In this document: piece after piece, positions 1-64,000 of the stretch | Numbering within the stretch: the first letter of the stretch is position 1 | Layout: each line of letters opens with the position of its first letter | NCBI GenBank assembly: GCA_026414385.1 | Contig: JAOAJC010000001.1 | Location: 2,384-66,383, forward strand | Reading direction: 5' to 3' | Origin: Candidatus Pacearchaeota archaeon | GTDB lineage: Archaea; Nanobdellota; Nanobdellia; Pacearchaeales; GW2011-AR1 | Length of the DNA: 64,000 nucleotides | Made by a program: the position numbers and the translations under genes | Notes under the pieces: generated by a model | The model's input: only the letters and a program-made list of their open reading frames with translations | Database searches by the model: none | Told to the model about the DNA's origin: nothing

Positions 1-962
1 TTTTTGCAAATTTTAAAAATCTTTGCAACCTCAAAAAGAGAACCATTTTGATTTGGTTTGATTATCATTGCATTAATTGATTTCATTTTAATTGCTTTTT
101 TTAATCTTCGGATATTGGTTGTTGTTAAATCGTCTCCGATAATAAGATGTTTTTTTACTATTTTAGAAAATCCTAAAAAATCCTCTTCATTTAATGGGTC
201 TTCAAGATAAAATAGGTCATAATCATTAATTAATGAATTCATATAATGAATTTGTGCTTCCCTATCTAATTGTTTATCTTTGTAATTATAAATTCCATTC
301 TTGAAGAAAGAAGATGATGCTACATCTATACCTATTCTTGTGTTTGTTAGATTGGAAAGAATTTCTAAAATTTCTTCATCATTTAGCGAACATTGTAAAG
401 CGCCTTCATCATTAACTTGTTTTGTATTCAATATTAATTTTAATGTTTTATAATTATCTTGCATTGATTTAACATTATCTTTGAAAGATTTTTCATTTGG
501 AATTAATAGGAATTCTTGGAAAACCGGATGTTTCTTGAATTTGGCTGAATGCAATCCGCCACCAATTGCATTGCCGACAGGAATTGGAAACTTTTTTGCG
601 TTAGGATTAATAACTTGCCATAATTCTTTTTTATTTTCTTTTGCAAGCGCCTTTAATATTGCAGATTCCAATGCGAAAAGAGCATTTGCTCCAAATTGTT
701 TTGCATCTTTTAAATTAAATTTTTTTTTGATAAGAGATTCAATTTTAGACAAATCATTAAATGAATTTATTTCAAATGGAATTTTTAATTTGTTTATTAC
801 ATTAACATTCCAATCTAAAGAAAAATTATATGATGGCGTTTCATGCTTGCCTTTTGATTTTCCTGAAGGAGATGATGCTTTTTGGTTATTAACAGAAACT
901 TCTATTGTTGGTTCGTTTCTTGAATCTTTTATTATTCTTGCCCTAACCTCTTTTATAATCAT
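1..962 (-). CDS. eno: Enolase (phosphopyruvate hydratase), truncated by the window edge (N-terminal ~320 aa present)
   Basis: Hand translation of the minus strand from ATG at 962 gives MIIKEVRARIIKDSRNEPTIEVSV...SPSGKSKGKHE, then NAIGGGLHSAKFKKHPVFQEFLLIP, IGIDVASS, YLEDPL, IIGDDLTTTN and IKPNQNGS. These are the classic enolase motifs in the correct order. The plus-strand ORF 481..999 in the track is its antisense shadow. Position next to rpoK matches the conserved archaeal rpoN-rpoK-eno-rps2 cluster. Confidence 0.85.
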   Translation of the reverse strand, partial: MIIKEVRARIIKDSRNEPTIEVSVNNQKASSPSGKSKGKHETPSYNFSLDWNVNVINKLKIPFEINSFNDLSKIESLIKKKFNLKDAKQFGANALFALESAILKALAKENKKELWQVINPNAKKFPIPVGNAIGGGLHSAKFKKHPVFQEFLLIPNEKSFKDNVKSMQDNYKTLKLILNTKQVNDEGALQCSLNDEEILEILSNLTNTRIGIDVASSSFFKNGIYNYKDKQLDREAQIHYMNSLINDYDLFYLEDPLNEEDFLGFSKIVKKHLIIGDDLTTTNIRRLKKAIKMKSINAMIIKPNQNGSLFEVAKIFKICK

Positions 963-1056
963 AAAAAAAATAAGAAAACAGAGTTTTTATAATATTTGAT
1001 TTAACCAATATATCAAAATGATTAATTTTTTAATTTAATTGGTAGAAAAATTGTGA

Positions 1057-1446
1057 TTATTCTTCTGTTGAAGAAGTTCCATTTGTGCTAATAGGTTCAT
1101 CAACATAATCCTCTATTTCGTCACCCTCAATTAAACCAAGTTCGTGCGCATCTTCTGTAAGTTCTTTTTCAACTTCTTGTTCTTTTGCAATAAGTTCTTC
1201 ATCAGAAATCTTTTCTTCTTTTACTGATAACTTTGTTTTTCTCTTTTGTGGCATTGGTCTTGTTACTGAAATTGGCAAGACATTAAGCTCAAGCTCTTTT
1301 TCAGCTATTTTAATAGGGTCAAAGTTCATTGTTTTTAATTCTTCTTCTTTGAACTTATAAAGAAATGGAGCATCCATTGCTATTTGTAGTGCTCTTGCGC
1401 CTATAATCCTTGCAATCTCATAGCGAGTAAATTTTTCGTTCTCCAT
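1057..1446 (-). CDS. rpoK: DNA-directed RNA polymerase subunit Rpo6/RpoK (omega-like) with an acidic C-terminal extension
   Basis: N-terminus TRYEIARIIGARALQIAMDAPFL is the Rpo6/RPB6 signature. Sits between eno and the exosome genes. Confidence 0.8.
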   Translation of the reverse strand: MENEKFTRYEIARIIGARALQIAMDAPFLYKFKEEELKTMNFDPIKIAEKELELNVLPISVTRPMPQKRKTKLSVKEEKISDEELIAKEQEVEKELTEDAHELGLIEGDEIEDYVDEPISTNGTSSTEE

Positions 1447-1457
1447 AGCGATATTGT

Positions 1458-2267
1458 TTAAAGAAACTTTTTAAGTTTTTCGTTCATTTCGTCAAATTTT
1501 TTTGATAGGATGTTTGTTATTTTTGAAATTTCTTCTTTTGAAAAGGATAATTCCCCTGTTTTTTGACATGAATTTACCATATATTGATTATTCCAATATG
1601 AGACTCCAAAAGTTATTCTAGCGTCGCATGCTTCCTCTTCTTCTCTTGTTGGATCCATGATAATTGAATTTCCTAATTTGTAAAAAGTAAAAGAAAAAGG
1701 ATATGTTTTTGAGAGTGGGAGTTTTTTTGTTGGTTTTTTCTCATAATCAATCATTCCTTTTTCGTCAAGAACTGGAATCATCGTGTTTTTTAGTGCGATG
1801 ATTGCCCCTATTGTAGATGCATCGATTAAATTACCATCGTCATTTATTGGATAGATGTCTATAAAAACCGTCCATACTTTTCCTTCTTCTATAAACAATT
1901 TTTCTAATTCTATCATACTTGAACCTCTTATTGCCCTATCAACTAATCTTGGAAGTTCAATCGCATAAAATCCTGGCGGGCCCATTTCAAATCTTGGAGA
2001 AGCAAGAGGAAGCAAATCACATGAAACTGATAAATTTCCTTTGTCTGGCGAATCTGGGTAAGGCTCGCCTGGAGCTAATTTAACTCCGACGATAACATCT
2101 GTTTTTCCAAGCCTTACTCTTGTAGAACCTTCTGCTTTATTTGAAACACCTATTTCTATTGAAATATCTCTGAATTCAAGAAGATTGCGTCCGTCAAATC
2201 TTTTTCCTTCTGCAAACATTTTTTTAAGAGTTTCTTTTGTTAGATTAGAGGTTTCCATTGATATCAT
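1458..2267 (-). CDS. rrp42: Exosome complex component Rrp42 (RNase PH-like, non-catalytic)
   Basis: 269 aa RNase PH-fold protein directly downstream of rrp41 with 4-nt overlap. Canonical archaeal rrp4-rrp41-rrp42 order. Confidence 0.8.
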   Translation of the reverse strand: MISMETSNLTKETLKKMFAEGKRFDGRNLLEFRDISIEIGVSNKAEGSTRVRLGKTDVIVGVKLAPGEPYPDSPDKGNLSVSCDLLPLASPRFEMGPPGFYAIELPRLVDRAIRGSSMIELEKLFIEEGKVWTVFIDIYPINDDGNLIDASTIGAIIALKNTMIPVLDEKGMIDYEKKPTKKLPLSKTYPFSFTFYKLGNSIIMDPTREEEEACDARITFGVSYWNNQYMVNSCQKTGELSFSKEEISKITNILSKKFDEMNEKLKKFL

Positions 2268-2965
2268 TTTATAATCTCCTTAAGCGCTTTTTTTTGCGCT
2301 TCATAAATTTCTTTGCAAGCGTTATCAGATAAAGAAATTAAGTCATTAATTAATTCTGGTTGAACTTTGCCATCAAATTGTAATAGAGTAAACTCGTCTG
2401 TATTTGCTATTCTTGCTATTGCAAAATCAGTAGAACCCTCTCCCTCTTCAAAATCTTCTTCTTCCTTTGTTAAATCAACGACAAGATTTTTATCCAATTT
2501 TCCAACTGCGACAGAACAAACTAAATTTTTCATCGGTATGCCTGCATGAGCAAGAGCCATTGAAGCAGCATTAATTCCTGCTGTTCTTGTTCCTGCATCT
2601 GCCTGGATTATGTAAATCTGAACATCAATTACAGTATTAGGAAAGCTTTTTAAGTCCACTACTGGAGAAAGAGCCCATTCGGTAACTTTTGAAATTTCTT
2701 GGCTTCTTCGTGACGGGCCAGGTTTTTTTCTGTCATGGACAGAGAAAGGCAATAAGTCATAATTTACACGAAGAATGCATTTAGTAGGATCTTCCATGTG
2801 CTTTGGGTGTAATAATCTTGGCCCATAAACAGCTGCAATTGCGACAGTATCTCCAAAAGCAAACATTGCAGAACCATCTGCATTTGGAATTACTCCAACT
2901 TTAGCAACTATCTTTCTTAATTCAGTTGGTTTTCTGCCATCTTTTCTCTTAAATTCTTTTGCCAT
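2264..2965 (-). CDS. rrp41: Exosome complex exonuclease Rrp41 (RNase PH)
   Basis: MAKEFKRKDGRKPTELRKI...AAVYGPR and GTRTAGINAASMALAHAGIPM are typical RNase PH/Rrp41 motifs. Confidence 0.85.
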   Translation of the reverse strand: MAKEFKRKDGRKPTELRKIVAKVGVIPNADGSAMFAFGDTVAIAAVYGPRLLHPKHMEDPTKCILRVNYDLLPFSVHDRKKPGPSRRSQEISKVTEWALSPVVDLKSFPNTVIDVQIYIIQADAGTRTAGINAASMALAHAGIPMKNLVCSVAVGKLDKNLVVDLTKEEEDFEEGEGSTDFAIARIANTDEFTLLQFDGKVQPELINDLISLSDNACKEIYEAQKKALKEIIK

Positions 2966-2966
2966 A

Positions 2967-3701
2967 TTATTTATAGTTTCTAAACCATTCCTCCATTTTT
3001 TCTGTTAGGCCCTCTATATGAACTTTTTCAACAACAAATTCTATTGCTTTTCTTGCTTTGATTTGATTATCGACTGAATCTGCTTTTATCCATATCCACC
3101 CATTCTGTCCAACAGTAATATTAGAAGAAGTATTTTCTTTTATTAAATTAATCATGCTCCCTTCTTTCCCGATTATTCTTGGGACGCGATTAGGATTTGT
3201 GTGAAAAACAAAACCCCCTTCTAATTTGCCAAGCCCTTTTCCCTTTAGAGTCAAATCTATCCCTTTTGATTTTACACCCCAGATTTTTGCAGCGACAATA
3301 TCGCCTATTGCAATAAACTGATCCATTTCTGCTTTTGAGACGAATTTAGGTGATTCTTCTATCGGCAAAAACGCTTGTGAGGCAGAACCAATATCAATAA
3401 TCCATCCGTGGAATGTAATGTCTGTAACTCTTCCTAAAACAACATTGCCTCTTCTTGGAATAAATGCGCCCGTGAGGGCTATAACTTTTATAACTCTGCC
3501 ACTTTCTTCTGCTAAACCAAACCGATTAGCGACTATATCATTCCCTTCTCTTCTTGTCCCGTCACCTGGAAGATAATCTTCTCCGCTAACTATTATCTCT
3601 CCTGGTATTACGGGTTTTCTTTTTGCGTGTTCGTATTCTTCGGAAGAAATTTCTTGTTCAGTTATTTCTTCATTAATTTTATTTTCTTTAACTTTCTTCA
3701 T
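2967..3701 (-). CDS. rrp4: Exosome RNA-binding subunit Rrp4 (S1 + KH domains)
   Basis: S1/KH-like sequence (VIPGEIIVSGEDYLPG...KIWGVKSKGIDLTLKG...KH-like tail). Start refined to the internal ATG at 3701 (MKKVKENK), which removes an implausible Cys/Phe-rich leader. Confidence 0.8.
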   Translation of the reverse strand: MKKVKENKINEEITEQEISSEEYEHAKRKPVIPGEIIVSGEDYLPGDGTRREGNDIVANRFGLAEESGRVIKVIALTGAFIPRRGNVVLGRVTDITFHGWIIDIGSASQAFLPIEESPKFVSKAEMDQFIAIGDIVAAKIWGVKSKGIDLTLKGKGLGKLEGGFVFHTNPNRVPRIIGKEGSMINLIKENTSSNITVGQNGWIWIKADSVDNQIKARKAIEFVVEKVHIEGLTEKMEEWFRNYK

Positions 3702-3888
3702 ATAATAACTTAGACAAAAGAATAATATAATTTTCTTTTTGTCTACCTTTTTCCTTTTACACAAAGTTAATAAATTGAAGATTTAAAAATGTTTCTATTA
3801 TGTTTAGGAAAAAGGAAAAACATTATTGATAGAAAGAATCTTATCAAAAATTTAGCAAATAAATAATAAAGTTTGAATCAAAAAAAGA

Positions 3889-4566
3889 TTATTTTTTTTC
3901 TGGAAGTTCTTCACTTTGTACTGCACCATGGGTTATGTTATTTAGTTTCGTATAAAAATCCATTTGCATGCCGGATGGAATATTAAGAATTACTGACAAA
4001 GAGCCATTTGGAAGCCAGTCCTCGCTTTCTTTAAAATCTTTTAAGATACCATAAACTTGTCCGGTGTATTGTGGCGGGATAGTAAGTTTAATTCTTTTTG
4101 TTTCTATCCTTATAGGTAAGATTGTTTGTATCTTTGTTATTAAATCTTGCATTTGTTGTTCTGCTGGCCTTGAATCAAAATTAAAATGAACTTCTTCTGC
4201 GGCCCTTCTTATTCTTTCTTCTGTATAAGGTCTGCCATTCTGATCAACTGCGTTCTTAACGACAAGATTAATTACTTGTTTTATTTTTGATTCTTTTTCA
4301 GCATCTCGAAATTCTTGGGTTTTTTGAACTTCTCCAGAAACAATAATTTTTTTTGCAATTTCATATAAATCTGTTGTTCCAAATGCCTCTTTTAAATCAG
4401 AAGAAGGGGCGACGTTTCCTTTTTTTATATCTGTATAAACTTGTGGTGAGTCAAGAGCAGAAATTATATCTCCTTTTCCAGATTTAACTTTAAGAGCTTC
4501 GTCTAAATCGACTCTTATCTCATAGGTTTTTCCTTTTATTTTTAATCTTGCCATAACTTTTGCCAT
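3889..4566 (-). CDS. sdo1: Ribosome maturation protein SDO1/SBDS homolog
   Basis: 225 aa with an SBDS-like N-terminal domain (KGKTYEIRVDLDEALKVKSGKGDI). Conserved neighbour of psmA and the exosome genes in archaea. Confidence 0.75.
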   Translation of the reverse strand: MAKVMARLKIKGKTYEIRVDLDEALKVKSGKGDIISALDSPQVYTDIKKGNVAPSSDLKEAFGTTDLYEIAKKIIVSGEVQKTQEFRDAEKESKIKQVINLVVKNAVDQNGRPYTEERIRRAAEEVHFNFDSRPAEQQMQDLITKIQTILPIRIETKRIKLTIPPQYTGQVYGILKDFKESEDWLPNGSLSVILNIPSGMQMDFYTKLNNITHGAVQSEELPEKK

Positions 4567-4668
4567 GATAAAAAAGAAAAGAAAGAGTTAATAAAGTTTG
4601 TTATAAATTAAATAACATAAAGCTTAAATAGAGTATTAAAAAATAAATATTATTGAGGTTATTCTAAA

Positions 4669-5394
4669 ATGGACATACCTACTGAGATGCAGCATCAAGC
4701 AATGGGATATGACAGAGCTGCAACTATGTTCTCTCCAGAGGGACATTTATTACAAGTAGAATATGCTGAAAAAACCGTAAGGTTGGGAAGTGCAAGTATT
4801 GGCATGGTTTGTTCTGATGGTGTAGTTATTATTGCGGATAGAAGAATAAGAGATAAATTGATTTCTCCCGAATCTGCAAATAAAATTTTTGAGATTGACG
4901 AACATATTGTAGCAAGCGCTGCAGGGATATTAGCTGACGCAAGAATATTAATTGAGAATGCGCAAGTGTTGGCGCAGCAAAACAGAGTTAGTTATGGAAG
5001 CCCTATTGAACCAATAGCAGTAATAAGAATGATTGCAGACAAGAAACAAATGTTTACTCAATATGGCGGGGCTAGGCCATTTGGAGTAGCGATATTATTG
5101 GGCGGAGTAAGTAAGGGAAAAGCTTATTTATATACAAGCGACGTTACTGGAAATTTTTTTGCTTATAGAGCTAATGCTATTGGAGAACATGATGAAAAGA
5201 TAAGAGAAATATTGAGGAGCGATTTTAAAGATAATATGACGATAGAGGAAGGAATTAGATTCGCATTAAAAATTTATAAAGAAATTCTTGACAAAAACTT
5301 TGACATAGAGAGATTTGACGTTGGATATGTAAAAATAAAAGAAGAAAAGCTTGTTAGATTGCACGGAGATTCTCTTAAAAAATTTTTGAAATAA
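4669..5394 (+). CDS. psmA: Proteasome alpha subunit
   Basis: GYDRAATMFSPEGHLLQVEYAEKTV is the proteasome alpha signature. 241 aa. Confidence 0.9.
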   Translation: MDIPTEMQHQAMGYDRAATMFSPEGHLLQVEYAEKTVRLGSASIGMVCSDGVVIIADRRIRDKLISPESANKIFEIDEHIVASAAGILADARILIENAQVLAQQNRVSYGSPIEPIAVIRMIADKKQMFTQYGGARPFGVAILLGGVSKGKAYLYTSDVTGNFFAYRANAIGEHDEKIREILRSDFKDNMTIEEGIRFALKIYKEILDKNFDIERFDVGYVKIKEEKLVRLHGDSLKKFLK

Positions 5395-5401
5395 AAAGTA
5401 A

Positions 5402-5809
5402 TTAAGGCAAATTAAAGATTTTTCTAAATATAATAGAGCTAAATAGGGAAGCAAAGATATAATACCATAACCAAGTTGTGGCGATTGTTGTTGCAACCAT
5501 CATATCTTTCATAAAATTAAAAAGAAAAAGTAAAGGGATGAGAGTTATAAGCATTGGTTTAAGAGAATGTCTCATTGTCTCACCCATGTGGGAAAACATC
5601 TCTTTTTGAAGCTCCATAAGTTTTTGAGGATTGTCTTTATGATTTTTCATTTCTTCCTGCAATTTTTTCTGTTTTTCTTTTATTTCACGCATTTTTTCTT
5701 TGTCAAGAACAAAATAATTTATAATAGAAATAAAAAAAGATATGAAAATAGCTAATACTATTATTGTTAGTCTGGGATATGAGGTAATTAAAGGAGTGAT
5801 TTCAACCAT
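5402..5809 (-). CDS. DUF106 family membrane protein (archaeal Oxa1/YidC/EMC3-like insertase candidate)
   Basis: TM1, a charged coiled-coil hairpin (KEKMREIKEKQKKLQEEMKNHKDNPQKLMELQKEM), KPMLITLIPLLFLF and further TM helices match the DUF106/PF01956 architecture. Located directly downstream of secY, as in many archaea. Confidence 0.55.
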   Translation of the reverse strand: MVEITPLITSYPRLTIIVLAIFISFFISIINYFVLDKEKMREIKEKQKKLQEEMKNHKDNPQKLMELQKEMFSHMGETMRHSLKPMLITLIPLLFLFNFMKDMMVATTIATTWLWYYIFASLFSSIIFRKIFNLP

Positions 5810-5848
5810 GGGAAAAAATAGATTTTTCGATATTTAAATTAAATGATT

Positions 5849-7237
5849 TTAAACAGTCATCTTTTTTATCATTGGATGCATGTCCATTGCGTGTTGATGT
5901 GCGATGTTTTGATAAAGCTGATAGATAATAGTTATTGAAAGCAAAATTGCCGTTCCAGAAGTTAGTGCACCAAGAGAATCTGTTATTGCTGCCAGTGTTC
6001 CAATTGCTATTCCACCCATAACTGTTAGAGGCATTATGTATCTTGATAAAATTGCTTCTAAAACCCTCTCGTCTTTTCTAAATCCTGGAATCTGTAATCC
6101 GGAAGCTAGAATTTTTTTTGCCTGAGATTGTGCGTCCATACCAGAAGTTTTAACCCAAAAAATAGCAAAGATTACTGAAAAGCAAACAAAGAAAATTAAA
6201 TGTGTTAAAGCTTGAAAAACATGAACAACCTGTAAGTTCCCACGAATTATTGCTTCAAGAAGATTAGAGTGTCCGAGCCAAAATGCAAATCCTGCTATTG
6301 GTTGTCCTTGGGAGAAAGTCCCTAAAAAAGTTGGATGGCCAAGCCATCTTTCCATAAGCGAGGCAAATAATTGAATGTTTGCTACAAGTGCTGCTGCTAA
6401 AATAACTGGAATGTTAGAAGTATAGAAAAATGCAAGAGGCCATTTCATAGAATACCCTCTTAATCTTTCATATGCGAGAGGAATCTCAACTTTTAGACTT
6501 TGAGCCCAAACAACTGCAAGAAAAATTAAAATTGTAACTGCTATGGCTGAAATTGCTGATAGTGCTTCTTTTGGAGCACCGCCTATGACTGCTTGAATTA
6601 TTACAAAAAGCTTTCCTGCACAAGGAGTATTCGCAAAATCAACAAAGCAATTTTCTCCGCTTGCTCCTATAAATTGAAATAAACTATTAAAAATACGCCA
6701 AGCAACTCCTGCGACTATAAAAATAGAAACTCCTGAACCAAAACCCCATTTTGTAGTAACCTCATCCATTAACATTATTGCTAATCCGCCTAGAATTAAT
6801 TGGAAGATTACTATTCCGGCGTATCCGGGAACTGCTTGGAGCCCACCCATTAAAACATAAACACACGCTTCAAAAACGATGAAAAATAAAACTCCTATTT
6901 TTTGTATTCCTTGGAAAAATCTTCTTCCATCCTCAGTATTTGTGTCTATATTTATTATACCTGAACCTACAAGTAATTGCAATATGATTGAAGCCATAAC
7001 AATTGGACCAATACCCAAAGAAATTATTGAACCAAAGTCGGTTCCTAAGATAATTGCAAGATATTCAAATCTTTCAAGAGAGTTTTGGGCAAGTCCAAAA
7101 AGTGATATGTTTGCTAATATAAAGAAAGCTACTAAAATAATAAGAGTCCATTTTAGTTTTACATTAAAACTTAATCTTTTTTCAAGAGGTTTTTTAACTT
7201 CTGGAAGAAATTTGAATAAATTTATGAGAGATTGCAT
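5849..7237 (-). CDS. secY: Preprotein translocase subunit SecY
   Basis: 462 aa polytopic membrane protein at the end of the spc-like r-protein cluster. SecY-like TM2/plug and GGxAxxxMxE-type segments. Confidence 0.9.
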
Positions 7238-7662
7238 TTTCCACCAGCCTTTTCTATTTTTTCCTTTGCGGATTTAGAAAAAGAAGATGCAGTTATTATT
7301 AATTTTTCTGTTATATCTCCATCCCCTAAAATTTTGTAACCTTTTAGGTTAATCTCATAACCATCTTTTGTTTTTTTGTATTTATCTAAGCTTGCATTAA
7401 TTTGGGACAAATTTATTATGTTGAGTTTTGGCTTAACGCGTCCTCTTCGTAAAGCTTTGTCTTTCCCAAAATATTCTGCGCCATAAAGTTTCATTACAAG
7501 GGTTTTTTTCTGTCCAGAGCGTTTTCCTGTTCCAGACATCCCTACTCCACCTTTGTTACCTAAACCCCTTGTTCTTTTTCTATGTCCTCTTCTATGAGTT
7601 TGACTTCCGCGATATCTTGTGCTTTTTTTTCGTTTTTTTATTTTCATTGTCAAATTTAACAA
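7222..7662 (-). CDS. rpl15: 50S ribosomal protein uL15
   Basis: [35 protein letters not shown] is the uL15 signature. Confidence 0.9.
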
Positions 7663-7678
7663 TTTTATTGATTAAATA

Positions 7679-8008
7679 TTATAACATCCTCCTAATTAAA
7701 TCTTCTATTTCTTTATTTTCTCCAAGAACACCTTTTGGATAGTGTAATTTTGAATTTATTCCACCTCTTGGTGGATGAAGATTTAAAACAATGGATTTTC
7801 CTTTTTTCTTATTAATCTCGTCAATAAGTTTGGGGCTAATTTCTCCATAAGAAACAAAATTCCTTATTTTATTTAAAAGTTTAAGATTTTCTTTGTTTTT
7901 TTCCATTAAAATGAGAGAGTATTTCTTCCTAAGATGAAGTCTAAATAGTGTTTCTTTTATTGAAGATGGTATTTCTACAAGTCCGGATATTCTAATAACT
8001 GCGATCAT
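7679..8008 (-). CDS. rpl30: 50S ribosomal protein uL30
   Basis: MIAVIRISGLVEIPSSIKETLFRLHL is uL30-like. Correct position in the cluster. Confidence 0.85.
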   Translation of the reverse strand: MIAVIRISGLVEIPSSIKETLFRLHLRKKYSLILMEKNKENLKLLNKIRNFVSYGEISPKLIDEINKKKGKSIVLNLHPPRGGINSKLHYPKGVLGENKEIEDLIRRML

Positions 8009-8805
8009 AGTTTCATTTTGTTTGTTTTATTTAGAGCATCAATGCAAGCTTTGGCTAAATTAAATGTAGTTCGTGTTTGTCCTCTCGCGACTCCATAGAT
8101 ATCTTTTATTCCGGCAAGCCTTAATATTTTTTTACATTCATCTCCAACAACTAAACCGGTGCCTCTTGGTGCGGGGATTAATTTTATCCTTACACTCCCG
8201 CATTTGCCGTGAACAACAAAAGGAACTGTGTGCGGAACAGAACCTGGAGCTTCTTTTGATTCAAAACCCCTCACAACTTTAATTATACTAAGTTTGGCAT
8301 TTCTTATTGCTTTTTCTCTTGCGGGTAGAGTTTCTTTTGCTTTTCCCATACCTATACCAACATGTCCGTTTTTATCTCCGACAACAGCCATACATGAAAA
8401 TGATGGAACATTTCCTTCCATTGTTTTTTTCTGAGTTTGGCGCCAAGCTCTTCTTTTTCCGCCACCAAATTTCCCTTTTGCCTGCCCAATAAGAAGCAAG
8501 TCTGATTCTAAATTGAGAAGAGAATCTACTATTTCTGGTTCAAGAATTTTTTTGTGTTTTTCTAAAATTTCATCAATATCTTTTATTTTTCCTTCTTTAA
8601 CGAGCTTTCCTAAGGAAGTTTTTGGAACCCAAGAAGCAAGTTTATCTTTTGTTTCCTCTAATTTTTTTGTTATTTCTTCTTTAATTTCAATTGGAATTTC
8701 TTCCTTGTTTTCTAATTCTGCTATTTCTTTTTCTATTCTTGCGATTTCTTCAGGCGTTGCATCATATGTTACTTTTGGTTTTGTTGGTATATCTTTTTCT
8801 GCCAT
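8005..8805 (-). CDS. rps5: 30S ribosomal protein uS5 with a charged N-terminal extension
   Basis: GGGKRRAWRQ...VVGDKNGHVGIGMGKAKE...LIPAPRGTGLVVGDE is the uS5 core. About 60 extra K/E-rich residues at the N-terminus. Confidence 0.9.
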   Translation of the reverse strand: MAEKDIPTKPKVTYDATPEEIARIEKEIAELENKEEIPIEIKEEITKKLEETKDKLASWVPKTSLGKLVKEGKIKDIDEILEKHKKILEPEIVDSLLNLESDLLLIGQAKGKFGGGKRRAWRQTQKKTMEGNVPSFSCMAVVGDKNGHVGIGMGKAKETLPAREKAIRNAKLSIIKVVRGFESKEAPGSVPHTVPFVVHGKCGSVRIKLIPAPRGTGLVVGDECKKILRLAGIKDIYGVARGQTRTTFNLAKACIDALNKTNKMKL

Positions 8806-8806
8806 T

Positions 8807-9277
8807 TTATTCTCCTATAATTTTATCAAAAATTTTGGAAATTTTTTCTTTTTTTATCATTTCCATTGGAGGCAAACAATCCGGATTGTGAGGAATTTTA
8901 AGCCCGGAATCAATTGCTCCTTTTAGAGCTGCAAATAATCTTGATTTTTGAATATTGCGATTCATCCCTATATCTAAGATTGCTGATGTGATATTTTGCT
9001 TTTGTGCCATTTTCCCAACTAAAAATCCAGTTAGGTAAGCTGCGGATAGACTCTTTAAACTTCCTGATAGTTCTCGGGGCCAACCTTTTTCGAGAAGAAC
9101 TTTTGAGGTTAAACCAACAATAATTTTATCTTGTGCTATTTCTGACACGACTATTTGTGCGATTATGTAGCGATTTGTTTTTCTTATTACTAATCTTGGT
9201 TTTTGAGATTTCAGAAGGACCAATCTATTCCTGTAATCGGTTTTTGCTTCTCTTCTTCTGCGTTTAATTGTTTTCAT
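8807..9277 (-). CDS. rpl18: 50S ribosomal protein uL18
   Basis: RRRREAKTDYRNRLVLLKSQKPRLVIRKTNRYIIAQIV is the uL18 signature. Confidence 0.9.
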   Translation of the reverse strand: MKTIKRRRREAKTDYRNRLVLLKSQKPRLVIRKTNRYIIAQIVVSEIAQDKIIVGLTSKVLLEKGWPRELSGSLKSLSAAYLTGFLVGKMAQKQNITSAILDIGMNRNIQKSRLFAALKGAIDSGLKIPHNPDCLPPMEMIKKEKISKIFDKIIGE

Positions 9278-9292
9278 TTTCTGTCTCCTGTT

Positions 9293-9700
9293 TTATTGAT
9301 TAAATAATTTAATTCTTTCTTTTAAGTGAGCTTTATCTTTAAATAAAGAAGCTCTTATTTCTTTCCTTAATTTATAATATTGCTCTTTAGTTATTTTGCC
9401 TTGTTTTTTTAATTGTTTTATATATGAACGCAGATTCCTTACCATCAAAACATATTTTCTTTTTTTGTTTTTTGGAGATTTTCTGATGCTCCCTTTTCTC
9501 CTTCTTGTTTTTCTTTTGACAATTTTCTTCCTGCCTTTTATCTCTCTTATTAAAATTGCCCCGTCATTTAATAAATCCAATATATCTTGACGAGTAAGCG
9601 CTTCTTTTATATCTGCTAATCTCTCTTTATTAAATAAAATCCTGTCTTTTCCAACTTTGAGGACTTTTGCTGCGAATATTTTTTTCTTTTTAAGATTCAT
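9293..9700 (-). CDS. rpl19e: 50S ribosomal protein eL19
   Basis: MNLKKKKIFAAKVLKVGKDRILF is the eL19 N-terminus. Confidence 0.85.
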   Translation of the reverse strand: MNLKKKKIFAAKVLKVGKDRILFNKERLADIKEALTRQDILDLLNDGAILIREIKGRKKIVKRKTRRRKGSIRKSPKNKKRKYVLMVRNLRSYIKQLKKQGKITKEQYYKLRKEIRASLFKDKAHLKERIKLFNQ

Positions 9701-10059
9701 TTTCTACCTCGCGAATTTAGATTTAAAACTTTAATTTTAAGTTCGTCAGCTTTTTTTATTAATTCTAATTTTTTCTTTGCTCCGACTCTTGCCAATATTG
9801 CGATATTATCTTTTGTAAGAGATTCTAATTCTTTTTGATTATGAACTAATTTGGGAATTAATCCGTGTATCCTTCCAGATTCTTTTTTTGGAGTTTTATA
9901 TCCGACAGAAGGCATAGGAGAATATGAAAATCTCTTTAATCTAATTTTACTAGACTTGCCTCTCGGGCGTCTCCATTTTCGCAAGCTTTTCTTTTTCTTT
10001 CCGAGCCGAAGATATCTTACAGATTCTTGCCTAACAAAAGTTGGTTTTTTCTTTTTCAT
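9697..10059 (-). CDS. rpl32e: 50S ribosomal protein eL32
   Basis: KKWRRPRGKSSKIRLK...VGYKTPKKESG is eL32-like. Confidence 0.85.
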   Translation of the reverse strand: MKKKKPTFVRQESVRYLRLGKKKKSLRKWRRPRGKSSKIRLKRFSYSPMPSVGYKTPKKESGRIHGLIPKLVHNQKELESLTKDNIAILARVGAKKKLELIKKADELKIKVLNLNSRGRK

Positions 10060-10598
10060 TTTTTAACTCCTGGTTTTTCAACTATAAAAATGCCGTCTTG
10101 AAAAATCCTTCTATCACGATTCCTAATTTTGGTTGCTCTCTCAAAATTTGCGGCTGTTTGTCCTGCTGCGTCTTTATCATGAGATGAAATTGTGATTTTT
10201 TGTCCTTTTATTTCAACATCCACATTTGGAAGAATCTCTGCGTATCTTGGAGTTTTCTCACCAAGAAAGTTATTTATTATTAGTTTATTTCCCTCTATCT
10301 TTAAAGTCATTGGAAAATGAACAAAAACAGCTTCTAATTTATATACATATTTTTCGGTTAAACCTTCAAAGAGATTTTTTATATGTGCAATAAATGATTT
10401 TATTTTTTTATAATCATTTTTATTTCCTTTTTTACAAAAAAGGATAATCTTATTATCTTTGATTGTTAAATTTATGTTTAATAAAGGCAATTTTTTTTCT
10501 AAAACGACAGAACCTTTTTTACATTTGATAGTTTTGTCAATGATTTCACACTCTATTCCCGATGGAATTTCAAGTTCTTCAACATATTGTTTTTTCAT
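10056..10598 (-). CDS. rpl6: 50S ribosomal protein uL6
   Basis: uL6 two-domain sequence. Start refined to the internal Met (MKKQYVEELEIPSGIE) so the gene abuts rather than overlaps rps8. Confidence 0.85.
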   Translation of the reverse strand: MKKQYVEELEIPSGIECEIIDKTIKCKKGSVVLEKKLPLLNINLTIKDNKIILFCKKGNKNDYKKIKSFIAHIKNLFEGLTEKYVYKLEAVFVHFPMTLKIEGNKLIINNFLGEKTPRYAEILPNVDVEIKGQKITISSHDKDAAGQTAANFERATKIRNRDRRIFQDGIFIVEKPGVKK

Positions 10599-10599
10599 T

Positions 10600-10974
10600 T
10601 TAATAGAAATATGCCAATAGGCACCCCCCGATATTTTTTTCAAAACAAGTAGTATGTGACATTAATCCTTTTGGAGTTGAAATTATAATTGTCCCTATAT
10701 CTTTTGCAGGAAGATATCTTTTAACATATTTTTCAATTTCGTCAACTCGAACAACAAACCTTGGTTTTATTGCCTTACAAAAGTTTAACTTGCCTATTTC
10801 AATCTTTAAGATATTATCTTTGACTTCATAATTAGTGATATATCCTTTCATTTTTGCCATTGCTAAAATTGAGAGCAATAGCTTTGAATATCGCTTTATT
10901 TCCAAATATTTCTTTCCCGCCCTATTGGCATTCATTATGTTATTCAATGCGTCTGAAACTACATCTTGTGACAT
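10600..10974 (-). CDS. rps8: 30S ribosomal protein uS8
   Basis: MSQDVVSDALNNIMNANRAGKKYLEI is the uS8 N-terminus. Start refined to the Met at MSQD, which ends the overlap with rps14. Confidence 0.9.
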   Translation of the reverse strand: MSQDVVSDALNNIMNANRAGKKYLEIKRYSKLLLSILAMAKMKGYITNYEVKDNILKIEIGKLNFCKAIKPRFVVRVDEIEKYVKRYLPAKDIGTIIISTPKGLMSHTTCFEKNIGGCLLAYFY

Positions 10975-10976
10975 GG

Positions 10977-11207
10977 TTAGTCGTATTTTTTGAAGCCAAT
11001 TTCTTCCGCTATTTCGCGAAAGCATTGTCTACATAAATTTAGATTATATTGTGATAAGTGGGCGCCGAATCTTCCACAACGTTCGCATTTTTTTCTGGCT
11101 AAACCAGTTGTTCTTTCTTTTGGCTTATTATGTCTTAAAAATTTCTGCATTTTTTCAGGTTTTTCTTTTAATTGTTTTAAAATTTTATTCCAATCGCTTG
11201 CTGTCAT
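10977..11207 (-). CDS. rps14: 30S ribosomal protein uS14 (zinc-binding type)
   Basis: CERCGRFGAHLSQYNLNLCRQCFRE is the uS14 Zn-ribbon. Confidence 0.9.
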   Translation of the reverse strand: MTASDWNKILKQLKEKPEKMQKFLRHNKPKERTTGLARKKCERCGRFGAHLSQYNLNLCRQCFREIAEEIGFKKYD

Positions 11208-11208
11208 T

Positions 11209-11712
11209 TTAAATAAATTTTGTTTTAAAAACCTCCTTCATATAATTGATAATTTCGTCTTTTGAGACAAATTGTTTTTTTGGAATTTTTCCCTTTTTTA
11301 TTTTTTTTCTCTTTACTCTTAAACCAGGTCTAGCAAAAACAACCGTAACATTAAAACCGCGAATACCGATATCTCGTTGGTATTCTATTCCTGGAATTTC
11401 TATATACTCTTTTATACCGAAAGAAAAATGGTTTTCCGAAACTTGTTTTTTCTTTAGTGTATTGTTTATTGAAGCTAACAATTTTTTTAGCAATTCTATT
11501 GCTTCTTTACCTCTTAATGTAACTCTTGTTCCTACTTCTAAACCCGGACGAACGTCAAATTCTGGAATTCTTTTTGTTGAGATAATTTTTTGTGCTTTTT
11601 TCCCCGAAATAAATTCTAAAAGCTTTTTTTCTTTTTCTAAATCTTGCGAAACAGCACCACCGCTAAGAACAACCTTCTCTATAGCAATAGTTCTCATTAT
11701 ATTTTCACTCAT
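11209..11712 (-). CDS. rpl5: 50S ribosomal protein uL5
   Basis: IAIEKVVLSGGA...RGFNVTVVF is uL5-like. Confidence 0.9.
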   Translation of the reverse strand: MSENIMRTIAIEKVVLSGGAVSQDLEKEKKLLEFISGKKAQKIISTKRIPEFDVRPGLEVGTRVTLRGKEAIELLKKLLASINNTLKKKQVSENHFSFGIKEYIEIPGIEYQRDIGIRGFNVTVVFARPGLRVKRKKIKKGKIPKKQFVSKDEIINYMKEVFKTKFI

Positions 11713-12326
11713 AGTGCAATTACCTCGCTTTCCGGGATTATCGTAGAAATATCATTAATTTTTATTTTTATTTTTTTATCATCAATTGATTCGACTTTTG
11801 CTTTATTTCCAGCGTATTTTCCCTTGAATATGAATACTTCTGAATTTTTTGCAAGAGGAACATGGGATTTTATTTTTCCATTAAAATCAATGTAAAGAGA
11901 GTCACCTATTGGAATTTGTTGGGAAGTTAATATATTTGAACCATCATGAAGGTGATATTGAACTTTCCCTTTCTTTTGCAATGTTTTACCAACAACTTTA
12001 CATAATTTCATTTTTTCATTTGTTTCTTCAAAATGAAATTTTTTTGTTGGTAATATTGTTAAACGATAGGTTTTATCTGCTTCAAGAATATTAAATAATT
12101 TAATTGCCTCATTAAAATGAGATGCTTTTTTTCCATTGATTTTTAATAAACCAGAGTTAATCATTTTTTTGACTTCTTTTGTTGTTTTTGCCAACTTTAA
12201 AATGTCTCTTATTGCTATTACGAGGGGAACTGAGTTTTCAATATCTGACGAAGCTCTTGCTAAATATTTAGTTCCTTTTTTTGGAATTGGAAGTTTTGTC
12301 GGACTTGCTTTTCTTGTTAAGTGCAT
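11709..12326 (-). CDS. rps4e: 30S ribosomal protein eS4
   Basis: MHLTRKASPTKLPIPKKGTKYLAR is the eS4 N-terminus. Start refined to that Met. Confidence 0.85.
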   Translation of the reverse strand: MHLTRKASPTKLPIPKKGTKYLARASSDIENSVPLVIAIRDILKLAKTTKEVKKMINSGLLKINGKKASHFNEAIKLFNILEADKTYRLTILPTKKFHFEETNEKMKLCKVVGKTLQKKGKVQYHLHDGSNILTSQQIPIGDSLYIDFNGKIKSHVPLAKNSEVFIFKGKYAGNKAKVESIDDKKIKIKINDISTIIPESEVIAL

Positions 12327-12327
12327 T

Positions 12328-12738
12328 TTATGTTTTGAGTTGAGAAGTTTTAGAAGAAGTCTTTCTTTGCAAAATTGCAAGCCTTTTTTTGTCGTCTAAA
12401 TTTAGGGCTTGTATTTGCAATACAGACGGATGGAAATAGACGTTCACTTTTGTTCCGTCTTTCTTTGTCCTCTGTATATTTTCGAGAGAGATGCGATTAT
12501 GCTTTAAATCCACAAAGGATACTTTGGCTTTCTTTTTCTTAAAAGAGCCACGCATAACAAGCACCTCATCCCCTTTTCGAAGGGGAAGACTTCTCTTGCC
12601 ATACTTCTCTCTCAAAGATTTTGATAAATTAGCACTTAAAAACTTATGCTTTTTATGAAGCGGGGCGTTTGCTAAATATTTTCGTTGTTTTCTTGGTTGT
12701 TTGCTACAAACCCATGATAGAGAGAATTCTTTCTTCAT
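12328..12738 (-). CDS. rpl24: 50S ribosomal protein uL24
   Basis: SKQPRKQRKYLANAPLHKKHK...GDEVLVMRGSFKKKKAKV is uL24 (KOW). Confidence 0.85.
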   Translation of the reverse strand: MKKEFSLSWVCSKQPRKQRKYLANAPLHKKHKFLSANLSKSLREKYGKRSLPLRKGDEVLVMRGSFKKKKAKVSFVDLKHNRISLENIQRTKKDGTKVNVYFHPSVLQIQALNLDDKKRLAILQRKTSSKTSQLKT

Positions 12739-12775
12739 TTTTTTAGTTTTAAAGATTTATTTAAAATTTTTCTCA

Positions 12776-13177
12776 TTATAGAACATATTGAGCGATTTTT
12801 GCAACTTGCGACCATCGCTCTTGAACCTCCCTTGCAACTGGACCTTTAATTTGAGTGCCTTTTGGATTTCCTTTCTCGTCTTTTAATAACGCAACTGCAT
12901 TATCTTCAAAACAAACTCGTTCCCCGGTTAATCTCCTGTATGGTTTTTTAACTCTGATTATGACAGCATCAAAAACTTGTCCTTTCATGTCTGGCTTTCC
13001 TTCTCTCACAGATACTTTAACCCAGTCAGAGATTTTTGCAAAATTTTGTCTACCTTTCGTTGATTTCCCGCCTTTTATACTCACTATTTTTACAATTCTT
13101 GCTCCGCTATTATCAGAAGCTAAAACTTTGCTCCCTATGTTTAATCCGCGTGTTGCCTTTGCTGTTAGTGCTTTCAT
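12776..13177 (-). CDS. rpl14: 50S ribosomal protein uL14
   Basis: LASDNSGARIVKIVSIKGG is the uL14 signature. Confidence 0.9.
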   Translation of the reverse strand: MKALTAKATRGLNIGSKVLASDNSGARIVKIVSIKGGKSTKGRQNFAKISDWVKVSVREGKPDMKGQVFDAVIIRVKKPYRRLTGERVCFEDNAVALLKDEKGNPKGTQIKGPVAREVQERWSQVAKIAQYVL

Positions 13178-13488
13178 TTTTCCGCTCCTTTTATAACCTT
13201 TCCGATTACTATAAAATGAACTAATTTACTTATTGGACGGCACTCTGCAACTTTTATTAAATCTCCAATAGCGACATCGATGTTGGAAGGTAATCTTGCG
13301 TGAAGCCGTGTTTTTTTCTTGTAAAATCTTTCATATTTTGGAACATAAACTGTTCTTTCAAATTCTATCACGACTCTTGATGGAAATTTCTTTACAACTT
13401 TTCCTTCAAATACCCTACCATGAGTTAAGATCGGAGTTCCATCTATCATTTTTAATTCTACTTCTTTTTGCTCATTTTTCTTTGTCAT
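13174..13488 (-). CDS. rps17: 30S ribosomal protein uS17
   Basis: GKVVKKFPSRVVIEFERTVYVPKYERF is uS17-like. Confidence 0.85.
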   Translation of the reverse strand: MTKKNEQKEVELKMIDGTPILTHGRVFEGKVVKKFPSRVVIEFERTVYVPKYERFYKKKTRLHARLPSNIDVAIGDLIKVAECRPISKLVHFIVIGKVIKGAEK

Positions 13489-13494
13489 TTTTCT

Positions 13495-13791
13495 TTAATC
13501 GATTATTGAATCTTCTGGAAAACCAAGCTTTACCAAGATTGGCTTAACTTGTTTTTGATGATTGCCTTGCAGTTCTATGACATTGTCTTTGACTGTCCCG
13601 CCACATGCAAGTTTCTCTTTCAGGTGTTTTGCTGTTCCTTTGATATCAAAGCTTTTGTTAAACCCTGATATAAGGGTTATGATTTTTCCATATCTTCTGG
13701 AAACTGTTGAGACAGTTATCTTTTGCTTGGATTTATCTATCTCTTTGAAGATATCTTGCGTTGGTAACCCGAATGTGTCTTCTATGTTCAT
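13495..13791 (-). CDS. eif1: Translation initiation factor SUI1 (aSUI1/eIF1 family)
   Basis: ITVSTVSRRYGKIITLISGF...KLACGGTV is the SUI1 fold signature. Usual location between rpl29 and rps17. Confidence 0.8.
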   Translation of the reverse strand: MNIEDTFGLPTQDIFKEIDKSKQKITVSTVSRRYGKIITLISGFNKSFDIKGTAKHLKEKLACGGTVKDNVIELQGNHQKQVKPILVKLGFPEDSIID

Positions 13792-13793
13792 AT

Positions 13794-13997
13794 TTATTTT
13801 GTCTTTTCATTAACTCCTTTTTTGGAATTAATGAACGTAAGTATGCGCGAAATTGCCTTTTTAATTTCTTTGGTTTTCGCGTTTTGTTTTTGCGAAGTTA
13901 TATTTGCTTTTATTAATTCGATTTTTAAATCTTTTAGTTTTGACTCTAGTTCTTTTTTATCCATTTTTGCAATCTCTTTGAATTTTAAAATTGCCAT
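13794..13997 (-). CDS. rpl29: 50S ribosomal protein uL29
   Basis: 67 aa helical protein (ELESKLKDLKIELIKAN) between rps3 and sui1. Confidence 0.8.
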   Translation of the reverse strand: MAILKFKEIAKMDKKELESKLKDLKIELIKANITSQKQNAKTKEIKKAISRILTFINSKKGVNEKTK

Positions 13998-14683
13998 TAT
14001 TTTTTAATCTCCTTTTTTTCTTTTTTTCTTGATTTTTTTTGCGGTTTTTCTTCTGCTTTTTCCGACGAGAGAATAATTTGTTTTTTTAATTCGTCGGTTA
14101 TAGTAATTTTGTCGTGAATTGGTGCTTCTGGCGGCAAAATTGAAACTTTAATTCCTACCACACCAGGAATTGTTATTGCTTGTGATATTGCCCTATCTAC
14201 AACCTGCGCAGGATTTCCTGTTTTTTTCAAATAACCTTGCGCAAATCTCCATGAGCGCGCTCTCTCACTAGGTAATTTCCCGGAGAGAACAATTTCTGCT
14301 CCTAAAGCCCCTGCATCCATTATTTGCGTCAACATCTTATATGCAATTATTTTAAATTTCAAAGCACCCTGTCTCTCTAATAAGATTGCTATTTCGTCTG
14401 CAACAAGCTTTGCATCTAAATATGGATTCTTAATCTCTCTTATTTCAATATGAGGATTTTCAAGATGAAAGTTTTTCTTTAGAATCTTTGTCAAATCTTC
14501 TATTTTTTCACCCCTCTTTCCGATAATGAGTCCTGGTTTTGGTGTAGAGATTATTATTTTTTCTCCAACTGGAGTGTATTCTATGGAAACGTTACTGATT
14601 TTACCCTTACCCATAGAAGATTTTATATATTCTTTAACGCCTAATTCTTCTTTCTTAAAATTAACAAATTTTTTTTCTTCCAT
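13997..14683 (-). CDS. rps3: 30S ribosomal protein uS3
   Basis: KH-domain region IISTPKPGLIIGKRGEKIEDL plus a C-terminal lysine-rich tail. Confidence 0.9.
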   Translation of the reverse strand: MEEKKFVNFKKEELGVKEYIKSSMGKGKISNVSIEYTPVGEKIIISTPKPGLIIGKRGEKIEDLTKILKKNFHLENPHIEIREIKNPYLDAKLVADEIAILLERQGALKFKIIAYKMLTQIMDAGALGAEIVLSGKLPSERARSWRFAQGYLKKTGNPAQVVDRAISQAITIPGVVGIKVSILPPEAPIHDKITITDELKKQIILSSEKAEEKPQKKSRKKEKKEIKK

Positions 14684-15213
14684 TATTTATTTTCTCCAAA
14701 ATTTTTATTTTCTGTTGAATTTTCAATTAATTTCGCTTTAATTAAAATGTTTGCTCGTTTAAACCTTCTTCCTCCGCGTTTAGGTGGGCGAGAAGCACGA
14801 TTCGCAGACGCAAAATAAATTTTAGTTTTATCCAAATCCATTCCAGAAGATAGTGCGTTTCCCTTCAATCCTTTTAGAACAGAAATTACTAATTTTGAGG
14901 CATTGATTGGATATCTTCCGGACATCATTCCTTTTCTGTGAGGTATTTCTCCCTTAAAAGGAATTGGTTTTTTTAATTTTATAACTTCTTCCAAATCTTG
15001 AATTGCGGAATCAATTGTTTTGTTTTTAATAAATCTTGAAATATACATTAAGTGTTTTTTTGATGCGTGAAGATTTAATCCTCTTGCTATGACTTCTGTT
15101 TTTGTTGGTTTTTTGTCTTCATTTTTTTTCTCTGTTTTTAATTCTTGTTTTTTCTCTTCTTGCTTTGTTTCTTTGTTTTCTTCAATTTTTGTTTTTTTAT
15201 CTTTTTCTGTCAT
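14683..15213 (-). CDS. rpl22: 50S ribosomal protein uL22 with a K/E-rich N-terminal extension
   Basis: ARGLNLHASKKHLMYISRFIKNKTIDSAIQDLEEV is the uL22 core. Confidence 0.85.
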   Translation of the reverse strand: MTEKDKKTKIEENKETKQEEKKQELKTEKKNEDKKPTKTEVIARGLNLHASKKHLMYISRFIKNKTIDSAIQDLEEVIKLKKPIPFKGEIPHRKGMMSGRYPINASKLVISVLKGLKGNALSSGMDLDKTKIYFASANRASRPPKRGGRRFKRANILIKAKLIENSTENKNFGENK

Positions 15214-15214
15214 T

Positions 15215-15622
15215 TTATTTCTTCTGCGCAGAAGCCGAGCTCTTTGTAGCTCCTATGCCCGGCGCCCCGTGCTGAACTTTAGCTCGCGTTAGTGCAAACT
15301 CCCCTAATCTATGTCCAATCATCTTATGAGATATTATAACATCTACAAATTGTTTTCCATTATGAACTGCAATTTGCATACCCACCATATGAGGAACTAT
15401 AACAATATCCCTTAAATGAGTCCTAATTTTTTTCTTTTGGGATATACTTTCATTGCATCTTTTAACAAACTTCTCTATTTTTTGAAAATTTCTTAAAACT
15501 GTTCTTCTTGAACGAGAAGGTAGGTATTTGGCACACTCTCTTATATCAAGAGCTTTAAGCTCATCAAGAAGCTTTCCGCGATATAATATTTCTTTTGATT
15601 TTACGACAGATTCCTCTACCAT
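15215..15622 (-). CDS. rps19: 30S ribosomal protein uS19
   Basis: HLRDIVIVPHMVGMQIAVHNGKQF is the uS19 signature. Confidence 0.9.
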   Translation of the reverse strand: MVEESVVKSKEILYRGKLLDELKALDIRECAKYLPSRSRRTVLRNFQKIEKFVKRCNESISQKKKIRTHLRDIVIVPHMVGMQIAVHNGKQFVDVIISHKMIGHRLGEFALTRAKVQHGAPGIGATKSSASAQKK

Positions 15623-15715
15623 TTTATTTGTTATATACCTCCTTAAAATTCTGAATTATTGTTTTTTTGTTTAATCCATAATTAATTATTTTTGTGTGTA
15701 TTTCTTTGAATTCCA

Positions 15716-16414
15716 TTATTTCCTCCTTCCTGTGCGTCTTGGCCTTAGATGCCCGACTTTTGCGCCTGCAGGAGCATTTCTCTTTGCAATTTTTGATTTA
15801 ATTCTTTTTCCTCTGCCAGAACCAAATGGATGGTCTACAATATTCATCTTTACTGCAGATGTTCTTGGCCAGAGTTTGTTTCTTGTTTTCATTTTATAAA
15901 ATTTCCTTCCTGCTGTCATAAATGGCTTTAAAACTCTGCCACCACCAGCGATTATTCCAAGGGTTGCTCTACAATTCCCGTCAAATATTACTTCTTTTTT
16001 GTTTGGCATAATTAACGAAACTTTATTGTTCTCAAGTTTTTTTGAAACAATTGCGAAAGAACCGCTTGTCCTTATAATTTTTCCTCCATCTCCAGGATTT
16101 CTTTCAATATTATAAACATTTGAACTGACTGGGATGTTTTTTAACATTAAAATATTTCCATCTTTTATTTCATTTCCACCAACCATTATTTTTTGTCCTT
16201 CAAAAGCGTTGTTAAAAGCAGGAATGAAGAAAATTTCTTTTCCTAACTTTGCTTTTATTAAAGGCGCTGAATGCGCTGCAGAGTGAATTATTTTTTGTAT
16301 TTCTGCTTCGCCTTCACCTTGGGGATATTGAATTTTATAAATAAAGGATTTTTTCTTTGCCTGATAGGTTAGGCTTCCATGTCCTCTCGCTTGTGAGATT
16401 ATTCTTTTTCCCAT
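15716..16414 (-). CDS. rpl2: 50S ribosomal protein uL2
   Basis: IVDHPFGSGRGKRIKSKIAKRNAPAGAKVG is the uL2 C-terminal signature. Confidence 0.9.
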   Translation of the reverse strand: MGKRIISQARGHGSLTYQAKKKSFIYKIQYPQGEGEAEIQKIIHSAAHSAPLIKAKLGKEIFFIPAFNNAFEGQKIMVGGNEIKDGNILMLKNIPVSSNVYNIERNPGDGGKIIRTSGSFAIVSKKLENNKVSLIMPNKKEVIFDGNCRATLGIIAGGGRVLKPFMTAGRKFYKMKTRNKLWPRTSAVKMNIVDHPFGSGRGKRIKSKIAKRNAPAGAKVGHLRPRRTGRRK

Positions 16415-16418
16415 TTTA

Positions 16419-16661
16419 TTATATCATCCCAAGTTTAGTTGCTACATCAATTGCTGGATTCTCCTTTTTTAATTTGACATAGACAAATTTTTTGTTTTGC
16501 CTGATAAGAGTTCTTATTTTTTCTACTTTTATTGCGAACAATTTTTCTATTTCTTTTTTAATTTCTGTTTTTGTTAGGTTTCTATCTGTTTCGAACAAAA
16601 GCGTATTTTCTAAATCAATTAATTTTACTGCTTTTTCTGTTGTTATTGGCTTAAGCAACAT
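16419..16661 (-). CDS. rpl23: 50S ribosomal protein uL23
   Basis: KPITTEKAVKLIDLENTLLFETD is uL23-like. Confidence 0.85.
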   Translation of the reverse strand: MLLKPITTEKAVKLIDLENTLLFETDRNLTKTEIKKEIEKLFAIKVEKIRTLIRQNKKFVYVKLKKENPAIDVATKLGMI

Positions 16662-17430
16662 TTTTATTTTCCTCCAAATCTTTTATTGCTTTTTTAGTAT
16701 AGATTGTTAATCTTCCTAAAGGGTATAAATCCGAAATTGATAATTCGTTTGATTTAACAATATCAATTCCTTTAAATTTAGCATGTTCATCTTTCCCTAT
16801 TACTATTAAAAGTCCGGCATTTGATTTGTATTTTCTTCCTCTTGCTTTGCCTTTTCCTGCTCTAACTTTTTTGTTTTTCATTGCTATTGAAAATGCACTT
16901 CCAAAAATCTTTTCTAATGAAGCAATCAAATCTTTTGTTTTTGAAGGTAGTTCCTCTATAACATAAGGAGGATTAATTTCTTTTAGAGAAGAATATCTTG
17001 ATAGGATAATTTGTTTGTTTGCCGTTGATGCAATTGCAGAAGCAATTGCCAATTTAATTTCGTTTTTGTTTATCTTTTTTAATTTTTTTATTAATTTGGG
17101 AGGGTGGGCTCTTCTTCCACCACGAACAGAGGAAACCTCTGCAGCAATCCAATAAAATTGGTTTCCGCGCCTCCACATTTTTTTTCTTGGGACTCTGGAA
17201 ATGCCTTTTCCATAAGAACCTTTCCATTTGTGCCTTCTTTTTGAGATTGTGCCGGAGGCAGAGTGCCTTTTCCCTGCTTCTGCAAAAGGAGCATATGGTT
17301 GAATTTCCTTTGTTGCTTCAAATAACTTTGCGCAAATATCTTCTCTTATTTTTGATGAAAATATTTCTGGAAGAGAAATTTCTTCTTTTTTAGTTCCGGC
17401 TGAGGAATATAAAGTAGTTTTTATTGTCAT
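16651..17430 (-). CDS. rpl4: 50S ribosomal protein uL4
   Basis: 259 aa, conserved position between rpl3 and rpl23. uL4-like GRRAHPPK motif. Confidence 0.85.
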   Translation of the reverse strand: MTIKTTLYSSAGTKKEEISLPEIFSSKIREDICAKLFEATKEIQPYAPFAEAGKRHSASGTISKRRHKWKGSYGKGISRVPRKKMWRRGNQFYWIAAEVSSVRGGRRAHPPKLIKKLKKINKNEIKLAIASAIASTANKQIILSRYSSLKEINPPYVIEELPSKTKDLIASLEKIFGSAFSIAMKNKKVRAGKGKARGRKYKSNAGLLIVIGKDEHAKFKGIDIVKSNELSISDLYPLGRLTIYTKKAIKDLEENKNVA

Positions 17431-18374
17431 GTTAGTGATATAAATTCATATTTTAGTTTTGATTGAGATTTTGTTTTTCTAAAAGAAGGAGTTAATAAAA
17501 TTGCTCTTTTTTGCGGGCCTTGAACAGAACCTTTTAGAATAAGGTAATTTGATTTAATTTTTCCAAAATGTGGGAAGCCTTCGTTAGGATTAATGTTTTT
17601 TTCTGTAATTGAGCCAAATGAAATAACTTTTGAATTATATTGAACTCTTGTAAAAAATCCTAATTGTCCTGCTTGAGCAACTCTAAAAGAAGTGTGGGCA
17701 GGATGCCATGGGCCTAATGTTCCGGGGCGCCTAACTCCTTTTTCAGTTTTATGTGATTTTTTTCCTATACCGAATCTCGCTATTGGACCAGAAGTTCCCT
17801 TCCCTTTTGTAATGCCCCTTAAATCTAAAAGAGGGAATTTAAGAAAATCTTTTAATGTTATTTCTTTTCCAATTAAAGATTTAGCAAATTCTATTTTGTT
17901 TTTTGCTTCAATCGCTACTTCAACTAAATCAGGAGTTTTTTTAATTGATGTTTGCGAAGGAATGGAATAGACAATTAACCTTATATCATCATACTCTTTC
18001 GGAATTTCTTCATCAAATTTTTTAAGAGTTTTAGGAACATTAAGTTTTCTTTTTAATTCCTTGTCATTTGAAACAATAATGTCTTTTGTAACAATACCTT
18101 TATTATAAAATCTTATTGAGAAAACTTTCATATTTGGTGCTTCAAGAATTGTAACCGGAACATAAATTTTCTTATTTTGAGTTAGAGATTTTTCAGTCAT
18201 ATCCTTAACCAGAGCAGATGACATTCCTACCTTGTATGCAATAAATCCAAGTAAAGAATCAGTTTTTCCATCACCCTTAACTATTTTCCAATTTACTCTC
18301 GGGATAAGCTTATTAGTCCTCTTTCTAGGCCAAAACTGCAAACTTCCGTGCCTTGGACTTCGTTTTGTCGGCAT
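17427..18374 (-). CDS. rpl3: 50S ribosomal protein uL3
   Basis: MPTKRSPRHGSLQFWPRKR...ARFGIGKKSHKTEKGVRRPGTLGPWHP is archaeal uL3. Confidence 0.9.
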   Translation of the reverse strand: MPTKRSPRHGSLQFWPRKRTNKLIPRVNWKIVKGDGKTDSLLGFIAYKVGMSSALVKDMTEKSLTQNKKIYVPVTILEAPNMKVFSIRFYNKGIVTKDIIVSNDKELKRKLNVPKTLKKFDEEIPKEYDDIRLIVYSIPSQTSIKKTPDLVEVAIEAKNKIEFAKSLIGKEITLKDFLKFPLLDLRGITKGKGTSGPIARFGIGKKSHKTEKGVRRPGTLGPWHPAHTSFRVAQAGQLGFFTRVQYNSKVISFGSITEKNINPNEGFPHFGKIKSNYLILKGSVQGPQKRAILLTPSFRKTKSQSKLKYEFISLT

Positions 18375-18498
18375 TTTTATTAGTTATTAATTTTGTTTGA
18401 TAAGTGCAACTCAGACTTAGTTTAAACAACAGAAGCGTTATCAACGCATGTTGTTTTAGTTCTTTTGATTCTACACCAATATTTGATAAAAATAAGGG

Positions 18499-18506
18499 TT
18501 TATAAA
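18499..18506 (-). promoter_or_regulatory. Candidate BRE/TATA box (TTTATAAA) for the rpl3 to secY operon, about 125 nt upstream of the rpl3 start codon
   Basis: AAGGGTTTATAAATTTG in the 286-nt gap upstream of rpl3. This is the only strong archaeal TATA-like element in the gap. Confidence 0.3.
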
Positions 18507-18660
18507 TTTGATGGGGCGCGATTAAAAGCCAAAATTTATTGAGATTACCTAAAATCATACTCTCGAGATATTAGATATAATTGACTCGAGAAAAAGCCCT
18601 TATGAGGGGAGAAAAGAGAGTTAAATTATATTCAGATATCGGATAACTAAATAAGAGGGG

Positions 18661-19407
18661 TTATTCCTCTTGTTCTATTCTTGGGGCTAAAACAAAAGAT
18701 AAAAGAACATCGCCTGTTGAGAAGTTTATCCTCATCGGGTGATTGTCAGAGAAATTTATTGCTACTCTTGAAGATATTTTTGCCCCTTTTATGAATTTGT
18801 TTAGATATTCAAGAGAAAATCTTGCCATGCTGTTATCTGAATGAATTTCAACTTCGTCTGATGAGAATTCTATTTTTGCAGAGTTTAAACCCTTTGCTTC
18901 AATTACGAAAGAGGTTGGATTTGCCATAAATGTGCAAGCATCCGACACAATTGAACAATCCTCAATTGCTTCTACAAAAGACATTGAGTCCATTTTTATT
19001 ACAGATTTAAATTCCCATTGAGGCATCTCTTTTTCTTCACCCTCTATGTCTATCAATGCCAGATTGAATTCTCTTCTTATTTTGTCTTGGATACCTAATT
19101 TTAGAAGATTATCTTCACGAGATATTGTTAGAGAAGAACCTTGCAAACATCTTCGCAAGACGTTTTTTAAGTTTTCAAGATTAATGCCAAGAGTTTCGTC
19201 TTTTTCGACTTCAAATTGAGAAAAAAGAGAAGAAGGCATCTTAAAATAAACCATTGCTACATTAGCAGGATCTATTGCAGTTATGCTCATTCCGTCTTTT
19301 TTTATTTTTAACCTAACTTCTGTAACTAATTCTGAAATTATTGAAATAATGTCTGATAATAATCTTGGACTATCTAATTTTAATAACATAATTTTGGATA
19401 ACAACAA
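18661..19407 (-). CDS. pcna: DNA polymerase sliding clamp PCNA
   Basis: 248 aa. N-terminal MLLSKIM...VTEVRLKIKKDGMSITAIDPANVAMV and two-domain layout are typical PCNA. Confidence 0.85.
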   Translation of the reverse strand: MLLSKIMLLKLDSPRLLSDIISIISELVTEVRLKIKKDGMSITAIDPANVAMVYFKMPSSLFSQFEVEKDETLGINLENLKNVLRRCLQGSSLTISREDNLLKLGIQDKIRREFNLALIDIEGEEKEMPQWEFKSVIKMDSMSFVEAIEDCSIVSDACTFMANPTSFVIEAKGLNSAKIEFSSDEVEIHSDNSMARFSLEYLNKFIKGAKISSRVAINFSDNHPMRINFSTGDVLLSFVLAPRIEQEE

Positions 19408-19476
19408 CGACTTTTAAGGTTTGTTGTGATAAAATAGAATAGATAGATTATAAAAGAGAATTATTGTTAATAAAAG

Positions 19477-19490
19477 TGTGAATTTTCACA
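19477..19490. promoter_or_regulatory. Inverted repeat TGTGAA-tt-TTCACA in the divergent pcna/priS promoter region
   Basis: Perfect 6-bp arms with a 2-nt spacer in the 170-nt intergenic region between two divergent replication genes. Confidence 0.3.
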
Positions 19491-19576
19491 ACAAAAATAT
19501 CTAAATTAGAACAGAGTGAAATTTATTATTCTCAAAAAACAATAATTATTATAAGACGGCTAATTAATAAAATGAA

Positions 19577-21112
19577 ATGGGAAAAGAAGAGAGAATAAAG
19601 GCGATAACGCAATTGTATTATTCAAATCCAAAGGTTCTTGAAGCAATGATGATGTTTTCGATTGATAGGGAAGTTATTCCAAGATATTTTGAAATTTTTG
19701 GGAAAAGGCCTGACAAGATTCAATACCCTTCTGACATTCTTGGAATGGTGAAAAAAGGAGCAACCTCTTTTCATGTATCAGAAGAGTTGTGGAATGATGT
19801 TATGGCTTTAAGTTCTGATTTGAAAACGGAAGAGTTAAATGAGTTGAGAAAAGGATGGGATTTATTAATTGATGTAGATTCGCCTTTTCTTGATTTGTCA
19901 AAAATTGCAACAAAGTTATTATTAAATGCTTTAAAAGAACACGGAATTAAAAATTATGGATTAAAATTTTCTGGAAACAAAGGATTCCATATTATTGTTT
20001 CTAACAAGGCTTTTCCAAAAATTTATGATGGGAAGGAAACGAGAAAAATGTTTCCTGACTGGGCAAGAGCTATCTGTGAATATTTAACAAACTACATAAG
20101 AAAGGATTATTATTTGGAGGCAGGCAAAATATTAACAAACAGCGAAATAGAAAAAAACACTGGATTAAAGGAAGAGCCAAACATTATATGTAAAAAGTGT
20201 GGGAAAAAAGCGCGTGTTGGAGATTTGATTAATTTTAAATGTCCGGTGTGTAACATGGAAATATCAAGAAAAGATGTTAAGATAACAAAGAGAAAATTAA
20301 GATGTTTAAACGAAAAATGTGCAGGTTTTTTTGAAATCATAAATGAAAAAAAATATTATTATTGCGAGTATTGTAAAGAGAGGGATAATGAAAAAATGAA
20401 ATTAAATTCTGAAAAAAATCCTGAAAATTTTGAAGAATTAAGAGGAGTTAATGTTGAGAAGATTGCCAAATTAGATTTAGTGCTTGTTTCTCCAAGACAT
20501 TTATTTAGAATGCCATATTCTTTACATGAAAAGACGGCGCTTGCGAGCATTACAATAAAAGAGGAAGATATTGATAAGTTTATGCCGAGAGATGCAAATC
20601 CGTTAAGTGTGAAAATAATAGAGTTTATGCCAAACAATGAAGAAAATGAAGCAAAATATCTTTTGAGCAATGCAATAGAGTGGAAAAAAACGCAAGAAGA
20701 GACAAATGAAAATAGTTGGAAAAAAATTGATGAAAATGAATTTAGAGAGGTTGATTTTAGAAAAATAAAAGAAGAAATGTTTCCAGAATCTATAAAAAAA
20801 TTATTAAGAGGACTAAAAGACGGGAGAAAACGAGGGTTATTTGTATTAATTACTTTTTTGAGGGCGTTGAATTTTCCTGCAGATTATATAAATAAAAGAA
20901 TAAGAGAATGGAATAAATTGAATGACCCACCATTAAAAGAAGGGTATATTAAAGCACAAATTGATTGGCATCTAAAACAAAAGAAGAAAATATTACCACC
21001 CAATTATTCAAATGATGCATTTTATAAAGACATAGGATTAATTAATGAGATTCCTAAATTAAAAAACCCTCTTTCTGAGATTGCAAGAAAATTAAAGGAG
21101 AATAAAAAATAA
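19577..21112 (+). CDS. priS: DNA primase small (catalytic) subunit PriS with tandem Zn-ribbons and a C-terminal PriCT/PriL-CTD-like helical domain (possible fused primase)
   Basis: AEP catalytic motifs (DLLIDVDSPF, KFSGNKGFHIIV), eight Cys in two CxxC...CxxC ribbons, and a C-terminus GRKRGLFVLITFLRALNFPADYINKRIREWNKLNDPPLKEGYI matching the PriCT-1-type pattern. Confidence 0.75.
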   Translation: MGKEERIKAITQLYYSNPKVLEAMMMFSIDREVIPRYFEIFGKRPDKIQYPSDILGMVKKGATSFHVSEELWNDVMALSSDLKTEELNELRKGWDLLIDVDSPFLDLSKIATKLLLNALKEHGIKNYGLKFSGNKGFHIIVSNKAFPKIYDGKETRKMFPDWARAICEYLTNYIRKDYYLEAGKILTNSEIEKNTGLKEEPNIICKKCGKKARVGDLINFKCPVCNMEISRKDVKITKRKLRCLNEKCAGFFEIINEKKYYYCEYCKERDNEKMKLNSEKNPENFEELRGVNVEKIAKLDLVLVSPRHLFRMPYSLHEKTALASITIKEEDIDKFMPRDANPLSVKIIEFMPNNEENEAKYLLSNAIEWKKTQEETNENSWKKIDENEFREVDFRKIKEEMFPESIKKLLRGLKDGRKRGLFVLITFLRALNFPADYINKRIREWNKLNDPPLKEGYIKAQIDWHLKQKKKILPPNYSNDAFYKDIGLINEIPKLKNPLSEIARKLKENKK

Positions 21113-21184
21113 TAAAAAGATTTGGTTAATTTATTAAATTAAAATGATAGGGAATGTTTTTAAAGATGTAAGCTATATAATTTT

Positions 21185-23011
21185 ATGCGTAAAAGAGGAT
21201 ATGTTATCAGCATAATAATTGTTTTTGCAATATTAATGGCAAACTTTTCAATTGCTGCAACTAATGAGAGTGAGGTAGTTAGTGTTGATAAGGCTTATAA
21301 ATGCCTAAATGAGCAAATTAAAAAAGTTGGTTCAAATATCGGATTCCAAGACGCGATTTTTGCACAGCTTGCAATTGGTTCAGTAAAAGAAACAAGAGAA
21401 AAAATTGAGAGCGAAAAAAGTTCTACTGAAAATTGTTGGCCAAAAGCAGGATGTAAGATAAAAGAAACAGCACAGGTAATGTTGGCTTATGATAGGGTAG
21501 GAAAGAGCACTTCTGAAATAAGAAAATGGCTAATGTCAAAAAATGCGAGCGCAAGTGAGTTAATATGGTTTTTAGAAATTGATATAACAAACAAAGAAGT
21601 TTCAACATGTAGTTTGAAATACGATGGAGTTCAATATAGCATAAAAGTAAATGAGGAACAAAAAATATCTGGGAATGCTGGAAATTGTTTTGTAATTGCG
21701 AATAATGGTTATATGTTAAGAGTTAGCAATAATTGTATTGGAAAAGAGTTTGAAATATCTTGCGACAAAGATTTTGTAACAGCTATGATTTATCAATCAA
21801 GTACTGGAAAAACATTATTTATTCCGCCAAAAGCGACAGGCGCATCTGGTGGCGGGACAACAAAAGAAAAAGCTATTTCGCAATGTTTTAAGACAACAGG
21901 AGCAGGGTGCGATTATGAAGGGACATTATGGGCAGTCCTTGCTCTTGAAAAATTGGGCGAGGAGACAGATGCATTTTTACCATACCTTTATGCATTTGCT
22001 GATTCTAATAAAAGATATTTTCCATCTGCATTTTTGTACATGATTACAAGTGGTGAGGACCAATATGATTCTATAATTTCTTTGCAAAAACAAGGAAAAT
22101 ATTGGGAAATTGCGGGAAGTCCTTATAATAAATATTATGATAGCGCACTGGCGTTAATGGCATTAAGCAAAACGACATCGCAAGAGGCAGAAAACGCAAA
22201 AGCAAATTTATTAACAATACAAACTCCTGATGGGTGTTGGAATAATAACAATATAAGAGATAGCGGATTTATATTATATGCAGGGTTTACGAAGAGTGTT
22301 GGGAGAGAGGGTGGAGGAGAGGTTCCAAAATGCACTGCACCATTTTCATGTACAGGTTTATTTGATTGTGAAAAAGCTGGTGGGACAAGACAATATAATT
22401 ATGATTGTTCATCAGAGGGGGCTACAAAGATATGCTGTTCAATAAGTGTTGTTGAAGAAACTTGTAGTAAAAAGGGAGGGGTGTTATGTGGTGCAAATGA
22501 ACAATGCACTGGTAGAACAGAACCGTCAAAAGATGGAAGTTGTTGTATGAGTGGTTTTTGTGAAGAAATCCCGGTTGTAGAGGACTTGTGTAGTAAAGCG
22601 GGAGGGACGTGTAAATTTGTGTGTGAGGAAGGGGAAGAAAAAAGTAGCGAAACATGCGCAAACACAGAAGAAGTTTGTTGTGTTAAAAAAGGAACAAGCA
22701 TTTGGTTTTGGATTGTATTACTAATAATATTAATTGCACTAACAATAGTCGGGATTGTTTATAGAAATCAGCTAAGATTATTTTGGTTTAAAATTTGGCC
22801 AAAAATAAAAGAGAAATTCATGGGAAAGAAAGTTGAGAGTAAAGCTATGCCTACAACGCAACCAACAACAAAAGCCCCTATTATGACGCCACAAAGAATG
22901 ATGCCAAGGCCAGCTTATCCAATATCGCAAAGAAGTCCGGGAATAGCAAAATCTTCAAAGGAAAAAGAAATAGAAGAAACATTAAGAAAACTAAAAGAGA
23001 TGGGAAAATAA
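21185..23011 (+). CDS. Secreted membrane-anchored surface protein with a toroid-like domain and three Cys-rich modules
   Basis: N-terminal signal/TM. The N-terminal alpha-repeat domain has a QW-like motif (LLTIQTPDGCWNNN). Three tandem Cys-rich modules (C..GG..C......CC) precede a single TM (IWFWIVLLIILIALTIVGIVY) and a basic/Pro-rich cytoplasmic tail. Confidence 0.6.
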   Translation: MRKRGYVISIIIVFAILMANFSIAATNESEVVSVDKAYKCLNEQIKKVGSNIGFQDAIFAQLAIGSVKETREKIESEKSSTENCWPKAGCKIKETAQVMLAYDRVGKSTSEIRKWLMSKNASASELIWFLEIDITNKEVSTCSLKYDGVQYSIKVNEEQKISGNAGNCFVIANNGYMLRVSNNCIGKEFEISCDKDFVTAMIYQSSTGKTLFIPPKATGASGGGTTKEKAISQCFKTTGAGCDYEGTLWAVLALEKLGEETDAFLPYLYAFADSNKRYFPSAFLYMITSGEDQYDSIISLQKQGKYWEIAGSPYNKYYDSALALMALSKTTSQEAENAKANLLTIQTPDGCWNNNNIRDSGFILYAGFTKSVGREGGGEVPKCTAPFSCTGLFDCEKAGGTRQYNYDCSSEGATKICCSISVVEETCSKKGGVLCGANEQCTGRTEPSKDGSCCMSGFCEEIPVVEDLCSKAGGTCKFVCEEGEEKSSETCANTEEVCCVKKGTSIWFWIVLLIILIALTIVGIVYRNQLRLFWFKIWPKIKEKFMGKKVESKAMPTTQPTTKAPIMTPQRMMPRPAYPISQRSPGIAKSSKEKEIEETLRKLKEMGK

Positions 23012-23063
23012 ATTGAGAGAACATAAAAGATAATAATAAAAAGGTTAAAAATTAATTAATTTT

Positions 23064-23996
23064 ATGAAAAAGATTGTGCTTTTAGTATTTTTTGTTTTTC
23101 TATCTAGCAGTGTGTTCGCCATAAGCGTTGATATAAAAAATAATTATTTACCAAGGCAAACAGTTATAGCGAAGATATCTGGTGAGGTTTTAGATATTTT
23201 AACAAAAGATAATATTCAATTCAGGAGAGGACATGTTGCGATTCCATTAGAACATGATTTAAAAAAAATAGGGGAAGAGTATTATATTTGGTTTATAACT
23301 CCATTTTTAGAGAACAACTATACGATTATAATAAAAAATATTGCTACAACTGTTGGCGGTTTTGTGAAAAGAATAGATTATGAAAAAAATTTCTCTGTGA
23401 TTGGAAATGCGAGCTATTCAATAAAGCCAGGTTTTGTTTATGCGACAAAAGATTTTGAAATAGCAGTGTTATTATATGAAGATGAAAGAAAGCAAATAAA
23501 AGTTAATTTTTTAGATGAACAGGAGATTGTTTTAAAGCCAGGAAATAATTTATTAAAATTTTCAATAGGAAGCATAAATGAGAGTGGATTTTATAACTTG
23601 ACAATAGGAGAGTATAATGTTCCAGCATACATAATTCCAAACAAGACATTTTATAAAAAGATAAATGAAACAAATGTTACGGCAAAAAACATCATTATTG
23701 AATATGAAATTAAAAATAAGACAAAAATAAACGAGACAAAAAAATTTGAAGTGTATTGTTATGAATATCCTGGGAAAATATGTGGAAATGAAGAAATTTG
23801 TGATGGTGAGACAAGAGAAACAATTGACGGATTTTGTTGTATTGGAACATGTAAGGGAAAAGAAAAGCAAAGTTCTGCATTATGGGGGTATTTATTAATT
23901 ATTGTTGTGGTTGCAATTTTAGGATATATTGGATGGAAATATTATAAAACAAAAGAAGAAAGAAAAAATATATTGCAAAAAAATGTGGCAAAATAA
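23064..23996 (+). CDS. Secreted surface protein with a Cys-rich juxtamembrane module and C-terminal TM anchor
   Basis: Signal peptide MKKIVLLVFFVFLSSSVFA. Module CYEYPGKICGNEEICDGETRETIDGFCCIGTCKG aligns with the modules of the upstream gene, then a TM and a KKTKEERKN tail. Confidence 0.55.
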   Translation: MKKIVLLVFFVFLSSSVFAISVDIKNNYLPRQTVIAKISGEVLDILTKDNIQFRRGHVAIPLEHDLKKIGEEYYIWFITPFLENNYTIIIKNIATTVGGFVKRIDYEKNFSVIGNASYSIKPGFVYATKDFEIAVLLYEDERKQIKVNFLDEQEIVLKPGNNLLKFSIGSINESGFYNLTIGEYNVPAYIIPNKTFYKKINETNVTAKNIIIEYEIKNKTKINETKKFEVYCYEYPGKICGNEEICDGETRETIDGFCCIGTCKGKEKQSSALWGYLLIIVVVAILGYIGWKYYKTKEERKNILQKNVAK

Positions 23997-24000
23997 AGAA

Positions 24001-24519
24001 TTAATCTTTTTTTGTTTTTGATTTTTTTTCAGGTTGTTGATTTTTGGCTTCGTTTTTTTGAGTTTCTTTGTTAATTTCTTCTTCAAGAGAAGGTTTTTTA
24101 AACAAATGAGGAGCATATTTTTTAAGCTCATTTAGAGCGATGTTTCTCTCGACAATTATTTTTTTTGTTATTGCGTCATAATCATGAAGTCTTGCGATAA
24201 GTTTATTTCCCAACTCGTTTAATTCTGCATTAGAAAGTTCGATTTTTTCTGGGGATATTAGTTCGACATTTGCAGGCATGTATGCAAACAATATTCCAAA
24301 AAAAGAAGACAAGGAGTCAAGCTCGAGAGAAACTTCTGCAAAAGAAGTAAACAAATCTTTCTTGTTTTCAATCTCTTTTGCTTCGTGTATTTTTTGACTT
24401 ATGATTTTAACTCCTTTTTCTTTGCTTAATCTTTCTATTAGTTGTTCAAGCGCGGTTTTTATGTAATCTTTAGGTCTTCCTAATATTTCAAGAACAATAT
24501 CAACTTGAAGGTTTTTCAT
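24001..24519 (-). CDS. Hypothetical protein with an acidic/lysine-rich tail
   Basis: 172 aa ORF in a clean gap. No recognisable motif. Confidence 0.4.
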   Translation of the reverse strand: MKNLQVDIVLEILGRPKDYIKTALEQLIERLSKEKGVKIISQKIHEAKEIENKKDLFTSFAEVSLELDSLSSFFGILFAYMPANVELISPEKIELSNAELNELGNKLIARLHDYDAITKKIIVERNIALNELKKYAPHLFKKPSLEEEINKETQKNEAKNQQPEKKSKTKKD

Positions 24520-24544
24520 AAATATATGCTATTAAAGTTGGCTT

Positions 24545-25225
24545 TTAAATCCTTCTCAAAATGAGATAAATAAGAATTAAAACAAAAATAATCAAAAATG
24601 CGTAAAAAAAATAAAACCACAATTTTAGTTTGTGGGTTGTTTGAGTATTTGTTTTTTTATTGAGATGGATTTTTTCGTTGCTTTTCGGTTGTTCTTCGTC
24701 TATTTTTTTTGGCATCTCTTCTTTTAGTGGAACGAAATCAGAAATAGAAGTTGTTAATTTTGGTGATTCGGATTTGGAAAAAGAATCTAATGATTGAGTT
24801 GGGGAGGAATTTGTTGTTTTTGATTCTTGTTTTTTTTCATTTGGTAAAATTGTTATCGGATTGCAAACTTCTGAAAAAGAGGAAGAGTTTGTTTTTCTTA
24901 ATCTCGCACAAATATTTGTTGCTCCGACATAATATGATTTAATCTTAAACTCTTTTGTTTTTGGAAAAACTTCTTTTAGATAATAGAATGGGTTGTTCCA
25001 TTTACCATCATAATAGATTTCGGAAAATTCTTTTGAATCATCATTTATAAATATTTTAACATCATAATTATTTGTTATAGAGGAAGATGTTGAAATAGAA
25101 ACAGAAAAGCTTTCATTAACGATTGATGATGATGGAGATATAAATTGAAATTCTAATGAAGATGATAGATTAATGGAAATTATCAAAATAATTAAATAAA
25201 GAACATTAATAACCATAGCTTTCAT
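24545..25225 (-). CDS. Ser/Thr-rich secreted protein with N-terminal signal and C-terminal TM anchor
   Basis: Start refined to MKAMVINVLYLIILIISINL (signal). Ser-rich ectodomain and a C-terminal TM LWFYFFYAFLIIFVLILIYLIL. Immediately downstream of the nuclease gene on the same strand. Confidence 0.45.
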   Translation of the reverse strand: MKAMVINVLYLIILIISINLSSSLEFQFISPSSSIVNESFSVSISTSSSITNNYDVKIFINDDSKEFSEIYYDGKWNNPFYYLKEVFPKTKEFKIKSYYVGATNICARLRKTNSSSFSEVCNPITILPNEKKQESKTTNSSPTQSLDSFSKSESPKLTTSISDFVPLKEEMPKKIDEEQPKSNEKIHLNKKTNTQTTHKLKLWFYFFYAFLIIFVLILIYLILRRI

Positions 25226-25952
25226 AGTGAGCAATTCCTCCGTTGTTATCAAATAGATATAAGCTATCCCTATCATTATTCCATATGTCAGTTTTTGAAT
25301 TCCAAAAAATATCTGTTGAATTATCTTTACCTATATTAGAATGGAGAGTAATTTTTGAAAAACTAATGTTTTTGAATGAATAGATCTTTCTACTCTCGTC
25401 CTTTATTGTAAAGCCAGTCATTGAAATGTTGCAATTGTTTATTATTATTATTTTTTCTTCTTTCGGGTTTATGTCTGTGCTAAAACAATTATAATAAATA
25501 GAAGGTTTCCATATTCCCAAATGATTTTTAATTGCGTTTTTTTCTGCATTTGAAAATAATTTTAGCTCTGATTCTTGAACAAGAAATTTTGATGCAAGGC
25601 CAAGTTCAACAATCCTTAAATTTAAGTATTCGGGAACATAAATTCTTGCAAGATATCTGTTATATTTATCTATGTCAATTATTTCTATATTGACTGACTT
25701 ATTTTCATAAGATTTAAGAAAACCTATTGCTAAATTTGATATTTGTAGATTTTTTTCTGGGGAGTTGATATTAATGAGACGGATTGTTCTATTATCTTCT
25801 AAAATTAGAGTATCGCCATCAATAACTCTTGAAATTACCACACTTTCTATTTTTTTATTTTTTTCGGAAATTAGAAGTGAAGAAAGGTGAAAAAGTGCAA
25901 AAACAAATAAAGTTATAAAAAATGCTAATAAAAAAGCGTATTTTTTATTCAT
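25206..25952 (-). CDS. Membrane-anchored extracellular thermonuclease (staphylococcal nuclease fold) fused to a lamin-tail domain (LTD)
   Basis: N-terminal TM anchor. SNase motifs VIDGDTLILEDNRTIRLININSPE, DKYNRYLARIY and KNHLGIWKP. C-terminal region ...IINNCNISMTGFTIKD...IWNNDRDSLYLFDNNGGIAHYESYGY fits the LTD pattern (W-N-N-x-G-D...L.D..G..VD...Y). Confidence 0.7.
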   Translation of the reverse strand: MNKKYAFLLAFFITLFVFALFHLSSLLISEKNKKIESVVISRVIDGDTLILEDNRTIRLININSPEKNLQISNLAIGFLKSYENKSVNIEIIDIDKYNRYLARIYVPEYLNLRIVELGLASKFLVQESELKLFSNAEKNAIKNHLGIWKPSIYYNCFSTDINPKEEKIIIINNCNISMTGFTIKDESRKIYSFKNISFSKITLHSNIGKDNSTDIFWNSKTDIWNNDRDSLYLFDNNGGIAHYESYGY

Positions 25953-25958
25953 TGTAAA

Positions 25959-26426
25959 TCAAATTATTTCTATCTTGCATTTTAAGGATGAGATAAATTT
26001 TTTAAGATTATTATTATCTAAAACGATTGTTTCTGTGTTTATGTTTGGATGAAATCCAATCAAATCTGACTCAATAACTTCTTTGTCAATGAAAAGCGTT
26101 ACGGAAGAAGAATAAATCATACCAAACAAAGAAACAGAACCAGGTGTTAAATTTATTTGTTGTTTTAATTCTTCTGGAGAAGCGAATTGTAGTTTTTTGC
26201 TGGCTATTCTTTTTTTTAAGGATTTTATATCTAATCTTTTTTTCCCAGGCATGCAAACTAAATAAAATTTACCTTTATCGTCTTTTAAAAAAAGGCTTTT
26301 TGTTCTCAATCCCGGAATGTTTTTTATTATCTTTGATGACTCTTCTACTGAAAAAACTGGTGGATGTGAGTATAATTCATATTTTATATCATATTTGGTT
26401 AGGTAATTTTTTAGATTCTCGTCCAT
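25959..26426 (-). CDS. YbaK/ProX-type aminoacyl-tRNA deacylase (trans-editing domain)
   Basis: 155 aa. KYELYSHPPVFSVEES...GSVSLFG matches the YbaK/ProX editing-domain family. Confidence 0.6.
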   Translation of the reverse strand: MDENLKNYLTKYDIKYELYSHPPVFSVEESSKIIKNIPGLRTKSLFLKDDKGKFYLVCMPGKKRLDIKSLKKRIASKKLQFASPEELKQQINLTPGSVSLFGMIYSSSVTLFIDKEVIESDLIGFHPNINTETIVLDNNNLKKFISSLKCKIEII

Positions 26427-26516
26427 TAGATAACTGAAAAAATAGGGTTAATATAATTTTAGATTTTAATTTGTGGATAAAGCAAATTTAATAAACTCAA
26501 GAAAACAGATAGAGGT

Positions 26517-27449
26517 ATGGTAAAAGAATATGATTTTATTATCATTGGAGCAGGGGTTGCGGGTTTGTCTGCTGCGATGTATGCTGGTAGATTAGGACTC
26601 AAAACATTATGTCTTGGTGCAAGTTCTGTTGAAGAGAAAGCAATTGGCGGCATAATAACAACAACAGATGATATTGAAAATTTTCCAGGATACATAAAAA
26701 TTTCAGGAGTGGAATTAGCTGAGAAAATAGAAAAACACGCCAGAGAATACAATGTTGAAATAAAAGAAGAAAGAGTTGAAAAAATTGTAAAAAAAGAAAA
26801 AAAATTTATTATAAAAACTAAAAAAAATGATTATGTTGCGAAAACAATATTAATCGCGACAGGAACTGAGAGAAGAAAATTAGAAGCAAAAAATGCTGAT
26901 AAATTTGAGAGAAAAGGTGTTGTATATTGTGCATTGTGTGACGCAGGATTATTTAAAGATAAAATCGTGGCAATTGTTGGTGGTTCAAATGCTGCTGCCA
27001 AAGATGCGTTGCTCTTGGCAAATAAAGCAAAAAAAGTTTATATTATTTACAGAAAAGAAAAATTGAGGGCAGAGGAAGATTATAGGAAAAAAGTAGAGGC
27101 AAATCAAAAGATAGAGATAATAAACAATGCAACGATTTTAGAGATTAGTGGAAAAGAAAAAGTTGAAGAGCTTGTTTTAGATAGGGAATATAAAGGAAGC
27201 AATAAATTAAAAGTTGATGGGGTTTTTGTTGCAATTGGGGGGAATGCAGCTTCTGAAATTGCGATTGAGTTGGGATTAGAATTAAATGAGAAAAATGAGA
27301 TAATAACAAACAAAAATTGTGAGACAAACATTGGTGGAGTTTATGCAGCAGGAGATGTAACTGATAGGGAATGGAAACAAGCGATAACTGCTGTTGCAGA
27401 GGGATGTATCGCGGCTTATTCTGCATTTAGATATTTAAGTAAAAGATAG
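26517..27449 (+). CDS. trxB: Thioredoxin-disulfide reductase
   Basis: FAD motif DFIIIGAGVAGLSAAMYAGR, redox-active CALCDAG, and NADPH motif GGSNAAAKDALLLA. Confidence 0.85.
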   Translation: MVKEYDFIIIGAGVAGLSAAMYAGRLGLKTLCLGASSVEEKAIGGIITTTDDIENFPGYIKISGVELAEKIEKHAREYNVEIKEERVEKIVKKEKKFIIKTKKNDYVAKTILIATGTERRKLEAKNADKFERKGVVYCALCDAGLFKDKIVAIVGGSNAAAKDALLLANKAKKVYIIYRKEKLRAEEDYRKKVEANQKIEIINNATILEISGKEKVEELVLDREYKGSNKLKVDGVFVAIGGNAASEIAIELGLELNEKNEIITNKNCETNIGGVYAAGDVTDREWKQAITAVAEGCIAAYSAFRYLSKR

Positions 27450-27525
27450 AACATTAATAGAGTATGATTTAATTGAGATTTTCTAACTTAATAAGGTTTT
27501 TAAAGTTCATATAAGTAATAAAATA

Positions 27526-27981
27526 ATGAAAAGAATTGCTAAAAGAGGGTTGTCGCCAATTATTGCGACAACATTGTTAATCTCGCTTGTGGTTATATTA
27601 TCAACAGTAATATTCATATGGGCGAGATCTTATTTTGGAGAGCAAATAACAAAGTTTGGTGGGCCTATTGAAGATTCGTGTAAAAATGTTGATTTCAGCG
27701 TAAGTTTTTCTGGGGGGATTTTAAGCATTGCAAATAATGGAAATGTTCCGATTTATGGAGTTAAGATATATGAAGAAGGAACTTTTGGAACAAATGATTT
27801 GGGAGATATAACAACCAAGGTTATTTTTCCTGGAAAAACAGGAGAGATGAGAGCAAATATGATTAATAATAACAATGTTAATAAAATTGTCGTTGTTCCA
27901 ATTTTGTTAGGAGTTATTGAAGAAAAAGAAGAGACAAAAGCATTTGCTTGTGATATTAATTATGGCAAAAACATAGGATAG
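27526..27981 (+). CDS. Archaeal type IV pilin (PF07790-like N-terminus, class III signal peptide)
   Basis: MKRIAKRGLSPIIATTLLISLVVILSTVIFIW matches the [KR]G-x-SP[IV][IV]AT-x-L[LI] archaeal pilin N-terminus. Confidence 0.75.
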   Translation: MKRIAKRGLSPIIATTLLISLVVILSTVIFIWARSYFGEQITKFGGPIEDSCKNVDFSVSFSGGILSIANNGNVPIYGVKIYEEGTFGTNDLGDITTKVIFPGKTGEMRANMINNNNVNKIVVVPILLGVIEEKEETKAFACDINYGKNIG

Positions 27982-27985
27982 AACA

Positions 27986-28525
27986 ATGGACAAAAAAAGA
28001 GGCATGTCGCCTATTGTTGCCACGGTTTTGATTGTTATGTTAACTATTGCAGGTGTTGCAGCAATTGCGAGCTTTGTTATTCCATTTATTAAAAAAAATT
28101 TGGAAAGTGGAAGTGAGTGTAAAGATTATGAAGATTATTTTGTTTTTGACGAGAGTTATAGATATAATTGCTATACTGGTAGCGGAAACAACACGGTTTA
28201 TGGATTTTCTGTAAAAGCGAAAGCTGATACAAAATCTTATCAAAATTTGAAAGGTTTTGTTATTGTGTTAAGAGCAAATGACGGAACATCAAAGAGCTAT
28301 GAAATAGTAAATGGTAGTCAGGCAGGGGAGATAAAAACCTGTGGAAAAACAAAAGTTGAATTGCCATATTCTGGTGGAATAAAAACATATGGATTTCGGA
28401 AAGAAAACATAGTTTCTGCAATAATCCAAACAAAACTTAAATCAGGAAAAATCTGTAAAGAAGCAGATAAAATAGATTTTTATAGGTGCGAATATTCAAT
28501 TGGAGAGACGCTGAAAACATGCTAG
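27986..28525 (+). CDS. Archaeal type IV pilin (PF07790-like N-terminus)
   Basis: MDKKRGMSPIVATVLIVMLTIAGVAAIASFVIPFI is the same class III signal motif. Confidence 0.75.
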   Translation: MDKKRGMSPIVATVLIVMLTIAGVAAIASFVIPFIKKNLESGSECKDYEDYFVFDESYRYNCYTGSGNNTVYGFSVKAKADTKSYQNLKGFVIVLRANDGTSKSYEIVNGSQAGEIKTCGKTKVELPYSGGIKTYGFRKENIVSAIIQTKLKSGKICKEADKIDFYRCEYSIGETLKTC

Positions 28526-29046
28526 TAAAAAAAGGACAGGTTTGGCTTGAAACGGTTTTATACACTTTAATAGGGCTTGTATTAATTGGAATGGTTCTTG
28601 CGTTTGTTATGCCAAAAATTAATGAGGTAAGAGATAGGGCGCTTGTTGAGCAAGCAATATCAACATTTAGTTTGTTGGACGAGAAAATAAATGAAGTTTT
28701 ACAAAAAGGAGCGGGAAATACGAGGAAAATTGATTTTATAATGAAAAAAGGCGAACTCTATTTTAATATGAGTAATGATGAAATTGTTTTTGTGATAAAA
28801 GAATTATCAAAACCATATTCAGAACCTGGAATAGAAATAGAACGAGGAAATATGAAAATATTGAGTTTGCAAAAAGCAAAAACAAATGAAGTGTATTTAA
28901 AATTGAAATATGACTCAAATCTAACATATTCTGGCAGCGATAACTTAAAAAAATTGACTTCTGCATCAACTCCTTATAAGATTTTTATTGAAAATAAAGG
29001 TGTTGTTGGGGAAAGAGAGTGGATAAACATAGAAGAGGTTTCTTAA
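28519..29046 (+). CDS. Pilin-like protein with class III signal and Glu at +5
   Basis: Start refined to the overlapping ATG (ATGCTAG) giving MLVKKGQVWLETVLYTLIGLVLIGMVLAFV. KKG then QVWLE places a Glu five residues after the predicted cleavage site. Confidence 0.55.
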   Translation: MLVKKGQVWLETVLYTLIGLVLIGMVLAFVMPKINEVRDRALVEQAISTFSLLDEKINEVLQKGAGNTRKIDFIMKKGELYFNMSNDEIVFVIKELSKPYSEPGIEIERGNMKILSLQKAKTNEVYLKLKYDSNLTYSGSDNLKKLTSASTPYKIFIENKGVVGEREWINIEEVS

Positions 29047-29101
29047 TAAAAAAAGATAGGTTTAAATAAATCTTTTCTCTGATTAGTAGTAATAAAAAAA
29101 G

Positions 29102-30625
29102 ATGGTTCAAAAGATAAATTTAAATCCTGCAATTCCAAAGCTTCAAAAATTTGAAGATAAAAAAAAGATAGATGTTAGATATGCCCTTATTTCCCCATAT
29201 GCATTCGCGCATATCTATTGGAGAGAGGACATAGGCGAGGTAGTTTATGAGATTGAAGAACCGGTATTAAATGAAAAGGAAAGAGCTTCTCTTGAAAAAT
29301 TAGAAAATGCAATGCTTGAACTGATAAACATAAATGTGGCTGTTGAAAAAACATTGGAAGCGACAACAGAATATATTGATAAAACAGCAAAATTACTTAT
29401 TGCAGAACTTAATTTAAATATTAGTGATGAAACTTACGAAAAATTGTTTTATTATTTGTTTAGAAACTTTATAGGGCTAAATGAGATTGAACCATTATTG
29501 AGAGATTATTATATTGAAGATATTGAGTGTAACGGGGTGAATACCCCGGTTTATGTCGTGCATAGGGTTTTTAGAAATTTAAGAACAAATTTGACTTTTA
29601 AAGACATGGATAAAGCAGCGAGCTTTGTAGAGAAGCTTGCGCAGAGATGCGGAAGATATATTTCTTATGCACAACCATTGCTCGATGGAACATTGCCTGA
29701 TGGTTCAAGAGTAAATGCAACATATACAAAAGAGATAACTTCAAAAGGGCCAACATTTACAATAAGAAAATTTACGAAAATACCTTGGACTCCAACGCAA
29801 TTAATAGCATTTAATACGATGAGTGCTGAAATGGCTGCGTATTTTTGGATTCTTATCCAATATAAATCGAGTATTGTTGTTGCGGGAGGAACTGGTTCGG
29901 GAAAAACTACTTTCTTAAATGCGATGGCTTTTTTTATTCCGCCAGAGGCAAGAGTAGTCAGCATAGAAGATACGAGAGAAATAAACTTACCAAGAGAAAA
30001 TTGGTTACCTTCTGTTGCGAGGCCATCAATTGGGGTTGGAAAGGTTGGCGAAATTGATTTGTTTGAATTATTAAAAAGTTCATTTAGACAAAATCCAGAT
30101 TATATTATTGTGGGAGAAGTGAGGGGGAAAGAAGCATTTGTGCTTTTTCAAGGAATGGCTTCTGGACATGCTTCTTTGAGTACAATGCACGCAGATTCTG
30201 TTGAAACAATGGTTAGAAGATTAGAAACTCCGCCAATAGAACTCTCTCCAACATTAGTAAATACACTTGATTGTGTTGCTGTTGCTGCGAAAGCATTGAT
30301 AGGGCAGCAAGAGTCAAGAAAAATAAGAGAAGTTTCTGAAATTGTTGAAGTTAATAAAGATGGCAGTGTTATAATAAATACCCCTTTAATTTGGGATCCG
30401 AAAACAGACAAATTTCTTTTTAGAAAAGAGAGCAAAGTATTTGAAAAAATAGCAGGAAGATTTGGAATGACTATTGATAATTTGTACAAAGAATTCACGA
30501 TAAGAACAAAATTACTTTACGAATTAGCAAGAAGAAAAGTGTTTGGATTTGAAGAGATACAAAGAATAATAAACGATTATTATAAAAATCCTGCAGAAGT
30601 GTTAAGTAGATATGGAATAGGTTAA
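29102..30625 (+). CDS. Type IV pilus/secretion assembly ATPase (FlaI/TadA/PilB family)
   Basis: Walker A VAGGTGSGKTTFLNAM, Asp box, Walker B DYIIVGEVRGKEA, and His box GHASLSTMHADS. Confidence 0.85.
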   Translation: MVQKINLNPAIPKLQKFEDKKKIDVRYALISPYAFAHIYWREDIGEVVYEIEEPVLNEKERASLEKLENAMLELININVAVEKTLEATTEYIDKTAKLLIAELNLNISDETYEKLFYYLFRNFIGLNEIEPLLRDYYIEDIECNGVNTPVYVVHRVFRNLRTNLTFKDMDKAASFVEKLAQRCGRYISYAQPLLDGTLPDGSRVNATYTKEITSKGPTFTIRKFTKIPWTPTQLIAFNTMSAEMAAYFWILIQYKSSIVVAGGTGSGKTTFLNAMAFFIPPEARVVSIEDTREINLPRENWLPSVARPSIGVGKVGEIDLFELLKSSFRQNPDYIIVGEVRGKEAFVLFQGMASGHASLSTMHADSVETMVRRLETPPIELSPTLVNTLDCVAVAAKALIGQQESRKIREVSEIVEVNKDGSVIINTPLIWDPKTDKFLFRKESKVFEKIAGRFGMTIDNLYKEFTIRTKLLYELARRKVFGFEEIQRIINDYYKNPAEVLSRYGIG

Positions 30626-30687
30626 AATGTGAAAATTTCTTAAGCCATATTGATTAAATTTAATAAGATTGAAAAATAAATATAATT

Positions 30688-30849
30688 ATGAAAAAAGAGG
30701 ACATTAATTTAATTGCCAGAGTATTGACGGACATGAAAGATTCTTTAACTGAAATTGAAAATGCGTTGAAAAATAAAGACATTGGAAAATTAAATGAAGC
30801 AAAATCAAAGATTTTGAGGTTGCAAATAGAGATAGATAAAAGAATATGA
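30688..30849 (+). CDS. Small coiled-coil ORF (53 aa) between the ATPase and the membrane platform gene
   Basis: MKKEDINLIARVLTDMKDSLTEIENALKNKDIGKLNEAKSKILRLQIEIDKRI, with a stop codon overlapping the next ATG (ATGA). Below the ORF-track size cutoff. Confidence 0.3.
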   Translation: MKKEDINLIARVLTDMKDSLTEIENALKNKDIGKLNEAKSKILRLQIEIDKRI

Positions 30850-32138
30850 TAACCCAAATAGAACAACTAAAAAAGAACATAGATGGTGAAATAAAGATAT
30901 TAGGAGAGATTTCTAATTTATTTGTTAGGTTTGAAAATAGCACTGGAGAAGAAAGAAGAATAATTCTTAGTACAATTGATTCACTATCTAAAAATATGAA
31001 GATGATAAACCGAGCGATTCCAAAAATTCTTGAGAGTATTGTCATTGAGGAAAGAAAAGAAAAGAAAGAAGACAAACTTGAGAGAATAGAAGAAGGAATT
31101 GCGGAGGGGGTTGTTTTGAAACTAGAGGACAAGGAAAAATTCTTAACAGAATTAAACATAAATGAAGAGTTTATTAAAAAATTAAAGAAAAAGAAAAGTG
31201 AGGGTGAAGAAAAATATGAAGAATTCAAAAAAGCAAGAGGTTATTTGAAACTTGCAAATAGGTTTTTTTTAGAAAGTTCTATTAGTATGGTAAAGAAAGG
31301 ATATTTCAGTGATTTATACAATGATTTAAAAAAATCAAATTTAAACATTCTTCTTGAAGGATATGTTGCGATGATGCTTTTAACAAGCGTTATTGCGTTT
31401 TGTTTGGGGGTTTTTTTGTTTGTTTTTTTTATGTTATTTGATATTAGTTTTTCGATGCCTTTAATAAGTGCCTATAAAGGCGGGTTTTTTCCGAGATTTT
31501 CAAAAATAATATGGCTACCTTTAATTATGCCATTGATAACTTTTATAGCACTCTATATTTACCCATCAACAGAGGCAAAATCAATTGAAAAAAATATAAA
31601 CGAAGAATTACCATTTGCTGTGGTGCATATGAGTTCTATATCAGGTTCTGGGATAGCGCCTGTGGAAATTTTCAAAATTATTGGGAATAGCAAAGATTAC
31701 CCATATCTAAAAAGAGAGTTAAGAAAAGTGTTAAACCAAATCAACATATATGGATATGATTTAGTTAGCGCATTAAATAATGTCTCAAAAAGTACACCAA
31801 GTGCAAAATTAAGTGCCTTGATGGCTGGATTATCAACTACAATAAATACTGGTGGAAATTTGAGCGATTTTTTTCAGAAAAGAGCTGATTCATTGCTATT
31901 AGAGTACAAGTTAGATAAGGAAAAATTCATAAAAGTTGCAGAGACATTTATGGACATTTACATAAGCGTCGTAATTGCTGCACCAATGATAATTATGTTG
32001 TTGTTAATAATGATATCAATATCGGGATTACAAACAGGATTCTCGCCATATCAATTAACATTCATCACAATAGCAGGAGTAGCTTTTGTTAATATTATAT
32101 TTTTAGCATTTTTACAAACAAAGAAAGGAATTGCATAA
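30846..32138 (+). CDS. Pilus assembly membrane protein, FlaJ/TadC-like, N-terminal half (T2SS-F domain)
   Basis: Cytoplasmic coiled-coil N-terminus, then TM helices and a T2SSF-like domain (ELPFAVVHMSSISGSGIAPVEIFKIIG...LSALMAGLSTTINTGGNLSDFF). Confidence 0.7.
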   Translation: MITQIEQLKKNIDGEIKILGEISNLFVRFENSTGEERRIILSTIDSLSKNMKMINRAIPKILESIVIEERKEKKEDKLERIEEGIAEGVVLKLEDKEKFLTELNINEEFIKKLKKKKSEGEEKYEEFKKARGYLKLANRFFLESSISMVKKGYFSDLYNDLKKSNLNILLEGYVAMMLLTSVIAFCLGVFLFVFFMLFDISFSMPLISAYKGGFFPRFSKIIWLPLIMPLITFIALYIYPSTEAKSIEKNINEELPFAVVHMSSISGSGIAPVEIFKIIGNSKDYPYLKRELRKVLNQINIYGYDLVSALNNVSKSTPSAKLSALMAGLSTTINTGGNLSDFFQKRADSLLLEYKLDKEKFIKVAETFMDIYISVVIAAPMIIMLLLIMISISGLQTGFSPYQLTFITIAGVAFVNIIFLAFLQTKKGIA

Positions 32139-32986
32139 TGAAAATAAATAGAACAAAATTGCTTGGAATTATAGCAGGAATAATTGTGATAGTTGTTGAT
32201 TTAATATTTTTCTTTGGTGAAAAAGCATTTATGTTTATCATCGGCATAGCAATTGTTGTAGCATTAACACCTTTTATAATTGAAATAGTAAGGGAGGGAA
32301 AAAGGGCAGAGGATATCGAAGAGAAATTTCTTGAATTTTCAAGAAATCTTGCAGAAAGCGTAATGACTGGAACTCCGATAAGTAAAAGTATTGTGAATAT
32401 ATCAAAAAAGAATTATGGTGCTTTGACTCCCCACGTGCAGAAATTATCAAATCAAATTCAATTAGGAATACCATTAAGTAAGGCATTGCAAATATTTGCA
32501 AATGATATTGATAATGTTGTTATAACTAGAGCAATAGCACTAATAAGTGAGGCTGAAAAAGCTGGTGGAGAAATTGATTATATTCTCGATTCTGTTGCTA
32601 AATCAATTGCAGAAACAGAAAAACTAAAAAAAGAAAGAAAATCTGCAATATTTAATCTTGTAATGCAAGGATATATTATATTCTTTATATTTATAGGAAT
32701 AATGCTCGTAATGGAGTTTAAAATATTGCCACTTGCGACAGGAATTGGTGGGGGGGGCATTTCTGGAGTAGAAATTGGTGGAATGATACCTGTTGGAGGA
32801 CAAACAATGAATCCTGAAGAGATATCAAATTTATTCTTATACTTGCTTTTAACACAAGGATTTTTTGCAGGATTGACTATTGGAAAATTGAGCGAGGGTT
32901 CTATAAAAGCTGGGATTAAACACTCGTTTATACTTGTTATTGCAGCATTTTTAATATCAACGGGAGTAAGAGCTTTGTTTGTTTAA
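32138..32986 (+). CDS. Pilus assembly membrane protein, FlaJ/TadC-like, C-terminal half (second T2SS-F domain)
   Basis: TAATG overlap with the upstream half. TM, then T2SSF-like IEEKFLEFSRNLAESVMTGTPISKSI...LISEAEKAGGEIDYILDSVA, then TMs. Confidence 0.65.
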   Translation: MKINRTKLLGIIAGIIVIVVDLIFFFGEKAFMFIIGIAIVVALTPFIIEIVREGKRAEDIEEKFLEFSRNLAESVMTGTPISKSIVNISKKNYGALTPHVQKLSNQIQLGIPLSKALQIFANDIDNVVITRAIALISEAEKAGGEIDYILDSVAKSIAETEKLKKERKSAIFNLVMQGYIIFFIFIGIMLVMEFKILPLATGIGGGGISGVEIGGMIPVGGQTMNPEEISNLFLYLLLTQGFFAGLTIGKLSEGSIKAGIKHSFILVIAAFLISTGVRALFV

Positions 32987-33046
32987 AAACATAATTGAAC
33001 TTTGTTATAAAGCAAATTTAATAAACTAAAAAAAATTAAGAAAGAT

Positions 33047-33745
33047 ATGAAAAAGAGAGGGGCGAGCAATATAGAGTTTATACTTGCATTTGTATTGTTT
33101 GTCGGATTTGTAGCAACGATTTTTTATTTTTTTAATCCTATTAGAAATGTTAATTATATGGAATCATCTTTAAACTATGTTATTGGAGCGATAGAGAAAA
33201 ATGTAACTAGTGAGATTGATGAAGTTGGGATATTAATTAAAGGTTCAAGTTCGGGGGGCAATATTGCAAAGGTTAAGATAAAAGACATTTCAAATGATAA
33301 AAAAGTTGATGCAAGAGATTATTATGGATTTCGATTTGATGCAAAAAGAAATGGTGAAGAAGTTTATATTGATTTAAAAAATAGAGGAACAAATAACAAT
33401 TTTATAATATTTAGGTTTAATGAGGAATTTAATGAGGAAACAATTTCTAGTGGCCAAGAAAGAGAATATACAATATCAACAAAAGATTCAAGAAAAATTG
33501 TTTCTGAAAAAAAAATAAAGCAATTAAGCGAGAGATACGCAAATAATTATTTAAAATTGAAAGAAGAACTAAAAATTCCTGCGAACATTGATTTTTCATT
33601 TTCGTTAGAATTGCAAGACAGAAAAATAGAAGTAACAAAAGATATTCCTGCAAGAGCAGAAGTATTTGCAAAGGGAAAATTAATTGAAGTATTAAAAGAA
33701 AATGAGGTGACTGAAACCGGATATTTAACAATAAGAATATGGTAA
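33047..33745 (+). CDS. Pilin-like/minor pilin protein (class III signal, Glu+5)
   Basis: MKKRGASNIEFILAFVLFVGFVATIFYFF. If cleaved after RG, Glu is at +5. Confidence 0.5.
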   Translation: MKKRGASNIEFILAFVLFVGFVATIFYFFNPIRNVNYMESSLNYVIGAIEKNVTSEIDEVGILIKGSSSGGNIAKVKIKDISNDKKVDARDYYGFRFDAKRNGEEVYIDLKNRGTNNNFIIFRFNEEFNEETISSGQEREYTISTKDSRKIVSEKKIKQLSERYANNYLKLKEELKIPANIDFSFSLELQDRKIEVTKDIPARAEVFAKGKLIEVLKENEVTETGYLTIRIW

Positions 33746-34167
33746 ATAAAAAAGGAATAGTTAGAATAATTGAAGCCAGTGTTGCAATATTAATTATATT
33801 GTCTGTAGTATTAGTGGTTTCTGAAAGAAAAAAATTGCAAATTGAGAGCGATTTAAGTGAGAGAATAACTCCATTGTTAGAAGAAATAGCAAAAAATGGG
33901 AGTATGAGAGAAGCGATAATAAGAGATAATGAAACGAATAATGATGCTGAAAATCTTGTTATGGATTTTTTGAAACAAAGAATAAAAGAGACATTTATAG
34001 GTTATAATGTAACAATATGTAACTATACTCTTGTTTGTGGATTAAGAACATATCCAACAGAAGCAAAAGGCAACATTTATTCTGGAGAGAGAGTGATTAG
34101 CACAACATTAGAAAATAGACAGTTCAATCCAAAAAAAATAAAGATTTTCTTATGGATTAAAAGATAA
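33739..34167 (+). CDS. Pilin-like protein (class III signal)
   Basis: MVNKKGIVRIIEASVAILIILSVVLVV. Confidence 0.45.
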   Translation: MVNKKGIVRIIEASVAILIILSVVLVVSERKKLQIESDLSERITPLLEEIAKNGSMREAIIRDNETNNDAENLVMDFLKQRIKETFIGYNVTICNYTLVCGLRTYPTEAKGNIYSGERVISTTLENRQFNPKKIKIFLWIKR

Positions 34168-34299
34168 AACTGGTTTGCAATAGATTAAATTAAAAAATTT
34201 TGCATAAAATAGAATAACTTAAATCTTATGTTTGGGCGCGCATTTGTATAGATTAAGGAGTACAGGTAATTTTATAAACTCCATTTCTTTAAAAAAGAT

Positions 34300-35907
34300 A
34301 TGAAAAGAGAGGTTTTTTTTATCGGATTTGTAATATTTATAATAACGTTTGCAAGCGCTATTTGCAATGATGAGAATCAGGTTATTTTAAGATTATACAG
34401 AGAGAATAACTCTCATGCGGCAATATGGTCAAATACAACTTATAGCGAAAAAGTGTGTTTTAATGATATTTTTGGACTAAATTATTCAGGAACAAATCCA
34501 CACGATTGTAATAGTGATAATAGTAATGTTGTTTTAAAGCTAAATCAAGAGTTTAATGCGCATGCTGCACTGCCAACTCTTCCAGATAGTGTTGTTGGAT
34601 TCCCAATAAAAGTTTGTTATAAGGGAGTAAAAAAATGTGAATTGTTTGATAATGATAATTGCAGAGCAAATCAGAAAGCAATTCTTTATTTTAATAGCGT
34701 GATTAACTCTCATCTTTCAAAAAATTATGGAGGGGATTTTACAAAAACATTGTGTTGTTATAGATATGATGCGATAATTCATCCGGAATGGTGTTTTGCA
34801 AATAACATTAGCAGTTGTGATAGATATAATAGTCAAACTAATTGCACTCAAGATTTATGTAATGCCTCATTAGTAGATCCAAATTGTCCTCTCGGAGCAA
34901 CTTGTAATTGTGCTTGGGAAAATAATCAATGCAAATTAAAAGTAATAACCACTCCTCCAGCCCCGCCATTTTGTTCTACTATAAATTCATGTGGAGATTA
35001 TAAAGAACAAAGTAAATGTTCTGAAGATATGTGTAACGTTTCTGGGACAGGATATAAGTGTGAGTGGAATATCGCAGATGGAAAGTGTGAGAAAGTTCAA
35101 ATCCCTGGATGGTGTTCTGTAATTAGTAGTTGTAGTAATTATACAACGCAAGCAAATTGTAGCGCGAATCCTTGTTTGGAGGGAAAAGCATGTTATTGGA
35201 ATAATAGTGTTTGTAAAGATTATAAAGCAGATGATAAATGTAGAATAAATAATATAACGAAATGTGCAAATTATGTGGACAAAGATCCGTGTAATGATGA
35301 TGCTTGTAATGTATCTATAATTGGTTGTTCTCCTAATCAGTTATGTTGGTGTGCTTGGGAAAATAATAAGTGTGAGAAAAGAGAAAAAGATAGAGAAGAA
35401 AAAAGAGATTTTTGCGATTATATAGATTCTTGTAGTGATTATGATACTTCAAATAAGTGCGAAAATGATAATTGTGGAATTGCAGATTATGATGAGAATT
35501 GTCCTATTGGTAGAGATTGTTCGTGTAAGTGGATAAGTAATGTTGGTTGTGGAGTATCATTTGAGAGTGGGGGAGGGAGTGGTGGCAGGATGCCTCCTGG
35601 TTCAGGTGGGTGGGGCAATCCAGGTTGCAAATATAATTGTACAATTAATACAAAACAAGGAGAGTGTAAAGAAGGATTTATGGATGTGATAGTAAATGCA
35701 GAAACTAGGATAATACAAGGATGTACAGGAGCAACAGGAAGTCCACTAGATTGTCAAACTAAAACAATAAAGGGAGTTCCGTGTGCATTAGCAGAAACAG
35801 AATTGCCTTTTTTTGAATTTTGGCAAATCCTCATTTCTATTGTGGGGATTGTATTTGTCTATTTGTTTTTATTAAAAAATTGGGAAAAAATAAAAAAGCA
35901 TATATAA
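34300..35907 (+). CDS. Secreted Cys-rich repeat protein (five ~40-aa C-x-x-Y/x-x-x-x-C-x-x-D-x-C-N-x-S...C-x-W-x-N-x-x-C modules) with C-terminal TM anchor
   Basis: Signal peptide. Repeats CDRYNSQTNCTQDLCNAS...CNCAWENNQCKLK, CGDYKEQSKCSEDMCNVS...CEWNIADGKCEKV, CSNYTTQANCSANPC...CYWNNSVCKDY, CANYVDKDPCNDDACNVS...CWCAWENNKCEKR, CSDYDTSNKCENDNCG...CSCKWISNVGCG. Many N-x-S/T sequons. Gly-rich linker and TM at the end. Confidence 0.6.
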   Translation: MKREVFFIGFVIFIITFASAICNDENQVILRLYRENNSHAAIWSNTTYSEKVCFNDIFGLNYSGTNPHDCNSDNSNVVLKLNQEFNAHAALPTLPDSVVGFPIKVCYKGVKKCELFDNDNCRANQKAILYFNSVINSHLSKNYGGDFTKTLCCYRYDAIIHPEWCFANNISSCDRYNSQTNCTQDLCNASLVDPNCPLGATCNCAWENNQCKLKVITTPPAPPFCSTINSCGDYKEQSKCSEDMCNVSGTGYKCEWNIADGKCEKVQIPGWCSVISSCSNYTTQANCSANPCLEGKACYWNNSVCKDYKADDKCRINNITKCANYVDKDPCNDDACNVSIIGCSPNQLCWCAWENNKCEKREKDREEKRDFCDYIDSCSDYDTSNKCENDNCGIADYDENCPIGRDCSCKWISNVGCGVSFESGGGSGGRMPPGSGGWGNPGCKYNCTINTKQGECKEGFMDVIVNAETRIIQGCTGATGSPLDCQTKTIKGVPCALAETELPFFEFWQILISIVGIVFVYLFLLKNWEKIKKHI

Positions 35908-35949
35908 AGGAATCAGTAATTTTTTAAACATAATTTTATTAATAAAATA

Positions 35950-38649
35950 ATGAATAAAAAAAGAGTGAGCGTTGTTTTTTGTTTTATATTCTTATTAGTT
36001 ATTATTAGTTTTGTTTCTGCATCTTTTAGTTTTAAAAATGAAAATTTGCAAAGAACATATGTTGGTGGAGAGATGATTAAGGGATTTATAAACATAAGTT
36101 TCTCAAATGAGAATGCACATAGTTTATTAACTAGTAATTTTAATGGAACAATAACATTAATTGAATTATTGAAAAAAAATAACTTTATCGAAAATAATGA
36201 TTACATATGTTCTAGAAAAAAATGCGAAATTGATTATAAAGCAGACGAAGAAATAAACAGTTTAAATTTAAATGATGATGATAGTAAAATAATTGGCTTT
36301 AAATTAACTGGAAATAATGTAGAAATAAGTTCGTTAAAATTATCTTTGGCAACAAATGCAGATGCTTCGTGCGAGAGAGAAATTTTGATAGATGTTCTTG
36401 ATAGAAACGAGAGTTTTATACAGAGCACAAAAAAAACAAAGGATATTTGTGAAGAAGAGTATTTTGGTTGTTTTGACGAAAACGAAGATACAAGTTATGT
36501 AATTATATCAGAATCAGGATATTGTGAAAAGATTGAATTGCCGCCAGCACCTGCATATATGATAGGAGCAAAAGTAAAAAATGGAACAGCGACAGCAAAA
36601 TTAACAATGAAATTATATGATGGTTCATGGAATGAGTTGGGTGAATGTGAATTACCAAAAAACTCACAAAATATTGAAAAACTGACATGCCAAGTTAATT
36701 ATTCAAATAAAGAAAAGAAAGAATTTATGATTTGCATTTCTTCTTCATCAGAAGACGCAGAATATCAGATAAGGAGTGAAGAATCTAGAGAAACATGCGG
36801 AACGGATAATATGGGTAGCTCTTATAATATTGATTTTGAGATATTTGCAAAAAAAGTTAAATTTGCTCCGATAGGGATATTATCAATAAATGAGACGACT
36901 TTTTCAGAACAAAATGATGGAAATAACTTAAATGATTATATAGATAGTTATATAGAAGAAAAATATGAAAGAAATTGTTCAAATGGGTGCATAATTCCGT
37001 TTAGGATTTATGGGAATAGTCAGACAATTACAAAAGAAAGTGCAACATTAAAATATAGAGAAGGTAGTGGTAGAGTGTTGCGTACGACAGGTGCTATTTA
37101 TTCTATTGAAAAAGAAGATGCAAAAATAACTACAAAAAGAGCATTAAACATAAATATTGAAAAGGCAGGTTTTTTCATACCTCTCTTATCAACAGCAAAA
37201 CAATTATTAATTTATTTGGACAATAAGATGATATTGCCAAAAGCTATTCCGATAAATGTTACAAAAGGATTTGATTTTGATATTTCACCAAAAGAAGTTA
37301 GCATTGGTATAGTAACTTATTTTAATATAATAACAACTGAGAATATAACTTCGTCCAAGTGGAATTTTGGAGATGGAACAATTGAAACATTTGATGGAAA
37401 AGGAGCCGTACATAAATATGTTGGATTACCAATTGGAACAAATGAGTATAGTGTTGAAGTAATCGTAACAAGAAAAGATGGAGTAATATCAAAAAAAATA
37501 TTTAAAATAGGGATTGAGCCATTGTCAGAAAGCGCAAAAACCTTGCTTAATATATCAAATTCAAAAATAACAAAATTAAACTCAAAAATAAACTCTTATC
37601 CTGAGTGGATTGGAGATTTAATAAAAACAAAATTGAATTTTGATAATATGAATTCTGTTATTACGAAAGGAAAAATTGCTATTTTGAATGCTTCAACTAA
37701 TGATGATTATATGGCAATAATAAATCAAATGTTAGGATTAGAAATTCCCGATGAAATAATTTCAAAAGAGATTGGAAAGGATATTAATCCTGTTGTTGGA
37801 TTTGAAAAAATAGAAACGTCTGCCATTGAACAGATATCAAATAAAAAGGTAAGCTCAGATAAAAAAGCAGAACTAAAAGAAGCGATTATTAAATGGATGG
37901 CGAGAAATGCAAACATGAAATTAGAGTATGAAAAGATATTTCAGATAGATGAAAATGGGGAAAAAATTTTACTTAGTAAATTGGTGATAGATGTTAATCC
38001 AAAAGAAAAAGCTTATTTGATAATAAATTATCCACTCAACAGCATAAAATTCAATGGAAATTATTCTGAAAGTGCAATTGGTTCTTTTAGTTATATCCCT
38101 ATAAAAGAACCAAAAATAATAGAATTTGCAATTATGGATAATGTTAATGTTGGGGATTTAGGTATTTATCTATCGCCAACAATTGATAAAGTTTATGTAC
38201 AAGCAGAAGTTGTTAAGGAAGAATTTAATTGGAGTAGATTTATAACGTGGATGATTGTTTTGTTCGTAATTGCTTTTATAATATACATTGTAATGCAAGA
38301 ATGGTACAAAAGATATTACGAAAAATCATTATTTAAAAATAAAGATGACTTGTATAATTTAATTAATTTTATTTATAATGCAAAAAAAGCAGGAATGAAA
38401 GATGAAGAATTAAGAAATAAGTTGAGTGATGCAAAATGGAAAGGCGAACAAATAACATATGCTCTAAGAAAAGCAGAAGGAAAAAGAACTGGGATGTGGG
38501 AAATACCAATATTTAAATATTGGGAACAAATGGAAATAAAAGCAGAGATTGCAAAAAGAGTGGGTGAGCAAAAAACAAGCGCGCAACAACAGTCAAATTC
38601 AAAAATGCATAATATAAAAACTGGGACACAACAAAGTTTATTAAAATAA
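35950..38649 (+). CDS. Large secreted surface protein with a PKD domain and C-terminal TM anchor
   Basis: Signal peptide. PKD motif WNFGDGTIETFDGKGAVHKYVGLPIGTNEYSVEVIVTRKDG. TM FITWMIVLFVIAFIIYIVMQEWY. 899 aa. Confidence 0.6.
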   Translation: MNKKRVSVVFCFIFLLVIISFVSASFSFKNENLQRTYVGGEMIKGFINISFSNENAHSLLTSNFNGTITLIELLKKNNFIENNDYICSRKKCEIDYKADEEINSLNLNDDDSKIIGFKLTGNNVEISSLKLSLATNADASCEREILIDVLDRNESFIQSTKKTKDICEEEYFGCFDENEDTSYVIISESGYCEKIELPPAPAYMIGAKVKNGTATAKLTMKLYDGSWNELGECELPKNSQNIEKLTCQVNYSNKEKKEFMICISSSSEDAEYQIRSEESRETCGTDNMGSSYNIDFEIFAKKVKFAPIGILSINETTFSEQNDGNNLNDYIDSYIEEKYERNCSNGCIIPFRIYGNSQTITKESATLKYREGSGRVLRTTGAIYSIEKEDAKITTKRALNINIEKAGFFIPLLSTAKQLLIYLDNKMILPKAIPINVTKGFDFDISPKEVSIGIVTYFNIITTENITSSKWNFGDGTIETFDGKGAVHKYVGLPIGTNEYSVEVIVTRKDGVISKKIFKIGIEPLSESAKTLLNISNSKITKLNSKINSYPEWIGDLIKTKLNFDNMNSVITKGKIAILNASTNDDYMAIINQMLGLEIPDEIISKEIGKDINPVVGFEKIETSAIEQISNKKVSSDKKAELKEAIIKWMARNANMKLEYEKIFQIDENGEKILLSKLVIDVNPKEKAYLIINYPLNSIKFNGNYSESAIGSFSYIPIKEPKIIEFAIMDNVNVGDLGIYLSPTIDKVYVQAEVVKEEFNWSRFITWMIVLFVIAFIIYIVMQEWYKRYYEKSLFKNKDDLYNLINFIYNAKKAGMKDEELRNKLSDAKWKGEQITYALRKAEGKRTGMWEIPIFKYWEQMEIKAEIAKRVGEQKTSAQQQSNSKMHNIKTGTQQSLLK

Positions 38650-38668
38650 ATAGAATCATTTTAGAAAA

Positions 38669-39307
38669 ATGTTAAAGATATTAAAAAGTTTTGCGAAGAG
38701 AATTCTGAAAAGCATTTTTAAAAAAAGAGATGAAATAAAAATTGGATTTTATGGGCCACCAAATGCTGGTAAGACATCTATTGCAAACAAAATATGTAAA
38801 GATTGGACTGGAGAGGAAATAGGGAAAGTTAGTAAAATACCTCATGAGACAAGAAAAGTGCAATTCAAAGAGAAAGTTGAAATTGAACACAAAGGGAAAA
38901 AACTAACATTTAAAATAGCAGATACTCCAGGAATTGCCACAAGAATTGATTATGAAGATTTTTTAAAACATGGGTTAAATAAAGGGATTGCAAAAAAAAG
39001 AGCAAAAGAAGCTACGCAGGGAGTTATAGAATCAATAAAATGGCTTGATGATATGGATGCTGTTATTGCTGTTTTAGACGCAAGTGAGAATCCATATTCG
39101 CAAGTAAATGTTACAATATTAGGAAACATTGCTGCGAGAAACATTCCTGTTCTTGTTGTAGCAAATAAGATTGATTTAAAAAAAGCAGACATTAATCAAA
39201 TAAAAGCAGCTTTTCCAGATTATGAAGTTATTGGAATAAGCGCAAAAGAGGGAACAAATTTTGACGAATTTTATGAATCGTTATTTAAATTAGCAAAGCA
39301 GATTTAA
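38669..39307 (+). CDS. Small GTP-binding protein (P-loop GTPase)
   Basis: G1 GPPNAGKTS, G3 DTPG, G4 ANKID, G5 SAK. Confidence 0.75.
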   Translation: MLKILKSFAKRILKSIFKKRDEIKIGFYGPPNAGKTSIANKICKDWTGEEIGKVSKIPHETRKVQFKEKVEIEHKGKKLTFKIADTPGIATRIDYEDFLKHGLNKGIAKKRAKEATQGVIESIKWLDDMDAVIAVLDASENPYSQVNVTILGNIAARNIPVLVVANKIDLKKADINQIKAAFPDYEVIGISAKEGTNFDEFYESLFKLAKQI

Positions 39308-39313
39308 GATAAA

Positions 39314-39706
39314 ATGGTAAAAGAAAAAAAAATAAAAGGATTGAGTTTGCAACTAATTCCATTTTCAGAGCTAAGCGGGCTTGGAATATCAGAAAGAGTA
39401 AAAAAAGTGTTGTCTTTGGTATTAGATAATAAAATAGCCATAATCCAGGGGAGATTAAGGGCTGAAGAAGAAGCAAGATTAATTGAGGATACAATGGTTT
39501 TAGTGGATAGAGTAAAAAATTTTAAAGGTATAGAGTTGGCTGTGATTGAACCTGACTTAAAAGATGCTGGAATTTTTATGAAAGCTAAGCAGGCAATTGC
39601 AAATTCTCTAACTGGCAATAACAACGCCCTAACAGTCGTCGGTCCAGCTTCAATAATAAAAGAAATAAAAAGAAATCCAAAGAAGATTGAACTGATGCTA
39701 AAATAA
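39314..39706 (+). CDS. Archaeal conserved protein, DUF2073-like
   Basis: 130 aa. It is the conserved downstream partner of this GTPase in archaeal genomes (recalled from memory, not searched). Confidence 0.4.
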   Translation: MVKEKKIKGLSLQLIPFSELSGLGISERVKKVLSLVLDNKIAIIQGRLRAEEEARLIEDTMVLVDRVKNFKGIELAVIEPDLKDAGIFMKAKQAIANSLTGNNNALTVVGPASIIKEIKRNPKKIELMLK

Positions 39707-39727
39707 ATAAAACTTTATTAATCCATA

Positions 39728-40123
39728 TTGCTGATTTTTTGTATGCCATATAGGTGCGTACATTGTTCGGTAGTTTATGAAGATAGTGCAGAAGAACTAA
39801 TGCGTGGTTGCTCTAATTGTAAAAGCAAGTTCTTTTTTTATATAAAACCAGAGAAATTAAAGGAAATTGCAGAAAATGAGAGAGAAGAGAATTTTACAAA
39901 AGAAGAAAAAGAAAAAATGGAAAAAGATATAAGAGAGATTGTTGGGATAACTAATGAAGAAAAGCCAGTATTTTTAGATTTTGAAAGTATAAAAGTAATA
40001 AGACATGGAAAATATCTTATTGACTTACCAAAATTATTTGATTTAAAAAAACCAAGAGTTTATAGTTTAGAAGATGGAAAGTATATTATTGATTTAAACG
40101 TTCTAATGAAACCATCAAAATAA
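39728..40123 (+). CDS. Zn-ribbon-containing protein (DUF2072-like)
   Basis: CVHCSVVYED...CSNCKSKFFF ribbon at the N-terminus followed by an acidic coiled region. Third member of the conserved triad. Confidence 0.4.
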   Translation: MLIFCMPYRCVHCSVVYEDSAEELMRGCSNCKSKFFFYIKPEKLKEIAENEREENFTKEEKEKMEKDIREIVGITNEEKPVFLDFESIKVIRHGKYLIDLPKLFDLKKPRVYSLEDGKYIIDLNVLMKPSK

Positions 40124-40162
40124 AAAGACAAGAGTTAAAAACATATTTTTATTAGGAATTGT

Positions 40163-41428
40163 ATGAGTTTAAAAAAATTTCTTGACAAATTGAATTTTTT
40201 ACCATCAAATGAGGAATTAAAAAAAATACGGGAAGAAACAAAAAAAGTTGTGGAAATATTGAAAAAAAATGCGACTATGCAAAAAATTGATGTTGAGATT
40301 TTTGTAGGCGGAAGTTTAAAAAAGGGAACGATTATGAGAAATGACGAATATGACATTGATATTTTTGCAAGATTTTCAACAAAATATGAGGAAAAGATAA
40401 TTTCAGATTTATTGGAAAAAATTTTAGACGAAATTGGAAAAAAAGAAAAAATACATGGCAGTAGAGATTATTTTAGAATAAAAAAAGAAAATATAGTTTT
40501 TGAGATTATCCCTGTAATAAAAATAAAAAAACCAAATGAAGCGAAGAATGTGATGGATTTAAGCTATTTTCACGTAAATTATGTGAAAAAAAGAGCAAAA
40601 AACAAAAAAATATTAAGAGAGATCGTATTAGCAAAAAAGTTTTGCAAAGCCAATAGAATTTATGGTGCAGAAAGTTATGTGCAAGGATTTTCTGGATATG
40701 CGTTAGAGTGTTTAATAATTTATTATAGGACATTTGAAAAAATGTTAAGAGAAATCGCAAAAGCAAAAGATAAAATAATTATTGATATTGAGAAAAAATA
40801 CAAAAATAAAGATGAGGTAGCGATTCGTATGAATGCTAGCAAGATAAAAAGTCCAATTGTTCTTGTTGATCCAACTTACAAGGAAAGAAATGTAACTGCA
40901 TCTTTAAGTTGGGAGACATTTAATAAATTTAAAAAAATTGCAAAAAAATTCCTAAAGAAGCCGACAAAAAAATTCTTTGAATTTGAGGAGTTAGATGAAA
41001 ATAAGATGAAGAATGAAGCAAAAGAGCAAAAAGCAGAATTCATAAAAATTATATTAAAAACAGATAGACAAGAAGGCGATATTGCTGGAACGAAAATGAA
41101 AAAATTTGCGAATTTTCTTGAAAGAGAGGTTAGTAAATATTTCAAAATAATAAGGAGTGAATTTGACTATAATGGCGGAAAAGAAGGAAGTTTATATTTA
41201 ATCGGTAAAACGAAAAACGAGATTTTAAGAAAGGGTCCGCCATTGAAAATGAAGGAAAATGCGGAGGTTTTCAAAAAGATAAATAAAGAGGTAATAATAA
41301 AAAAAGGCGTTCTTTATGCAAAAATAAAAATTAATTTTTCTTTAGAAGAGTTTATAGAAAAATTTTATAAAGAGAGGGAGAAGCAAGCAAGAGAGATGGG
41401 AATAATAGAGCTAATAATAAAGAGATAG
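40163..41428 (+). CDS. cca: CCA-adding enzyme (archaeal class I tRNA nucleotidyltransferase)
   Basis: GGSLKKGTIMRNDEYDIDIF (GS...D.D nucleotidyltransferase motif) and RIYGAESYVQGFSGYALECLIIYYRTF typical of archaeal CCA enzymes. Confidence 0.8.
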   Translation: MSLKKFLDKLNFLPSNEELKKIREETKKVVEILKKNATMQKIDVEIFVGGSLKKGTIMRNDEYDIDIFARFSTKYEEKIISDLLEKILDEIGKKEKIHGSRDYFRIKKENIVFEIIPVIKIKKPNEAKNVMDLSYFHVNYVKKRAKNKKILREIVLAKKFCKANRIYGAESYVQGFSGYALECLIIYYRTFEKMLREIAKAKDKIIIDIEKKYKNKDEVAIRMNASKIKSPIVLVDPTYKERNVTASLSWETFNKFKKIAKKFLKKPTKKFFEFEELDENKMKNEAKEQKAEFIKIILKTDRQEGDIAGTKMKKFANFLEREVSKYFKIIRSEFDYNGGKEGSLYLIGKTKNEILRKGPPLKMKENAEVFKKINKEVIIKKGVLYAKIKINFSLEEFIEKFYKEREKQAREMGIIELIIKR

Positions 41429-41439
41429 AAGATGAAAAA

Positions 41440-42222
41440 TTAGTCATCTAATTTAATAGACCTTTCAATTATGTTTGAGAGGGAATTTGTAAAAAATTGT
41501 GAATCTAACCAAATCCCAATCTCATCCTCTATTGTTTCAGGAGTTATCATAAAAAGAAGTTCTTTTTTGTCCGCAATAAAAACTCTTGTTGGAGTATCAA
41601 AAACTTTTGCTTTTAGTTTGTATTTATTATTTATTTTTTTTATTTTTTCTGCGTCGCCTGATAAAATCAATTTAATTTTTATGTTTGATTTGTTTAATTT
41701 TTCTATAGACGGCATTAAAACACGAATTTTATCTTCAAAATCATCAATAGAGGTGCAGATAAGAACCTCTTTTGTGGCATTATTGAGTAATTCTCTTATT
41801 CTTGATAGAATGTTTGCTCTTCCTTTAATGGAACCTATTATCTCATGGGCTTTTATTGGAGAAATTCCTGCATTATGCAATTCCTCGAGCTCTTTGTATT
41901 CTTGTGTTGATTTTAAATTTGAGAGAGATTTAACTTTTTCTTGTGCATCTTGTAAGGTATTTGCTTTTATTTTTTCAATTACTTCGGTTGGTTTTACGGC
42001 AATATATTTAACAGGTTTTCCTATTTTAACTATCGCAAAACCTGATTTTTCTAAAGATTCAAGAACGTCATAAGTCCTGGATCTTGGAACGCCAGATAAA
42101 TCTGCAATCTCCCCGGCAGAAGCTATACCTTTTGATAATAGAGCAAGCCATACTTTAGTTTCGTAAATATTTAATCCAAAAAATTCTTTTATTCTCTTTA
42201 CTAATTCAGGTTTTAGTATCAT
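41440..42222 (-). CDS. TrmB-family transcriptional regulator
   Basis: N-terminal wHTH YETKVWLALLSKGIASAGEIADLSGVPRSRTYDVLESLEKSGF plus a TrmB-like C-terminal domain. Confidence 0.75.
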   Translation of the reverse strand: MILKPELVKRIKEFFGLNIYETKVWLALLSKGIASAGEIADLSGVPRSRTYDVLESLEKSGFAIVKIGKPVKYIAVKPTEVIEKIKANTLQDAQEKVKSLSNLKSTQEYKELEELHNAGISPIKAHEIIGSIKGRANILSRIRELLNNATKEVLICTSIDDFEDKIRVLMPSIEKLNKSNIKIKLILSGDAEKIKKINNKYKLKAKVFDTPTRVFIADKKELLFMITPETIEDEIGIWLDSQFFTNSLSNIIERSIKLDD

Positions 42223-42276
42223 ATAGAGACAACAAATAAAGGATATTTAAAGGTTTCTATTGTATTTATTTAATAG

Positions 42277-43170
42277 TTACAACAAAAATAAATATTTAAG
42301 GATGTAGACAAGGCTTAATGCGATAAAACAACCAGCTGATATAAACGGCATAGCAGGGTAAAACTTACCTTTTTTTGAAAAGATGAATAAAATAAACAAT
42401 GAGAGTGTTGCTCCAATTATAGTTATTAATGATGGGACAAAACCAAATGTTCTAAGAATGACGCCTGCAAATATTATTGGAAAAACGACATCGCCTCCGC
42501 CGAGGATTGCAAGATTCAATTTTATTTTCTTTTCTTTTATGTTATTCTTTTTCATTTTAACGATTATTGCTTTTTCCTTTGCACCGATATAAGGAACAAA
42601 GAAGCCGGAAAACATTTTTAATTTTTGGATTTGATATTTTGCCATTCTTTGCATAAAGCCAGAGTGCCAAACTGCATAAATATCATAAATTGAAAGTATT
42701 AGAAAAAGAAGAATAATCGTAAAAACATTTAATAGAGGAACAAATATTGCTGCAATCCCAGGATAGATTAATAATTCCGTGAAATTGTGTATCAGAATAT
42801 TTTGCCTAAATATTTTTAGTATTGCAAGAATTATTGCAATCAATAGTGCGATAATAGAAGAATTTGGCAAACCAAAAAGAACAGAATTTATTGTAATTGC
42901 GATTGCAATTGTAATAACAAACATAAACCATAACTTAAGTAAGAACTCTATATTAAATCGCATAATTATGAGCATTATAAAAACTGCAAAAATAATCGCT
43001 ATAATAATTGAGACAAAACTAATTTCGGGCGAAATATTTTTTGGAGGAGCCATCCCGTATGGGAGCGCATCGTTATTAATAGAATATGAATAAACAACTG
43101 CAATTCCAATTAATTGGGTTATTAAAAACATAAAAAGTAAAATTGCAACGATTTTAATAGAGTGTTTCAT
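42277..43170 (-). CDS. Presenilin/signal-peptide-peptidase-like intramembrane aspartyl protease (A22 family)
   Basis: Polytopic membrane protein with intramembrane YD (LILSIYDIYAVW), GxGD (LAILGGGDVVFPIIFAG) and PAL-like (KFYPAMPF) motifs in the canonical order and spacing. Confidence 0.6.
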   Translation of the reverse strand: MKHSIKIVAILLFMFLITQLIGIAVVYSYSINNDALPYGMAPPKNISPEISFVSIIIAIIFAVFIMLIIMRFNIEFLLKLWFMFVITIAIAITINSVLFGLPNSSIIALLIAIILAILKIFRQNILIHNFTELLIYPGIAAIFVPLLNVFTIILLFLILSIYDIYAVWHSGFMQRMAKYQIQKLKMFSGFFVPYIGAKEKAIIVKMKKNNIKEKKIKLNLAILGGGDVVFPIIFAGVILRTFGFVPSLITIIGATLSLFILFIFSKKGKFYPAMPFISAGCFIALSLVYILKYLFLL

Positions 43171-43211
43171 AAGTATAATTGATTTTTTGCGTTTATAATA
43201 TTTATCCTCGT

Positions 43212-45092
43212 TTATTTTAATCGAATTGTTTCTAAATTTTTAGGAACATTTGTTTCTATTTTATAGGTTTTGTAAATGGAAGATGCTAAATCCAAACATC
43301 TCGAAGCTTCGCCGTGATTGATGATAATTTTCTTTGGCTTTGGAACAATTCTATTAATATATTGTAATAGTTCGTTTCTTCCGGAGTGAGATGATAAACC
43401 AGCTAACTCTTCAACTTGCATTTTAACATTTATTTTTTCGTTAGATATCATTACTTCTTTTGCCCCATCTTGAACTATTTTTCCCAAAGAACCAGCTGCT
43501 TGATAACATCCAAAAACAATTAAATTATTTGGATTATCTGCAAGATTTTTGAAATATTCAACAGATGCTCCGCCAACTAACATTCCAGAAGTTGCTATAA
43601 TAATGCAAGGCCCGCCTTCAAGAACTTGCTTTCTCTCTTGGGGAGAACCAACTCTTTTAAGAATATCTGATAAAAAAGGATTAACATCTTGAAAAATTTG
43701 ATTTCTTACGGAACTGCTTAGAAAATCTGGATAGGCGGTATGAATTGCATTAATATCCCATACCATACCATCAAGATAAACTGGAACATTCGGTAGCTCG
43801 CCAGAAGCAATTGCTTCAACAACACGGAGAGTTGTTTCTTGCGCGTGTCCTAACCCTAATTCTGGTAAGAGAATTTTTCCTTTCCTCTCTATTGTTTTTT
43901 TTGCGAGTTCAATAAATTTTTTTTCAGCTTCCTGTCTTGGTGGAAGAATGTTTTCTTTTCCACCATAGGTTGATTCAATAATTAACGTTTCAACTCTTGG
44001 AAAGTGATTAATCGCAGGATCTAATAACCTTGTTTTTGAATATTTCATGTCTCCGGTATAAACAAGATTATGCAAACCATTACCAATATTGATATGAACT
44101 TCTGAAGAGCCTAGAACATGTCCTGCATTATAAAAAGTTATTCTTATATCGGGAGTTATGTCATGAACTTCATTATATTCAAGACAAATAGAGTGTCTTA
44201 CCATTTCTGTTATGTCCTCTGTTTTGTATAGGGGGGAAGCTGCTTGCTTATATGCCACTCCAATGAAATCAAGAGCGAGAAGAGCTGCAATATCTCTTGT
44301 TGGAGCAGTCATATAAACAGGGCCTTTATAACCTAGTTTGTAAAGATAAGGTATCAGAGCACTATGATCTAAATGTGCATGAGATAAGATTATTGCGTCT
44401 ATAGAGTTTAAATCCCCGATTTCTGGAACATTTAGATATGGAAATTTTTCAGAACCTTCATCTATTGCAGGATTAATACCACAATCAAGAAGGATTTTTG
44501 ATTTCGGTGTTTGAAGAAGAAAACAAGAACGCCCGACTTGCCTACCACCGCCAAGACAAGTAATTCTTACCCAAATATCCATCTTTTCGGAAGTCCATTC
44601 TGAATAAATCTTTTTTCCGATTTCATTTAAAAATTTTCTTCTGTAAGTGTTGTTTGCATATAAAACAGAACGAATTTTTTCAGTTATTTTAGACGGAATT
44701 GCTGAGCTTCTTTGAACAACAGGTGCCCACATTGTTGATTTTTTAATATCATTTAAAACAGAACCTTGTTTTCCGATTACTAGGCCAGGTTTTTTTGCTT
44801 CTATAATCACAACGCTTCTTTGAACATCAAAAATAATATTCGTAATACCTGCCTCTTCCGGAACAAGAGCACGAATTGTTTTTTCAGTGTCGCTCTCGGA
44901 AGCTAAAATTGATTTGTCTGCCCTTAGCTCAACTCTTTTTTTAATCTTATCAACTATCTCTTTTATTTTTGAATCTCCTGTTTTGAAAAATTCTTTGTTT
45001 TCTGTATAAAGAACTATATTTGCTCCTTCGAACATCGCATCAGTTATTAATTTTGGCAATTCTTCTTTTATATTCTTTAAAATGTCCGCCAT
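43212..45092 (-). CDS. fttA: aCPSF1/FttA beta-CASP ribonuclease (N-terminal KH domains plus metallo-beta-lactamase and beta-CASP)
   Basis: 626 aa. KH region, HxHxDH motif ILSHAHLDHSALIPYL, and the conserved C-terminal HGE motif. Confidence 0.85.
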   Translation of the reverse strand: MADILKNIKEELPKLITDAMFEGANIVLYTENKEFFKTGDSKIKEIVDKIKKRVELRADKSILASESDTEKTIRALVPEEAGITNIIFDVQRSVVIIEAKKPGLVIGKQGSVLNDIKKSTMWAPVVQRSSAIPSKITEKIRSVLYANNTYRRKFLNEIGKKIYSEWTSEKMDIWVRITCLGGGRQVGRSCFLLQTPKSKILLDCGINPAIDEGSEKFPYLNVPEIGDLNSIDAIILSHAHLDHSALIPYLYKLGYKGPVYMTAPTRDIAALLALDFIGVAYKQAASPLYKTEDITEMVRHSICLEYNEVHDITPDIRITFYNAGHVLGSSEVHINIGNGLHNLVYTGDMKYSKTRLLDPAINHFPRVETLIIESTYGGKENILPPRQEAEKKFIELAKKTIERKGKILLPELGLGHAQETTLRVVEAIASGELPNVPVYLDGMVWDINAIHTAYPDFLSSSVRNQIFQDVNPFLSDILKRVGSPQERKQVLEGGPCIIIATSGMLVGGASVEYFKNLADNPNNLIVFGCYQAAGSLGKIVQDGAKEVMISNEKINVKMQVEELAGLSSHSGRNELLQYINRIVPKPKKIIINHGEASRCLDLASSIYKTYKIETNVPKNLETIRLK

Positions 45093-45120
45093 TTTGTTTT
45101 TATTTTAGAACTTTTTTAGT

Positions 45121-45774
45121 TTACTTGTATTCTGCTATAATTTCTTCTGAAACAACATGTTTTATCCCTTCTTTTGAAATTGTAAAGATATCTATCCCGT
45201 TACCAGAACCAATATCTCTTTGAGTAGAAGATTTAAGACACTCTTTTGCGAGCTCAACCCCCTCTTTTAGAGTGATGTCTTTTCTATATTGCCTTTCTAA
45301 TAGTCCAAGAATATACGGCATTCCTGAAGAAAAATTTGCATCATAATCTTTTACTTCTATTACGGAGCCAGAAGGTTCTATTGTATAAAGTTCTGTTGTT
45401 CCATCCTCATTAACTCCCCCTATGAGTAATCCCACAACACTGGGTATCATTGCGGGTGTTCTTATGTTCCTAAAAATCATTAAGGCAACTAAGTTTGCTG
45501 CTTCTTTTACAGTTGGGCGAGATTTTGTTTTTAATTCTTTTAATCTTAATTCTGCTGCAATTATTTTATGAGTTAGTTGTGCATCAGAAACAACTCCTGT
45601 CCAAGATGAAAGAATGTAATCGTTTATAGGAATTACTTTTTGTTCTGTTTTACTCATAACTATATTTCCTGCGGTAACTCTTCTATCTCCACCCATTACT
45701 ATGCCGTCTTTACAAACAATTCCAACTAAGGAAGTGTTAGATTTTAAGATATTGTTTTGAATTTCTGCGTTCAT
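45121..45774 (-). CDS. psmB: Proteasome beta subunit (with propeptide)
   Basis: ...NTSLVGIVCKDGIVMGGDRRVTAGN... with a Thr after the propeptide. Start refined to MNAEIQ. Confidence 0.85.
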   Translation of the reverse strand: MNAEIQNNILKSNTSLVGIVCKDGIVMGGDRRVTAGNIVMSKTEQKVIPINDYILSSWTGVVSDAQLTHKIIAAELRLKELKTKSRPTVKEAANLVALMIFRNIRTPAMIPSVVGLLIGGVNEDGTTELYTIEPSGSVIEVKDYDANFSSGMPYILGLLERQYRKDITLKEGVELAKECLKSSTQRDIGSGNGIDIFTISKEGIKHVVSEEIIAEYK

Positions 45775-45833
45775 TTTTATGAGAATAATCAAAAGATATA
45801 AAGACGCGGGGTATTTAAGTTTTATGATTTTTC

Positions 45834-47903
45834 TCAAAAAGACAGAATTCGGCCAACATCGACTTTTGAGATATCATTTTCTTTTTTAAGTCTAATAACA
45901 TTATCAACGAATCCTTCTATTTTTTGTTCGTGACTTACAATGATTAATTGGGTAAGTTTTAATTCTTCAAAAACGTCACGCATTTTTTCTAATTGCGCCT
46001 CTGAGAAACCATCTGTCGGTTCATCAAGTATGACGATGTCTTTTGTTTTAATATTGCTAAGAATGGAATTTATTGTTTGATTAAGTGCTAACCTATATGC
46101 TAACGCAACTGCTGTTCTTTCCCCGCCGGAAAGAAAAGAATATTCCATTTCATTTTCACCCTGGATTATGAGTGGCGTAAAATTCTCGTCTAATTGCACT
46201 TCAAAAGAATCTTGTGGCATAAGCATATGAAACCATTTTCCAAATAATTTTGAGAATTCCAACCTTAGTTTTATCAAAATATTTCTTTCAGTAAAATCAA
46301 TTAAGTTTATAAATTGAGAGGAGAGCCAATCTGTCAATTCTAAAAGTGCGAGAAGCTTCTTCTTTGACTCCTCTTTCTTTTTTATTTCTTCCGCCAGTGA
46401 AGAGATTTGTTTTTTTGTCAATTCAATCTCTTTTTTTAACTCTGCTAGCGAAATTTCCGAAATTTTTTCGATATTAAATGCATTCTTTAATTCGTCTTGT
46501 TTAGATTTTAGAAGATTTATGAATTTTGACAATTTAGAAGCTTCTTGTTTAAGATTTTCTATATGGTTAGATAATAAAATAATATCCTTCTCTAAAGTTT
46601 CTGTTAACTTTTTTATTTCTTCCATTCTTGTAATTGATCTTTGAATAATTATCATTTTTGTTTTTAAATTCTCGAGGTTTAACTTTTCTTCTTCGAGATT
46701 TGATAGAGTGTCTTTTTCTTTTTCCAACAAAAGTTTTATATTGGATTGTTCGTCTCTTAAAGAGTTTAATTTTTTTGTTATTGAAGATATCTCTTGTTCG
46801 GTTTTATTCAGAATATTATGTTTGTGAGTTTCTGAAACATCTTGAAGACAAGTCGGACAAAATTTCAGATTGAGGATCCTCTCTTTTTCAGAAACAAAAG
46901 AAAGCTTATTTGAGTTTAATGAATTAATTGTTGTTGATATCTCAATTAATTTTGAATTTAGTTTTTCAACTTCGCTTTTCTTAGAAAGAATTTCGTTTTT
47001 TATATTTATTAATTTTTGTTCGTCAAAATTTTCTTTTGCTTCTACAACATTTTTATTTAAATTATTAAATTCTTTTTGTAATGACAGAAGATGTTCTCTT
47101 TTTGAACTTATCATAATTTTTGTTTTCTCTATTTCTTTTTCTAACATTTCTTTTTCTTTTATTTTTTTCTCCAATTCAAAAACTTCTGTCTCTATATTTT
47201 TTCTTTTTTCTTTGTTTAGAGAAACCTCTTTTTCTTTATCAATAATTTTTTGTTCCATTGAAATTAGTGATTCGTTTATTGATTTTAGTCTTTCTTTATC
47301 AGAATCAAGAGTTTTTATTTCGCCTTGAAGAAGTTTTGCTTCTTCTTTCATTTTATTCAAAAAAATAGTTAAGTTATCTCGTATTTTTTTATATTTATCT
47401 ATGCCAAAAGTATGCCTCAAAACATTTAACCTTGTTTCCGCATCTTCTGTAATAATTTGCTTCATCTGTTCTTGCGGAGTATAAACTGTAAATCTATAAA
47501 GAATGTTGTTCTTTTTTATAAATTCTGATGGGTAGTGTAAAATAGACAAAACTTTTGATTTTAATTCTGTAACTGACAATTCTTCTTTCTGTCCGTTGAT
47601 AGTAATTGCTGAATAATCATTAATTACGGAATTTCCTTCTCTTTTTAATCTTCTCTCGATTATAATGTCATTATTATCTATATTAAATTCCAATAAAACT
47701 TCTCCGAAATTTGAATTATTTCTTAAAAGAAAAGAACCTTTTTGTCCAGGTTGTAATCCAAAAAGAGCATATTCTAATGCGAACAATATTGAAGATTTTC
47801 CAGAACCTATATCTCCGGAAAGAAGAGTAGAACCTGTTGGAAATTCTATCTCTTGATTTTCGTAACTCCTTATATTAATTAGTTTAATTCTTTTTATTAT
47901 CAT
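45834..47903 (-). CDS. rad50: Rad50 ATPase (short coiled-coil version with CxxC zinc hook)
   Basis: Walker A GDIGSGKSS, zinc hook CPTCLQ, signature LSGGERTAVALAYRLAL, and Walker B VILDEPTDG. 689 aa. Confidence 0.85.
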   Translation of the reverse strand: MIIKRIKLINIRSYENQEIEFPTGSTLLSGDIGSGKSSILFALEYALFGLQPGQKGSFLLRNNSNFGEVLLEFNIDNNDIIIERRLKREGNSVINDYSAITINGQKEELSVTELKSKVLSILHYPSEFIKKNNILYRFTVYTPQEQMKQIITEDAETRLNVLRHTFGIDKYKKIRDNLTIFLNKMKEEAKLLQGEIKTLDSDKERLKSINESLISMEQKIIDKEKEVSLNKEKRKNIETEVFELEKKIKEKEMLEKEIEKTKIMISSKREHLLSLQKEFNNLNKNVVEAKENFDEQKLINIKNEILSKKSEVEKLNSKLIEISTTINSLNSNKLSFVSEKERILNLKFCPTCLQDVSETHKHNILNKTEQEISSITKKLNSLRDEQSNIKLLLEKEKDTLSNLEEEKLNLENLKTKMIIIQRSITRMEEIKKLTETLEKDIILLSNHIENLKQEASKLSKFINLLKSKQDELKNAFNIEKISEISLAELKKEIELTKKQISSLAEEIKKKEESKKKLLALLELTDWLSSQFINLIDFTERNILIKLRLEFSKLFGKWFHMLMPQDSFEVQLDENFTPLIIQGENEMEYSFLSGGERTAVALAYRLALNQTINSILSNIKTKDIVILDEPTDGFSEAQLEKMRDVFEELKLTQLIIVSHEQKIEGFVDNVIRLKKENDISKVDVGRILSF

Positions 47904-49042
47904 AGTCCGATTATTTTTTTGATTTCTGAGATTAATCTTTCTTCAAATATCAAAGATTTTTCATCATCAAGCTTTTCCATTTGTAAAGTTTTTAATAATG
48001 TTGGAATGAGAAAGTTGTATTTATTTGGGTTTTTTTCCTCAAATTTCTTAATTATTGCTAACTCCATATTAGAAGAATCTGTTATATCTATCTTAATTTC
48101 TGGTTCTGGCAAATGCAATTTTGAGGTGGATTTTAGAAAAGAGTATGCTTGTTGTTTTTTTACATAATCCTCTATTTTTTGGAAATCTATATCAGTACTT
48201 TTCCCTTTTTCAAGAACACCATATAGTTTTAGAATTACAATTTTGTTTTTAAGATTCTCTTTCTCTAAATTTTTTATTATCTCTTCTGTTGCGGTTAGTG
48301 CGTTTTTGATTTCAATGTTAAAAGTTATTACATCGTGTAATTTTATCTCTTCTCTCTTAATCTGCCAAAAATTTACAATACAAAAAGAACCTGCGCCGAG
48401 TTCTTCTAATTCTGAGATGTTGTTCGGAAAGATTGGACCAGAATAAACGAATTTTCCTTTTTGATATTTAATATGGAGGTGGGAGAGAGCAACGTAATCT
48501 ACTTTTGGAAGAGCATCTTGATTAACTGCTTCAATTGGCAGAGAAGAAACAGCATCCTTAATCGAAGTATGCAAGAGGAGAATTTTAAATAAAGGAGAAT
48601 CTTGTAATGAAATTCTTGAGAGTTCTTCAACCTCTAAAGAAGATTTTTTTCCAGGGTAACCGTAAATTGCGATGTTTTTATAGATCGTTGGTTCTAAAAC
48701 TATTTTATTATTTTTTTCTTCAAAAACAGCTACATTTTTGCAAAAACCTGCTTTTTCTAAAACATCAAGAAAAGTTTTGCCAGATACAGAATAATCATGA
48801 CTTCCTGCTATAAGAAAAACAGGTATATTTGCTTCTTTTAGTTTTTTAAATTCGTGAAAAGTATCTTTTAAAATATCTATTGGAGGGTATGCAGAATCAA
48901 ATAAGTCGCCAGATATGAGGATAAAATCCACTTTTTCACGAATGCACTTGTCTATTGCGTATTGAAAACTTTTAAGATTTAGTTCTTTTAATTCTGGTTG
49001 TCTCCATGAACCTAAATGACAATCACCCAAATGTGCAAATTT
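47900..49042 (-). CDS. mre11: Mre11 nuclease
   Basis: MKFAHLGDCHLG...ILISGDLFD are the phosphoesterase motifs. Overlaps the rad50 start. Confidence 0.85.
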   Translation of the reverse strand, partial: KFAHLGDCHLGSWRQPELKELNLKSFQYAIDKCIREKVDFILISGDLFDSAYPPIDILKDTFHEFKKLKEANIPVFLIAGSHDYSVSGKTFLDVLEKAGFCKNVAVFEEKNNKIVLEPTIYKNIAIYGYPGKKSSLEVEELSRISLQDSPLFKILLLHTSIKDAVSSLPIEAVNQDALPKVDYVALSHLHIKYQKGKFVYSGPIFPNNISELEELGAGSFCIVNFWQIKREEIKLHDVITFNIEIKNALTATEEIIKNLEKENLKNKIVILKLYGVLEKGKSTDIDFQKIEDYVKKQQAYSFLKSTSKLHLPEPEIKIDITDSSNMELAIIKKFEEKNPNKYNFLIPTLLKTLQMEKLDDEKSLIFEERLISEIKKIIGL

Positions 49043-49087
49043 CATAAAAACCAAAGCAAAACAAAATTATTTATAGATTATTGTAAT

Positions 49088-49558
49088 TTATTTACACTCA
49101 ATTGGTTGTGAAATTATTGCTTTTTCACATACTATTGCTTTATTATTAATAACATCAATTGGCACGATTTCTAAATTATATGAACCCGGGGGGAAATTTC
49201 TTGTAGGAATTTTAAATGGGCGCGAATATGTATTACCTGGACTTAATCCTACAGAACTACCTTCATAGAAATATTGGTTTGCCTCATTTAAAGTTGTTTT
49301 TGATGTTGAATTTCCGATTCTTATATATGCTCCTTTTACTTTAAACAATCCCTTATTTGTCAAAGATAAATGCAATATCCCTTTTTGGATGTCACATACA
49401 TAATTGTTAAGAATTAAATTTATTTCTTCTTGGCAAGAGGGTTGTGATTTTGGGAGATAAACTTTTATGTATGCATAAACCATAACAGACATTACAACAG
49501 CGATTACAATTAATAATACATAACTTATCATTTCGCTGATTGCTTTTTTGTTTTGCAT
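49088..49558 (-). CDS. Pilin-like protein (class III signal-like N-terminus)
   Basis: MQNKKAISEMISYVLLIVIAVVMSVMVYAYI. Confidence 0.4.
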   Translation of the reverse strand: MQNKKAISEMISYVLLIVIAVVMSVMVYAYIKVYLPKSQPSCQEEINLILNNYVCDIQKGILHLSLTNKGLFKVKGAYIRIGNSTSKTTLNEANQYFYEGSSVGLSPGNTYSRPFKIPTRNFPPGSYNLEIVPIDVINNKAIVCEKAIISQPIECK

Positions 49559-49559
49559 T

Positions 49560-50087
49560 TTATTTGATTGCTACAATCTCCTCTTCCCTTACTTTCTTTT
49601 TTAAAATAACATAAAAATTCTGCCCTTCAGTGATATTAAAATCAAAAGAAATATCATCAGAAAGTTTTACTTTTATTTTTTTATCTTGTTGAGGAATTTG
49701 GACTTGTGTTCTGCTGTATTTTTTTGTTGATGTTGAGATAGTGCTACCAGGAATTCCAACGCTACCGGTTTCTGTTGCGGTATAATTAATAAGATATAAA
49801 TTATTTATATCTCCATAAACAACAATAAAATCTGCTTCAGGATTTAATGTCGAGTAATTTGATAGAAGTTGAGTGATGCGAGTATCTATTTCTTGTTTAT
49901 TATTAGCATTGAATATTCCATTATCTATAACTTGGTTGGATTCTATTTTTATTTCTTCTGATAAATCATAGATTGCAGTTTCTGGAATTTTTTCAGTTGT
50001 TTTTTCGATATAAACTGCACTAATAGTTATAATAATAAGCGAGATTATTATTGCAGCCATAAGAAAAAATTGTCCTCTTTTATCCAT
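49560..50087 (-). CDS. Archaeal pilin-like protein (KRGQ class III signal)
   Basis: MDKRGQFFLMAAIIISLIIITISAVYI. Confidence 0.55.
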   Translation of the reverse strand: MDKRGQFFLMAAIIISLIIITISAVYIEKTTEKIPETAIYDLSEEIKIESNQVIDNGIFNANNKQEIDTRITQLLSNYSTLNPEADFIVVYGDINNLYLINYTATETGSVGIPGSTISTSTKKYSRTQVQIPQQDKKIKVKLSDDISFDFNITEGQNFYVILKKKVREEEIVAIK

Positions 50088-50111
50088 AAATAAATAATAT
50101 AAGATGGGTTT

Positions 50112-50570
50112 TTATTTATTTTGATTTGTAATTTCTTCTGGCGTGGCTTCATAATCGTTTTTATGAATAGCGGATTTAGAAAGAATTGTCCTTCCATGAT
50201 AAATTATGAGTAAATCTTCGTTTTCTGATGTCGGAGTTTGAAGAATTTCTATTAGTTGATAGATTCTTGAACGATTGACAAAATATCTACCTTTTGCAGT
50301 TTTATTGCGAAGACAATATTCGAGTGTTGGTAGTTCTCTGTCTCCTAAATGTTCCCACAAATTTAGGGTTGTCTCGTTACCAGAACTTAAATCTCTTATT
50401 GATAGATTATCATCAATATCAAAATTATTGAATAGCGGTTCTTTGATTATTTCATAATTAAAATAAAAAATTTTGCCGTTGATTTCTTTTAGATGGGCGA
50501 AACGCCTACCTTCAAGCGATTTTTTTCTTGCAATATAATCTTGAACTGAATCTCTATCTCGTTTTATCAT
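50112..50570 (-). CDS. Hypothetical protein
   Basis: 152 aa ORF with no recognisable motif. Co-directional with the pilin pair. Confidence 0.35.
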   Translation of the reverse strand: MIKRDRDSVQDYIARKKSLEGRRFAHLKEINGKIFYFNYEIIKEPLFNNFDIDDNLSIRDLSSGNETTLNLWEHLGDRELPTLEYCLRNKTAKGRYFVNRSRIYQLIEILQTPTSENEDLLIIYHGRTILSKSAIHKNDYEATPEEITNQNK

Positions 50571-50574
50571 TAAA

Positions 50575-50845
50575 GGTGTAGGCAGGGAGTTTGCTCAAAA
50601 AACCCATTGCAGAACCCTCTTGCCTTTCTCAGTTTTGCAACCCTGAAAGCATCTTGTTTCCTGATTAGGGCTGCTCCGATCAAGGCCTGACCCGATTCAC
50701 AGGAGCAAGATCGAACAGGACAAAACATCAACGTCCGGCAAAAGACTGCAAAGAGTCTTTCTCACTCGCTCCTTTAAGCTTGCCATGAAGCCCGCTTGCA
50801 TGACGGCGCAGGGCTAGCGCGCCAGCTTGCCTACATCATAAAGAA
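50575..50845 (-). ncRNA. ffs: Probable signal recognition particle RNA (7S/SRP RNA)
   Basis: A ~270-nt GC-rich island in an AT-rich genome with no ORF. The minus-strand reading contains GGUCAGG-CC-uugauc-GG-AGCAGCC (forward coordinates 50668..50693). This is the conserved SRP RNA helix-8 pattern (GGUCAGG...AGCAGCC flanking a short stem-loop). Confidence 0.5.
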
Positions 50846-50917
50846 TAAATAATCCTTTATAAACATAATGAAAATGTTCTTTAAAATTTAATAAATTTTT
50901 AATTAAATAGTTGAAAG

Positions 50918-51106
50918 TTATAAAATCTGTTCTTTTATGTGTTTGACATCTTCGTCAATATAAGATTGTTTTCTTGGCTCGTAATCATCATATTCGTTAA
51001 ATTCATTATATGCGAAGTTATTTTTTCTTGAGAGCAAGATTAAAAACATAAGAAGAACTAAAAGCAATATTGAATTTGAAAAAAACATAAATATTAATAA
51101 CTCCAT
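50918..51106 (-). CDS. Small hypothetical membrane protein (62 aa)
   Basis: Single TM (LLLVLLMFLILL) followed by an acidic tail. Confidence 0.25.
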   Translation of the reverse strand: MELLIFMFFSNSILLLVLLMFLILLSRKNNFAYNEFNEYDDYEPRKQSYIDEDVKHIKEQIL

Positions 51107-51145
51107 TTTTAAACGAGACGTAAAGAATATTTAAAGATTTATTTT

Positions 51146-52819
51146 TTACATTCTATTAATTACTGAAATTCCTAATAGAGACAGTGCGTTCTTTAAAACT
51201 TGTGAGAAAGCATCAACGAGGGCAAGACGGAATGACTCATTATCTGAGCCTATAACTTTATTTGAGTGATAAAATTCGTTAAAGGTTTGTGCAAGGTGCA
51301 AAGCATAGTTTGCAATTAAATTCGGAGAAAACGAATTAAAAGAATCTTTTATTATCGAGGGAAAAAGATTCATTTGAAGAAGAAGATTTTTTTCTAAATC
51401 GTTTATTTCGCCAATTTTGAATTGATTAAGTTTTGACTTTGATTTTTTTAGAATGTTTCTTGCCCTTGCATAAGTGTATAAAAGATAAGGGCCAGTGCTT
51501 CCCTCAAATGATAGAAATTTTTCTATATCAAAAACAATATCATTTTGTCTATAATTTTTAAGATCCCCATAGATAATTGCAGAAAGAGCTATTTTTTCTG
51601 CCCTGTCATTTAAATCTTTTTTCGCAATATTTTTTTCCCGTTTTTCAATTTCTTTTTTTGCTAAAGCAATCGTTTCGTTTAAAATATCCTCCATGAAAAT
51701 AGTTTTGCCTTGTCGTGTTGAGAGTTTTTTTCCGTCTTTATCAAGATAAAGTCCGTGAGAGAGATGAATACAATTTTTTGCCCAATCAAAACCTAAAAGC
51801 TCAAGAATCTTAAATAATTGCCTAAAATGAAGATTTTGTTCAGAACCAACTTCATAAATCATTTTATCAAATTTATATTTTTTGTATCTATCAATAGCGG
51901 CAGCTATATCTCTTGTAATGTATGGTTTTGTCCCATCCGATTTTTTGATTATTACGTTTGGAAGAGAGTATTTTTCAAGTTCTATAACTAAAGCCCCTTG
52001 GCTTTTTTTGAGAAGTTTTTGTTTTTGCATTAATGTAATTACATTGTTTGCTTTTTTCCCGTATAGTGATTCTCCAGAAATTTCATCAAAATTTATATTA
52101 AGCATAGAATAAATTTTATTAAAATCTTTAATACTAAGAGCGCGGAATAATTTCCAAAGTTTTATGGCTTCTTTATTGCCTCTTTCAAGTTTTTTAAACC
52201 ATTTTCTTGATTCGTCTTCCAACTCTGGAAGATTGTTTATTTTAACATAAATCTCAAAAAGATGCTTTATTGGTTCTTTTTTTAATTTTTGATAATTTCC
52301 AAATTTTTTATAAGCCACAATAAGCTTTCCAAATTGTGTGCCAAAATCTCCGAGATAGTTTATTTTAATTGTTTTGAAACCCAAAGTTGAACAAATGTTA
52401 GCAATTGAATTACCTATGATTGTTGAACGTAAATGCCCTATTCCGAAAGGTTTTGCGATATTTGGAGAAGACATATCGATTAGAATTGTTTTTCCTTTAC
52501 CGATATCCGAACAGCCAAATTTATTTTTTTCTTTTTGGATTCTTTTTATAACATTTTCTGCCAAAATATTTCTGTTTAAAAAAATATTAAGATATCCATT
52601 GATTGGTTCAATTTTTTCAAATTCAAGGACATTTTTAAGTTTAGATGCAATCTCTTTTGCGATAATGTCTGGATTTTTCTTTTGAATTTTAGATAAGAAA
52701 AAGCAAGGAAAAGCAAAATCCCCTAATTTTGAATCTTTTGGGATTTCCAATAAATTAATTATTTCTTCTTTTTTTAAATTTAAAAAATGGTTTAATATTT
52801 CTGCTATTAACTCTTTCAT
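51146..52819 (-). CDS. argS: Arginine--tRNA ligase
   Basis: HIGH-region equivalent PNIAKPFGIGHLRSTIIGN and C-terminal DALR/anticodon-binding domain (ANYALHLAQTFNEFY). Confidence 0.85.
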   Translation of the reverse strand: MKELIAEILNHFLNLKKEEIINLLEIPKDSKLGDFAFPCFFLSKIQKKNPDIIAKEIASKLKNVLEFEKIEPINGYLNIFLNRNILAENVIKRIQKEKNKFGCSDIGKGKTILIDMSSPNIAKPFGIGHLRSTIIGNSIANICSTLGFKTIKINYLGDFGTQFGKLIVAYKKFGNYQKLKKEPIKHLFEIYVKINNLPELEDESRKWFKKLERGNKEAIKLWKLFRALSIKDFNKIYSMLNINFDEISGESLYGKKANNVITLMQKQKLLKKSQGALVIELEKYSLPNVIIKKSDGTKPYITRDIAAAIDRYKKYKFDKMIYEVGSEQNLHFRQLFKILELLGFDWAKNCIHLSHGLYLDKDGKKLSTRQGKTIFMEDILNETIALAKKEIEKREKNIAKKDLNDRAEKIALSAIIYGDLKNYRQNDIVFDIEKFLSFEGSTGPYLLYTYARARNILKKSKSKLNQFKIGEINDLEKNLLLQMNLFPSIIKDSFNSFSPNLIANYALHLAQTFNEFYHSNKVIGSDNESFRLALVDAFSQVLKNALSLLGISVINRM

Positions 52820-52882
52820 ATAAAATAAAATCATAGATAATTAATAAATCTATCTTTATAAGATTATTAATTTATTATTAAA

Positions 52883-53176
52883 CTATCTTAATTTTGTACC
52901 GCACTCTGTGCAAAATCTCTCTTTTTCACTTATTTCTTTTTGGCATGTCGGGCAATTTGTGAGAGGAACTATCATTTTTCCGCCACAATCTGGACAGAAT
53001 TTATCTTCGGGATTTCCAATCTTTGTGCATTTCTCGCATTTTGGTGGGAGCTTTTTCCTTTCAATAATTGTTTTATAACCCGGCTTACCACCGGATACAA
53101 CTTTTGAAAAAGCATCTTCTATTGCGAGAGCATCTTTTCCGCTTTGAAATTTTCTTAAATCTAAATTACTTCCCAT
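52883..53176 (-). CDS. Double zinc-ribbon protein
   Basis: CEKC...CPDCGGK and CPTC...CTECGTK, i.e. four CxxC pairs in 97 aa. Confidence 0.45.
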   Translation of the reverse strand: MGSNLDLRKFQSGKDALAIEDAFSKVVSGGKPGYKTIIERKKLPPKCEKCTKIGNPEDKFCPDCGGKMIVPLTNCPTCQKEISEKERFCTECGTKLR

Positions 53177-53320
53177 TTTTCCTCTTTTGATTTAGAATTT
53201 TATATCTTATGATATATAAATATTTTGATGGTAAAAAAATTTATGTTAGTTATCTTTGATTCACTCTTGTCTTAAAGCTTCTCGCTTACGCTGCGAGCTT
53301 TAATCCTGCGGTGAACAAAG

Positions 53321-53394
53321 AGCCTCTGAGGAGATTTGAACTCCCGACCCCGAGTTTACGAAACTCGTGCTCTAACCAGCTGAGCTACAGAGGC
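53321..53394 (-). tRNA. tRNA-Thr (anticodon CGU)
   Basis: Minus strand reads GCCUCUG UAGCUCAGCUGGUUAGAGCA CGAGU UUCGUAA ACUCG GGGUC GGGAGUUCAAAUCUCCU CAGAGGC U. It has a 7-bp acceptor stem, D-arm, CGU anticodon, T-arm GGGAG/UUCAAAU/CUCCU. No encoded CCA. Confidence 0.85.
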
Positions 53395-53407
53395 ATAATA
53401 TTATTTT

Positions 53408-55615
53408 GTGAAAATTACTTATAAATATGTTTATAAATTAGATTTCGTTGATTATCTAATGAAAAAAAAGGGGTTTGTGTTTTTGATTGGGATTTATGTG
53501 TTAATTTTTAGTATGGTTATATCTAGCGCAACGATTACATTTAATAATGTTTACCTAAATGATACGGATAATTTTTATTCAAACTATAGTGGGAATAATA
53601 TAATTAATGTTAGAGTAAATGTTACAAATACTTCAAGAATAGTTTCTTTTTTTGCGAATTTTTCAAATCTAACAACCTCTTGTGGTGCTGGTGGGATTGT
53701 TAATTTTAGTTATCTAGGGGATAATATATGGAATGCTTCGTGTAATGTTGGCAACCAGGCAGCGATTTCTAATTTTGTTGGTGGGCCGATAATTGTTGTC
53801 GCAATTAATCAAACAGGAAGCGTAACAACAGATAATTCATTGAGAGTTGTTTTGTACAATTTTAGCGTTCCAGTAATGCCGCAAGGATGTCAGAGATTTG
53901 GTCCATTAACAACAAATTTTACTAGTGTTTTGGATTTTGCAAGAGTAAATTTTGTAATCCATGTACAAAATAATTTTACATGCATGATACAGCAAATGGG
54001 GGTTTCTGGGCCACCAACTCTTTCAGCAAGTTATATTGATGTAATGATAATGAATATGACTTCTGTTAATCTTTCTGATAGAGAACAAGCACAAAAATTA
54101 TCAAATCTTCCTTCATATTTAAGATTAAATCTAAGCCAGCCAAAAGCTTTTCCAAACATAGTAAGAATATTTGTTAATGCATCTGCTTTTGCAGCGCTTG
54201 ACACAAATACTTCAATAAAATTGTTAAATCTTCCTTTTATTACAAAGCCAAATGTTAGCGCGGATAATCCTGACGAGATATTAAATATATTATGGGAGTC
54301 AAATGGATATGACAACGGTTTTCAAGTAATCACTGGAAACCTTACTATTAATGTTTTGGGATTTAGCGAATATAATGCTACAGACATAATTGCTCCGACA
54401 ATAAACATAATTTCCCCCAAATATGGAAATTATTATGCAGTTGGAACAAACAATTTTATTATTAACATATCATTGAATGGGACAGGAACAGAGATAAGCA
54501 AATTTATATTAAATATCACAAATTCAACAGGACAAGTTAATTACACAATATATAACTCAAGTATTAATAGTGCTAATTGCAAAAACATCAGTTTAGGAGG
54601 AGAATTTTATTATTGTGAATTAAATATAACATTGGCAGATGGAATTTATACAATAAATGCAACTGCTTATGATTATGGGGTGGAAAGTCCTGGAAATTAT
54701 TATTCTATTTCACAAGAATTAATAGTGGATACATCATATCCAAAAATAACATTGATAAGTCCAAATGATGATGCTAAATGGGGGAGTTCAAATAGTGTAA
54801 AATTCAAATTTAATGTTAGTGATATAAAGATAGCGAATTGCACATTGTATATTACCGGAGATGCGACAAAAGAAAAAACAGATGATTCTATTGATGTTAA
54901 TGATGGTGAAATAATAATAACACAATCTTTAGAGAATGGAAATTATGAGTGGTATATAAAATGCACTGACTATGTTGGAAAGACCAATTCAAGCGCGACA
55001 AGAGATTTAAAAGTAGATTATATGGATGAAGAAGATGATAGGGAGAGCGACTCGGTTGATACTTCTTCATTTTGGACAAATACATACTCTCCAACTGATG
55101 AGGCATTTCGGGTAGGATATACAAAAGAGCTTGAAAAAGGAGAGAGAGTGAGAATAAAAATTGGAAGTGAGACACATTATGTTGGAGTGATAAAAGTAAG
55201 TTCAAATAAAGTTATTATAAATGTAAGTTCAACACCTCAACAAGCAGAGTTGAGCATAGGGGAAGAAAAGAAATTTGAGGTAACGAATGACAATTATTAT
55301 GATATAAGTGTGAGATTAAACAACATTATCAATAAGACAAAGGCGAATTTGACAGTATTATATCTGCATGAAACAATTATAAAAAACATAACTCAAACAG
55401 AAACTAACAAAACAACAAACATAACAAAAATTAACGAGACAATAAAAACCGAAGAAAAAATAGAGAAAACAAAAATCTCGATGAAAACAAAAATAATTTT
55501 GACAATAATTTTAATTATAATAATTGGAGCAGTTATATTTTATTATAGGGAAGAGATTTCAGAATGGGTAAGAAAAAGAAAAATAAAAATTAAAAATAAC
55601 CTACATAAGCATTAG
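53408..55615 (+). CDS. Large secreted, sequon-rich surface protein with C-terminal TM anchor (S-layer/adhesin candidate)
   Basis: Signal/TM FVFLIGIYVLIFSMVISSA. Very many N-x-S/T sequons. C-terminal TM KTKIILTIILIIIIGAVIFYY and a basic tail. Probable true start at MKKKGFV (53459). Confidence 0.55.
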   Translation: MKITYKYVYKLDFVDYLMKKKGFVFLIGIYVLIFSMVISSATITFNNVYLNDTDNFYSNYSGNNIINVRVNVTNTSRIVSFFANFSNLTTSCGAGGIVNFSYLGDNIWNASCNVGNQAAISNFVGGPIIVVAINQTGSVTTDNSLRVVLYNFSVPVMPQGCQRFGPLTTNFTSVLDFARVNFVIHVQNNFTCMIQQMGVSGPPTLSASYIDVMIMNMTSVNLSDREQAQKLSNLPSYLRLNLSQPKAFPNIVRIFVNASAFAALDTNTSIKLLNLPFITKPNVSADNPDEILNILWESNGYDNGFQVITGNLTINVLGFSEYNATDIIAPTINIISPKYGNYYAVGTNNFIINISLNGTGTEISKFILNITNSTGQVNYTIYNSSINSANCKNISLGGEFYYCELNITLADGIYTINATAYDYGVESPGNYYSISQELIVDTSYPKITLISPNDDAKWGSSNSVKFKFNVSDIKIANCTLYITGDATKEKTDDSIDVNDGEIIITQSLENGNYEWYIKCTDYVGKTNSSATRDLKVDYMDEEDDRESDSVDTSSFWTNTYSPTDEAFRVGYTKELEKGERVRIKIGSETHYVGVIKVSSNKVIINVSSTPQQAELSIGEEKKFEVTNDNYYDISVRLNNIINKTKANLTVLYLHETIIKNITQTETNKTTNITKINETIKTEEKIEKTKISMKTKIILTIILIIIIGAVIFYYREEISEWVRKRKIKIKNNLHKH

Positions 55616-55636
55616 TTGTTTAATTACAAATAGGTA

Positions 55637-56347
55637 GTGATTTTACGAAGAAAAGAATATATATCAAAGAATTGTGTAAAGAGTATGATAAAAAGCATTA
55701 AAAAACTAATTCTTGGTGAAAAGAATAATAAATATATTTTTAACAAAAACGAGAAACCGGATGCAATTATTCTTGCGGCAGGAATGCTTGGAAGAAAAAA
55801 TTTGTATCCGAAAGCGCTTATAGAATATGGTGGAAAACCAATAATTGAACATCAAATTAATTGGTTAAAACCATTTGTTAATAAAATAATAATCGCGTGT
55901 CATAAAAAAGAGTGCGAACAAATATCAAATATCGTGGGACATTATGAAGGAATTGAATTTTCTACAGAAACCAGATTATTAGGAACAGCTGGCGCGACGA
56001 AAAAAGCCGCTGAAAAATCAAAAGCAGATTCAGTTATTATCGTAAATGTTGATGACATAACTGACATTGATTTGAATGCATTAATAAATTTCGGAACAGA
56101 TACTATATGCGTATCAAATCCGCGCGTCAATTTTGGAATTATTGAGACAGAAGGATTTGATATAAAACAATTTAGGGAAAAACCTATTTTGAAAAACATA
56201 TGGGCGAGCTGCGGTGTTTATTATTTGAGTAAAAAGACAATTAGCAAAATGCCTGATTATGGCACATTAGAACAAGATGTTTGGCCTTATATTAATATAA
56301 GGGCGTTTAAACATTTTGGGACATGGAAGACATTTAATAGAAACTAA
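55637..56347 (+). CDS. Sugar-phosphate nucleotidyltransferase (NTP-transferase family)
   Basis: AIILAAGMLGRK...PKALIEYGGKPIIEHQINWL...LLGTAGA...VNVDDITDID are nucleotidyltransferase motifs. Confidence 0.6.
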   Translation: MILRRKEYISKNCVKSMIKSIKKLILGEKNNKYIFNKNEKPDAIILAAGMLGRKNLYPKALIEYGGKPIIEHQINWLKPFVNKIIIACHKKECEQISNIVGHYEGIEFSTETRLLGTAGATKKAAEKSKADSVIIVNVDDITDIDLNALINFGTDTICVSNPRVNFGIIETEGFDIKQFREKPILKNIWASCGVYYLSKKTISKMPDYGTLEQDVWPYINIRAFKHFGTWKTFNRN

Positions 56348-56453
56348 TAATTATTTTTATTAAAATATTATATTTGTTAAGGTTAAATATTAGATAAAGC
56401 GAAGATGTGCGGTTTATAACAGATTTCTTTAAAAATTAAGAATATATAGAAAT

Positions 56454-56687
56454 TTGATGAAAAATTTGTTAGAAGATATTTTATTTTTGCAAGTCTTTAG
56501 TTATAAGAATCATAATAGAGTTCATCCTTTTTATAAATTAGTGATTTTTTCTTTGTTTTTATTAATATTTGGATTGATTTTTTGGGTTCCTTTTATAATG
56601 TTTTTTTGTCTCTTGATGTTCGCTATAATTTTGATTTTTATTTATTTTTGGAAGAATCCTCTTGAAATTTGTGGGATAAAAATTTAA
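56454..56687 (+). CDS. Small hypothetical membrane protein
   Basis: Two predicted TM helices, 77 aa. Confidence 0.25.
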   Translation: MMKNLLEDILFLQVFSYKNHNRVHPFYKLVIFSLFLLIFGLIFWVPFIMFFCLLMFAIILIFIYFWKNPLEICGIKI

Positions 56688-56688
56688 A

Positions 56689-57027
56689 ATGAAAAATTTG
56701 GAACAATTGTCTGATTTTGATTTGGGTGGCTATAAATTTTGGTATATATTAGAGGAATTAAGAAAAGACTATAGCAGATTTGTGCATGATGATTTTCCAG
56801 ATGAAGTAATTGCAGGGGCGATTCAAGGGATTAAGAATATAAGAGAGGTTTCTAAACAAGTAAGAAGTTTAGAACAAAATTCAAGAGAAGAAGCAGAAAG
56901 ATTTAAACAACAAATTTTATTAGAACATTGTGGATATATTTATTTGATACATCTTATAATAGGAAGGGAAAGAGATTTTAAATTTTCTGAGATATATAAT
57001 TCTATTAAAAATAAAGATATTAATTAG
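56689..57027 (+). CDS. Hypothetical protein
   Basis: 112 aa ORF, no motif recognised. Confidence 0.3.
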   Translation: MKNLEQLSDFDLGGYKFWYILEELRKDYSRFVHDDFPDEVIAGAIQGIKNIREVSKQVRSLEQNSREEAERFKQQILLEHCGYIYLIHLIIGRERDFKFSEIYNSIKNKDIN

Positions 57028-57086
57028 AGAGAGTGCGCTAAAAAGTTTGAGCAAAAAGAAAAAAAGAAAAATAAAAATTATGCAGA

Positions 57087-57206
57087 TTATTCTGAATCTG
57101 CTGATTCTGCAGTTAATTCAGTATTTTCTGTTTGAGTTTCTTCTGTCTTAACTGGAGAAACTTTTTCAGTTGTCTTTTCTGATTTTTTTGGCCTTCCTCT
57201 TGGCAT
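57087..57206 (-). CDS. Tiny ORF (39 aa) with an N-terminal AT-hook-like motif
   Basis: MPRGRPKKSEKTTEKVSPVKTEETQTENTELTAESADSE, found by hand translation. RGRP core then an acidic tail. Confidence 0.25.
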   Translation of the reverse strand: MPRGRPKKSEKTTEKVSPVKTEETQTENTELTAESADSE

Positions 57207-57686
57207 ATTATTAACCTCCTCTAATAAAAAAATTAAATTAAAAGAGTATTTAATTATTGAGAAAGGCTTTTAAACTATCTAAGTAGTGCCATAATAGTGA
57301 TAAATTTATTTAAATTTTTATTAATCCGAACTTTAATTATATGCTGAAACTTTTTATTTTTGATTAAAACTTACTGCATTTGATAATAAGTTCGTGTTAA
57401 TTAAAAGATTAATTTTAAAAAGGCTCAGAAATTTAAGGTAAGATGTCATATGTTATGCCTGGAATGTTTCCAGTTGGGCAGATATGGAGTGTTTCAAAAT
57501 TGTACCTAAGATGGGCATCTTATTTAGCCAGTGCTGTCAAAAATAAGATAATTAAGAATATTGTTAATAAAGAGATTATTTTTAATGTTTTAAATTAGTC
57601 AAAAACCAGAGTTTTTTTTGATTTTTTAGCTGTTTTTGGCTTCGTTTAATGTATCTTGTGCGAACAATAGGCACAAGATTAAGGGT

Positions 57687-57908
57687 TTAAGGCGCAAATG
57701 CTCTATAACCCGGGGAATTATCGAAATCTTGATACAATTTTACAAATTCTTGACGCATTTTTGAGATTATTTGCTCTCTTGACTCTTTTGAATTATCAAA
57801 TCCTGCAAGCGATAGTAAAATGGCTTGTGCAAATAATGTTGCTATAAATAACCCGTTTCCCTTTTCAACATATTCTTCTTCTTCTGTTTTTTGTTCTAGA
57901 TTTTCCAT
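57687..57908 (-). CDS. Hypothetical small protein
   Basis: 73 aa ORF with a hydrophobic core segment. Confidence 0.3.
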   Translation of the reverse strand: MENLEQKTEEEEYVEKGNGLFIATLFAQAILLSLAGFDNSKESREQIISKMRQEFVKLYQDFDNSPGYRAFAP

Positions 57909-58002
57909 GATTTTTTGATGCTTTCTTAGTATTTATAGTTTGCTATTTTATAAAAATCATTAGCTATAAGTTTTTGGAAATAATTGAAAGTTTTCGCTAT
58001 TT

Positions 58003-58146
58003 TTATAGATAGATATTAATTATTTGTAAAATTCCGTAAATTATTAAGTAAAATCCTAGTATCCATCTAACTAATCTTGGAAATAAGAGGACTAAGATTC
58101 CCAATAATATTGCGAGAATTGCAATAATTGTTAAGGATATTGCCAT
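58003..58146 (-). CDS. Tiny hydrophobic membrane protein (47 aa)
   Basis: Hand translation gives MAISLTIIAILAILLGILVLLFPRLVRWILGFYLIIYGILQIINIYL. Confidence 0.3.
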   Translation of the reverse strand: MAISLTIIAILAILLGILVLLFPRLVRWILGFYLIIYGILQIINIYL

Positions 58147-58173
58147 TTTGAAATTACCTCCTTTCAATTGTTA

Positions 58174-58422
58174 TTAATCTTGTAAGAGTTTTGAGGTGAA
58201 AAAGATAAAAATCACTCCAAAAATAGTTATTGAAATTGCAGTATATGTTTCGGTAAGATAGTGCTCTGGGTGAATGTTTATTAGTTTTAGTGTTAAATCT
58301 TGAAATAAGTTAAAAATTGCATTGCGCCAGGCCCAGGCAATAGTGAAACCGACAGCTGCGACTATTGCAAGCCGAATTTGTCGTTTAAATTCTAATTTGA
58401 AAGTTCTTTTTACATTAAACAT
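58174..58422 (-). CDS. Small membrane protein (82 aa)
   Basis: Two TM segments (LAIVAAVGFTIAWAW; AISITIFGVIFIFF). Confidence 0.35.
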   Translation of the reverse strand: MFNVKRTFKLEFKRQIRLAIVAAVGFTIAWAWRNAIFNLFQDLTLKLINIHPEHYLTETYTAISITIFGVIFIFFTSKLLQD

Positions 58423-58502
58423 GGTTTTCCCTAAATAAAAGACTGGAAAACAAAACCAGTTCTTTTATAATAAAACAAATAAAAAATCAAAAGTTTTTAA
58501 GT

Positions 58503-58679
58503 TTATTTCCTCTTTTTGACTGGGGCTTGATAGTTTCTAACAAGCTTACCGATACCTATAACTAATACTGCCAATGGGATAAGCCATTTTGAGAGTGCGT
58601 CTAACTGAGAGACTCCAAGCAAAGGCAGGACAAGTAAGACACCGATAAGAGTTACAAGCCATGCTGTTAATTTGGCCAT
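58503..58679 (-). CDS. Tiny hydrophobic membrane protein (58 aa)
   Basis: Hand translation gives MAKLTAWLVTLIGVLLVLPLLGVSQLDALSKWLIPLAVLVIGIGKLVRNYQAPVKKRK. Confidence 0.3.
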   Translation of the reverse strand: MAKLTAWLVTLIGVLLVLPLLGVSQLDALSKWLIPLAVLVIGIGKLVRNYQAPVKKRK

Positions 58680-58835
58680 TTTTACCTCCTTTTTAATTTA
58701 GTTTGTGATTTTATTAAAAATTATAGGAATTTGGAGTTTATAAGCTTTTCTTTTTTTATTTTTGGTTAAATTTAATGGCCGGGTGCGTTCGGCGCTTCGC
58801 GCCTCACATATTATTGAGGTTGTATTTTTTTAATT

Positions 58836-58925
58836 ATTCCACTTTTTTGGAATTTTGATAAGATTTTTTTTAAAATTCCATTATTTATGTGTAATAATTA
58901 ATATGGAATTTTTTAAAAATTCCAT
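58836..58925. promoter_or_regulatory. Cluster of TGGAAT/ATTCCA dyad elements (three inverted-repeat sites, one a perfect 23-nt palindrome)
   Basis: ATTCCA-cttttt-TGGAAT (58836..58853). TGGAATTTT-N15-AAAATTCCA (58848..58880). ATGGAATTTTT-T-AAAAATTCCAT (58903..58925, perfect). Confidence 0.4.
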
Positions 58926-59038
58926 ATGCAATAAAGGGGTGCTAAAAGTTGTTGTTTTTTATTAAAAATTTAAGCAAAAATTGTTAAAATATTGGCATTT
59001 TTTGTAAAAATTTTATATTTTTTAAGTGTTTTTTGGTG

Positions 59039-59056
59039 TTTAAACAGCTGTTTAAA
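59039..59056. promoter_or_regulatory. 18-bp perfect palindrome TTTAAACAGCTGTTTAAA flanked by TGGTGTTTAAA direct repeats
   Basis: Direct repeats at 59034..59044 and 59068..59078. Lies in a 510-nt intergenic region upstream of the wHTH gene at 59194. Confidence 0.4.
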
Positions 59057-59193
59057 ATTTAAATAATGGTGTTTAAAGTTTATTTTTTGGGTTTTTGCTT
59101 GTTTGTTTTTTGTTTGTTGTGTAACTTTTAAGTTGTGGTTTTTAAGGCTTAAAAAAACGAAATATTTATAAATTAGAGTTTTTTGAATATATT

Positions 59194-59859
59194 ATGTTTG
59201 ATTGGATATTTGGAAAGAGGTGGAAGAGGGTTGAGGAAGAAACAAAAAAAGGATTTAATGCAGTGAGAGAAGATATTGAAGCAATAGGAAAGTGGATAAA
59301 ACATCTTGATGGGGAAGATAAACAGCTGTTTATGATTATTTCTGAATTAAAAAATGAAATAAACGCGTTAAAAAGCGAATTATTAGAGTTAAAGAATGGA
59401 TTAGAGGTTGCTGAAGAAAGTCAAAAAATTGTGCCAAAATTTAAAAAATTGCCAGTTGTTGGTAAACAAACAGGTGTTGAGGTTGTTCAAAAAGTTGTTC
59501 AAACACCTGTTCAAACAGGCAATTTTTATGATATTTTTAAAAGTTTGAGTGCTAATGAGAGATTAATTGTTTTTACATTAATGAATAGTGAGCTAAAATT
59601 AAGTTATGAGGATTTGGCTTTGCTGTTAGGGAAAGAGAGAGCAACTATAAGAGGGCAGATAAATGCAATAAAACAGAAAAGTGAGGGTTTAATTGAGGAG
59701 ATAATTGAAAAAAATGGGAAAAAAAGAGTGTTTATTCCAGATGAAATAAAGGTAAAATTAGCAAAATATGCAAAAGTGAGAGTTAAGAGTGAGAAAAAAA
59801 TGTTAGAAAATGAGAATTTCAGTGAAAAAAGTGAAGGAGAGCAAAAAAATGAGAGTTAG
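59194..59859 (+). CDS. Coiled-coil plus C-terminal winged-helix (MarR-like) protein
   Basis: N-terminal heptad-rich region (ELKNEINALKSELLELKNGLE), Q/V/T-rich linker, and wHTH ERLIVFTLMNSELKLSYEDLALLLGKERATIRGQINAIKQKSEGLIEEI. Confidence 0.5.
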   Translation: MFDWIFGKRWKRVEEETKKGFNAVREDIEAIGKWIKHLDGEDKQLFMIISELKNEINALKSELLELKNGLEVAEESQKIVPKFKKLPVVGKQTGVEVVQKVVQTPVQTGNFYDIFKSLSANERLIVFTLMNSELKLSYEDLALLLGKERATIRGQINAIKQKSEGLIEEIIEKNGKKRVFIPDEIKVKLAKYAKVRVKSEKKMLENENFSEKSEGEQKNES

Positions 59860-60012
59860 AAATCTATATTAATTTGGCCTGTAAATTTTGGAGGTGAGAG
59901 TAAAAATTAAAACGAACCTAAAAAACAACGAGAATGGGGGAAGAAAAAAAAGAAACAACAAAAGATTAAAAGTTGTTGGAAAAAAACAAGAGTTTATCGG
60001 TTAAACGAAAAT

Positions 60013-60642
60013 TTATAACTCTCTGAGAGATAAAATAGTTTGTAAAGAGGCGATTTTTTTAAGTTCGGGGGAGATTGAGAGAACAATTTTTTTGTTGTTG
60101 TGTTTGGTTTTTATGACAGGAATCCCTTTTTTAATAAGTTTTAAGACATAATCTCTTATTGAACTTTCAGTTAAGGAGAGTTTTTTTGAGATAAGAGAGT
60201 AATCGACTATAAAACCCTCTTCTTCGAGTTGATAGATTGTTGAGAAAACTAACATTTCTTGATTTGTTAGGTGCTTAAAAGTAGAACGAATGTCTTTTTT
60301 TATAGAGTCAAGAGAGTTTAGGATCTGTGAAAGATGTTCTATTTTTGATATTTTATCAATGTGTTGGATTGTCTGTCTGTTTGTCTGTCTGTCTGTTGGA
60401 ACCCCATTATTTCCTGTGGAAACTTCATTATAATTGGTTATTGGGCTGTATAAATGAGATTTATTTGTTGGATTTGATAAAATAGTGGTATTTTGCGGTA
60501 GGGATTTATTTATTTGTTGGTTGTCTGTTGGTTTGTCTGTTTGTTGGATTGAGTTTAAAGTTCGTTTAATTTCATTTATTTGTTCTTTTATTTCTTGAAT
60601 CTCTATTTTTACTTTTGCAAATGCTTCTTTTATAGGATCCAT
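60013..60642 (-). CDS. Paralogous coiled-coil plus C-terminal winged-helix protein with a Q/T/N-rich linker
   Basis: MDPIKEAFAKVKIEIQEIKEQINEIKRTL. Linker PTDRQTNRQT / QTDKPTDNQQ encoded by (TGTC/TGTT)n repeats. wHTH NQEMLVFSTIYQLEEEGFIVDYSLISKKLSLTESSIRDYVLKLIKKG. Confidence 0.5.
   Translation of the reverse strand: MDPIKEAFAKVKIEIQEIKEQINEIKRTLNSIQQTDKPTDNQQINKSLPQNTTILSNPTNKSHLYSPITNYNEVSTGNNGVPTDRQTNRQTIQHIDKISKIEHLSQILNSLDSIKKDIRSTFKHLTNQEMLVFSTIYQLEEEGFIVDYSLISKKLSLTESSIRDYVLKLIKKGIPVIKTKHNNKKIVLSISPELKKIASLQTILSLREL
60371..60396. repeat. Tetranucleotide (GTCT/GTTT)n microsatellite inside the coding region (second copy 60515..60550)
   Basis: gtctgtctgtttgtctgtctgtctgtt, and further on ttgtctgttggtttgtctgtttgttgg. 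Confidence 0.6.
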
Positions 60643-60704
60643 AAATAAATTAGATTAAAAAGAATTAATAAGTATTGTTGTGAATTAGAATAATTAAAAA
60701 TGAA

Positions 60705-61028
60705 TTAGGGGGAATCTCTGAAGAGATTTGGGAGAGAGGAGTTTGTATTTGAGAGATTTTGTTGGTGTTTTTTATATACTTCATAAGTTTTATTAGAGAG
60801 GCGCCAGCGCTGCCTTTTTATATAATTGTTACCCTTTGGGTTCTTATTTATTTCAACAACAAGAGATTTAGATTTTAATTCAAGAAGTAAAGATTTTGTA
60901 AATTCTTCATCTCGGGCAATTTCTCGGCTGATATCTGAAGTGAATTTGGATTCTGGGGATATGGAAAAAAGATAGTGAAGGATTTGTTCTGCTATTTTAT
61001 CTTTTTTTTCTTTTGATAGTTTTGGCAT
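60705..61028 (-). CDS. Small putative DNA-binding (wHTH-like) protein
   Basis: Start refined to MPKLSKEKKDKIAEQILHYLFSISPE...SREIARDEEFTKSLLLELKSKSLV, resembling a MarR/PadR-type HTH. Confidence 0.35.
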   Translation of the reverse strand: MPKLSKEKKDKIAEQILHYLFSISPESKFTSDISREIARDEEFTKSLLLELKSKSLVVEINKNPKGNNYIKRQRWRLSNKTYEVYKKHQQNLSNTNSSLPNLFRDSP

Positions 61029-61206
61029 GATAACAAAAACTAAATAAATTATATAAATATTTAGTATTTTTGAATTAAAAGAAAAAAATAACAAAAAAGT
61101 AGAGTAAAAATAGATAATAAAATTTATAAATTTATAGAAAGAGTTTTATTTGGCCTGTATGCTCTCTGTTTTGTAGTTGGAATAATAAAATTTAGATTAG
61201 GTAAAA

Positions 61207-63804
61207 ATGAGTTTTATAAAATACATAGAAAAGAACAAAGCTGAAGAGATAGAAAATATATTAAATCCAATTGTTAGAGAGTGGTTTTTTTCGAAGTTTA
61301 AAGAGTTTTCATTGACACAACTTTATGGGGTAAAAAACATAAATGATAGAAAAAACATTCTTGTGTGCGCACCTACAGGAGGGACAAAAACATTAACTGC
61401 TTTTTTACCAATTATTAATTATTTAGTGGAATTGGCTTTAAAAAAAGAGTTGGAAAATAAGGTTTATGCTGTTTATTGTTCGCCATTAAAAGCGTTGACA
61501 AATGATATTTATATAAATTTAATAAAGCCGCTTGAAGAGATTGGAGAGATAGCAAAGAAAAAAGGAAAAGAAATGCAGGAAATAAGAGTGGGTTTAAGGA
61601 CCGGAGATAGTGAACAAAAAGAGAGACAGAAAATGACAAAAAAAAGTCCCCATATTCTTGTTACTACGCCTGAAAGTTTTGCTATAGTTATGACATCAAA
61701 AAAATTTATTGAGAATTTAAGAGGGGTAGAATATGTTATTGTTGATGAGATACACGCACTAACTAATAAAAGAGGAGTTTATTTGTCTTTAACTTTGGAG
61801 AGATTGAGTGATATAAGCATAATCGAGCCTGTAAGAATTGGATTAAGCGCGACTATTGCACCGCTTGAGGAAATTGCTCGTTTTTTAGTTGGGGTTGGTA
61901 GAGAGTGCCTTATTGCAGATGTAAAATTAATGAAAAAAGTTGAGATTGGATTAAATTTTCCAGGGGGGAACATAATTGAAGCTGAGAGCATAGAAAATCA
62001 GAGGGAACTTTATTATATTCTTGATGAGTTAATATGGAAGCATAAGACTACATTAATATTTACCAATACAAGAGCTGCAACAGAAAGAATTATTCATTAT
62101 CTTGATTTGCATTTTCCTGGGAAATATGTAGGATTAATAGGTGCGCATCATTCTTCAATGAGCAAAGAAAAAAGATTTGAGATTGAAGAGAAACTAAGAA
62201 AAGGGGAGTTAAAGGTAGTGGTAAGTTCAACTTCTTTAGAATTGGGAATTGATATAGGAAGTATTGATTTAGTAATTATGTTGAGAAGTCCAAAGAGCGT
62301 TTCAAGAGCGTTACAAAGAATAGGAAGGGCGGGACATAAGTTACACGAAAACCCGAAAGGAGAGTTTTTAGTGTTGGATAGAGATGATTTAATTGAGTGC
62401 GGGGTAATGAGAAAAGGAATGATAGAGGGGAAGATTGATTTAGCAGAAATTCCAAAAAATTGTTTGGATGTTTTGAGTCAACAAATTTATGGTATGGCTA
62501 TAACAAGAGTGTGGAATGTTGATGAGTTATTAAAACTCATAAGGAGAAGTTATTGCTATGAGAATTTGACAAAAGAGGACTTTTATTCTGTTATTAGTTA
62601 TCTTGCAGGAGATTATGCATTAGAACACAGAAATGTTTATGCAAAAATTTGGTATGATGCTGAAAAAAAGCTTATAGGAAAAAGAGGAAAGATGGCAAGA
62701 GTAATTTATTTGACAAATTTAGGAACGATTCCAGGAGAGGAAAGTGCGAGTGTCATAATCGGTACAGGAGAGAGAAAAGGAAGCGTTGTAGGGAAGATTG
62801 ACGAATCATTTTTGGAGAAAATGAAAAGAGGAGATGTTTTTGTTTTGGGAGGGAATAAATATCAGTTTTTATATGCGAGGGGGTTAAAAGCGTTTGTTTC
62901 TGCAGATGTTTCAAAAAATCCTACTATTCCTTCTTGGTTTTCTGAGATATTACCTTTGAATTTTGAGTTAGCGAAAGAGATAGGAAGGTTTAGAAAATTG
63001 GTGAAGGAGAGGTTGCAAGAGAAAGAGAGGTGTATTGAGTGGATAATGAGTTATTTATATTGCAAGAGAGAGATTGCAAATGAGATTTATGATTATTTTT
63101 GGCAACAAGATAAATTTTCTGAGATCCCTGATGAAAAAACATTAGTTGTGGAGAAATATAAGGAAAATAAAGAGTATTTAATGTTTCATAGTTTGTATGG
63201 TAGAAGAGTAAATGATGTATTAGCAAGAGCTTATGCCTATGCTGCTGCAAGATTAAAGCATAGAGATGTAGAAATAGGTGTTGGCGATAATGGGTTTTAT
63301 ATTGCTGGTGAAAGTTTGGATGAAAATAAAATAATAAATTGGGTAAAATCAAAAGATTTGGAAAAAATAGTAAAAGAAGCTATTGAAAAGACAGAAATTT
63401 TAAGAAGAAGATTTAGGCATTGTGCTGCAAGAGCTTTAATGATATTGAGAAATTATAAAGGGAGGGAGAAAAGTGTTGGAAAACAGCAAGTGCATAGTGA
63501 GTTTTTGTTTGTTGCTGTAAAAAAATTAAGTGATGATTTTCCAATATTAAGGGAGGCAAGAAGAGAGGTAATAGAGGATTTAATGGACATAAAAAATGCA
63601 AAAAAAGTATTAGAATGGATTGAGAGAGGTGAAATAAAGATAAAAATAAAAAAATTACCTTTGGTTTCGCCGTTTGGTTTAAATTTGAGTTTGCAGGGAA
63701 AGAGTGATTTAATTAAAATGGAAGATAGAGTGAGTTTTTTAAAAAGAATGTATGAGATACATATGAGAACAATAAATAATAAAGAGGAATTTAAAATTAT
63801 ATAA
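61207..63804 (+). CDS. lhr: Lhr-like ATP-dependent helicase (superfamily 2, COG1201-type with C-terminal DEAD/H-associated domain)
   Basis: Motif I CAPTGGTKT, motif II VIVDEIH, motif III SAT, motif VI QRIGRAGH. A ~350-aa C-terminal extension typical of Lhr-core proteins. Confidence 0.75.
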   Translation: MSFIKYIEKNKAEEIENILNPIVREWFFSKFKEFSLTQLYGVKNINDRKNILVCAPTGGTKTLTAFLPIINYLVELALKKELENKVYAVYCSPLKALTNDIYINLIKPLEEIGEIAKKKGKEMQEIRVGLRTGDSEQKERQKMTKKSPHILVTTPESFAIVMTSKKFIENLRGVEYVIVDEIHALTNKRGVYLSLTLERLSDISIIEPVRIGLSATIAPLEEIARFLVGVGRECLIADVKLMKKVEIGLNFPGGNIIEAESIENQRELYYILDELIWKHKTTLIFTNTRAATERIIHYLDLHFPGKYVGLIGAHHSSMSKEKRFEIEEKLRKGELKVVVSSTSLELGIDIGSIDLVIMLRSPKSVSRALQRIGRAGHKLHENPKGEFLVLDRDDLIECGVMRKGMIEGKIDLAEIPKNCLDVLSQQIYGMAITRVWNVDELLKLIRRSYCYENLTKEDFYSVISYLAGDYALEHRNVYAKIWYDAEKKLIGKRGKMARVIYLTNLGTIPGEESASVIIGTGERKGSVVGKIDESFLEKMKRGDVFVLGGNKYQFLYARGLKAFVSADVSKNPTIPSWFSEILPLNFELAKEIGRFRKLVKERLQEKERCIEWIMSYLYCKREIANEIYDYFWQQDKFSEIPDEKTLVVEKYKENKEYLMFHSLYGRRVNDVLARAYAYAAARLKHRDVEIGVGDNGFYIAGESLDENKIINWVKSKDLEKIVKEAIEKTEILRRRFRHCAARALMILRNYKGREKSVGKQQVHSEFLFVAVKKLSDDFPILREARREVIEDLMDIKNAKKVLEWIERGEIKIKIKKLPLVSPFGLNLSLQGKSDLIKMEDRVSFLKRMYEIHMRTINNKEEFKII

Positions 63805-63858
63805 TTTATATTTTTGAGAACAATAGATTTTATTAAGAGGATTAATAAATAAGAAAAG

Positions 63859-64000
63859 ATGAGTGTTGATAGAAATTTGGTTGGGAGAAGAGAGTATGTT
63901 TCTCCTATTTATACAGCTAATGTGAGTAATGGGGGAGGTTTAGATGAGAGAGATGATTTTGAAAATTGGTTAAGAGACGAAAAAAATAGTTTAGGAAAAA
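63859..64000 (+). CDS. Start of an uncharacterised ORF (partial at the window edge)
   Basis: ATG at 63859 (MSVDRNLVGRREYVSPIYTANVSNGGG...) running off the end of the window. Confidence 0.3.
   Translation, partial: MSVDRNLVGRREYVSPIYTANVSNGGGLDERDDFENWLRDEKNSLGK

Follow-up and report, generated by a model that had tools for sequence, protein, structure and literature searches.

A probable single-polypeptide PriS-PriL primase of Pacearchaeota with an eight-cysteine insertion and apparently without iron-sulfur cluster ligands

Does a single reading frame in a Candidatus Pacearchaeota genome encode the replicative primase of the cell, and how are the cysteines of its product, numerous in one domain and absent from another, to be read? 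We addressed this question in a 64-kb stretch of DNA, which we refer to as the window, and in which an earlier note had proposed a primase of the archaeo-eukaryotic (AEP) type at 19577..21112. We found that this frame opens with ATG and encodes 511 amino acids on the forward strand, and that a start further upstream is impossible because an in-frame TAA lies at 19568-19570, which makes 19577 the earliest possible start. The protein is an exact match to [quoted passage not shown], encoded on a 76.8-kb contig of a metagenome-assembled genome (MAG), and this places the host within DPANN cluster 2, among whose lineages the Pacearchaeota are counted. More than 4000 homologues are present in the database, and the best 120 of them share 55-78% identity with the window protein over 95-100% of its length, being themselves 503-569 amino acids long (one of 495), so that the frame is not a product of chance and the gene is real and conserved. 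Relatives are encoded in at least 561 species genomes, and the best 80 genome loci are nearly all labelled Pacearchaeota, Woesearchaeota or Nanoarchaeota, with one labelled Parvarchaeota and a few labelled just "archaeon". In several relatives we also observe LAGLIDADG inteins in the catalytic domain; inteins often sit in essential replication genes. The gene, its parts and its divergent neighbour are as follows.

18661..19407, reverse strand: PCNA gene (PCNA_N and PCNA_C in Pfam), divergent from the primase gene across a 169-bp intergenic region; genomic context, not part of the enzyme
19577..21112, forward strand: complete gene of the probable monomeric PriS-PriL(CTD) primase, 511 amino acids plus stop (reading frame, exact NCBI match, full-length homologues)
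19577..20167, forward strand: AEP (PriS-type) catalytic domain, part 1, residues 1-197 (PF01896, conservation, NEQ395 equivalents, Foldseek)
20168..20446, forward strand: eight-cysteine insertion, predicted all-beta, residues 198-290 (cysteine positions, conservation, AF2 beta strands)
20447..20653, forward strand: catalytic domain, part 2, residues 291-359, with motif III (conservation, NEQ395 spacing, alignment to human PriS)
20654..20776, forward strand: predicted long linker helix (360-388) and, after it, a hinge of low model confidence, residues 360-400 (AF2)
20777..21109, forward strand: PriL-CTD-like helical domain without iron-sulfur ligands, residues 401-511

The catalytic part of the protein is readily recognised. 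Residues 106-322 match the Pfam family PF01896 (DNA_primase_S), scoring 31.4 bits where the curated cut-off is 26.8, and the same family is matched by all 32 of the 32 aligned homologues. The AEP motifs, defined as hhhDhD/E (I), sxH (II) and hD/E (III) (PMC10250227), are found as LLIDVD (D99, D101), SGNKGFH (S132, K135, H138) and LDLVLV (D300), and D99, D101, S132, H138 and D300 are invariant in 120 homologues. Equally invariant are the putative nucleotide-binding residues H308 and R311, which lie within LVSPRHLFRMPYSLHEKT beside D300 of motif III, and the resulting D-8-H-3-R spacing is the same as that of D194, H202 and R205 in the monomeric primase NEQ395 of Nanoarchaeum equitans, where the three residues are essential (PMC10250227). 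Against human PriS, phmmer pairs residues 106-149 with residues 132-176, and residues 291-359 align to 311-401. An AF2 model of the window protein, built on 120 sequences (mean pLDDT 86, pTM 0.68), gave 49 Foldseek matches in the PDB at E<=0.001; among the matches listed, all are AEP primases or LigD-type primase-polymerases, including Prim-PolC, human and yeast Pri1, LigD polymerase and Pyrococcus PriS at E 1e-6 to 1e-4, and with the full model the matches cover the catalytic domain and none the C-terminal domain. The AEP catalytic core that had been proposed for 19577..21112 is thus confirmed by the ATG-initiated frame, the Pfam score above cut-off and the structural matches. A PHROG scan returned a partial viral primase match only, over motifs I-II.

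Upon examining the cysteines, we observe them at positions 205, 208, 222, 225, 243, 248, 263 and 266, plus one at 167 that is not conserved. The eight fall in a segment of about 93 residues (about 198-290), mostly of predicted beta structure with an AF2 pLDDT of 77-89, which lies between motif II (S132-H138) and motif III (D300). The earlier note had counted the eight correctly; its statement that they follow the catalytic core does not hold, since they are inserted within it, and its description of "eight Cys instead of four" compares positions that are not equivalent. The segment just after motif I, which bears the zinc knuckle in canonical PriS, has no cysteine or histidine from D101 to S132 in the window protein. 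Among the 120 close homologues, C205, C222, C225, C243 and C248 are invariant, whereas C208 is conserved in 83%, C263 in 95% and C266 in 89%. The losses are correlated, with C263 gone only where C208 is gone and nine of the 13 losses of C266 occurring where C208 is lost. Across 124 full-length sequences (123 representatives at 50% identity and the window protein), the insertion is missing in 77 and carries six to eight cysteines in 46, and in a single sequence, P0201, it keeps just the inner four. Because of these co-loss patterns and of the inner set that P0201 retains, the eight cysteines most likely form two nested Cys4 sites, an inner ribbon of C222, C225, C243 and C248 and an outer site of C205, C208, C263 and C266; in the simplest reading, the inner ribbon would be autonomous and the outer site would clamp the base of the insertion.

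The cysteine pattern suggests that the insertion probably binds two zinc ions, although it may hold a rubredoxin-like iron site instead, and one homologue is labelled "rubredoxin" in one source. A profile of the insertion searched against solved structures found generic zinc-ribbon proteins only, the best at E 0.013, and we therefore assign it to no named domain. We infer a structural or template-binding role, in which the insertion would stabilise the catalytic domain or contact the template. Its presence or absence changes about 15 times on a neighbour-joining tree under Fitch parsimony, a crude estimate that is to be read as an order of magnitude only. Modular Cys4 insertions with no, one or two sites are a further case, of lesser weight, of additions to a minimal primase.

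Beyond the catalytic domain, AF2 predicts a 29-residue helix at 360-388, and the pLDDT drops to 53 at residues 381-390, which points to a hinge. Residues from about 401 to 511, some 110 amino acids, are predicted to be helical, in line with the helical C-terminal region of about 90 amino acids described in the earlier note, and the domain modelled alone reaches a pLDDT of 96.7; it includes GRKRGLFVLITFLRALNFPADYINKRIREWNKLNDPPLKEGYI (residues 416-458). Its affiliation is not visible to simple searches. The window protein alone has no PF04104 or PriCT match in Pfam at E<=10, searching this one sequence in Pfam, NCBIfam and the sequences of the PDB brought up neither PriL nor PriCT, and a full-length family profile searched against the PDB matched PriS only. 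A profile restricted to the C-terminal domain and including cluster-bearing relatives (34 C-terminal domains across the family) was required to see the PriL signal, and with this profile the PriL of Pyrococcus abyssi (9F26_B) is matched at E=4.9e-7; the match falls into two blocks in collinear order, FPPC... and PPNC...C.PD..C..NP, that bear the cysteines. Additionally, PF04104 (DNA_primase_lrg) is matched by 16 of 32 homologues at E<=1, at model positions of about 61-172; the score exceeds the cut-off of 22.4 bits in the relatives P0053 (24.0), P0129 (29.3), P0174 (31.0) and P0235 (25.0), with cluster-bearing relatives at 25-31 bits.

The N-terminal, PriS-binding domain of PriL was not detected, as the PF04104 matches are limited to about 61-191 of the 266 model positions and residues 346-400 of the window protein are linker. 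For PriCT_1 (PF08708, cut-off 21.1 bits), we found no match in the window protein and a best homologue score of 18.4 (P0047), with six of 32 homologues matching at E<=1. Of the two affinities named in the earlier note for the C-terminus, that to PriL is supported and that to PriCT is not. Upon searching the model of the C-terminal domain with Foldseek, PriX ranked first at E 0.07, which is not significant. Furthermore, R417, R419 and F422 are kept within an invariant DG(R/K)KRGLF motif and are themselves invariant or nearly so in the 120 homologues (R419 invariant, F422 at least 90% conserved), and they stand at +12, +14 and +17 from the first cysteine column, the same offsets as R301, R303 and F306 of NEQ395. 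In its predicted structure the domain has the PriL-CTD fold, and we identify it, from family profiles and predicted structure, as a PriL-CTD homologue.

In PriL, this domain carries a [4Fe-4S] cluster, and here the window protein departs from the pattern. Its C-terminal domain contains no cysteine, and none occurs anywhere past residue 266; the four ligand columns are occupied by S405, Y477, I489 and a position near 492, the loop between the third and the fourth being shortened. Among 137 full-length representatives, 99 have at least four cysteines in the C-terminal domain, and in this class the four columns are 88-99% cysteine; overall, about 73% of the family representatives retain the cluster cysteines. 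The relative P0123, which is 44% identical and has the same architecture, reads FPPC...PPNC...GVCRPDELC where the window protein reads FPES...PPNY...GLI--NEIPK. The absence is shared by close kin, with zero C-terminal cysteines in 108 of the 120 close homologues and one in the other 12, and with the ligand set absent in 79 of the 80 closest GTDB species genomes, the remaining one having PPNC and four cysteines. The C-terminal domain is thus apparently a naturally iron-sulfur-free variant, to judge by its ligand positions. Since close relatives such as P0123 keep four cysteines, the loss of the cluster is independent of PriX. On the same tree as above, the cluster cysteines undergo about 11 changes of state, again an order of magnitude only. 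We considered whether the insertion compensates for the lost cluster and rejected this idea because all four combinations occur among the representatives (both in 35, insertion only in 16, cluster only in 62, neither in 12); the one does not simply replace the other.

These observations can be extended to a broader proposal, towards which we lean without great confidence, namely that a large clade of the Pacearchaeota/Woesearchaeota type (at least 79 of the 80 closest species genomes) uses a sole chromosomal primase devoid of any iron-sulfur cluster, and that the ligands were lost, on the crude tree, some ten separate times across the monomeric primases of DPANN. If this is true, nature would have shown in living cells that cellular priming can dispense with the otherwise near-universal [4Fe-4S] cluster of PriL, and comparative data would become available on the question of the cluster's function; the lineage-specific double Cys4 insertion might have taken over a structural or template-handling role.

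A cysteine-free C-terminal domain also invites the reading that the window protein is the catalytic subunit only, that its partner, a distinct protein like PriL or PriX that may carry an iron-sulfur cluster, is encoded elsewhere in the genome, and that the domain is an accessory or a remnant. We consider this improbable. R417, R419 and F422 and the motif around them are so strictly kept as to argue for a working domain, and no candidate partner was seen, with no second AEP or PriL-like domain in the six frames of the 64-kb window, no AEP or PriL domain in a Pfam scan of the 30 other large reading frames in the window, and no PriL-like domain in the 6-kb flanks of the 80 related loci. The absence of an adjacent separate priL gene, noted before, is therefore upheld over the whole window. 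Furthermore, the literature gives the fused gene as the only primase in all DPANN cluster 2 lineages, and NEQ395, whose linker length sets primer length, shows no trans-complementation between its two domains (PMC10250227).

The surroundings of the gene are those of a housekeeping locus. The divergent arrangement of PCNA and primase recurs in 71 of 80 related loci, usually at a distance of 150-330 bp, the genes of ribosomal proteins L3 and L4 lie just past PCNA, and a 608-residue cysteine-rich protein is encoded downstream of the primase in 72 of the 80. Inverted repeats in the PCNA-primase intergenic region were examined and set aside, being short, AT-rich and apparently fortuitous.

This context bears on a second alternative, that of a repair or damage-tolerance primase-polymerase of the LigD, Prim-PolC or PrimPol type with no replicative function, which we regard as very unlikely. 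In its favour, the full model has Prim-PolC of mycobacteria (E about 1e-6) and the polymerase domains of LigD as its top Foldseek matches, and 31 of 32 homologues show Pfam LigD_Prim-Pol matches that stay under the cut-off; however, the fold is common to all AEPs, and the LigD-type family PF21686 never reaches its cut-off of 27.4 bits, with 16.4 for the window protein and 24.5 for the best aligned homologue. No ligase, Ku or nuclease gene stands beside the primase, and the neighbour is instead a PCNA gene next to a ribosomal protein cluster, in a conserved arrangement. The fused PriL-CTD domain, needed for de novo initiation, likewise argues against a repair enzyme, as do the occurrence of the gene in so many species genomes and a literature that names the fused primase as the sole primase of these lineages. 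The primase of an integrated plasmid or virus, that is, an AEP carrying a helix bundle of the PriCT type (pRN1, pTN2, RepB', NrS-1), is the least credible reading of all, given that the gene has PCNA and the ribosomal protein operon on one side and conserved lineage-specific genes on the other, with synteny in most of the 80 species, that no integrase or other mobile-element gene was found among the neighbours scanned, that the G+C content is uniform at about 30% through the window (range about 0.27-0.34), that the PriL match is far stronger than the PriCT match, and that the published phylogeny shows vertical inheritance.

We therefore favour, with high confidence, the identification of the protein as the replicative primase of the cell in its single-polypeptide DPANN cluster 2 form, composed of a PriS-type domain, a helix with a hinge and a PriL-CTD homologue, and working in a manner that we propose by analogy. 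The fused PriS-PriL primase of Nanoarchaeota and other DPANN lineages, to which the earlier note had likened it, is indeed its closest counterpart, on which domain order, conserved residues, linker and literature agree; that it is the only primase of the genome we infer from the window and the related lineages. As an enzyme, it would bind two catalytic metal ions through D99, D101 and D300, and H66, S132, K135, H138, H308 and R311 would hold the elongating NTP. The tethered PriL-like domain would swing in, with R417, R419 and F422 gripping either the nucleotide that starts the chain or the primer's 5' end, together with the template junction, and this contact would make dinucleotide formation possible and set the primer length, for which the length of the linker is probably decisive, as in NEQ395. 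The cavity left by the cluster would presumably be filled by side chains such as that of the invariant Y477, while the double Cys4 insertion could steady the catalytic domain or touch the template during the reaction.

The family itself has a history in the literature (PMC3914693; PMC7414124; preprint 10.64898/2026.06.17.729505). According to the citation in PMC3914693, Iyer et al. 2005 noted the PriS-PriL fusion in N. equitans; Raymann et al. 2014 widened its range to nanosized archaea, and Dombrowski et al. 2020 showed it to be a synapomorphy of Undinarchaeota and DPANN cluster 2, including Pacearchaeota. A 2026 preprint (10.64898/2026.06.17.729505) uses it as the marker of a clade, "Nanostetteria", with a primase tree that takes in Pacearchaea; the words iron, cysteine and zinc are all absent from its text. 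We found no paper in the searchable literature that mentions DPANN primases having naturally lost the cluster ligands or carrying a cysteine-rich insertion. The fusion primase is thus already known, and by itself textbook-level for DPANN, whereas the variant with the insertion and without cluster ligands is apparently undescribed, and any value of the present locus would lie there. The role of the large-subunit [4Fe-4S] cluster is a long-standing question; the cluster is called highly conserved and its contribution "enigmatic" (PMC10250227; PMC12770985). In vitro, priming survives removal of the cluster in Sulfolobus PriSLX as it does in NEQ395. Clades whose apparently only primase is ligand-free would carry this dispensability over to living cells, and cluster-bearing relatives as close as P0123 would serve as matched controls for biochemistry.

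Among known systems, the closest likeness is to NEQ395, a highly active monomeric primase (PMC10250227), which has one chain with an N-terminal PriS domain, a linker helix of about 30 residues, a flexible hinge and a C-terminal PriL-CTD, and which comes from the same host clade. When published residue numbers are mapped through the family alignment, H58, D87, D89, S119, K122, H125, D194, H202 and R205 of NEQ395 correspond to H66, D99, D101, S132, K135, H138, D300, H308 and R311 of the window protein. Mutation of these nine residues reduces or abolishes activity in NEQ395 (PMC10250227), and their equivalents are spaced identically or almost so, each being either invariant in the 120 homologues or conserved in at least 90% of them. 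Similarly, R301, R303 and F306, which NEQ395 requires for priming and not for extension (PMC10250227), correspond to R417, R419 and F422. The differences are those of length (511 against 393 amino acids), of the gap between motifs II and III, which is 69 residues in NEQ395 (H125-D194) and 162 in the window protein (H138-D300) with its eight-cysteine insertion of about 93 amino acids, and of the cluster ligands C289, C364, C376 and C384, all of which are replaced in the window protein, in which the loop between the third and the fourth is shortened. Single cysteine mutants that disrupt the cluster of NEQ395 still prime in vitro (PMC10250227).

[quoted passage not shown] With PriX of Saccharolobus (Sulfolobus) solfataricus (4WYH, 5OF3 chain C), the C-terminal domain shares a cluster-free state; however, PriX is a separate third subunit that acts alongside a cluster-bearing PriL in Crenarchaeota, whereas the domain described here is fused to PriS and is apparently the sole PriL-like domain. 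Finally, in contrast to the AEPs of mobile elements (pRN1 ORF904, pTN2 PolpTN2, RSF1010 RepB', phage NrS-1; PriCT_1, PF08708), the window protein has a C-terminal domain clearly akin in sequence to cellular PriL and not to PriCT, and its gene stands in a chromosomal housekeeping context with PCNA and is vertically inherited within DPANN.

We found that two relatives in the primase family, P0201 and P0232, carry a single four-Cys ribbon at the site where the primase of the window has its eight-Cys insertion (residues 198-290), with the ribbon Cys of P0201 aligning to the inner four Cys of the window primase (C222, C225, C243 and C248). The presence of a single ribbon in some relatives indicates that the number of Cys4 sites here ranges from none to two across the family. 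Additionally, six relatives (P0127, P0129, P0162, P0174, P0226 and P0235; 880-1020 aa) have their PriS catalytic domain interrupted by an intein that carries a LAGLIDADG homing endonuclease.

When examining the surroundings of the primase gene (19577-21112, plus strand), we observe that it is flanked by the following features:

Features flanking the primase gene
18661-19407, minus strand: PCNA gene, head-to-head with the primase gene
19408-19576: PCNA-primase intergenic spacer, 169 bp, AT-rich
21185-23011, plus strand: 608-aa Cys-rich protein, directly downstream of the primase
23064-23996, plus strand: 310-aa Cys-rich protein, downstream of the 608-aa protein gene

The head-to-head arrangement of PCNA and primase is found in 71 of the 80 related genomes. 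The spacer between them yielded only short inverted repeats, which look like chance occurrences. Directly 3' of the primase, the 608-aa protein is kept in 72 and the 310-aa protein in 54 of the 80 related loci. Both proteins combine a hydrophobic signal-like segment at the N-terminus, Cys-rich repeats of the CxxxGGxC...CC type and a C-terminal membrane anchor, and a Pfam scan returned no match for either.

The divergent PCNA/primase pair coincides with a switch in both GC skew and coding strand near 18-20 kb (window positions ~16000-22000), with genes lying on the minus strand upstream and on the plus strand downstream, and with the minimum of the cumulative skew at about 18 kb. The switch may reflect a replication origin, or no more than the turn in gene orientation. 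No Orc1/Cdc6 was seen among the window ORFs scanned.

Further along the window, we detect several candidate surface-associated genes:

Candidate surface-associated genes
25206-25952, minus strand: staphylococcal-nuclease-domain protein, with a sub-threshold lamin-tail-domain match
29102-30625, plus strand: type IV pilus or archaellum-like secretion ATPase
30846-32986, plus strand: two T2SSF-family membrane proteins

The T2SSF genes are followed, up to 38649, by several large ORFs with weak or no Pfam matches, one of which encodes an 899-aa protein that matches PKD weakly. The plus-strand region 29102-38649 may be a surface-appendage locus. The nuclease-domain protein may be secreted or surface-bound, which, if true, would suit a DNA-scavenging lifestyle.

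Finally, the window holds a row of housekeeping genes on the minus strand (43212-49054), a large helicase and an exosome operon adjoined by an SBDS gene:

Housekeeping, helicase and exosome genes
43212-45092, minus strand: FttA/aCPSF1-type beta-CASP nuclease
45121-45837, minus strand: proteasome subunit
45834-47903, minus strand: Rad50-like ATPase
47900-49054, minus strand: Mre11-like phosphoesterase
61207-63804, plus strand: Lhr-type large helicase (DEAD, Helicase_C, WH_Lhr and DEAD_assoc domains)
1458-2267, minus strand: Rrp42-like, exosome operon
2264-2965, minus strand: Rrp41-like, exosome operon
2967-3764, minus strand: Rrp4, exosome operon
3889-4566, minus strand: SBDS gene

Exosomes of DPANN cluster 2 are described as being without Csl4 (Dombrowski et al.).

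Follow-up and report, generated by a model that had tools for sequence, protein, structure and literature searches.

The region of about 17 kb described here, part of a window of 64,000 nucleotides (the whole stretch of DNA that was analyzed), is in our moderately confident judgment a conserved Pacearchaeota neighborhood that holds four separate cell-surface units, namely a type IV pilus, an N-x-H/899-aa protein pair, a toroid pair, and a nuclease, with housekeeping genes between them. Gene content, topology signals, synteny, family sizes, and the fold of the 608-aa ectodomain were computed directly. What a first-pass annotation had described together does occur here: a pilus whose core is complete, an SNase-type nuclease that is secreted or anchored, and a number of predicted surface proteins.

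Gene order and surface signals

The 535-aa protein of the region matches, at 100% identity, a protein that NCBI lists for a Candidatus Pacearchaeota MAG, which places the window in Pacearchaeota and agrees with the DPANN-type archaeon proposed initially. The block is flanked by a ribosomal-protein operon, PCNA, and primase on one side and by GTPase, OapB, and CCA-adding enzyme genes on the other. Its genes follow a recurrent Pacearchaeota order (PCNA, primase, 608-aa protein, 310-aa protein, MJ0538-like gene, SNase/LTD nuclease, TrxR, pilus operon), which is kept in full from PCNA/primase to the T2SSF genes in loci L081, L082, and L083, despite 608-aa orthologues there that are just 42–47% identical. 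Gene order is also kept in L001 and L006 and conserved in part in L003 and L019. Judged by this synteny, the region appears to be a conserved, vertically inherited chromosomal neighborhood. Since the synteny reaches the ribosomal, PCNA, primase, YbaK, TrxR, and GTPase genes, the conserved order may simply stem from Pacearchaeota genomes being collinear in general, and not from functional coupling.

Five proteins (608 aa, 310 aa, Ser-rich, 535 aa, and 899 aa) combine an N-terminal signal-like segment with one C-terminal TM helix. By a rough count, such proteins are encoded by 5 of 20 genes in the region and by about 1 of 48 elsewhere (Fisher p about 0.007), and the density of N-glycosylation sequons in the predicted surface proteins is ~3 times that of other genes, an enrichment that fits the cell-surface exposure we infer for them. 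The first-pass annotation had described these anchored surface genes as contiguous; they are clustered, but three cytoplasmic housekeeping genes interrupt them. An MJ0538-like gene (24001–24519, reverse strand; 172 aa, without a TM segment), whose orthologues carry PF27325 (MJ0538) in precomputed annotation, falls outside the surface apparatus. The other two encode a YbaK/tRNA-editing (tRNA_edit) domain protein (25959–26426, reverse strand) and a thioredoxin-reductase-like flavoprotein (26517–27449, forward strand).

The type IV pilus operon

The forward-strand operon at 27526–34167 would encode an Epd/Tad-like archaeal type IV pilus, in which one FlaI/CpaF-type ATPase and two single-domain TadB/TadC-like platform proteins would build the filament out of two archaeal pilins of canonical type. 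These pilins (27526–27981, then 27986–28525) carry the class III signal set RG/LSPIIAT and RG/MSPIVAT, which is kept in orthologues, and both pass TIGR02537 (24.8 bits versus a cut-off of 20), as expected from their initial assignment. Three further pilin-like genes had been reported, two with Glu+5, and their class III signals are likewise kept in orthologues. The gene at 28519–29046 (likely start ATG 28519) reads KKG/QVWLETVLYTLIGL, with Gln+1 and Glu+5 in a conserved KG/QVWxET signal; those at 33047–33745 (RG/ASNIEF, Glu+5) and 33739–34167 (KKG/IVRIIE, Glu+6) have orthologues that retain RG/xSxxE and KG/xxRxxE, respectively. The three Glu+5/+6 proteins are probably minor or initiating subunits.

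The pilus assembly ATPase (29102–30625; PilB/FlaI/CpaF superfamily, T2SSE 2.9e-31) has as its best PDB sequence match A. fulgidus chain 2OAP, deposited as 'Type II secretion system protein' (8e-115), followed by FlaI (4e-83) and then CpaF (3e-50), and is thus much closer to 2OAP and FlaI than to the ATPase of Tad systems. Both platform genes (30846–32138 and 32138–32986) encode polytopic proteins with a single T2SSF domain each (1.4e-17 and 4.1e-17), a TadB/TadC-like arrangement that bears out the ATPase and split FlaJ/TadC-like pair first described. Between the ATPase and the first platform gene lies a conserved 53-aa ORF (30688–30849, forward strand), absent from the earlier gene list; in L081, L082, and L083 an equally long ORF is called at the corresponding place. 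Across 80 Woese/Pacearchaeota loci the pilus core recurs, with the ATPase in 80, a homologue of the 28519–29046 pilin-like gene in 68, and the T2SSF genes in 68 and 62. The Pfam scan covered genes in and around the region (about 15.7–49 kb) and found no A24 prepilin peptidase in that part of the window; neither an EppA- or PibD-type peptidase nor a FleN/MinD ATPase was seen in the pilus locus.

The platform of the bacterial Tad pilus (CpaF, TadB, TadC) likewise consists of two genes, TadB/TadC. The locus further shares with Epd/Tad pili the presence of just one ATPase, no second one for retraction being encoded alongside it, and pilin-like proteins bearing Gln+1 and Glu+5. Like euryarchaeal clade 1/2 type IV pili (e.g., Methanococcus Epd), whose loci contain two tadC genes and S-layer-like proteins, it has two platform genes instead of one fused two-domain gene (PMC4858521). 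For cluster-2 DPANN, including Pacearchaeota, conserved type IV pilus loci have already been published (Hamm et al. 2024, Nat Commun, PMC11291902), and DPANN pilus 'islands' contain unannotated signal-peptide proteins (Makarova et al. 2019, PMC6393860). These published loci resemble ours in lineage (Pacearchaeota and Woesearchaeota are both named), in their CpaF/FlaI-type ATPase, TadC-type platform, and PilA/FlaF-like filament proteins, and in the uncharacterized secreted-protein genes that adjoin them, but both studies emphasize coiled-coil proteins resembling viral attachment proteins and make no mention of the N-x-H family, the 899-aa partner, or the toroid protein.

Anchored surface proteins and the nuclease

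The genes of the 535-aa protein (34300–35907) and the 899-aa protein (35950–38649) form a pair directly downstream of the pilus operon on the same, forward strand (34300–38649). The 535-aa protein, with 50 Cys, consists of a signal peptide, a triplicated N-x-H module at about residues 22–160 (hhalign probability 96–98%), the five Cys repeats noted in the first pass (165–417; C-x5-7-C-x2-Y-x5-C-x4-C...C-x-W-x4-6-C), a Gly-rich linker, a conserved C-terminal module, 'ELPFFE', one C-terminal TM helix, and a basic tail; its predicted structure has a pLDDT of 30. Neither the repeats nor the N-x-H module matched a Pfam, NCBIfam, or PDB sequence family, and the protein belongs to an unnamed family (at least 1094 clusters/representatives at E ≤ 1e-3) recognizable by the triplicated module and by a C-terminal anchor of the LPFFG type. 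The family is built of modules: adhesin-type domains are swapped (PKD in 19/40 members, plus Laminin_G_3, CARDB, and F5/8 type C) and the number of repeats varies. Its members end in L-P-F-F-G, a TM helix, and a basic tail, much like PGF-CTERM/archaeosortase, PEP-CTERM/exosortase, and LPXTG/sortase signals, but NCBIfam CTERM models did not match the anchor, and we know of no archaeosortase in this lineage. Since the motif was confined to the N-x-H family among about 1100 ORFs from 80 loci, it may simply be part of the family's C-terminal domain.

The 899-aa type-I membrane protein has a signal peptide, an ectodomain of some 740 aa that includes a single PKD domain (about residues 450–515), a TM helix (764–782), and a 117-aa cytoplasmic tail, the juxtamembrane part of which (801–850) is the best-conserved segment in the conservation profile. 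Its early description as a PKD protein holds through orthologues: PKD_4 falls below the Pfam cut-off in the window (21 versus 27 bits) but PKD passes the gathering score at the same position in L001 and L004. In a search started from the N-x-H gene, an 899-aa homologue follows directly in about 13 of 24 metagenome loci; pilus genes lie directly upstream of the N-x-H gene in 9 of about 13 informative loci and are missing there from 4. Of about 6 informative loci with an ATPase at least 68% identical, 5 have a gene of the N-x-H family downstream of their pilus operon, and the linkage is missing from ~37 more distant loci (ATPase identity ≤67%). The 535-aa protein would be a modular, disulfide-rich protein presenting a distal triplicated N-x-H module on an LPFFG-type anchor, partnered by a PKD protein with a conserved cytoplasmic domain.

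At 21185–23996, also on the forward strand, a membrane-anchored toroid protein and a smaller partner form a strongly conserved pair with one Cys knot in common. The 608-aa type-I membrane protein (21185–23011) comprises a signal peptide, an extracellular (alpha/alpha)6 toroid with an inserted beta-sandwich (about residues 120–240), three small Cys knots (381–421, 425–462, and 467–502), a TM helix (506–524), and a Pro-rich cytoplasmic tail that ends in a conserved helix. Its 310-aa type-I partner (23064–23996; TM 272–290) has an N-terminal ectodomain and one Cys knot (232–264), also present in L001 and L006 orthologues, and ten N-x-S/T sequons, 4.6 times the expected number; Pfam and NCBIfam searches returned no match to it. 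A Cys module had been assigned to three proteins, but an hmmsearch profile of the second knot (425–462) matched the 310-aa protein at 232–264 (5.6e-11) and not the 535-aa protein, leaving two that share it. The small knots, like the rest of the Cys-rich modules, matched no Pfam, NCBIfam, or PDB sequence family, in keeping with the claim that they lack a nameable family, but the main 608-aa ectodomain adopts a very common fold, which on the first-pass annotation's own terms counts in part against its interpretation.

Relatives of the (alpha/alpha)6 toroid by fold include class II terpene cyclases/squalene-hopene cyclase, GH76, intrinsic factor/transcobalamin, and the thioester domain of C3/alpha-2-macroglobulin/CD109. 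However, the CGEQ thioester motif occurs in 0/47 family members and DxDD in only 4/47, and Pfam SQHop_cyclase_C matches the 608-aa protein at a mere E of 0.063; its extracellular location, membrane anchor, inserted beta-sandwich, and three Cys knots further set it apart from known toroids. The fold match singles out no one function, and the pair is probably a non-catalytic binding or envelope module. The 608-aa protein has at least 259 matches at E ≤ 0.001; identities among the 120 listed range from 40 to 67%, and nearly all of these alignments span 94% or more of the query. By this measure the protein is far more conserved than typical host-interaction proteins, unlike the fast-evolving kind that its proposed host-interaction role would suggest.

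Two overlapping reverse-strand genes encode a moderately Ser-rich protein (13.5% Ser; 24545–25225, ORF to 25276, probable start Met at 25225 or 25216), whose signal peptide and C-terminal TM helix were seen as first described, and a staphylococcal-nuclease-type enzyme (25206–25952), the end of whose gene is overlapped. The SNase domain of the enzyme is well above the Pfam cut-off (8e-13, 49 bits versus 21), but the weak lamin-tail-like C-terminal domain (LTD) of its original description is below it (4.3e-5, 24.3 bits versus 34.3), and the C-terminal anchor attributed to it is absent: its sole hydrophobic segment is N-terminal and may serve as a signal peptide or as a (possibly uncleaved) signal anchor. 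Aligned with S. aureus thermonuclease, it shares the SNase domain (PF00565) and most catalytic residues (the DGDT motif and equivalents of Arg35, Glu43, and Arg87) but has Asn in place of the Ca-ligand Asp40, as does L019. It has the LTD-like domain in common with extracellular lamin-tail nucleases, though only as a sub-cut-off match; such C-terminal domains are common among secreted bacterial nucleases. Extracellular or membrane-bound, and co-oriented with the Ser-rich anchored protein, the enzyme would degrade external nucleic acids for salvage, conceivably providing scavenged nucleotides.

Alternative explanations and a possible role in adhesion

The anchored proteins might instead belong to the general make-up of the cell envelope, as S-layer-like or wall-scaffold proteins of a small archaeon without a wall, with no dedicated host-interaction apparatus, their proximity to the pilus operon being incidental to broad Pacearchaeota gene-order conservation. 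We regard this as possible but doubtful. The high conservation of the 608-aa family and the shared order of the interspersed housekeeping genes favor it, as does the size and topology of the 899-aa protein, which we take to be typical of archaeal S-layer proteins. So do the 6–10 distant loci (e.g., L022, L026, L032, L035, and L037) that have the pilus operon and GTPase/OapB with no detectable homologues of the two big surface genes, and the S-layer-like proteins adjoining euryarchaeal pilus loci (PMC4858521). On the other hand, the swapped adhesin-type domains and variable repeat number of the N-x-H family do not suit an envelope protein that forms a lattice, conservation in the 899-aa protein is highest in its cytoplasmic part, and the N-x-H/899-aa pair stays after the pilin genes in most informative loci.

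Type IV pili power DNA uptake in many bacteria, and here the pilus operon and nuclease lie <2 kb apart, a proximity that is conserved; the pilus could capture extracellular DNA for the LTD-bearing nuclease to process at the membrane, in a competence-like system to which the other surface proteins are unrelated. We consider this unlikely: no ComEC-like channel or DprA occurs among the genes scanned (about 15.7–49 kb), the nuclease is on the opposite strand with two housekeeping genes between it and the operon, and SNase breaks DNA down into small products and does not hand on single strands. Small-genome lineages are, in its favor, reported to encode pilin-like and competence genes (PMC9938205). 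Highly implausible is the notion of a horizontally acquired island of host-interaction genes, in favor of which one can cite only that secreted and anchored proteins cluster locally: GC (~0.30) matches the flanks, no integrase-type domain occurs among the Pfam-scanned genes, and acquisition is already contradicted by a gene order that is conserved throughout Pacearchaeota and takes in the neighboring ribosomal operon, PCNA, and primase. Against the preferred explanation of four separate surface units we weighed the lack of a prepilin peptidase among the genes scanned, the N-x-H loci without an upstream pilus and the loss of linkage at lower ATPase identity, the unusually high 608-aa conservation, the low pLDDT of the 535-aa model, and the nuclease's Asn at Asp40.

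The pilus is already known in Pacearchaeota, and two surface-protein families in the region are without a name. Pacearchaeota are enriched in the >2.5 um size fraction, which the authors of that study interpreted as host attachment (bioRxiv 10.1101/2020.05.14.094862). We propose that the 535-aa and 899-aa proteins are membrane-anchored adhesins or receptors acting after pilus-mediated contact; such an adhesion role may extend to attachment to a host in what is a putatively episymbiotic lifestyle.

A type IV pilus operon of a known kind

The pilus locus described in the first-pass annotation was borne out gene by gene at 27526-34167, although one conserved ORF within it had been overlooked. The assembly ATPase belongs to the PilB/FlaI/TadA family characteristic of type IV filament systems (PF00437, 2.9e-31), and in the PDB it matches A. 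fulgidus 2OAP (8e-115; deposited as 'Type II secretion system protein'), FlaI (4e-83) and CpaF (3e-50). Two adjoining genes with one PF00482 (T2SSF) domain apiece (1.4e-17 and 4.1e-17) encode the polytopic platform; euryarchaeal clade 1 and 2 pili likewise have two tadC-like genes per locus (PMC4858521). Two canonical archaeal pilins score above the TIGR02537 cut-off, as class III prepilins, and three further pilin-like genes, none matched by curated models, encode a cleavage-type motif, [KR]G↓, and after it a hydrophobic helix carrying Glu+5/+6, a pattern conserved in orthologues. The N-termini of these three read KG↓QVW(I/V)ETV(L/I)YTLIGL (Gln+1, Glu+5), RG↓xSH(I/L)E (Glu+5) and K(K/R)G↓xxRxxE (Glu+6). 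The overlooked 53-aa ORF (30688-30849, plus strand) follows the ATPase gene and precedes the first T2SSF gene, whose start it overlaps by 4 nt. Counterparts of equal size and position occur in three homologous loci of relatives, L081 (where the sequence is clearly similar), L082 and L083, and the product is probably a small cytoplasmic component of the pilus operon.

Using the ATPase, we fetched 80 genome loci, all from MAGs labelled Pacearchaeota, Woesearchaeota or Nanoarchaeota. The Gln+1 pilin-like gene neighbors the ATPase in 68 of the 80, and the two T2SSF genes do so in 68 and 62. Unannotated signal-peptide proteins had been noted at DPANN pilus loci in 2019 (PMC6393860), and conserved type IV pilus loci were reported in 2024 from cluster-2 DPANN, Pacearchaeota included (PMC11291902); the operon itself is an already known kind of system, not a new one. 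The complete pilus core found in most of the 80 loci agrees with the 2024 report and is contrary to a preprint stating that DPANN genomes are without type IV pilus components (bioRxiv 10.1101/2020.05.14.094862).

Neither the region's genes nor the scanned multi-TM ORFs of the window yielded an A24 prepilin peptidase (PibD/FlaK/EppA). The sole GxGD-type intramembrane protease seen was an SPP/presenilin-like protein with eight TM segments (42277-43170, minus strand; PF06550, 38.5 bits versus a cut-off of 23.9). Two extra pilin-like genes lie beyond the region on the minus strand (49088-49558 and 49560-50087); each encodes one N-terminal hydrophobic helix, neither matches Pfam, and one starts MDKRGQFFLMAAIII (Gln+1). 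Relatives also carry an FmrO-like gene (precomputed annotation; ~250 aa, minus strand) in the interval that separates the second T2SSF gene from the following pilin-like gene, at 13039-13803 in L001, 13911-14681 in L004 and 20775-21542 in L083; window positions 32986-33047 hold no such gene.

Anchored proteins and the nuclease

Translation and a hydropathy scan identified five proteins that combine a signal-like segment at the N-terminus with one C-terminal TM helix, of 608 aa (21185-23011, plus strand), 310 aa (23064-23996, plus), 243 aa (Ser-rich, ending at 24545, minus), 535 aa (34300-35907, plus) and 899 aa (35950-38649, plus). By a rough count, such proteins are locally enriched (5 of 20 region genes versus ~1 of 48 outside, p ~0.007). 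The nuclease, which had been placed in the same anchored set, has an N-terminal hydrophobic segment only. Nor are the surface genes contiguous, as had been claimed, since three cytoplasmic housekeeping genes sit within the block: an MJ0538-like gene (24001-24519, minus), YbaK/tRNA_edit (25959-26426, minus) and a thioredoxin-reductase-like gene (26517-27449, plus). Surface exposure of the anchored proteins is predicted only, from sequence: they carry signal and TM segments, their ectodomain Cys counts are high and even, and N-x-S/T sequons occur at 1.53 per 100 aa in predicted surface proteins (1.58 times expected) versus 0.52 in other genes (1.11 times expected). A further anchored protein of 735 aa is encoded at 53408-55615 (plus strand); it has a signal-like segment, its C-terminal TM helix spans residues 694-712, and its Ig-like match to Big_13 is weak (6.5e-5, under the cut-off).

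The 608-aa and 535-aa proteins (locus tags N3D20_00190 and N3D20_00270) are 100% identical to NCBI Candidatus Pacearchaeota MAG proteins encoded on a 76.8-kb contig, and PDB sequence and profile searches with these two and with the 899-aa protein returned nothing significant. A Cys-rich module had been thought common to three proteins. When Cys knot 2 of the 608-aa protein is used as a profile, it matches the 310-aa protein (5.6e-11) and leaves the 535-aa protein unmatched, which rules out a three-protein module and confines it to two. Word-indexed searching returned at least 259 homologues of the 608-aa protein at E <= 0.001; among the 120 matches listed, identity was 40-67%, query coverage was at least 94% in nearly all, and no Pfam domain was present.

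The structural model of the 608-aa protein is an (alpha/alpha)6 toroid with a beta-sandwich insert (residues ~120-240) and three small Cys-rich modules (pLDDT 75-87), followed on the C-terminal side by the TM helix and a disordered, Pro-rich cytoplasmic tail (window 22760-23008) whose last element is an amphipathic helix, conserved with the consensus DKEMEETLKKLKEMSK. Such a tail suggests a cytoplasmic binding partner. As modeled, the (alpha/alpha)6 fold is a known and common one that alone gives no function; the earlier description of the Cys-rich modules as unlike known families is partly refuted by this ectodomain and survives for the repeats of the 535-aa protein, which have no curated match. 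Two candidate identities for the toroid protein were ruled out: class II terpene cyclase/squalene-hopene cyclase, given that the catalytic DxDD is present in only 4 of 47 family members (one QW-like motif is conserved), and thioester protein (C3/A2M/CD109), given that the CGEQ motif is absent from all 47.

The gene at 25206-25952 (minus strand) encodes a protein of the SNase family (PF00565; 8e-13, 49.2 bits versus a cut-off of 21). The reading of this enzyme as a staphylococcal nuclease with a lamin tail domain (LTD, PF00932) holds in its first half; the C-terminal LTD match missed the gathering score (24.3 versus 34.3 bits) and is likewise 'weak' in the precomputed annotation of relatives. 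Catalytic residues are retained (the DGDT motif/Asp and the equivalents of Arg35, Glu43 and Arg87), and two Ca-ligand positions are changed, Asp40 to Asn (the same in L019, a relative's locus) and Thr41 to Ser, leaving nuclease activity likely, not certain. The Ser-rich anchored gene downstream overlaps the nuclease stop codon.

The N-x-H family and its linkage to the pilus

Only two relatives of the 535-aa protein were found by word-indexed search, while an exhaustive profile search with E <= 1e-3 as threshold returned 1094 cluster representatives, of which 135 reach E <= 1e-30. We call this group the N-x-H family; at 50% identity its size is at least 1094 clusters, a lower bound, and its named members come from Nanoarchaeota or Pacearchaeota. 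What the members share is a module of ~140 aa at the N-terminus, composed of three repeats, C-x3-5-(Q/N)-x-(I/V)-L-x-L-x4-N-(A/S)-H-x6-12-Y-x3-(I/V)-C-(Y/C), with one invariant or nearly invariant Asn and one such His per repeat: in a 19-sequence alignment Asn18, His20, Asn67, His69 and His119 are invariant, and Asn117 is conserved in at least 90%. The triplication is recovered by hhalign (probability 96-98%, E 1e-9 to 1e-12), and the module has no match in Pfam, NCBIfam or PDB sequences. Members insert other domains, PKD in 19 of 40 and also Laminin_G_3, CARDB, F5/8 type C or subtilase.

The window member is the five-repeat Cys-rich protein of the first-pass annotation, and it does contain five copies of a 34-47-aa Cys repeat; relative P0002 contains four, and the relatives in loci L004 and L005 have one segment resembling it (judged by eye). 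No DNA-level tandem or direct repeats suggesting recent expansion or phase variation were found; at the DNA level the Cys repeats are old. They may resemble PSI (plexin-semaphorin-integrin) repeats. Against Pfam at E <= 10 they matched Paramecium_SA (0.017, under the cut-off), DUF7397 (0.2) and nothing else, and a PDB profile search returned nothing, placing them in neither PSI nor another named Cys-rich repeat family. AlphaFold2 prediction of the 535-aa protein from a three-sequence alignment was unusable (pLDDT 30).

N-x-H proteins end in a conserved Cys-containing module, (L)PFFG, a TM helix and a basic tail. Of 149 family representatives, 78 carry the tripartite (L)PFFG, TM and basic tail and the rest appear truncated; examples are encoded at window 35800-35904, L001 15061-16089, L004 15864-18167, L005 17148-20288 and L006 15807-18899. 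This architecture is like that of sortase/archaeosortase sorting signals (motif, TM helix and basic tail) but is limited to one family: among ~1100 ORFs of the loci examined, LPFFG is confined to N-x-H proteins, which weakens its reading as a general sorting signal. No NCBIfam CTERM model matched the tail.

In five loci whose ATPase is at least 68% identical (L001, L004, L005, L006 and L010), the pilin-like genes are followed by an N-x-H gene, which is missing from ~37 more distant loci. Viewed from the N-x-H side, in 24 metagenome loci fetched with a 7-sequence alignment, an 899-aa homologue lies directly behind the N-x-H gene in ~13 of 24, pilus genes lie directly upstream in 9 of ~13 informative loci, and a GTPase and OapB usually come next. 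The PKD domain (PF18911/PF00801) attributed to the 899-aa protein falls short in the window (21 bits versus a gathering score of 27) and is supported at the same position in two orthologues (L004, 38.1 versus 27; L001, 24.2 versus 23.5). The best-conserved part of this protein is cytoplasmic and juxtamembrane, residues 801-850 (LYNLINFIYNAKKAGMKDEELRNKLSDAKWKGEQITYALRKAEGKRTGMW; window 38350-38500; 11 orthologues), which matches no Pfam domain and favors a transmembrane link over a purely external coat protein.

In more distant Woesearchaeota-type loci, a gene ~2.5-3.5 kb ahead of the pilus ATPase encodes a secreted, Cys-rich protein of very large size, with 31-84 Cys in 1136-1803 aa (L041 1061-5827, L042 2106-7517, L044 3672-7343, L052 2109-5519, L066 3784-7371 and L068 2741-6997). 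None has a significant match to the region's genes (BLASTP, E <= 1e-4). This is a hint that pili and Cys-rich surface proteins are repeatedly paired.

Chromosomal setting and interpretation

The claim that this block is an island was not upheld. GC content is 0.27-0.33 throughout the window and the region itself does not depart from this range; this flank-like composition, together with conserved synteny, rules out a genomic island. Upstream are the genes for ribosomal proteins L2, L4 and L3, then PCNA and a PriS-like primase, and downstream those for a GTPase, OapB, CCA-adding enzyme, TrmB, SPP-like protease, FttA, Rad50 and Mre11; with these flanking genes, the block is part of the core chromosome. 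L081, L082 and L083 share the order PCNA, primase, 608-aa, 310-aa-like, MJ0538-like, (Ser-rich), SNase/LTD, (YbaK), TrxR, three pilins, ATPase, 53-aa ORF, T2SSF and T2SSF, even though their 608-aa orthologues are merely 42-47% identical. The same order is also retained in L001 and L006, and partially in L003 and L019. Cumulative GC skew reaches its minimum at ~16-18 kb of the window, just before the PCNA (minus)/primase (plus) divergence at ~19.4-19.6 kb, and the gene for OapB (origin-associated protein) is at 39314-39706; these features could mark a replication origin, or merely a switch in gene orientation.

Our data probably describe a conserved Pacearchaeota surface-apparatus neighborhood, in which a pilus operon of known kind accompanies a linked anchored adhesin-like pair, a separately conserved toroid-protein pair and an SNase-type nuclease. 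The conserved order includes housekeeping genes, so the collinearity may be general rather than functional; the main rival, that these are general envelope proteins whose neighborhood reflects genome collinearity, seems to us rather unlikely. Beyond the surface-apparatus neighborhood that we favor, a more ambitious reading would make the N-x-H and 899-aa proteins a Pacearchaeota-specific, pilus-linked two-protein receptor, the N-x-H module a new three-fold ligand- or metal-binding fold, the LPFFG tail a new sorting or anchoring signal and the 899-aa cytoplasmic domain a link from surface contact to the cell interior; taken jointly, we find these proposals doubtful. The first-pass observations were partly confirmed, and their interpretation as a host-interaction apparatus is partly supported.

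In metabolic terms, few archaea are as reduced as Pacearchaeota. In size-fractionated samples they were enriched in the large-particle fraction, which was read as firm host attachment (bioRxiv 10.1101/2020.05.14.094862). The pilus operon and the linked anchored adhesin-like pair, with roles predicted from their sequences, would be concrete candidates for such attachment, and the N-x-H and toroid families, both sizeable and both without annotation, are the most useful lead.

Follow-up and report, generated by a model that had tools for sequence, protein, structure and literature searches.

Receptor stalks made of disulfide-rich repeat modules are a hallmark of eukaryotic cell-surface proteins, and to our knowledge such stalk modules have seldom been described in archaea. 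The familiar examples are the EGF-like and TNF-receptor cysteine-rich domains, which span 30-40 residues, carry six cysteines and occur extracellularly, in variable number, between the transmembrane (TM) helix and the ligand-binding ectodomain of type I proteins. Two neighbouring genes of a Candidatus Pacearchaeota archaeon encode predicted surface proteins whose stalk modules are alike in each of these respects. Their features within the window, which is the whole stretch of 64,000 nucleotides that was analysed, are as follows.

21185..23011, + strand: gene for the 608-aa protein (ORF list).
21272..22294, + strand: ectodomain of the 608-aa protein (aa ~30-370), an alpha/alpha toroid with a beta-sandwich insertion (aa ~120-240).
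22331..22438, + strand: stalk module M1, CTAPFSCTGLFDCEKAGGTRQYNYDCSSEGATKICC (aa 383-418), with framework C-C-C-C-CC.
22463..22561, + strand: stalk module M2 of the 608-aa protein, CSKKGGVLCGANEQCTGRTEPSKDGSCCMSGFC (aa 427-459), the sole true copy in that protein according to family profiles.
22589..22681, + strand: stalk module M3, CSKAGGTCKFVCEEGEEKSSETCANTEEVCC (aa 469-499), with framework C-x6-C-x3-C-x10-C-x6-CC and net charge -4.
22700..22762, + strand: TM helix of the 608-aa protein, IWFWIVLLIILIALTIVGIVY (aa 506-526), from sequence; the AF2 helix spans 505-525.
22958..23005, + strand: conserved C-terminal cytoplasmic helix of the 608-aa protein, KEKEIEETLRKLKEMG, from the family alignment; the AF2 helix spans 592-607.
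23064..23996, + strand: gene for the 310-aa protein (ORF list).
23757..23852, + strand: M2 of the 310-aa protein, CYEYPGKICGNEEICDGETRETIDGFCCIGTC (aa 232-263), containing all six Cys of that protein.
23877..23936, + strand: TM helix of the 310-aa protein (aa 272-291), from sequence; it begins 8 residues past the last M2 Cys.

Both open reading frames are those claimed by the initial annotation, and both products, as judged from sequence, start with a signal-peptide-like segment and have a TM helix towards the C-terminus. The 608-aa protein, which is identical (100%) to the NCBI entry 'hypothetical protein N3D20_00190 [Candidatus Pacearchaeota archaeon]', has the layout of a type I membrane protein: a signal peptide, an alpha/alpha-toroid ectodomain, three Cys-rich stalk modules, a TM helix, a Pro-rich cytoplasmic tail and a C-terminal helix. 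There are at least 259 full-length homologues of this protein, and its AF2 model has a pLDDT of 89.1. The TM helix is followed, on the cytoplasmic side, by a basic stretch. Beyond it, the Pro-rich tail is predicted to be disordered (pLDDT <50 in the AF2 model) and leads to the C-terminal helix, whose family consensus is DKEMEETLKKLKEMSK; a similar C-terminus is present in the distant relatives P0170 and P0204. The 310-aa protein also has a type I layout, composed of a signal peptide, a beta-rich ectodomain rich in sequons (10 N-x-S/T observed versus 2.1 expected), a single M2, a TM helix and a short basic tail. There are 31 homologues of this protein. Pfam, NCBIfam and PDB sequence searches yielded no match for it, and neither did a search of the PDB with its family profile.

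The pairing of the two genes is conserved across DPANN archaea. Among 75 species-level DPANN loci that extend at least 1,000 nt downstream, the 310-aa family gene is located directly downstream of the 608-aa family gene in 55, with a median gap of 37 nt, and in most of the remaining loci it lies within 4 kb. At least 254 species-level DPANN genomes carry this surface-protein pair. Members of the group are believed to live in attachment to other cells, which makes a conserved pair of surface proteins a candidate for cell-contact or uptake functions.

It had been proposed that a Cys-rich module of the 608-aa protein aligns position by position with one in the 310-aa protein, and this proposal holds. 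The module strings that were quoted are present at aa 427-461 and aa 232-265, respectively, and their spacing is nearly identical, reading C-x7-C-x5-C-x11-CC-x4-C in the 608-aa copy with a final gap of x3 in the 310-aa copy. Each of these two final gaps is frequent in both families. When the M2 profiles of the two families are compared by hhalign, they align with a probability of 98.5% and an E-value of 3.9e-15, and M2 is present in every homologue examined (120/120 for the 608-aa family and 31/31 for the 310-aa family). The M2 copies of the two proteins are homologous, far past what chance would produce. Three other elements of the initial annotation need revision. The 608-aa protein was said to have three copies of the module, but it has one, flanked by M1 and M3 with their C-C-C-C-CC framework. 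The proposed pattern fits the 310-aa copy literally, but the 608-aa copy departs from it by reading CC-x-x-G-x-C. Finally, the module does lie directly before the TM helix in the 310-aa protein, separated by an 8-residue linker, but in the 608-aa protein M3 intervenes, and only the complete stalk can be said to adjoin the TM helix.

M2 is a genuine autonomous six-Cys mini-domain of ~33 residues, predicted from sequence to be extracytoplasmic, that is unnamed in current domain libraries. The family as defined in this analysis has no database entry. There are 495 copies supporting the consensus [TS]-C-x-E-x-x-G-x-[IVL]-C-x3-[EQ]-x-C-x-G-x4-[SA]-x-D-[GTS]-x-C-C-[LIV]-G-x-C. The family signature C-x7-C-x5-C-x11/12-CC-x3/4-C is present in both window copies, and its characteristic non-Cys positions are Gly three residues before Cys2, Glu or Gln two residues before Cys3, Gly two residues after Cys3, and Asp-Gly before the CC doublet. 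All six cysteines are present in 464 of the 495 copies, the other 31 being truncated alignments. Natural M2 variants include no paired loss of cysteines from which disulfide pairing could be deduced; every complete copy keeps all six. Outside the cysteines, conservation reaches 99% for G, 85% for D and 78% for E/Q.

An exhaustive search with the M2 profile, which had been suggested as a check, recovered many additional members: 542 protein clusters (50% identity) match at E<=1e-3 and 19 at E<=1e-10, and the feared match to a low-complexity pattern was not borne out. Clusters that carry a name are for the most part from Pacearchaeota. There are 1 to 7 copies of M2 per matching protein, and the clusters mostly have either tandem arrays or an M2 directly ahead of a TM helix. 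The last M2 is located no more than 30 residues ahead of a TM helix in 65 of 147 representative proteins and in 49 of the 63 that have a single copy, and 94 of the 147 have a hydrophobic segment at the N-terminus. In over half of the representatives M2 is not near a TM helix, and many of these are tandem arrays in secreted multidomain proteins. Domains found beside the arrays are Cupredoxin, CARDB, beta-helix and F5/8-C, and one of the proteins is named as a beta-mannanase. When the two proteins and the neighbouring ones were scanned with Pfam and NCBIfam, M2 had no match at threshold, and a PDB sequence-profile search with M2 returned only scytovirin (E 1.3), with no fold match attributable to the module. 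In the literature we found no account of M2, of the 608-aa/310-aa pair or of archaeal defensin-like domains.

All cysteines of both proteins (28 in the 608-aa protein and six in the 310-aa protein, each an even number) fall after the signal peptide and before the TM helix and, given the inferred type I topology, would all be extracytoplasmic. In AF2 models the stalk consists of compact beta-rich modules (pLDDT 88-97), with a pLDDT of 88-95 across the stalk of the full-length model and 92.0 for the stalk alone. The pTM of the stalk modelled alone is only 0.54, as expected of beads on a string. To this extent the notion of a Cys-rich juxtamembrane stalk stands. However, M2 is not specific to juxtamembrane positions, and the stalk contains two types of module. 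The order in the 608-aa protein is M1, M2, M3 and then the TM helix, which places M2 one module farther out than its counterpart in the 310-aa protein. Three to 8 modules separate ectodomain and TM helix in distant relatives that share this toroid; those matching it at E 3e-26 and 7e-42 have 5 to 8, in place of the three seen here.

M1 and M3 are related to one another (hhalign 86%, E 4.7e-6), whereas either compared with M2 gives an hhalign probability of only 1-9%, and the three share nothing but a 'C-x-K-x-G-G' start. The six cysteines of M1 are invariant among 120 homologues, and M1 alone has no Pfam or PDB sequence match. We also considered whether M2 could be a rearranged beta-defensin and rejected this, as Cys3 and the CC doublet are 11 residues apart rather than 16-17 and the hhalign comparison of M2 with M3 is not significant.

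For M3, as opposed to M2, the appropriate comparison is with beta-defensins and big defensins (PF13841, PF00711 and PF14862). Beta-defensins have the disulfide connectivity 1-5, 2-4, 3-6. M3 resembles them in its six-Cys framework (C-x6-C-x3/4-C-x9/10-C-x5/6-CC, with spacing 6-3-10-6-0 in the window), its GG-x-C motif and the Glu after its third Cys. In the predicted structure, its three strands form an antiparallel sheet and are placed as in beta-defensins. When aligned, all six cysteines match those of CpoBD13 and hBD3, whereas the alignment with helianthamide is partial. Scored against Defensin_beta_2 (PF13841), whose gathering cutoff is 22.2 bits, the M3 of the window reaches 12.7 bits (E 0.18); the best orthologous M3 reaches E 8.6e-6, or ~27 bits by extrapolation from the E-value ratio. 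Defensin_beta_2 is matched by 62 of 90 orthologous M3 modules, and a shuffle of everything but the cysteines leaves 1 of 90. On the other side, M3 is acidic (net charge averaging -6.2 over about 120 copies) whereas beta-defensins are cationic, and it is a domain within the stalk of a membrane protein rather than a secreted peptide. An acidic internal domain of this sort is not a cationic secreted host-defence peptide. In addition, M3 is archaeal whereas the trans-defensins described are from animals.

One possibility, which we advance tentatively and with more doubt than conviction, is that M3, and in a looser sense M1, genuinely adopts the beta-defensin fold with its 1-5/2-4/3-6 disulfides, which would make it the first trans-defensin-type domain in a prokaryote. 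Trans-defensins have been described from animals only (PMC11561630). If the assignment is true, hundreds of DPANN species would possess the M3-type fold, used as an acidic structural element instead of a cationic peptide, and M2 would stand alongside it as a further disulfide-rich fold without a solved counterpart. The occurrence of M3 outside animals is unexpected: it offers either a clean instance of convergence, in sequence framework and fold alike, or a hint as to how trans-defensins first arose. Should the fold be shared with animal beta-defensins or big defensins by descent and not by convergence, the source of the trans-defensin superfamily would have to be reconsidered, as it is currently regarded as restricted to animals.

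The best reading of the stalk modules, and in our judgement probably the correct one, is that they are disulfide-stabilised spacers that raise the ectodomains off the membrane. Both proteins would be exported via the Sec pathway and their signal peptides cleaved off. Each module would then be oxidised to three disulfides, yielding a small bead that is rigid and resists proteases. Strings of one to eight of these, either of the M2 type or of the second, beta-defensin-like type (M1/M3), would fix the distance from the membrane of a functional ectodomain, which would be, for the 608-aa protein, the alpha/alpha toroid and, for the 310-aa protein, a beta-rich domain bearing glycans. M2 itself lies in the stalk next to the membrane in both of these co-encoded type I proteins. 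We infer the formation and connectivity of the disulfides, the rigidity of the modules, their role as spacers and any interaction between the two proteins.

M2 might instead be mainly a small binding module, comparable to carbohydrate-binding domains of the hevein or CBM1 type or to toxin-like adhesion modules, that contacts the S-layer, glycans or the host cell of a presumably episymbiotic archaeon. The secreted proteins in which 2 to 7 tandem M2 copies accompany beta-helix plus F5/8 type C, CARDB or Cupredoxin domains, the beta-mannanase among them, are consistent with this proposal, and arrays so far from TM helices suggest that M2 may do more than spacing. The strong conservation of its non-Cys positions could likewise stem from a binding surface, and not from fold constraints alone. 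In the 310-aa family the module has an aromatic-rich start, Y-C-Y-E-[YF]-P-G, but these aromatics are missing from the 608-aa family (consensus S-C-x-x-K-G-G), and thus no common binding surface is evident. Weak matches to PhTx neurotoxins (PF08116, Toxin_29), which like M2 are small, disulfide-rich and have a CC doublet, occur for 30 of 80 M2 modules. However, the best of these has E 1.4e-3, the cutoff is never reached, the window's own copy has no match, and a spider neurotoxin is a wholly different context. Known CBM or lectin families are unmatched at threshold, and copy number differs across orthologous architectures in a manner that is spacer-like. We therefore regard a primary role in binding as unlikely.

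Perhaps the juxtamembrane M2 serves as an interface that pairs the two co-encoded proteins in a heteromeric surface complex. The conserved adjacency of the genes (55/75 loci, median gap 37 nt) would suit such an arrangement, as would the fact that an M2 near the membrane is the sole element common to both proteins. Yet M2 is also found in many proteins beyond the pair and in tandem within single chains, and the copies in the two proteins differ in height by one module, all of which makes this explanation improbable.

Another proposal is that the module cysteines bind metal, as Zn or Fe-S, rather than forming disulfides. Reducing habitats are home to many Pacearchaeota, which are often anaerobic, and a CxxC motif search of the window revealed no DsbA- or VKOR-like oxidative-folding gene, its only hits being a cytoplasmic-type thioredoxin-reductase-like ORF (26517-27449) and zinc-ribbon-like proteins. 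Both points also count against disulfide-stabilised spacers. However, the modules lack CxxC and CxxH pairs, every cysteine is predicted to be extracytoplasmic, and CC doublets with six Cys per ~33 residues are typical of disulfide-rich folds. Moreover, the adjoining M3 matches beta-defensins, which are disulfide-bonded. Metal binding is accordingly very improbable. A chance or low-complexity Cys pattern, which might be suspected of short, Cys-rich modules when the literal pattern matches only one of two copies, is refuted by the agreement of independent family profiles (E 3.9e-15), by retention of M2 in 151/151 homologues and by 542 clusters with defined non-Cys consensus positions.

With M2 defined, more than 500 uncharacterised protein clusters become easier to annotate, and small, stable, disulfide-rich scaffolds from archaea could serve protein engineering.

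The ectodomain that the larger stalk would hold up has the alpha/alpha toroid fold of class II terpene cyclases such as squalene-hopene cyclase, with profile scores that fall far below cutoff (12.7 bits versus 26.1 for SQHop_cyclase_C and 13.8 versus 431 for TIGR01507). It has neither the DxDD catalytic motif of terpene cyclases nor the CGEQ thioester of thioester-domain toroids, and it is unlike both in being extracellular, disulfide-rich (as predicted) and interrupted by a beta-sandwich insertion. With respect to the modules themselves, knottins of the inhibitor cystine knot type have the connectivity 1-4, 2-5, 3-6, with the third disulfide threading a ring; their CC doublet is in most cases at Cys3-4, whereas that of M2 is at Cys4-5. 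EGF-like and TNF-receptor domains also differ from M2, whose Cys framework is C-x7-C-x5-C-x11-CC-x3/4-C; Pfam models of these domains give no match at threshold and only stray weak matches in 1 to 2 of 80 M2 modules. Foldseek matches to the whole stalk include the death receptors DR4 and DR5, both weak and elongated. EGF-like and TNF-receptor stalks are eukaryotic, whereas here two other types of module appear to build the stalks of a surface-protein pair in DPANN archaea.

The two genes reside on the same strand, separated by 52 nucleotides, in an AT-rich window (~30% GC), and the housekeeping neighbours of the pair encode PCNA, a primase small-subunit-like protein, a secreted SNase-LTD nuclease and a tRNA-editing domain protein. 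From their sequences, both products are read as type I membrane proteins, wherein a signal-peptide-like N-terminal segment is present and a single C-terminal TM helix is followed by a basic stretch. There are three Cys-rich stalk modules in the 608-aa protein, designated M1, M2 and M3 in that order, and M2 is the type shared with the 310-aa protein. The features are as follows.

21185-23011, + strand: 608-aa ORF, identical to 'hypothetical protein N3D20_00190 [Candidatus Pacearchaeota archaeon]'
22331-22438, + strand: M1, beta-defensin-like Cys framework, matching M3 by profile comparison only
22589-22681, + strand: M3, beta-defensin-like Cys framework, with beta-defensin likeness in sequence and predicted fold
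22958-23005, + strand: C-terminal cytoplasmic amphipathic helix of the 608-aa family, strongly conserved in the family alignment A1, after a disordered Pro/Arg-rich tail
23064-23996, + strand: 310-aa ORF, identical to N3D20_00195
24545-25276 and 25206-25952, - strand: small membrane-anchored protein and secreted SNase plus lamin-tail-domain nuclease, directly downstream of the pair

The initial annotation described three copies of one juxtamembrane module in the 608-aa protein, an observation that is real but miscounted. Both strings that it quoted are found, one in the 608-aa protein (aa 427-461) and the other in the 310-aa protein (aa 232-265), and they align residue for residue, with C-x7-C-x5-C-x11-CC in both, then x4-C in the former and x3-C in the latter. 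Of the three six-Cys modules that the 608-aa protein does contain, M2 in the middle is alone in belonging to the shared type. M1, at aa 383-418, has a C-C-C-C-CC framework in common with M3, at aa 469-499; the two are related to each other (hhalign 86%, E 4.7e-6), and neither exhibits significant similarity to M2 (hhalign probability 1-9%). The count was probably misled by the C-x-K-x-G-G start common to the modules. The literal regular expression proposed for the module matches the 310-aa copy, but the 608-aa copy does not fit it. Similarly, a position immediately before the TM helix describes the 310-aa protein, where M2 is 8 residues ahead of the helix, but M3 intervenes in the 608-aa protein.

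M2 occurs once per protein in 120/120 homologues of the 608-aa protein and 31/31 of the 310-aa protein, and the separately built profiles of the two families match each other (hhalign probability 98.5%, E 3.9e-15). Thus, M2 is no chance pattern, and fortuitous resemblance of the copies is refuted. The module also has many further members and therefore survives the refutation test set by the initial annotation: a profile from 80 modules searched against 1.84 billion representative proteins matched 542 of them at E<=1e-3 and 19 at E<=1e-10, and in many of these proteins it matched several separate stretches. Two to 7 copies are present in 84 of the 147 best new matches, and 28/147 also carry M1/M3-type modules. 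The last copy lies <=30 residues ahead of a predicted TM helix in 65/147, including 49 of the 63 single-copy proteins. All six Cys are kept in 464 of 495 copies, the remainder being truncated alignments; together the copies give the consensus [TS]-C-x-E-x-x-G(99%)-x-[IVL]-C-x3-[EQ](78%)-x-C-x-G(78%)-x4-[SA]-x-D(85%)-[GTS]-x-CC-[LIV]-G(74%)-x-C. Pfam partner domains in these proteins include Cupredoxin, CARDB, beta-helix and F5/8 type C, and the Pfam scan gave no match on the module itself. The source names are few and mostly Pacearchaeota. Two M2-containing representatives, P0159 and P0303, carry CPR labels, Patescibacteria (MBU4315476.1) and Nealsonbacteria (PIU44051.1); the latter falls in the same 90% cluster as a Pacearchaeota protein, and mis-binning or transfer between the two ultrasmall groups is therefore possible.

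No search yielded an at-threshold match for M2. Its nearest likenesses are the spider-toxin family Toxin_29, matched weakly by 30 of 80 copies (best E 1.4e-3), and scytovirin, the only PDB sequence match (E 1.3). The model predicts four short beta-strands, with a conserved D-G at the hairpin turn before the CC doublet. We treat M2 as an undescribed, putatively disulfide-rich mini-domain; as a domain family it is new, but its general kind is already known.

With each GTDB species represented by a single genome, a scan gave 254 contigs that encode a relative of the 608-aa protein; the 80 loci retrieved all bear the label of a DPANN lineage or just that of uncultured archaea. Downstream sequence is long enough in 75 loci. 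In 55 of these, a gene of the 310-aa family is located directly 3' on the same strand (median gap 37 nt), and in most of the others it is within 4 kb. Therefore, Pacearchaeota-type genomes carry the pair as a conserved unit.

The 608-aa ectodomain (21272-22294) is an extracellular squalene-cyclase / thioester-domain-like alpha/alpha toroid with a beta-sandwich insertion. It lacks DxDD and CGEQ motifs, and it carries an invariant CWNNNNIRD motif. Pacearchaeota are not known to synthesise lipids, and a role for the toroid in binding isoprenoid lipids is thus a speculation worth testing. On the cytoplasmic side, a disordered Pro-rich tail ends in a conserved helix (family consensus DKEMEETLKKLKEMSK), to which a cytoplasmic partner may dock. 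A recognisably similar end is present in the representatives P0170 and P0204, with a looser likeness in P0184. The 310-aa ectodomain is beta-rich and contains 10 N-x-S/T sequons versus 2.1 expected; profile searches detected no relatives of this protein in Pfam or PDB.

The toroid has 10 of the 28 Cys of the 608-aa protein and the three modules have the other 18, which places all of them in the ectodomain, and all six of the 310-aa protein belong to M2. We infer that the stalk modules form disulfides; no Dsb-like gene is present within the window. A model of the stalk alone (131 aa, 67 sequences) gave a pLDDT of 92.0 and a pTM of only 0.54, and thus the modules are confident but their mutual orientation is loosely defined. 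In distant relatives with the same toroid, the TM helix is preceded by five to eight modules of the M3 and M2 types, compared with three here (e.g. P0184, E 3e-26; P0204, E 7e-42). This variable bead number, together with strict Cys conservation, extracytoplasmic placement and compact predicted folds, fits a modular disulfide-stabilised spacer. The best-supported reading, which we consider somewhat probable, is that M2 and the beta-defensin-like modules would be rigid disulfide beads that determine how high the ectodomains stand over the membrane; the cell itself probably makes contact with other cells. This stalk interpretation is reasonable but unproven. A binding module is an unlikely alternative; the conserved non-Cys positions and the tandem arrays adjoining glycan-related domains suggest it, and it is weakened in that the two families lack a common aromatic or charged surface. 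A putative pairing interface between the two co-encoded proteins, compatible with a stalk, is less likely still, and metal binding by the module Cys is highly improbable.

Several other loci in the window deserve mention. A 535-aa protein (34300-35907, +) is built from repeats of another Cys-rich module of ~40 aa (e.g. CSTINSCGDYKEQSKCSEDMCNVSGTGYKCEWNIADGKC). It contains 50 Cys, starts with a signal peptide, is anchored by a TM helix at the C-terminus and has no Pfam match. Its gene adjoins genes with pilin-like N-termini (33047-34167) and one for an 899-aa PKD-like surface protein (35950-38649). The primase small-subunit-like protein (19577-21112, +) is unusually long (511 aa), with a Cys-rich zinc-ribbon-like insertion (aa ~205-270) and a C-terminal extension. 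The small membrane-anchored protein downstream of the pair has no family match, and the two listed ORFs there overlap by ~70 nt.

The whole 608-aa-family profile has only three matches among PDB sequences; all three are weak, fall on M3 and involve peptides of the beta-defensin fold. When M3 is searched alone, 7/7 PDB matches are of this fold: CpoBD13 (E 0.019), hBD3, helianthamide, an engineered hBD, platypus DLP-1, a big defensin and hBD6. There are 62 of 90 orthologous M3 modules that individually match Defensin_beta_2 in Pfam (best E 8.6e-6), with 21/90 matching Defensin_beta and 13/90 Defensin_big. These counts collapse to 1/90, 2/90 and 2/90, respectively, when every Cys is fixed and the other residues are shuffled, and therefore neither Cys spacing nor composition accounts for the signal by itself. 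Against Defensin_beta_2, the M3 of the window scores 12.7 bits, under the 22.2-bit cutoff, and M1 alone gave no defensin match in Pfam or PDB searches. Trans-defensins are known from animals only, and bacteria have cis-defensins only (PMC11561630). Our literature searches returned no report of defensin-like domains in archaea. The beta-defensin-like module flanking M2 is a more surprising point than M2 itself. In sequence and predicted fold, M3 resembles a beta-defensin. The printed full-length alignments with CpoBD13 and hBD3 pair all six Cys, the GG-x-C motif and a Glu after Cys3. The likeness in fold comes from a predicted rather than a solved structure, compared by searches that give no list of superposed residues. 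However, M3 differs from beta-defensins in being acidic (net -4 for the M3 of the window, with a mean of about -6) and in being a domain within a membrane protein rather than a secreted peptide.
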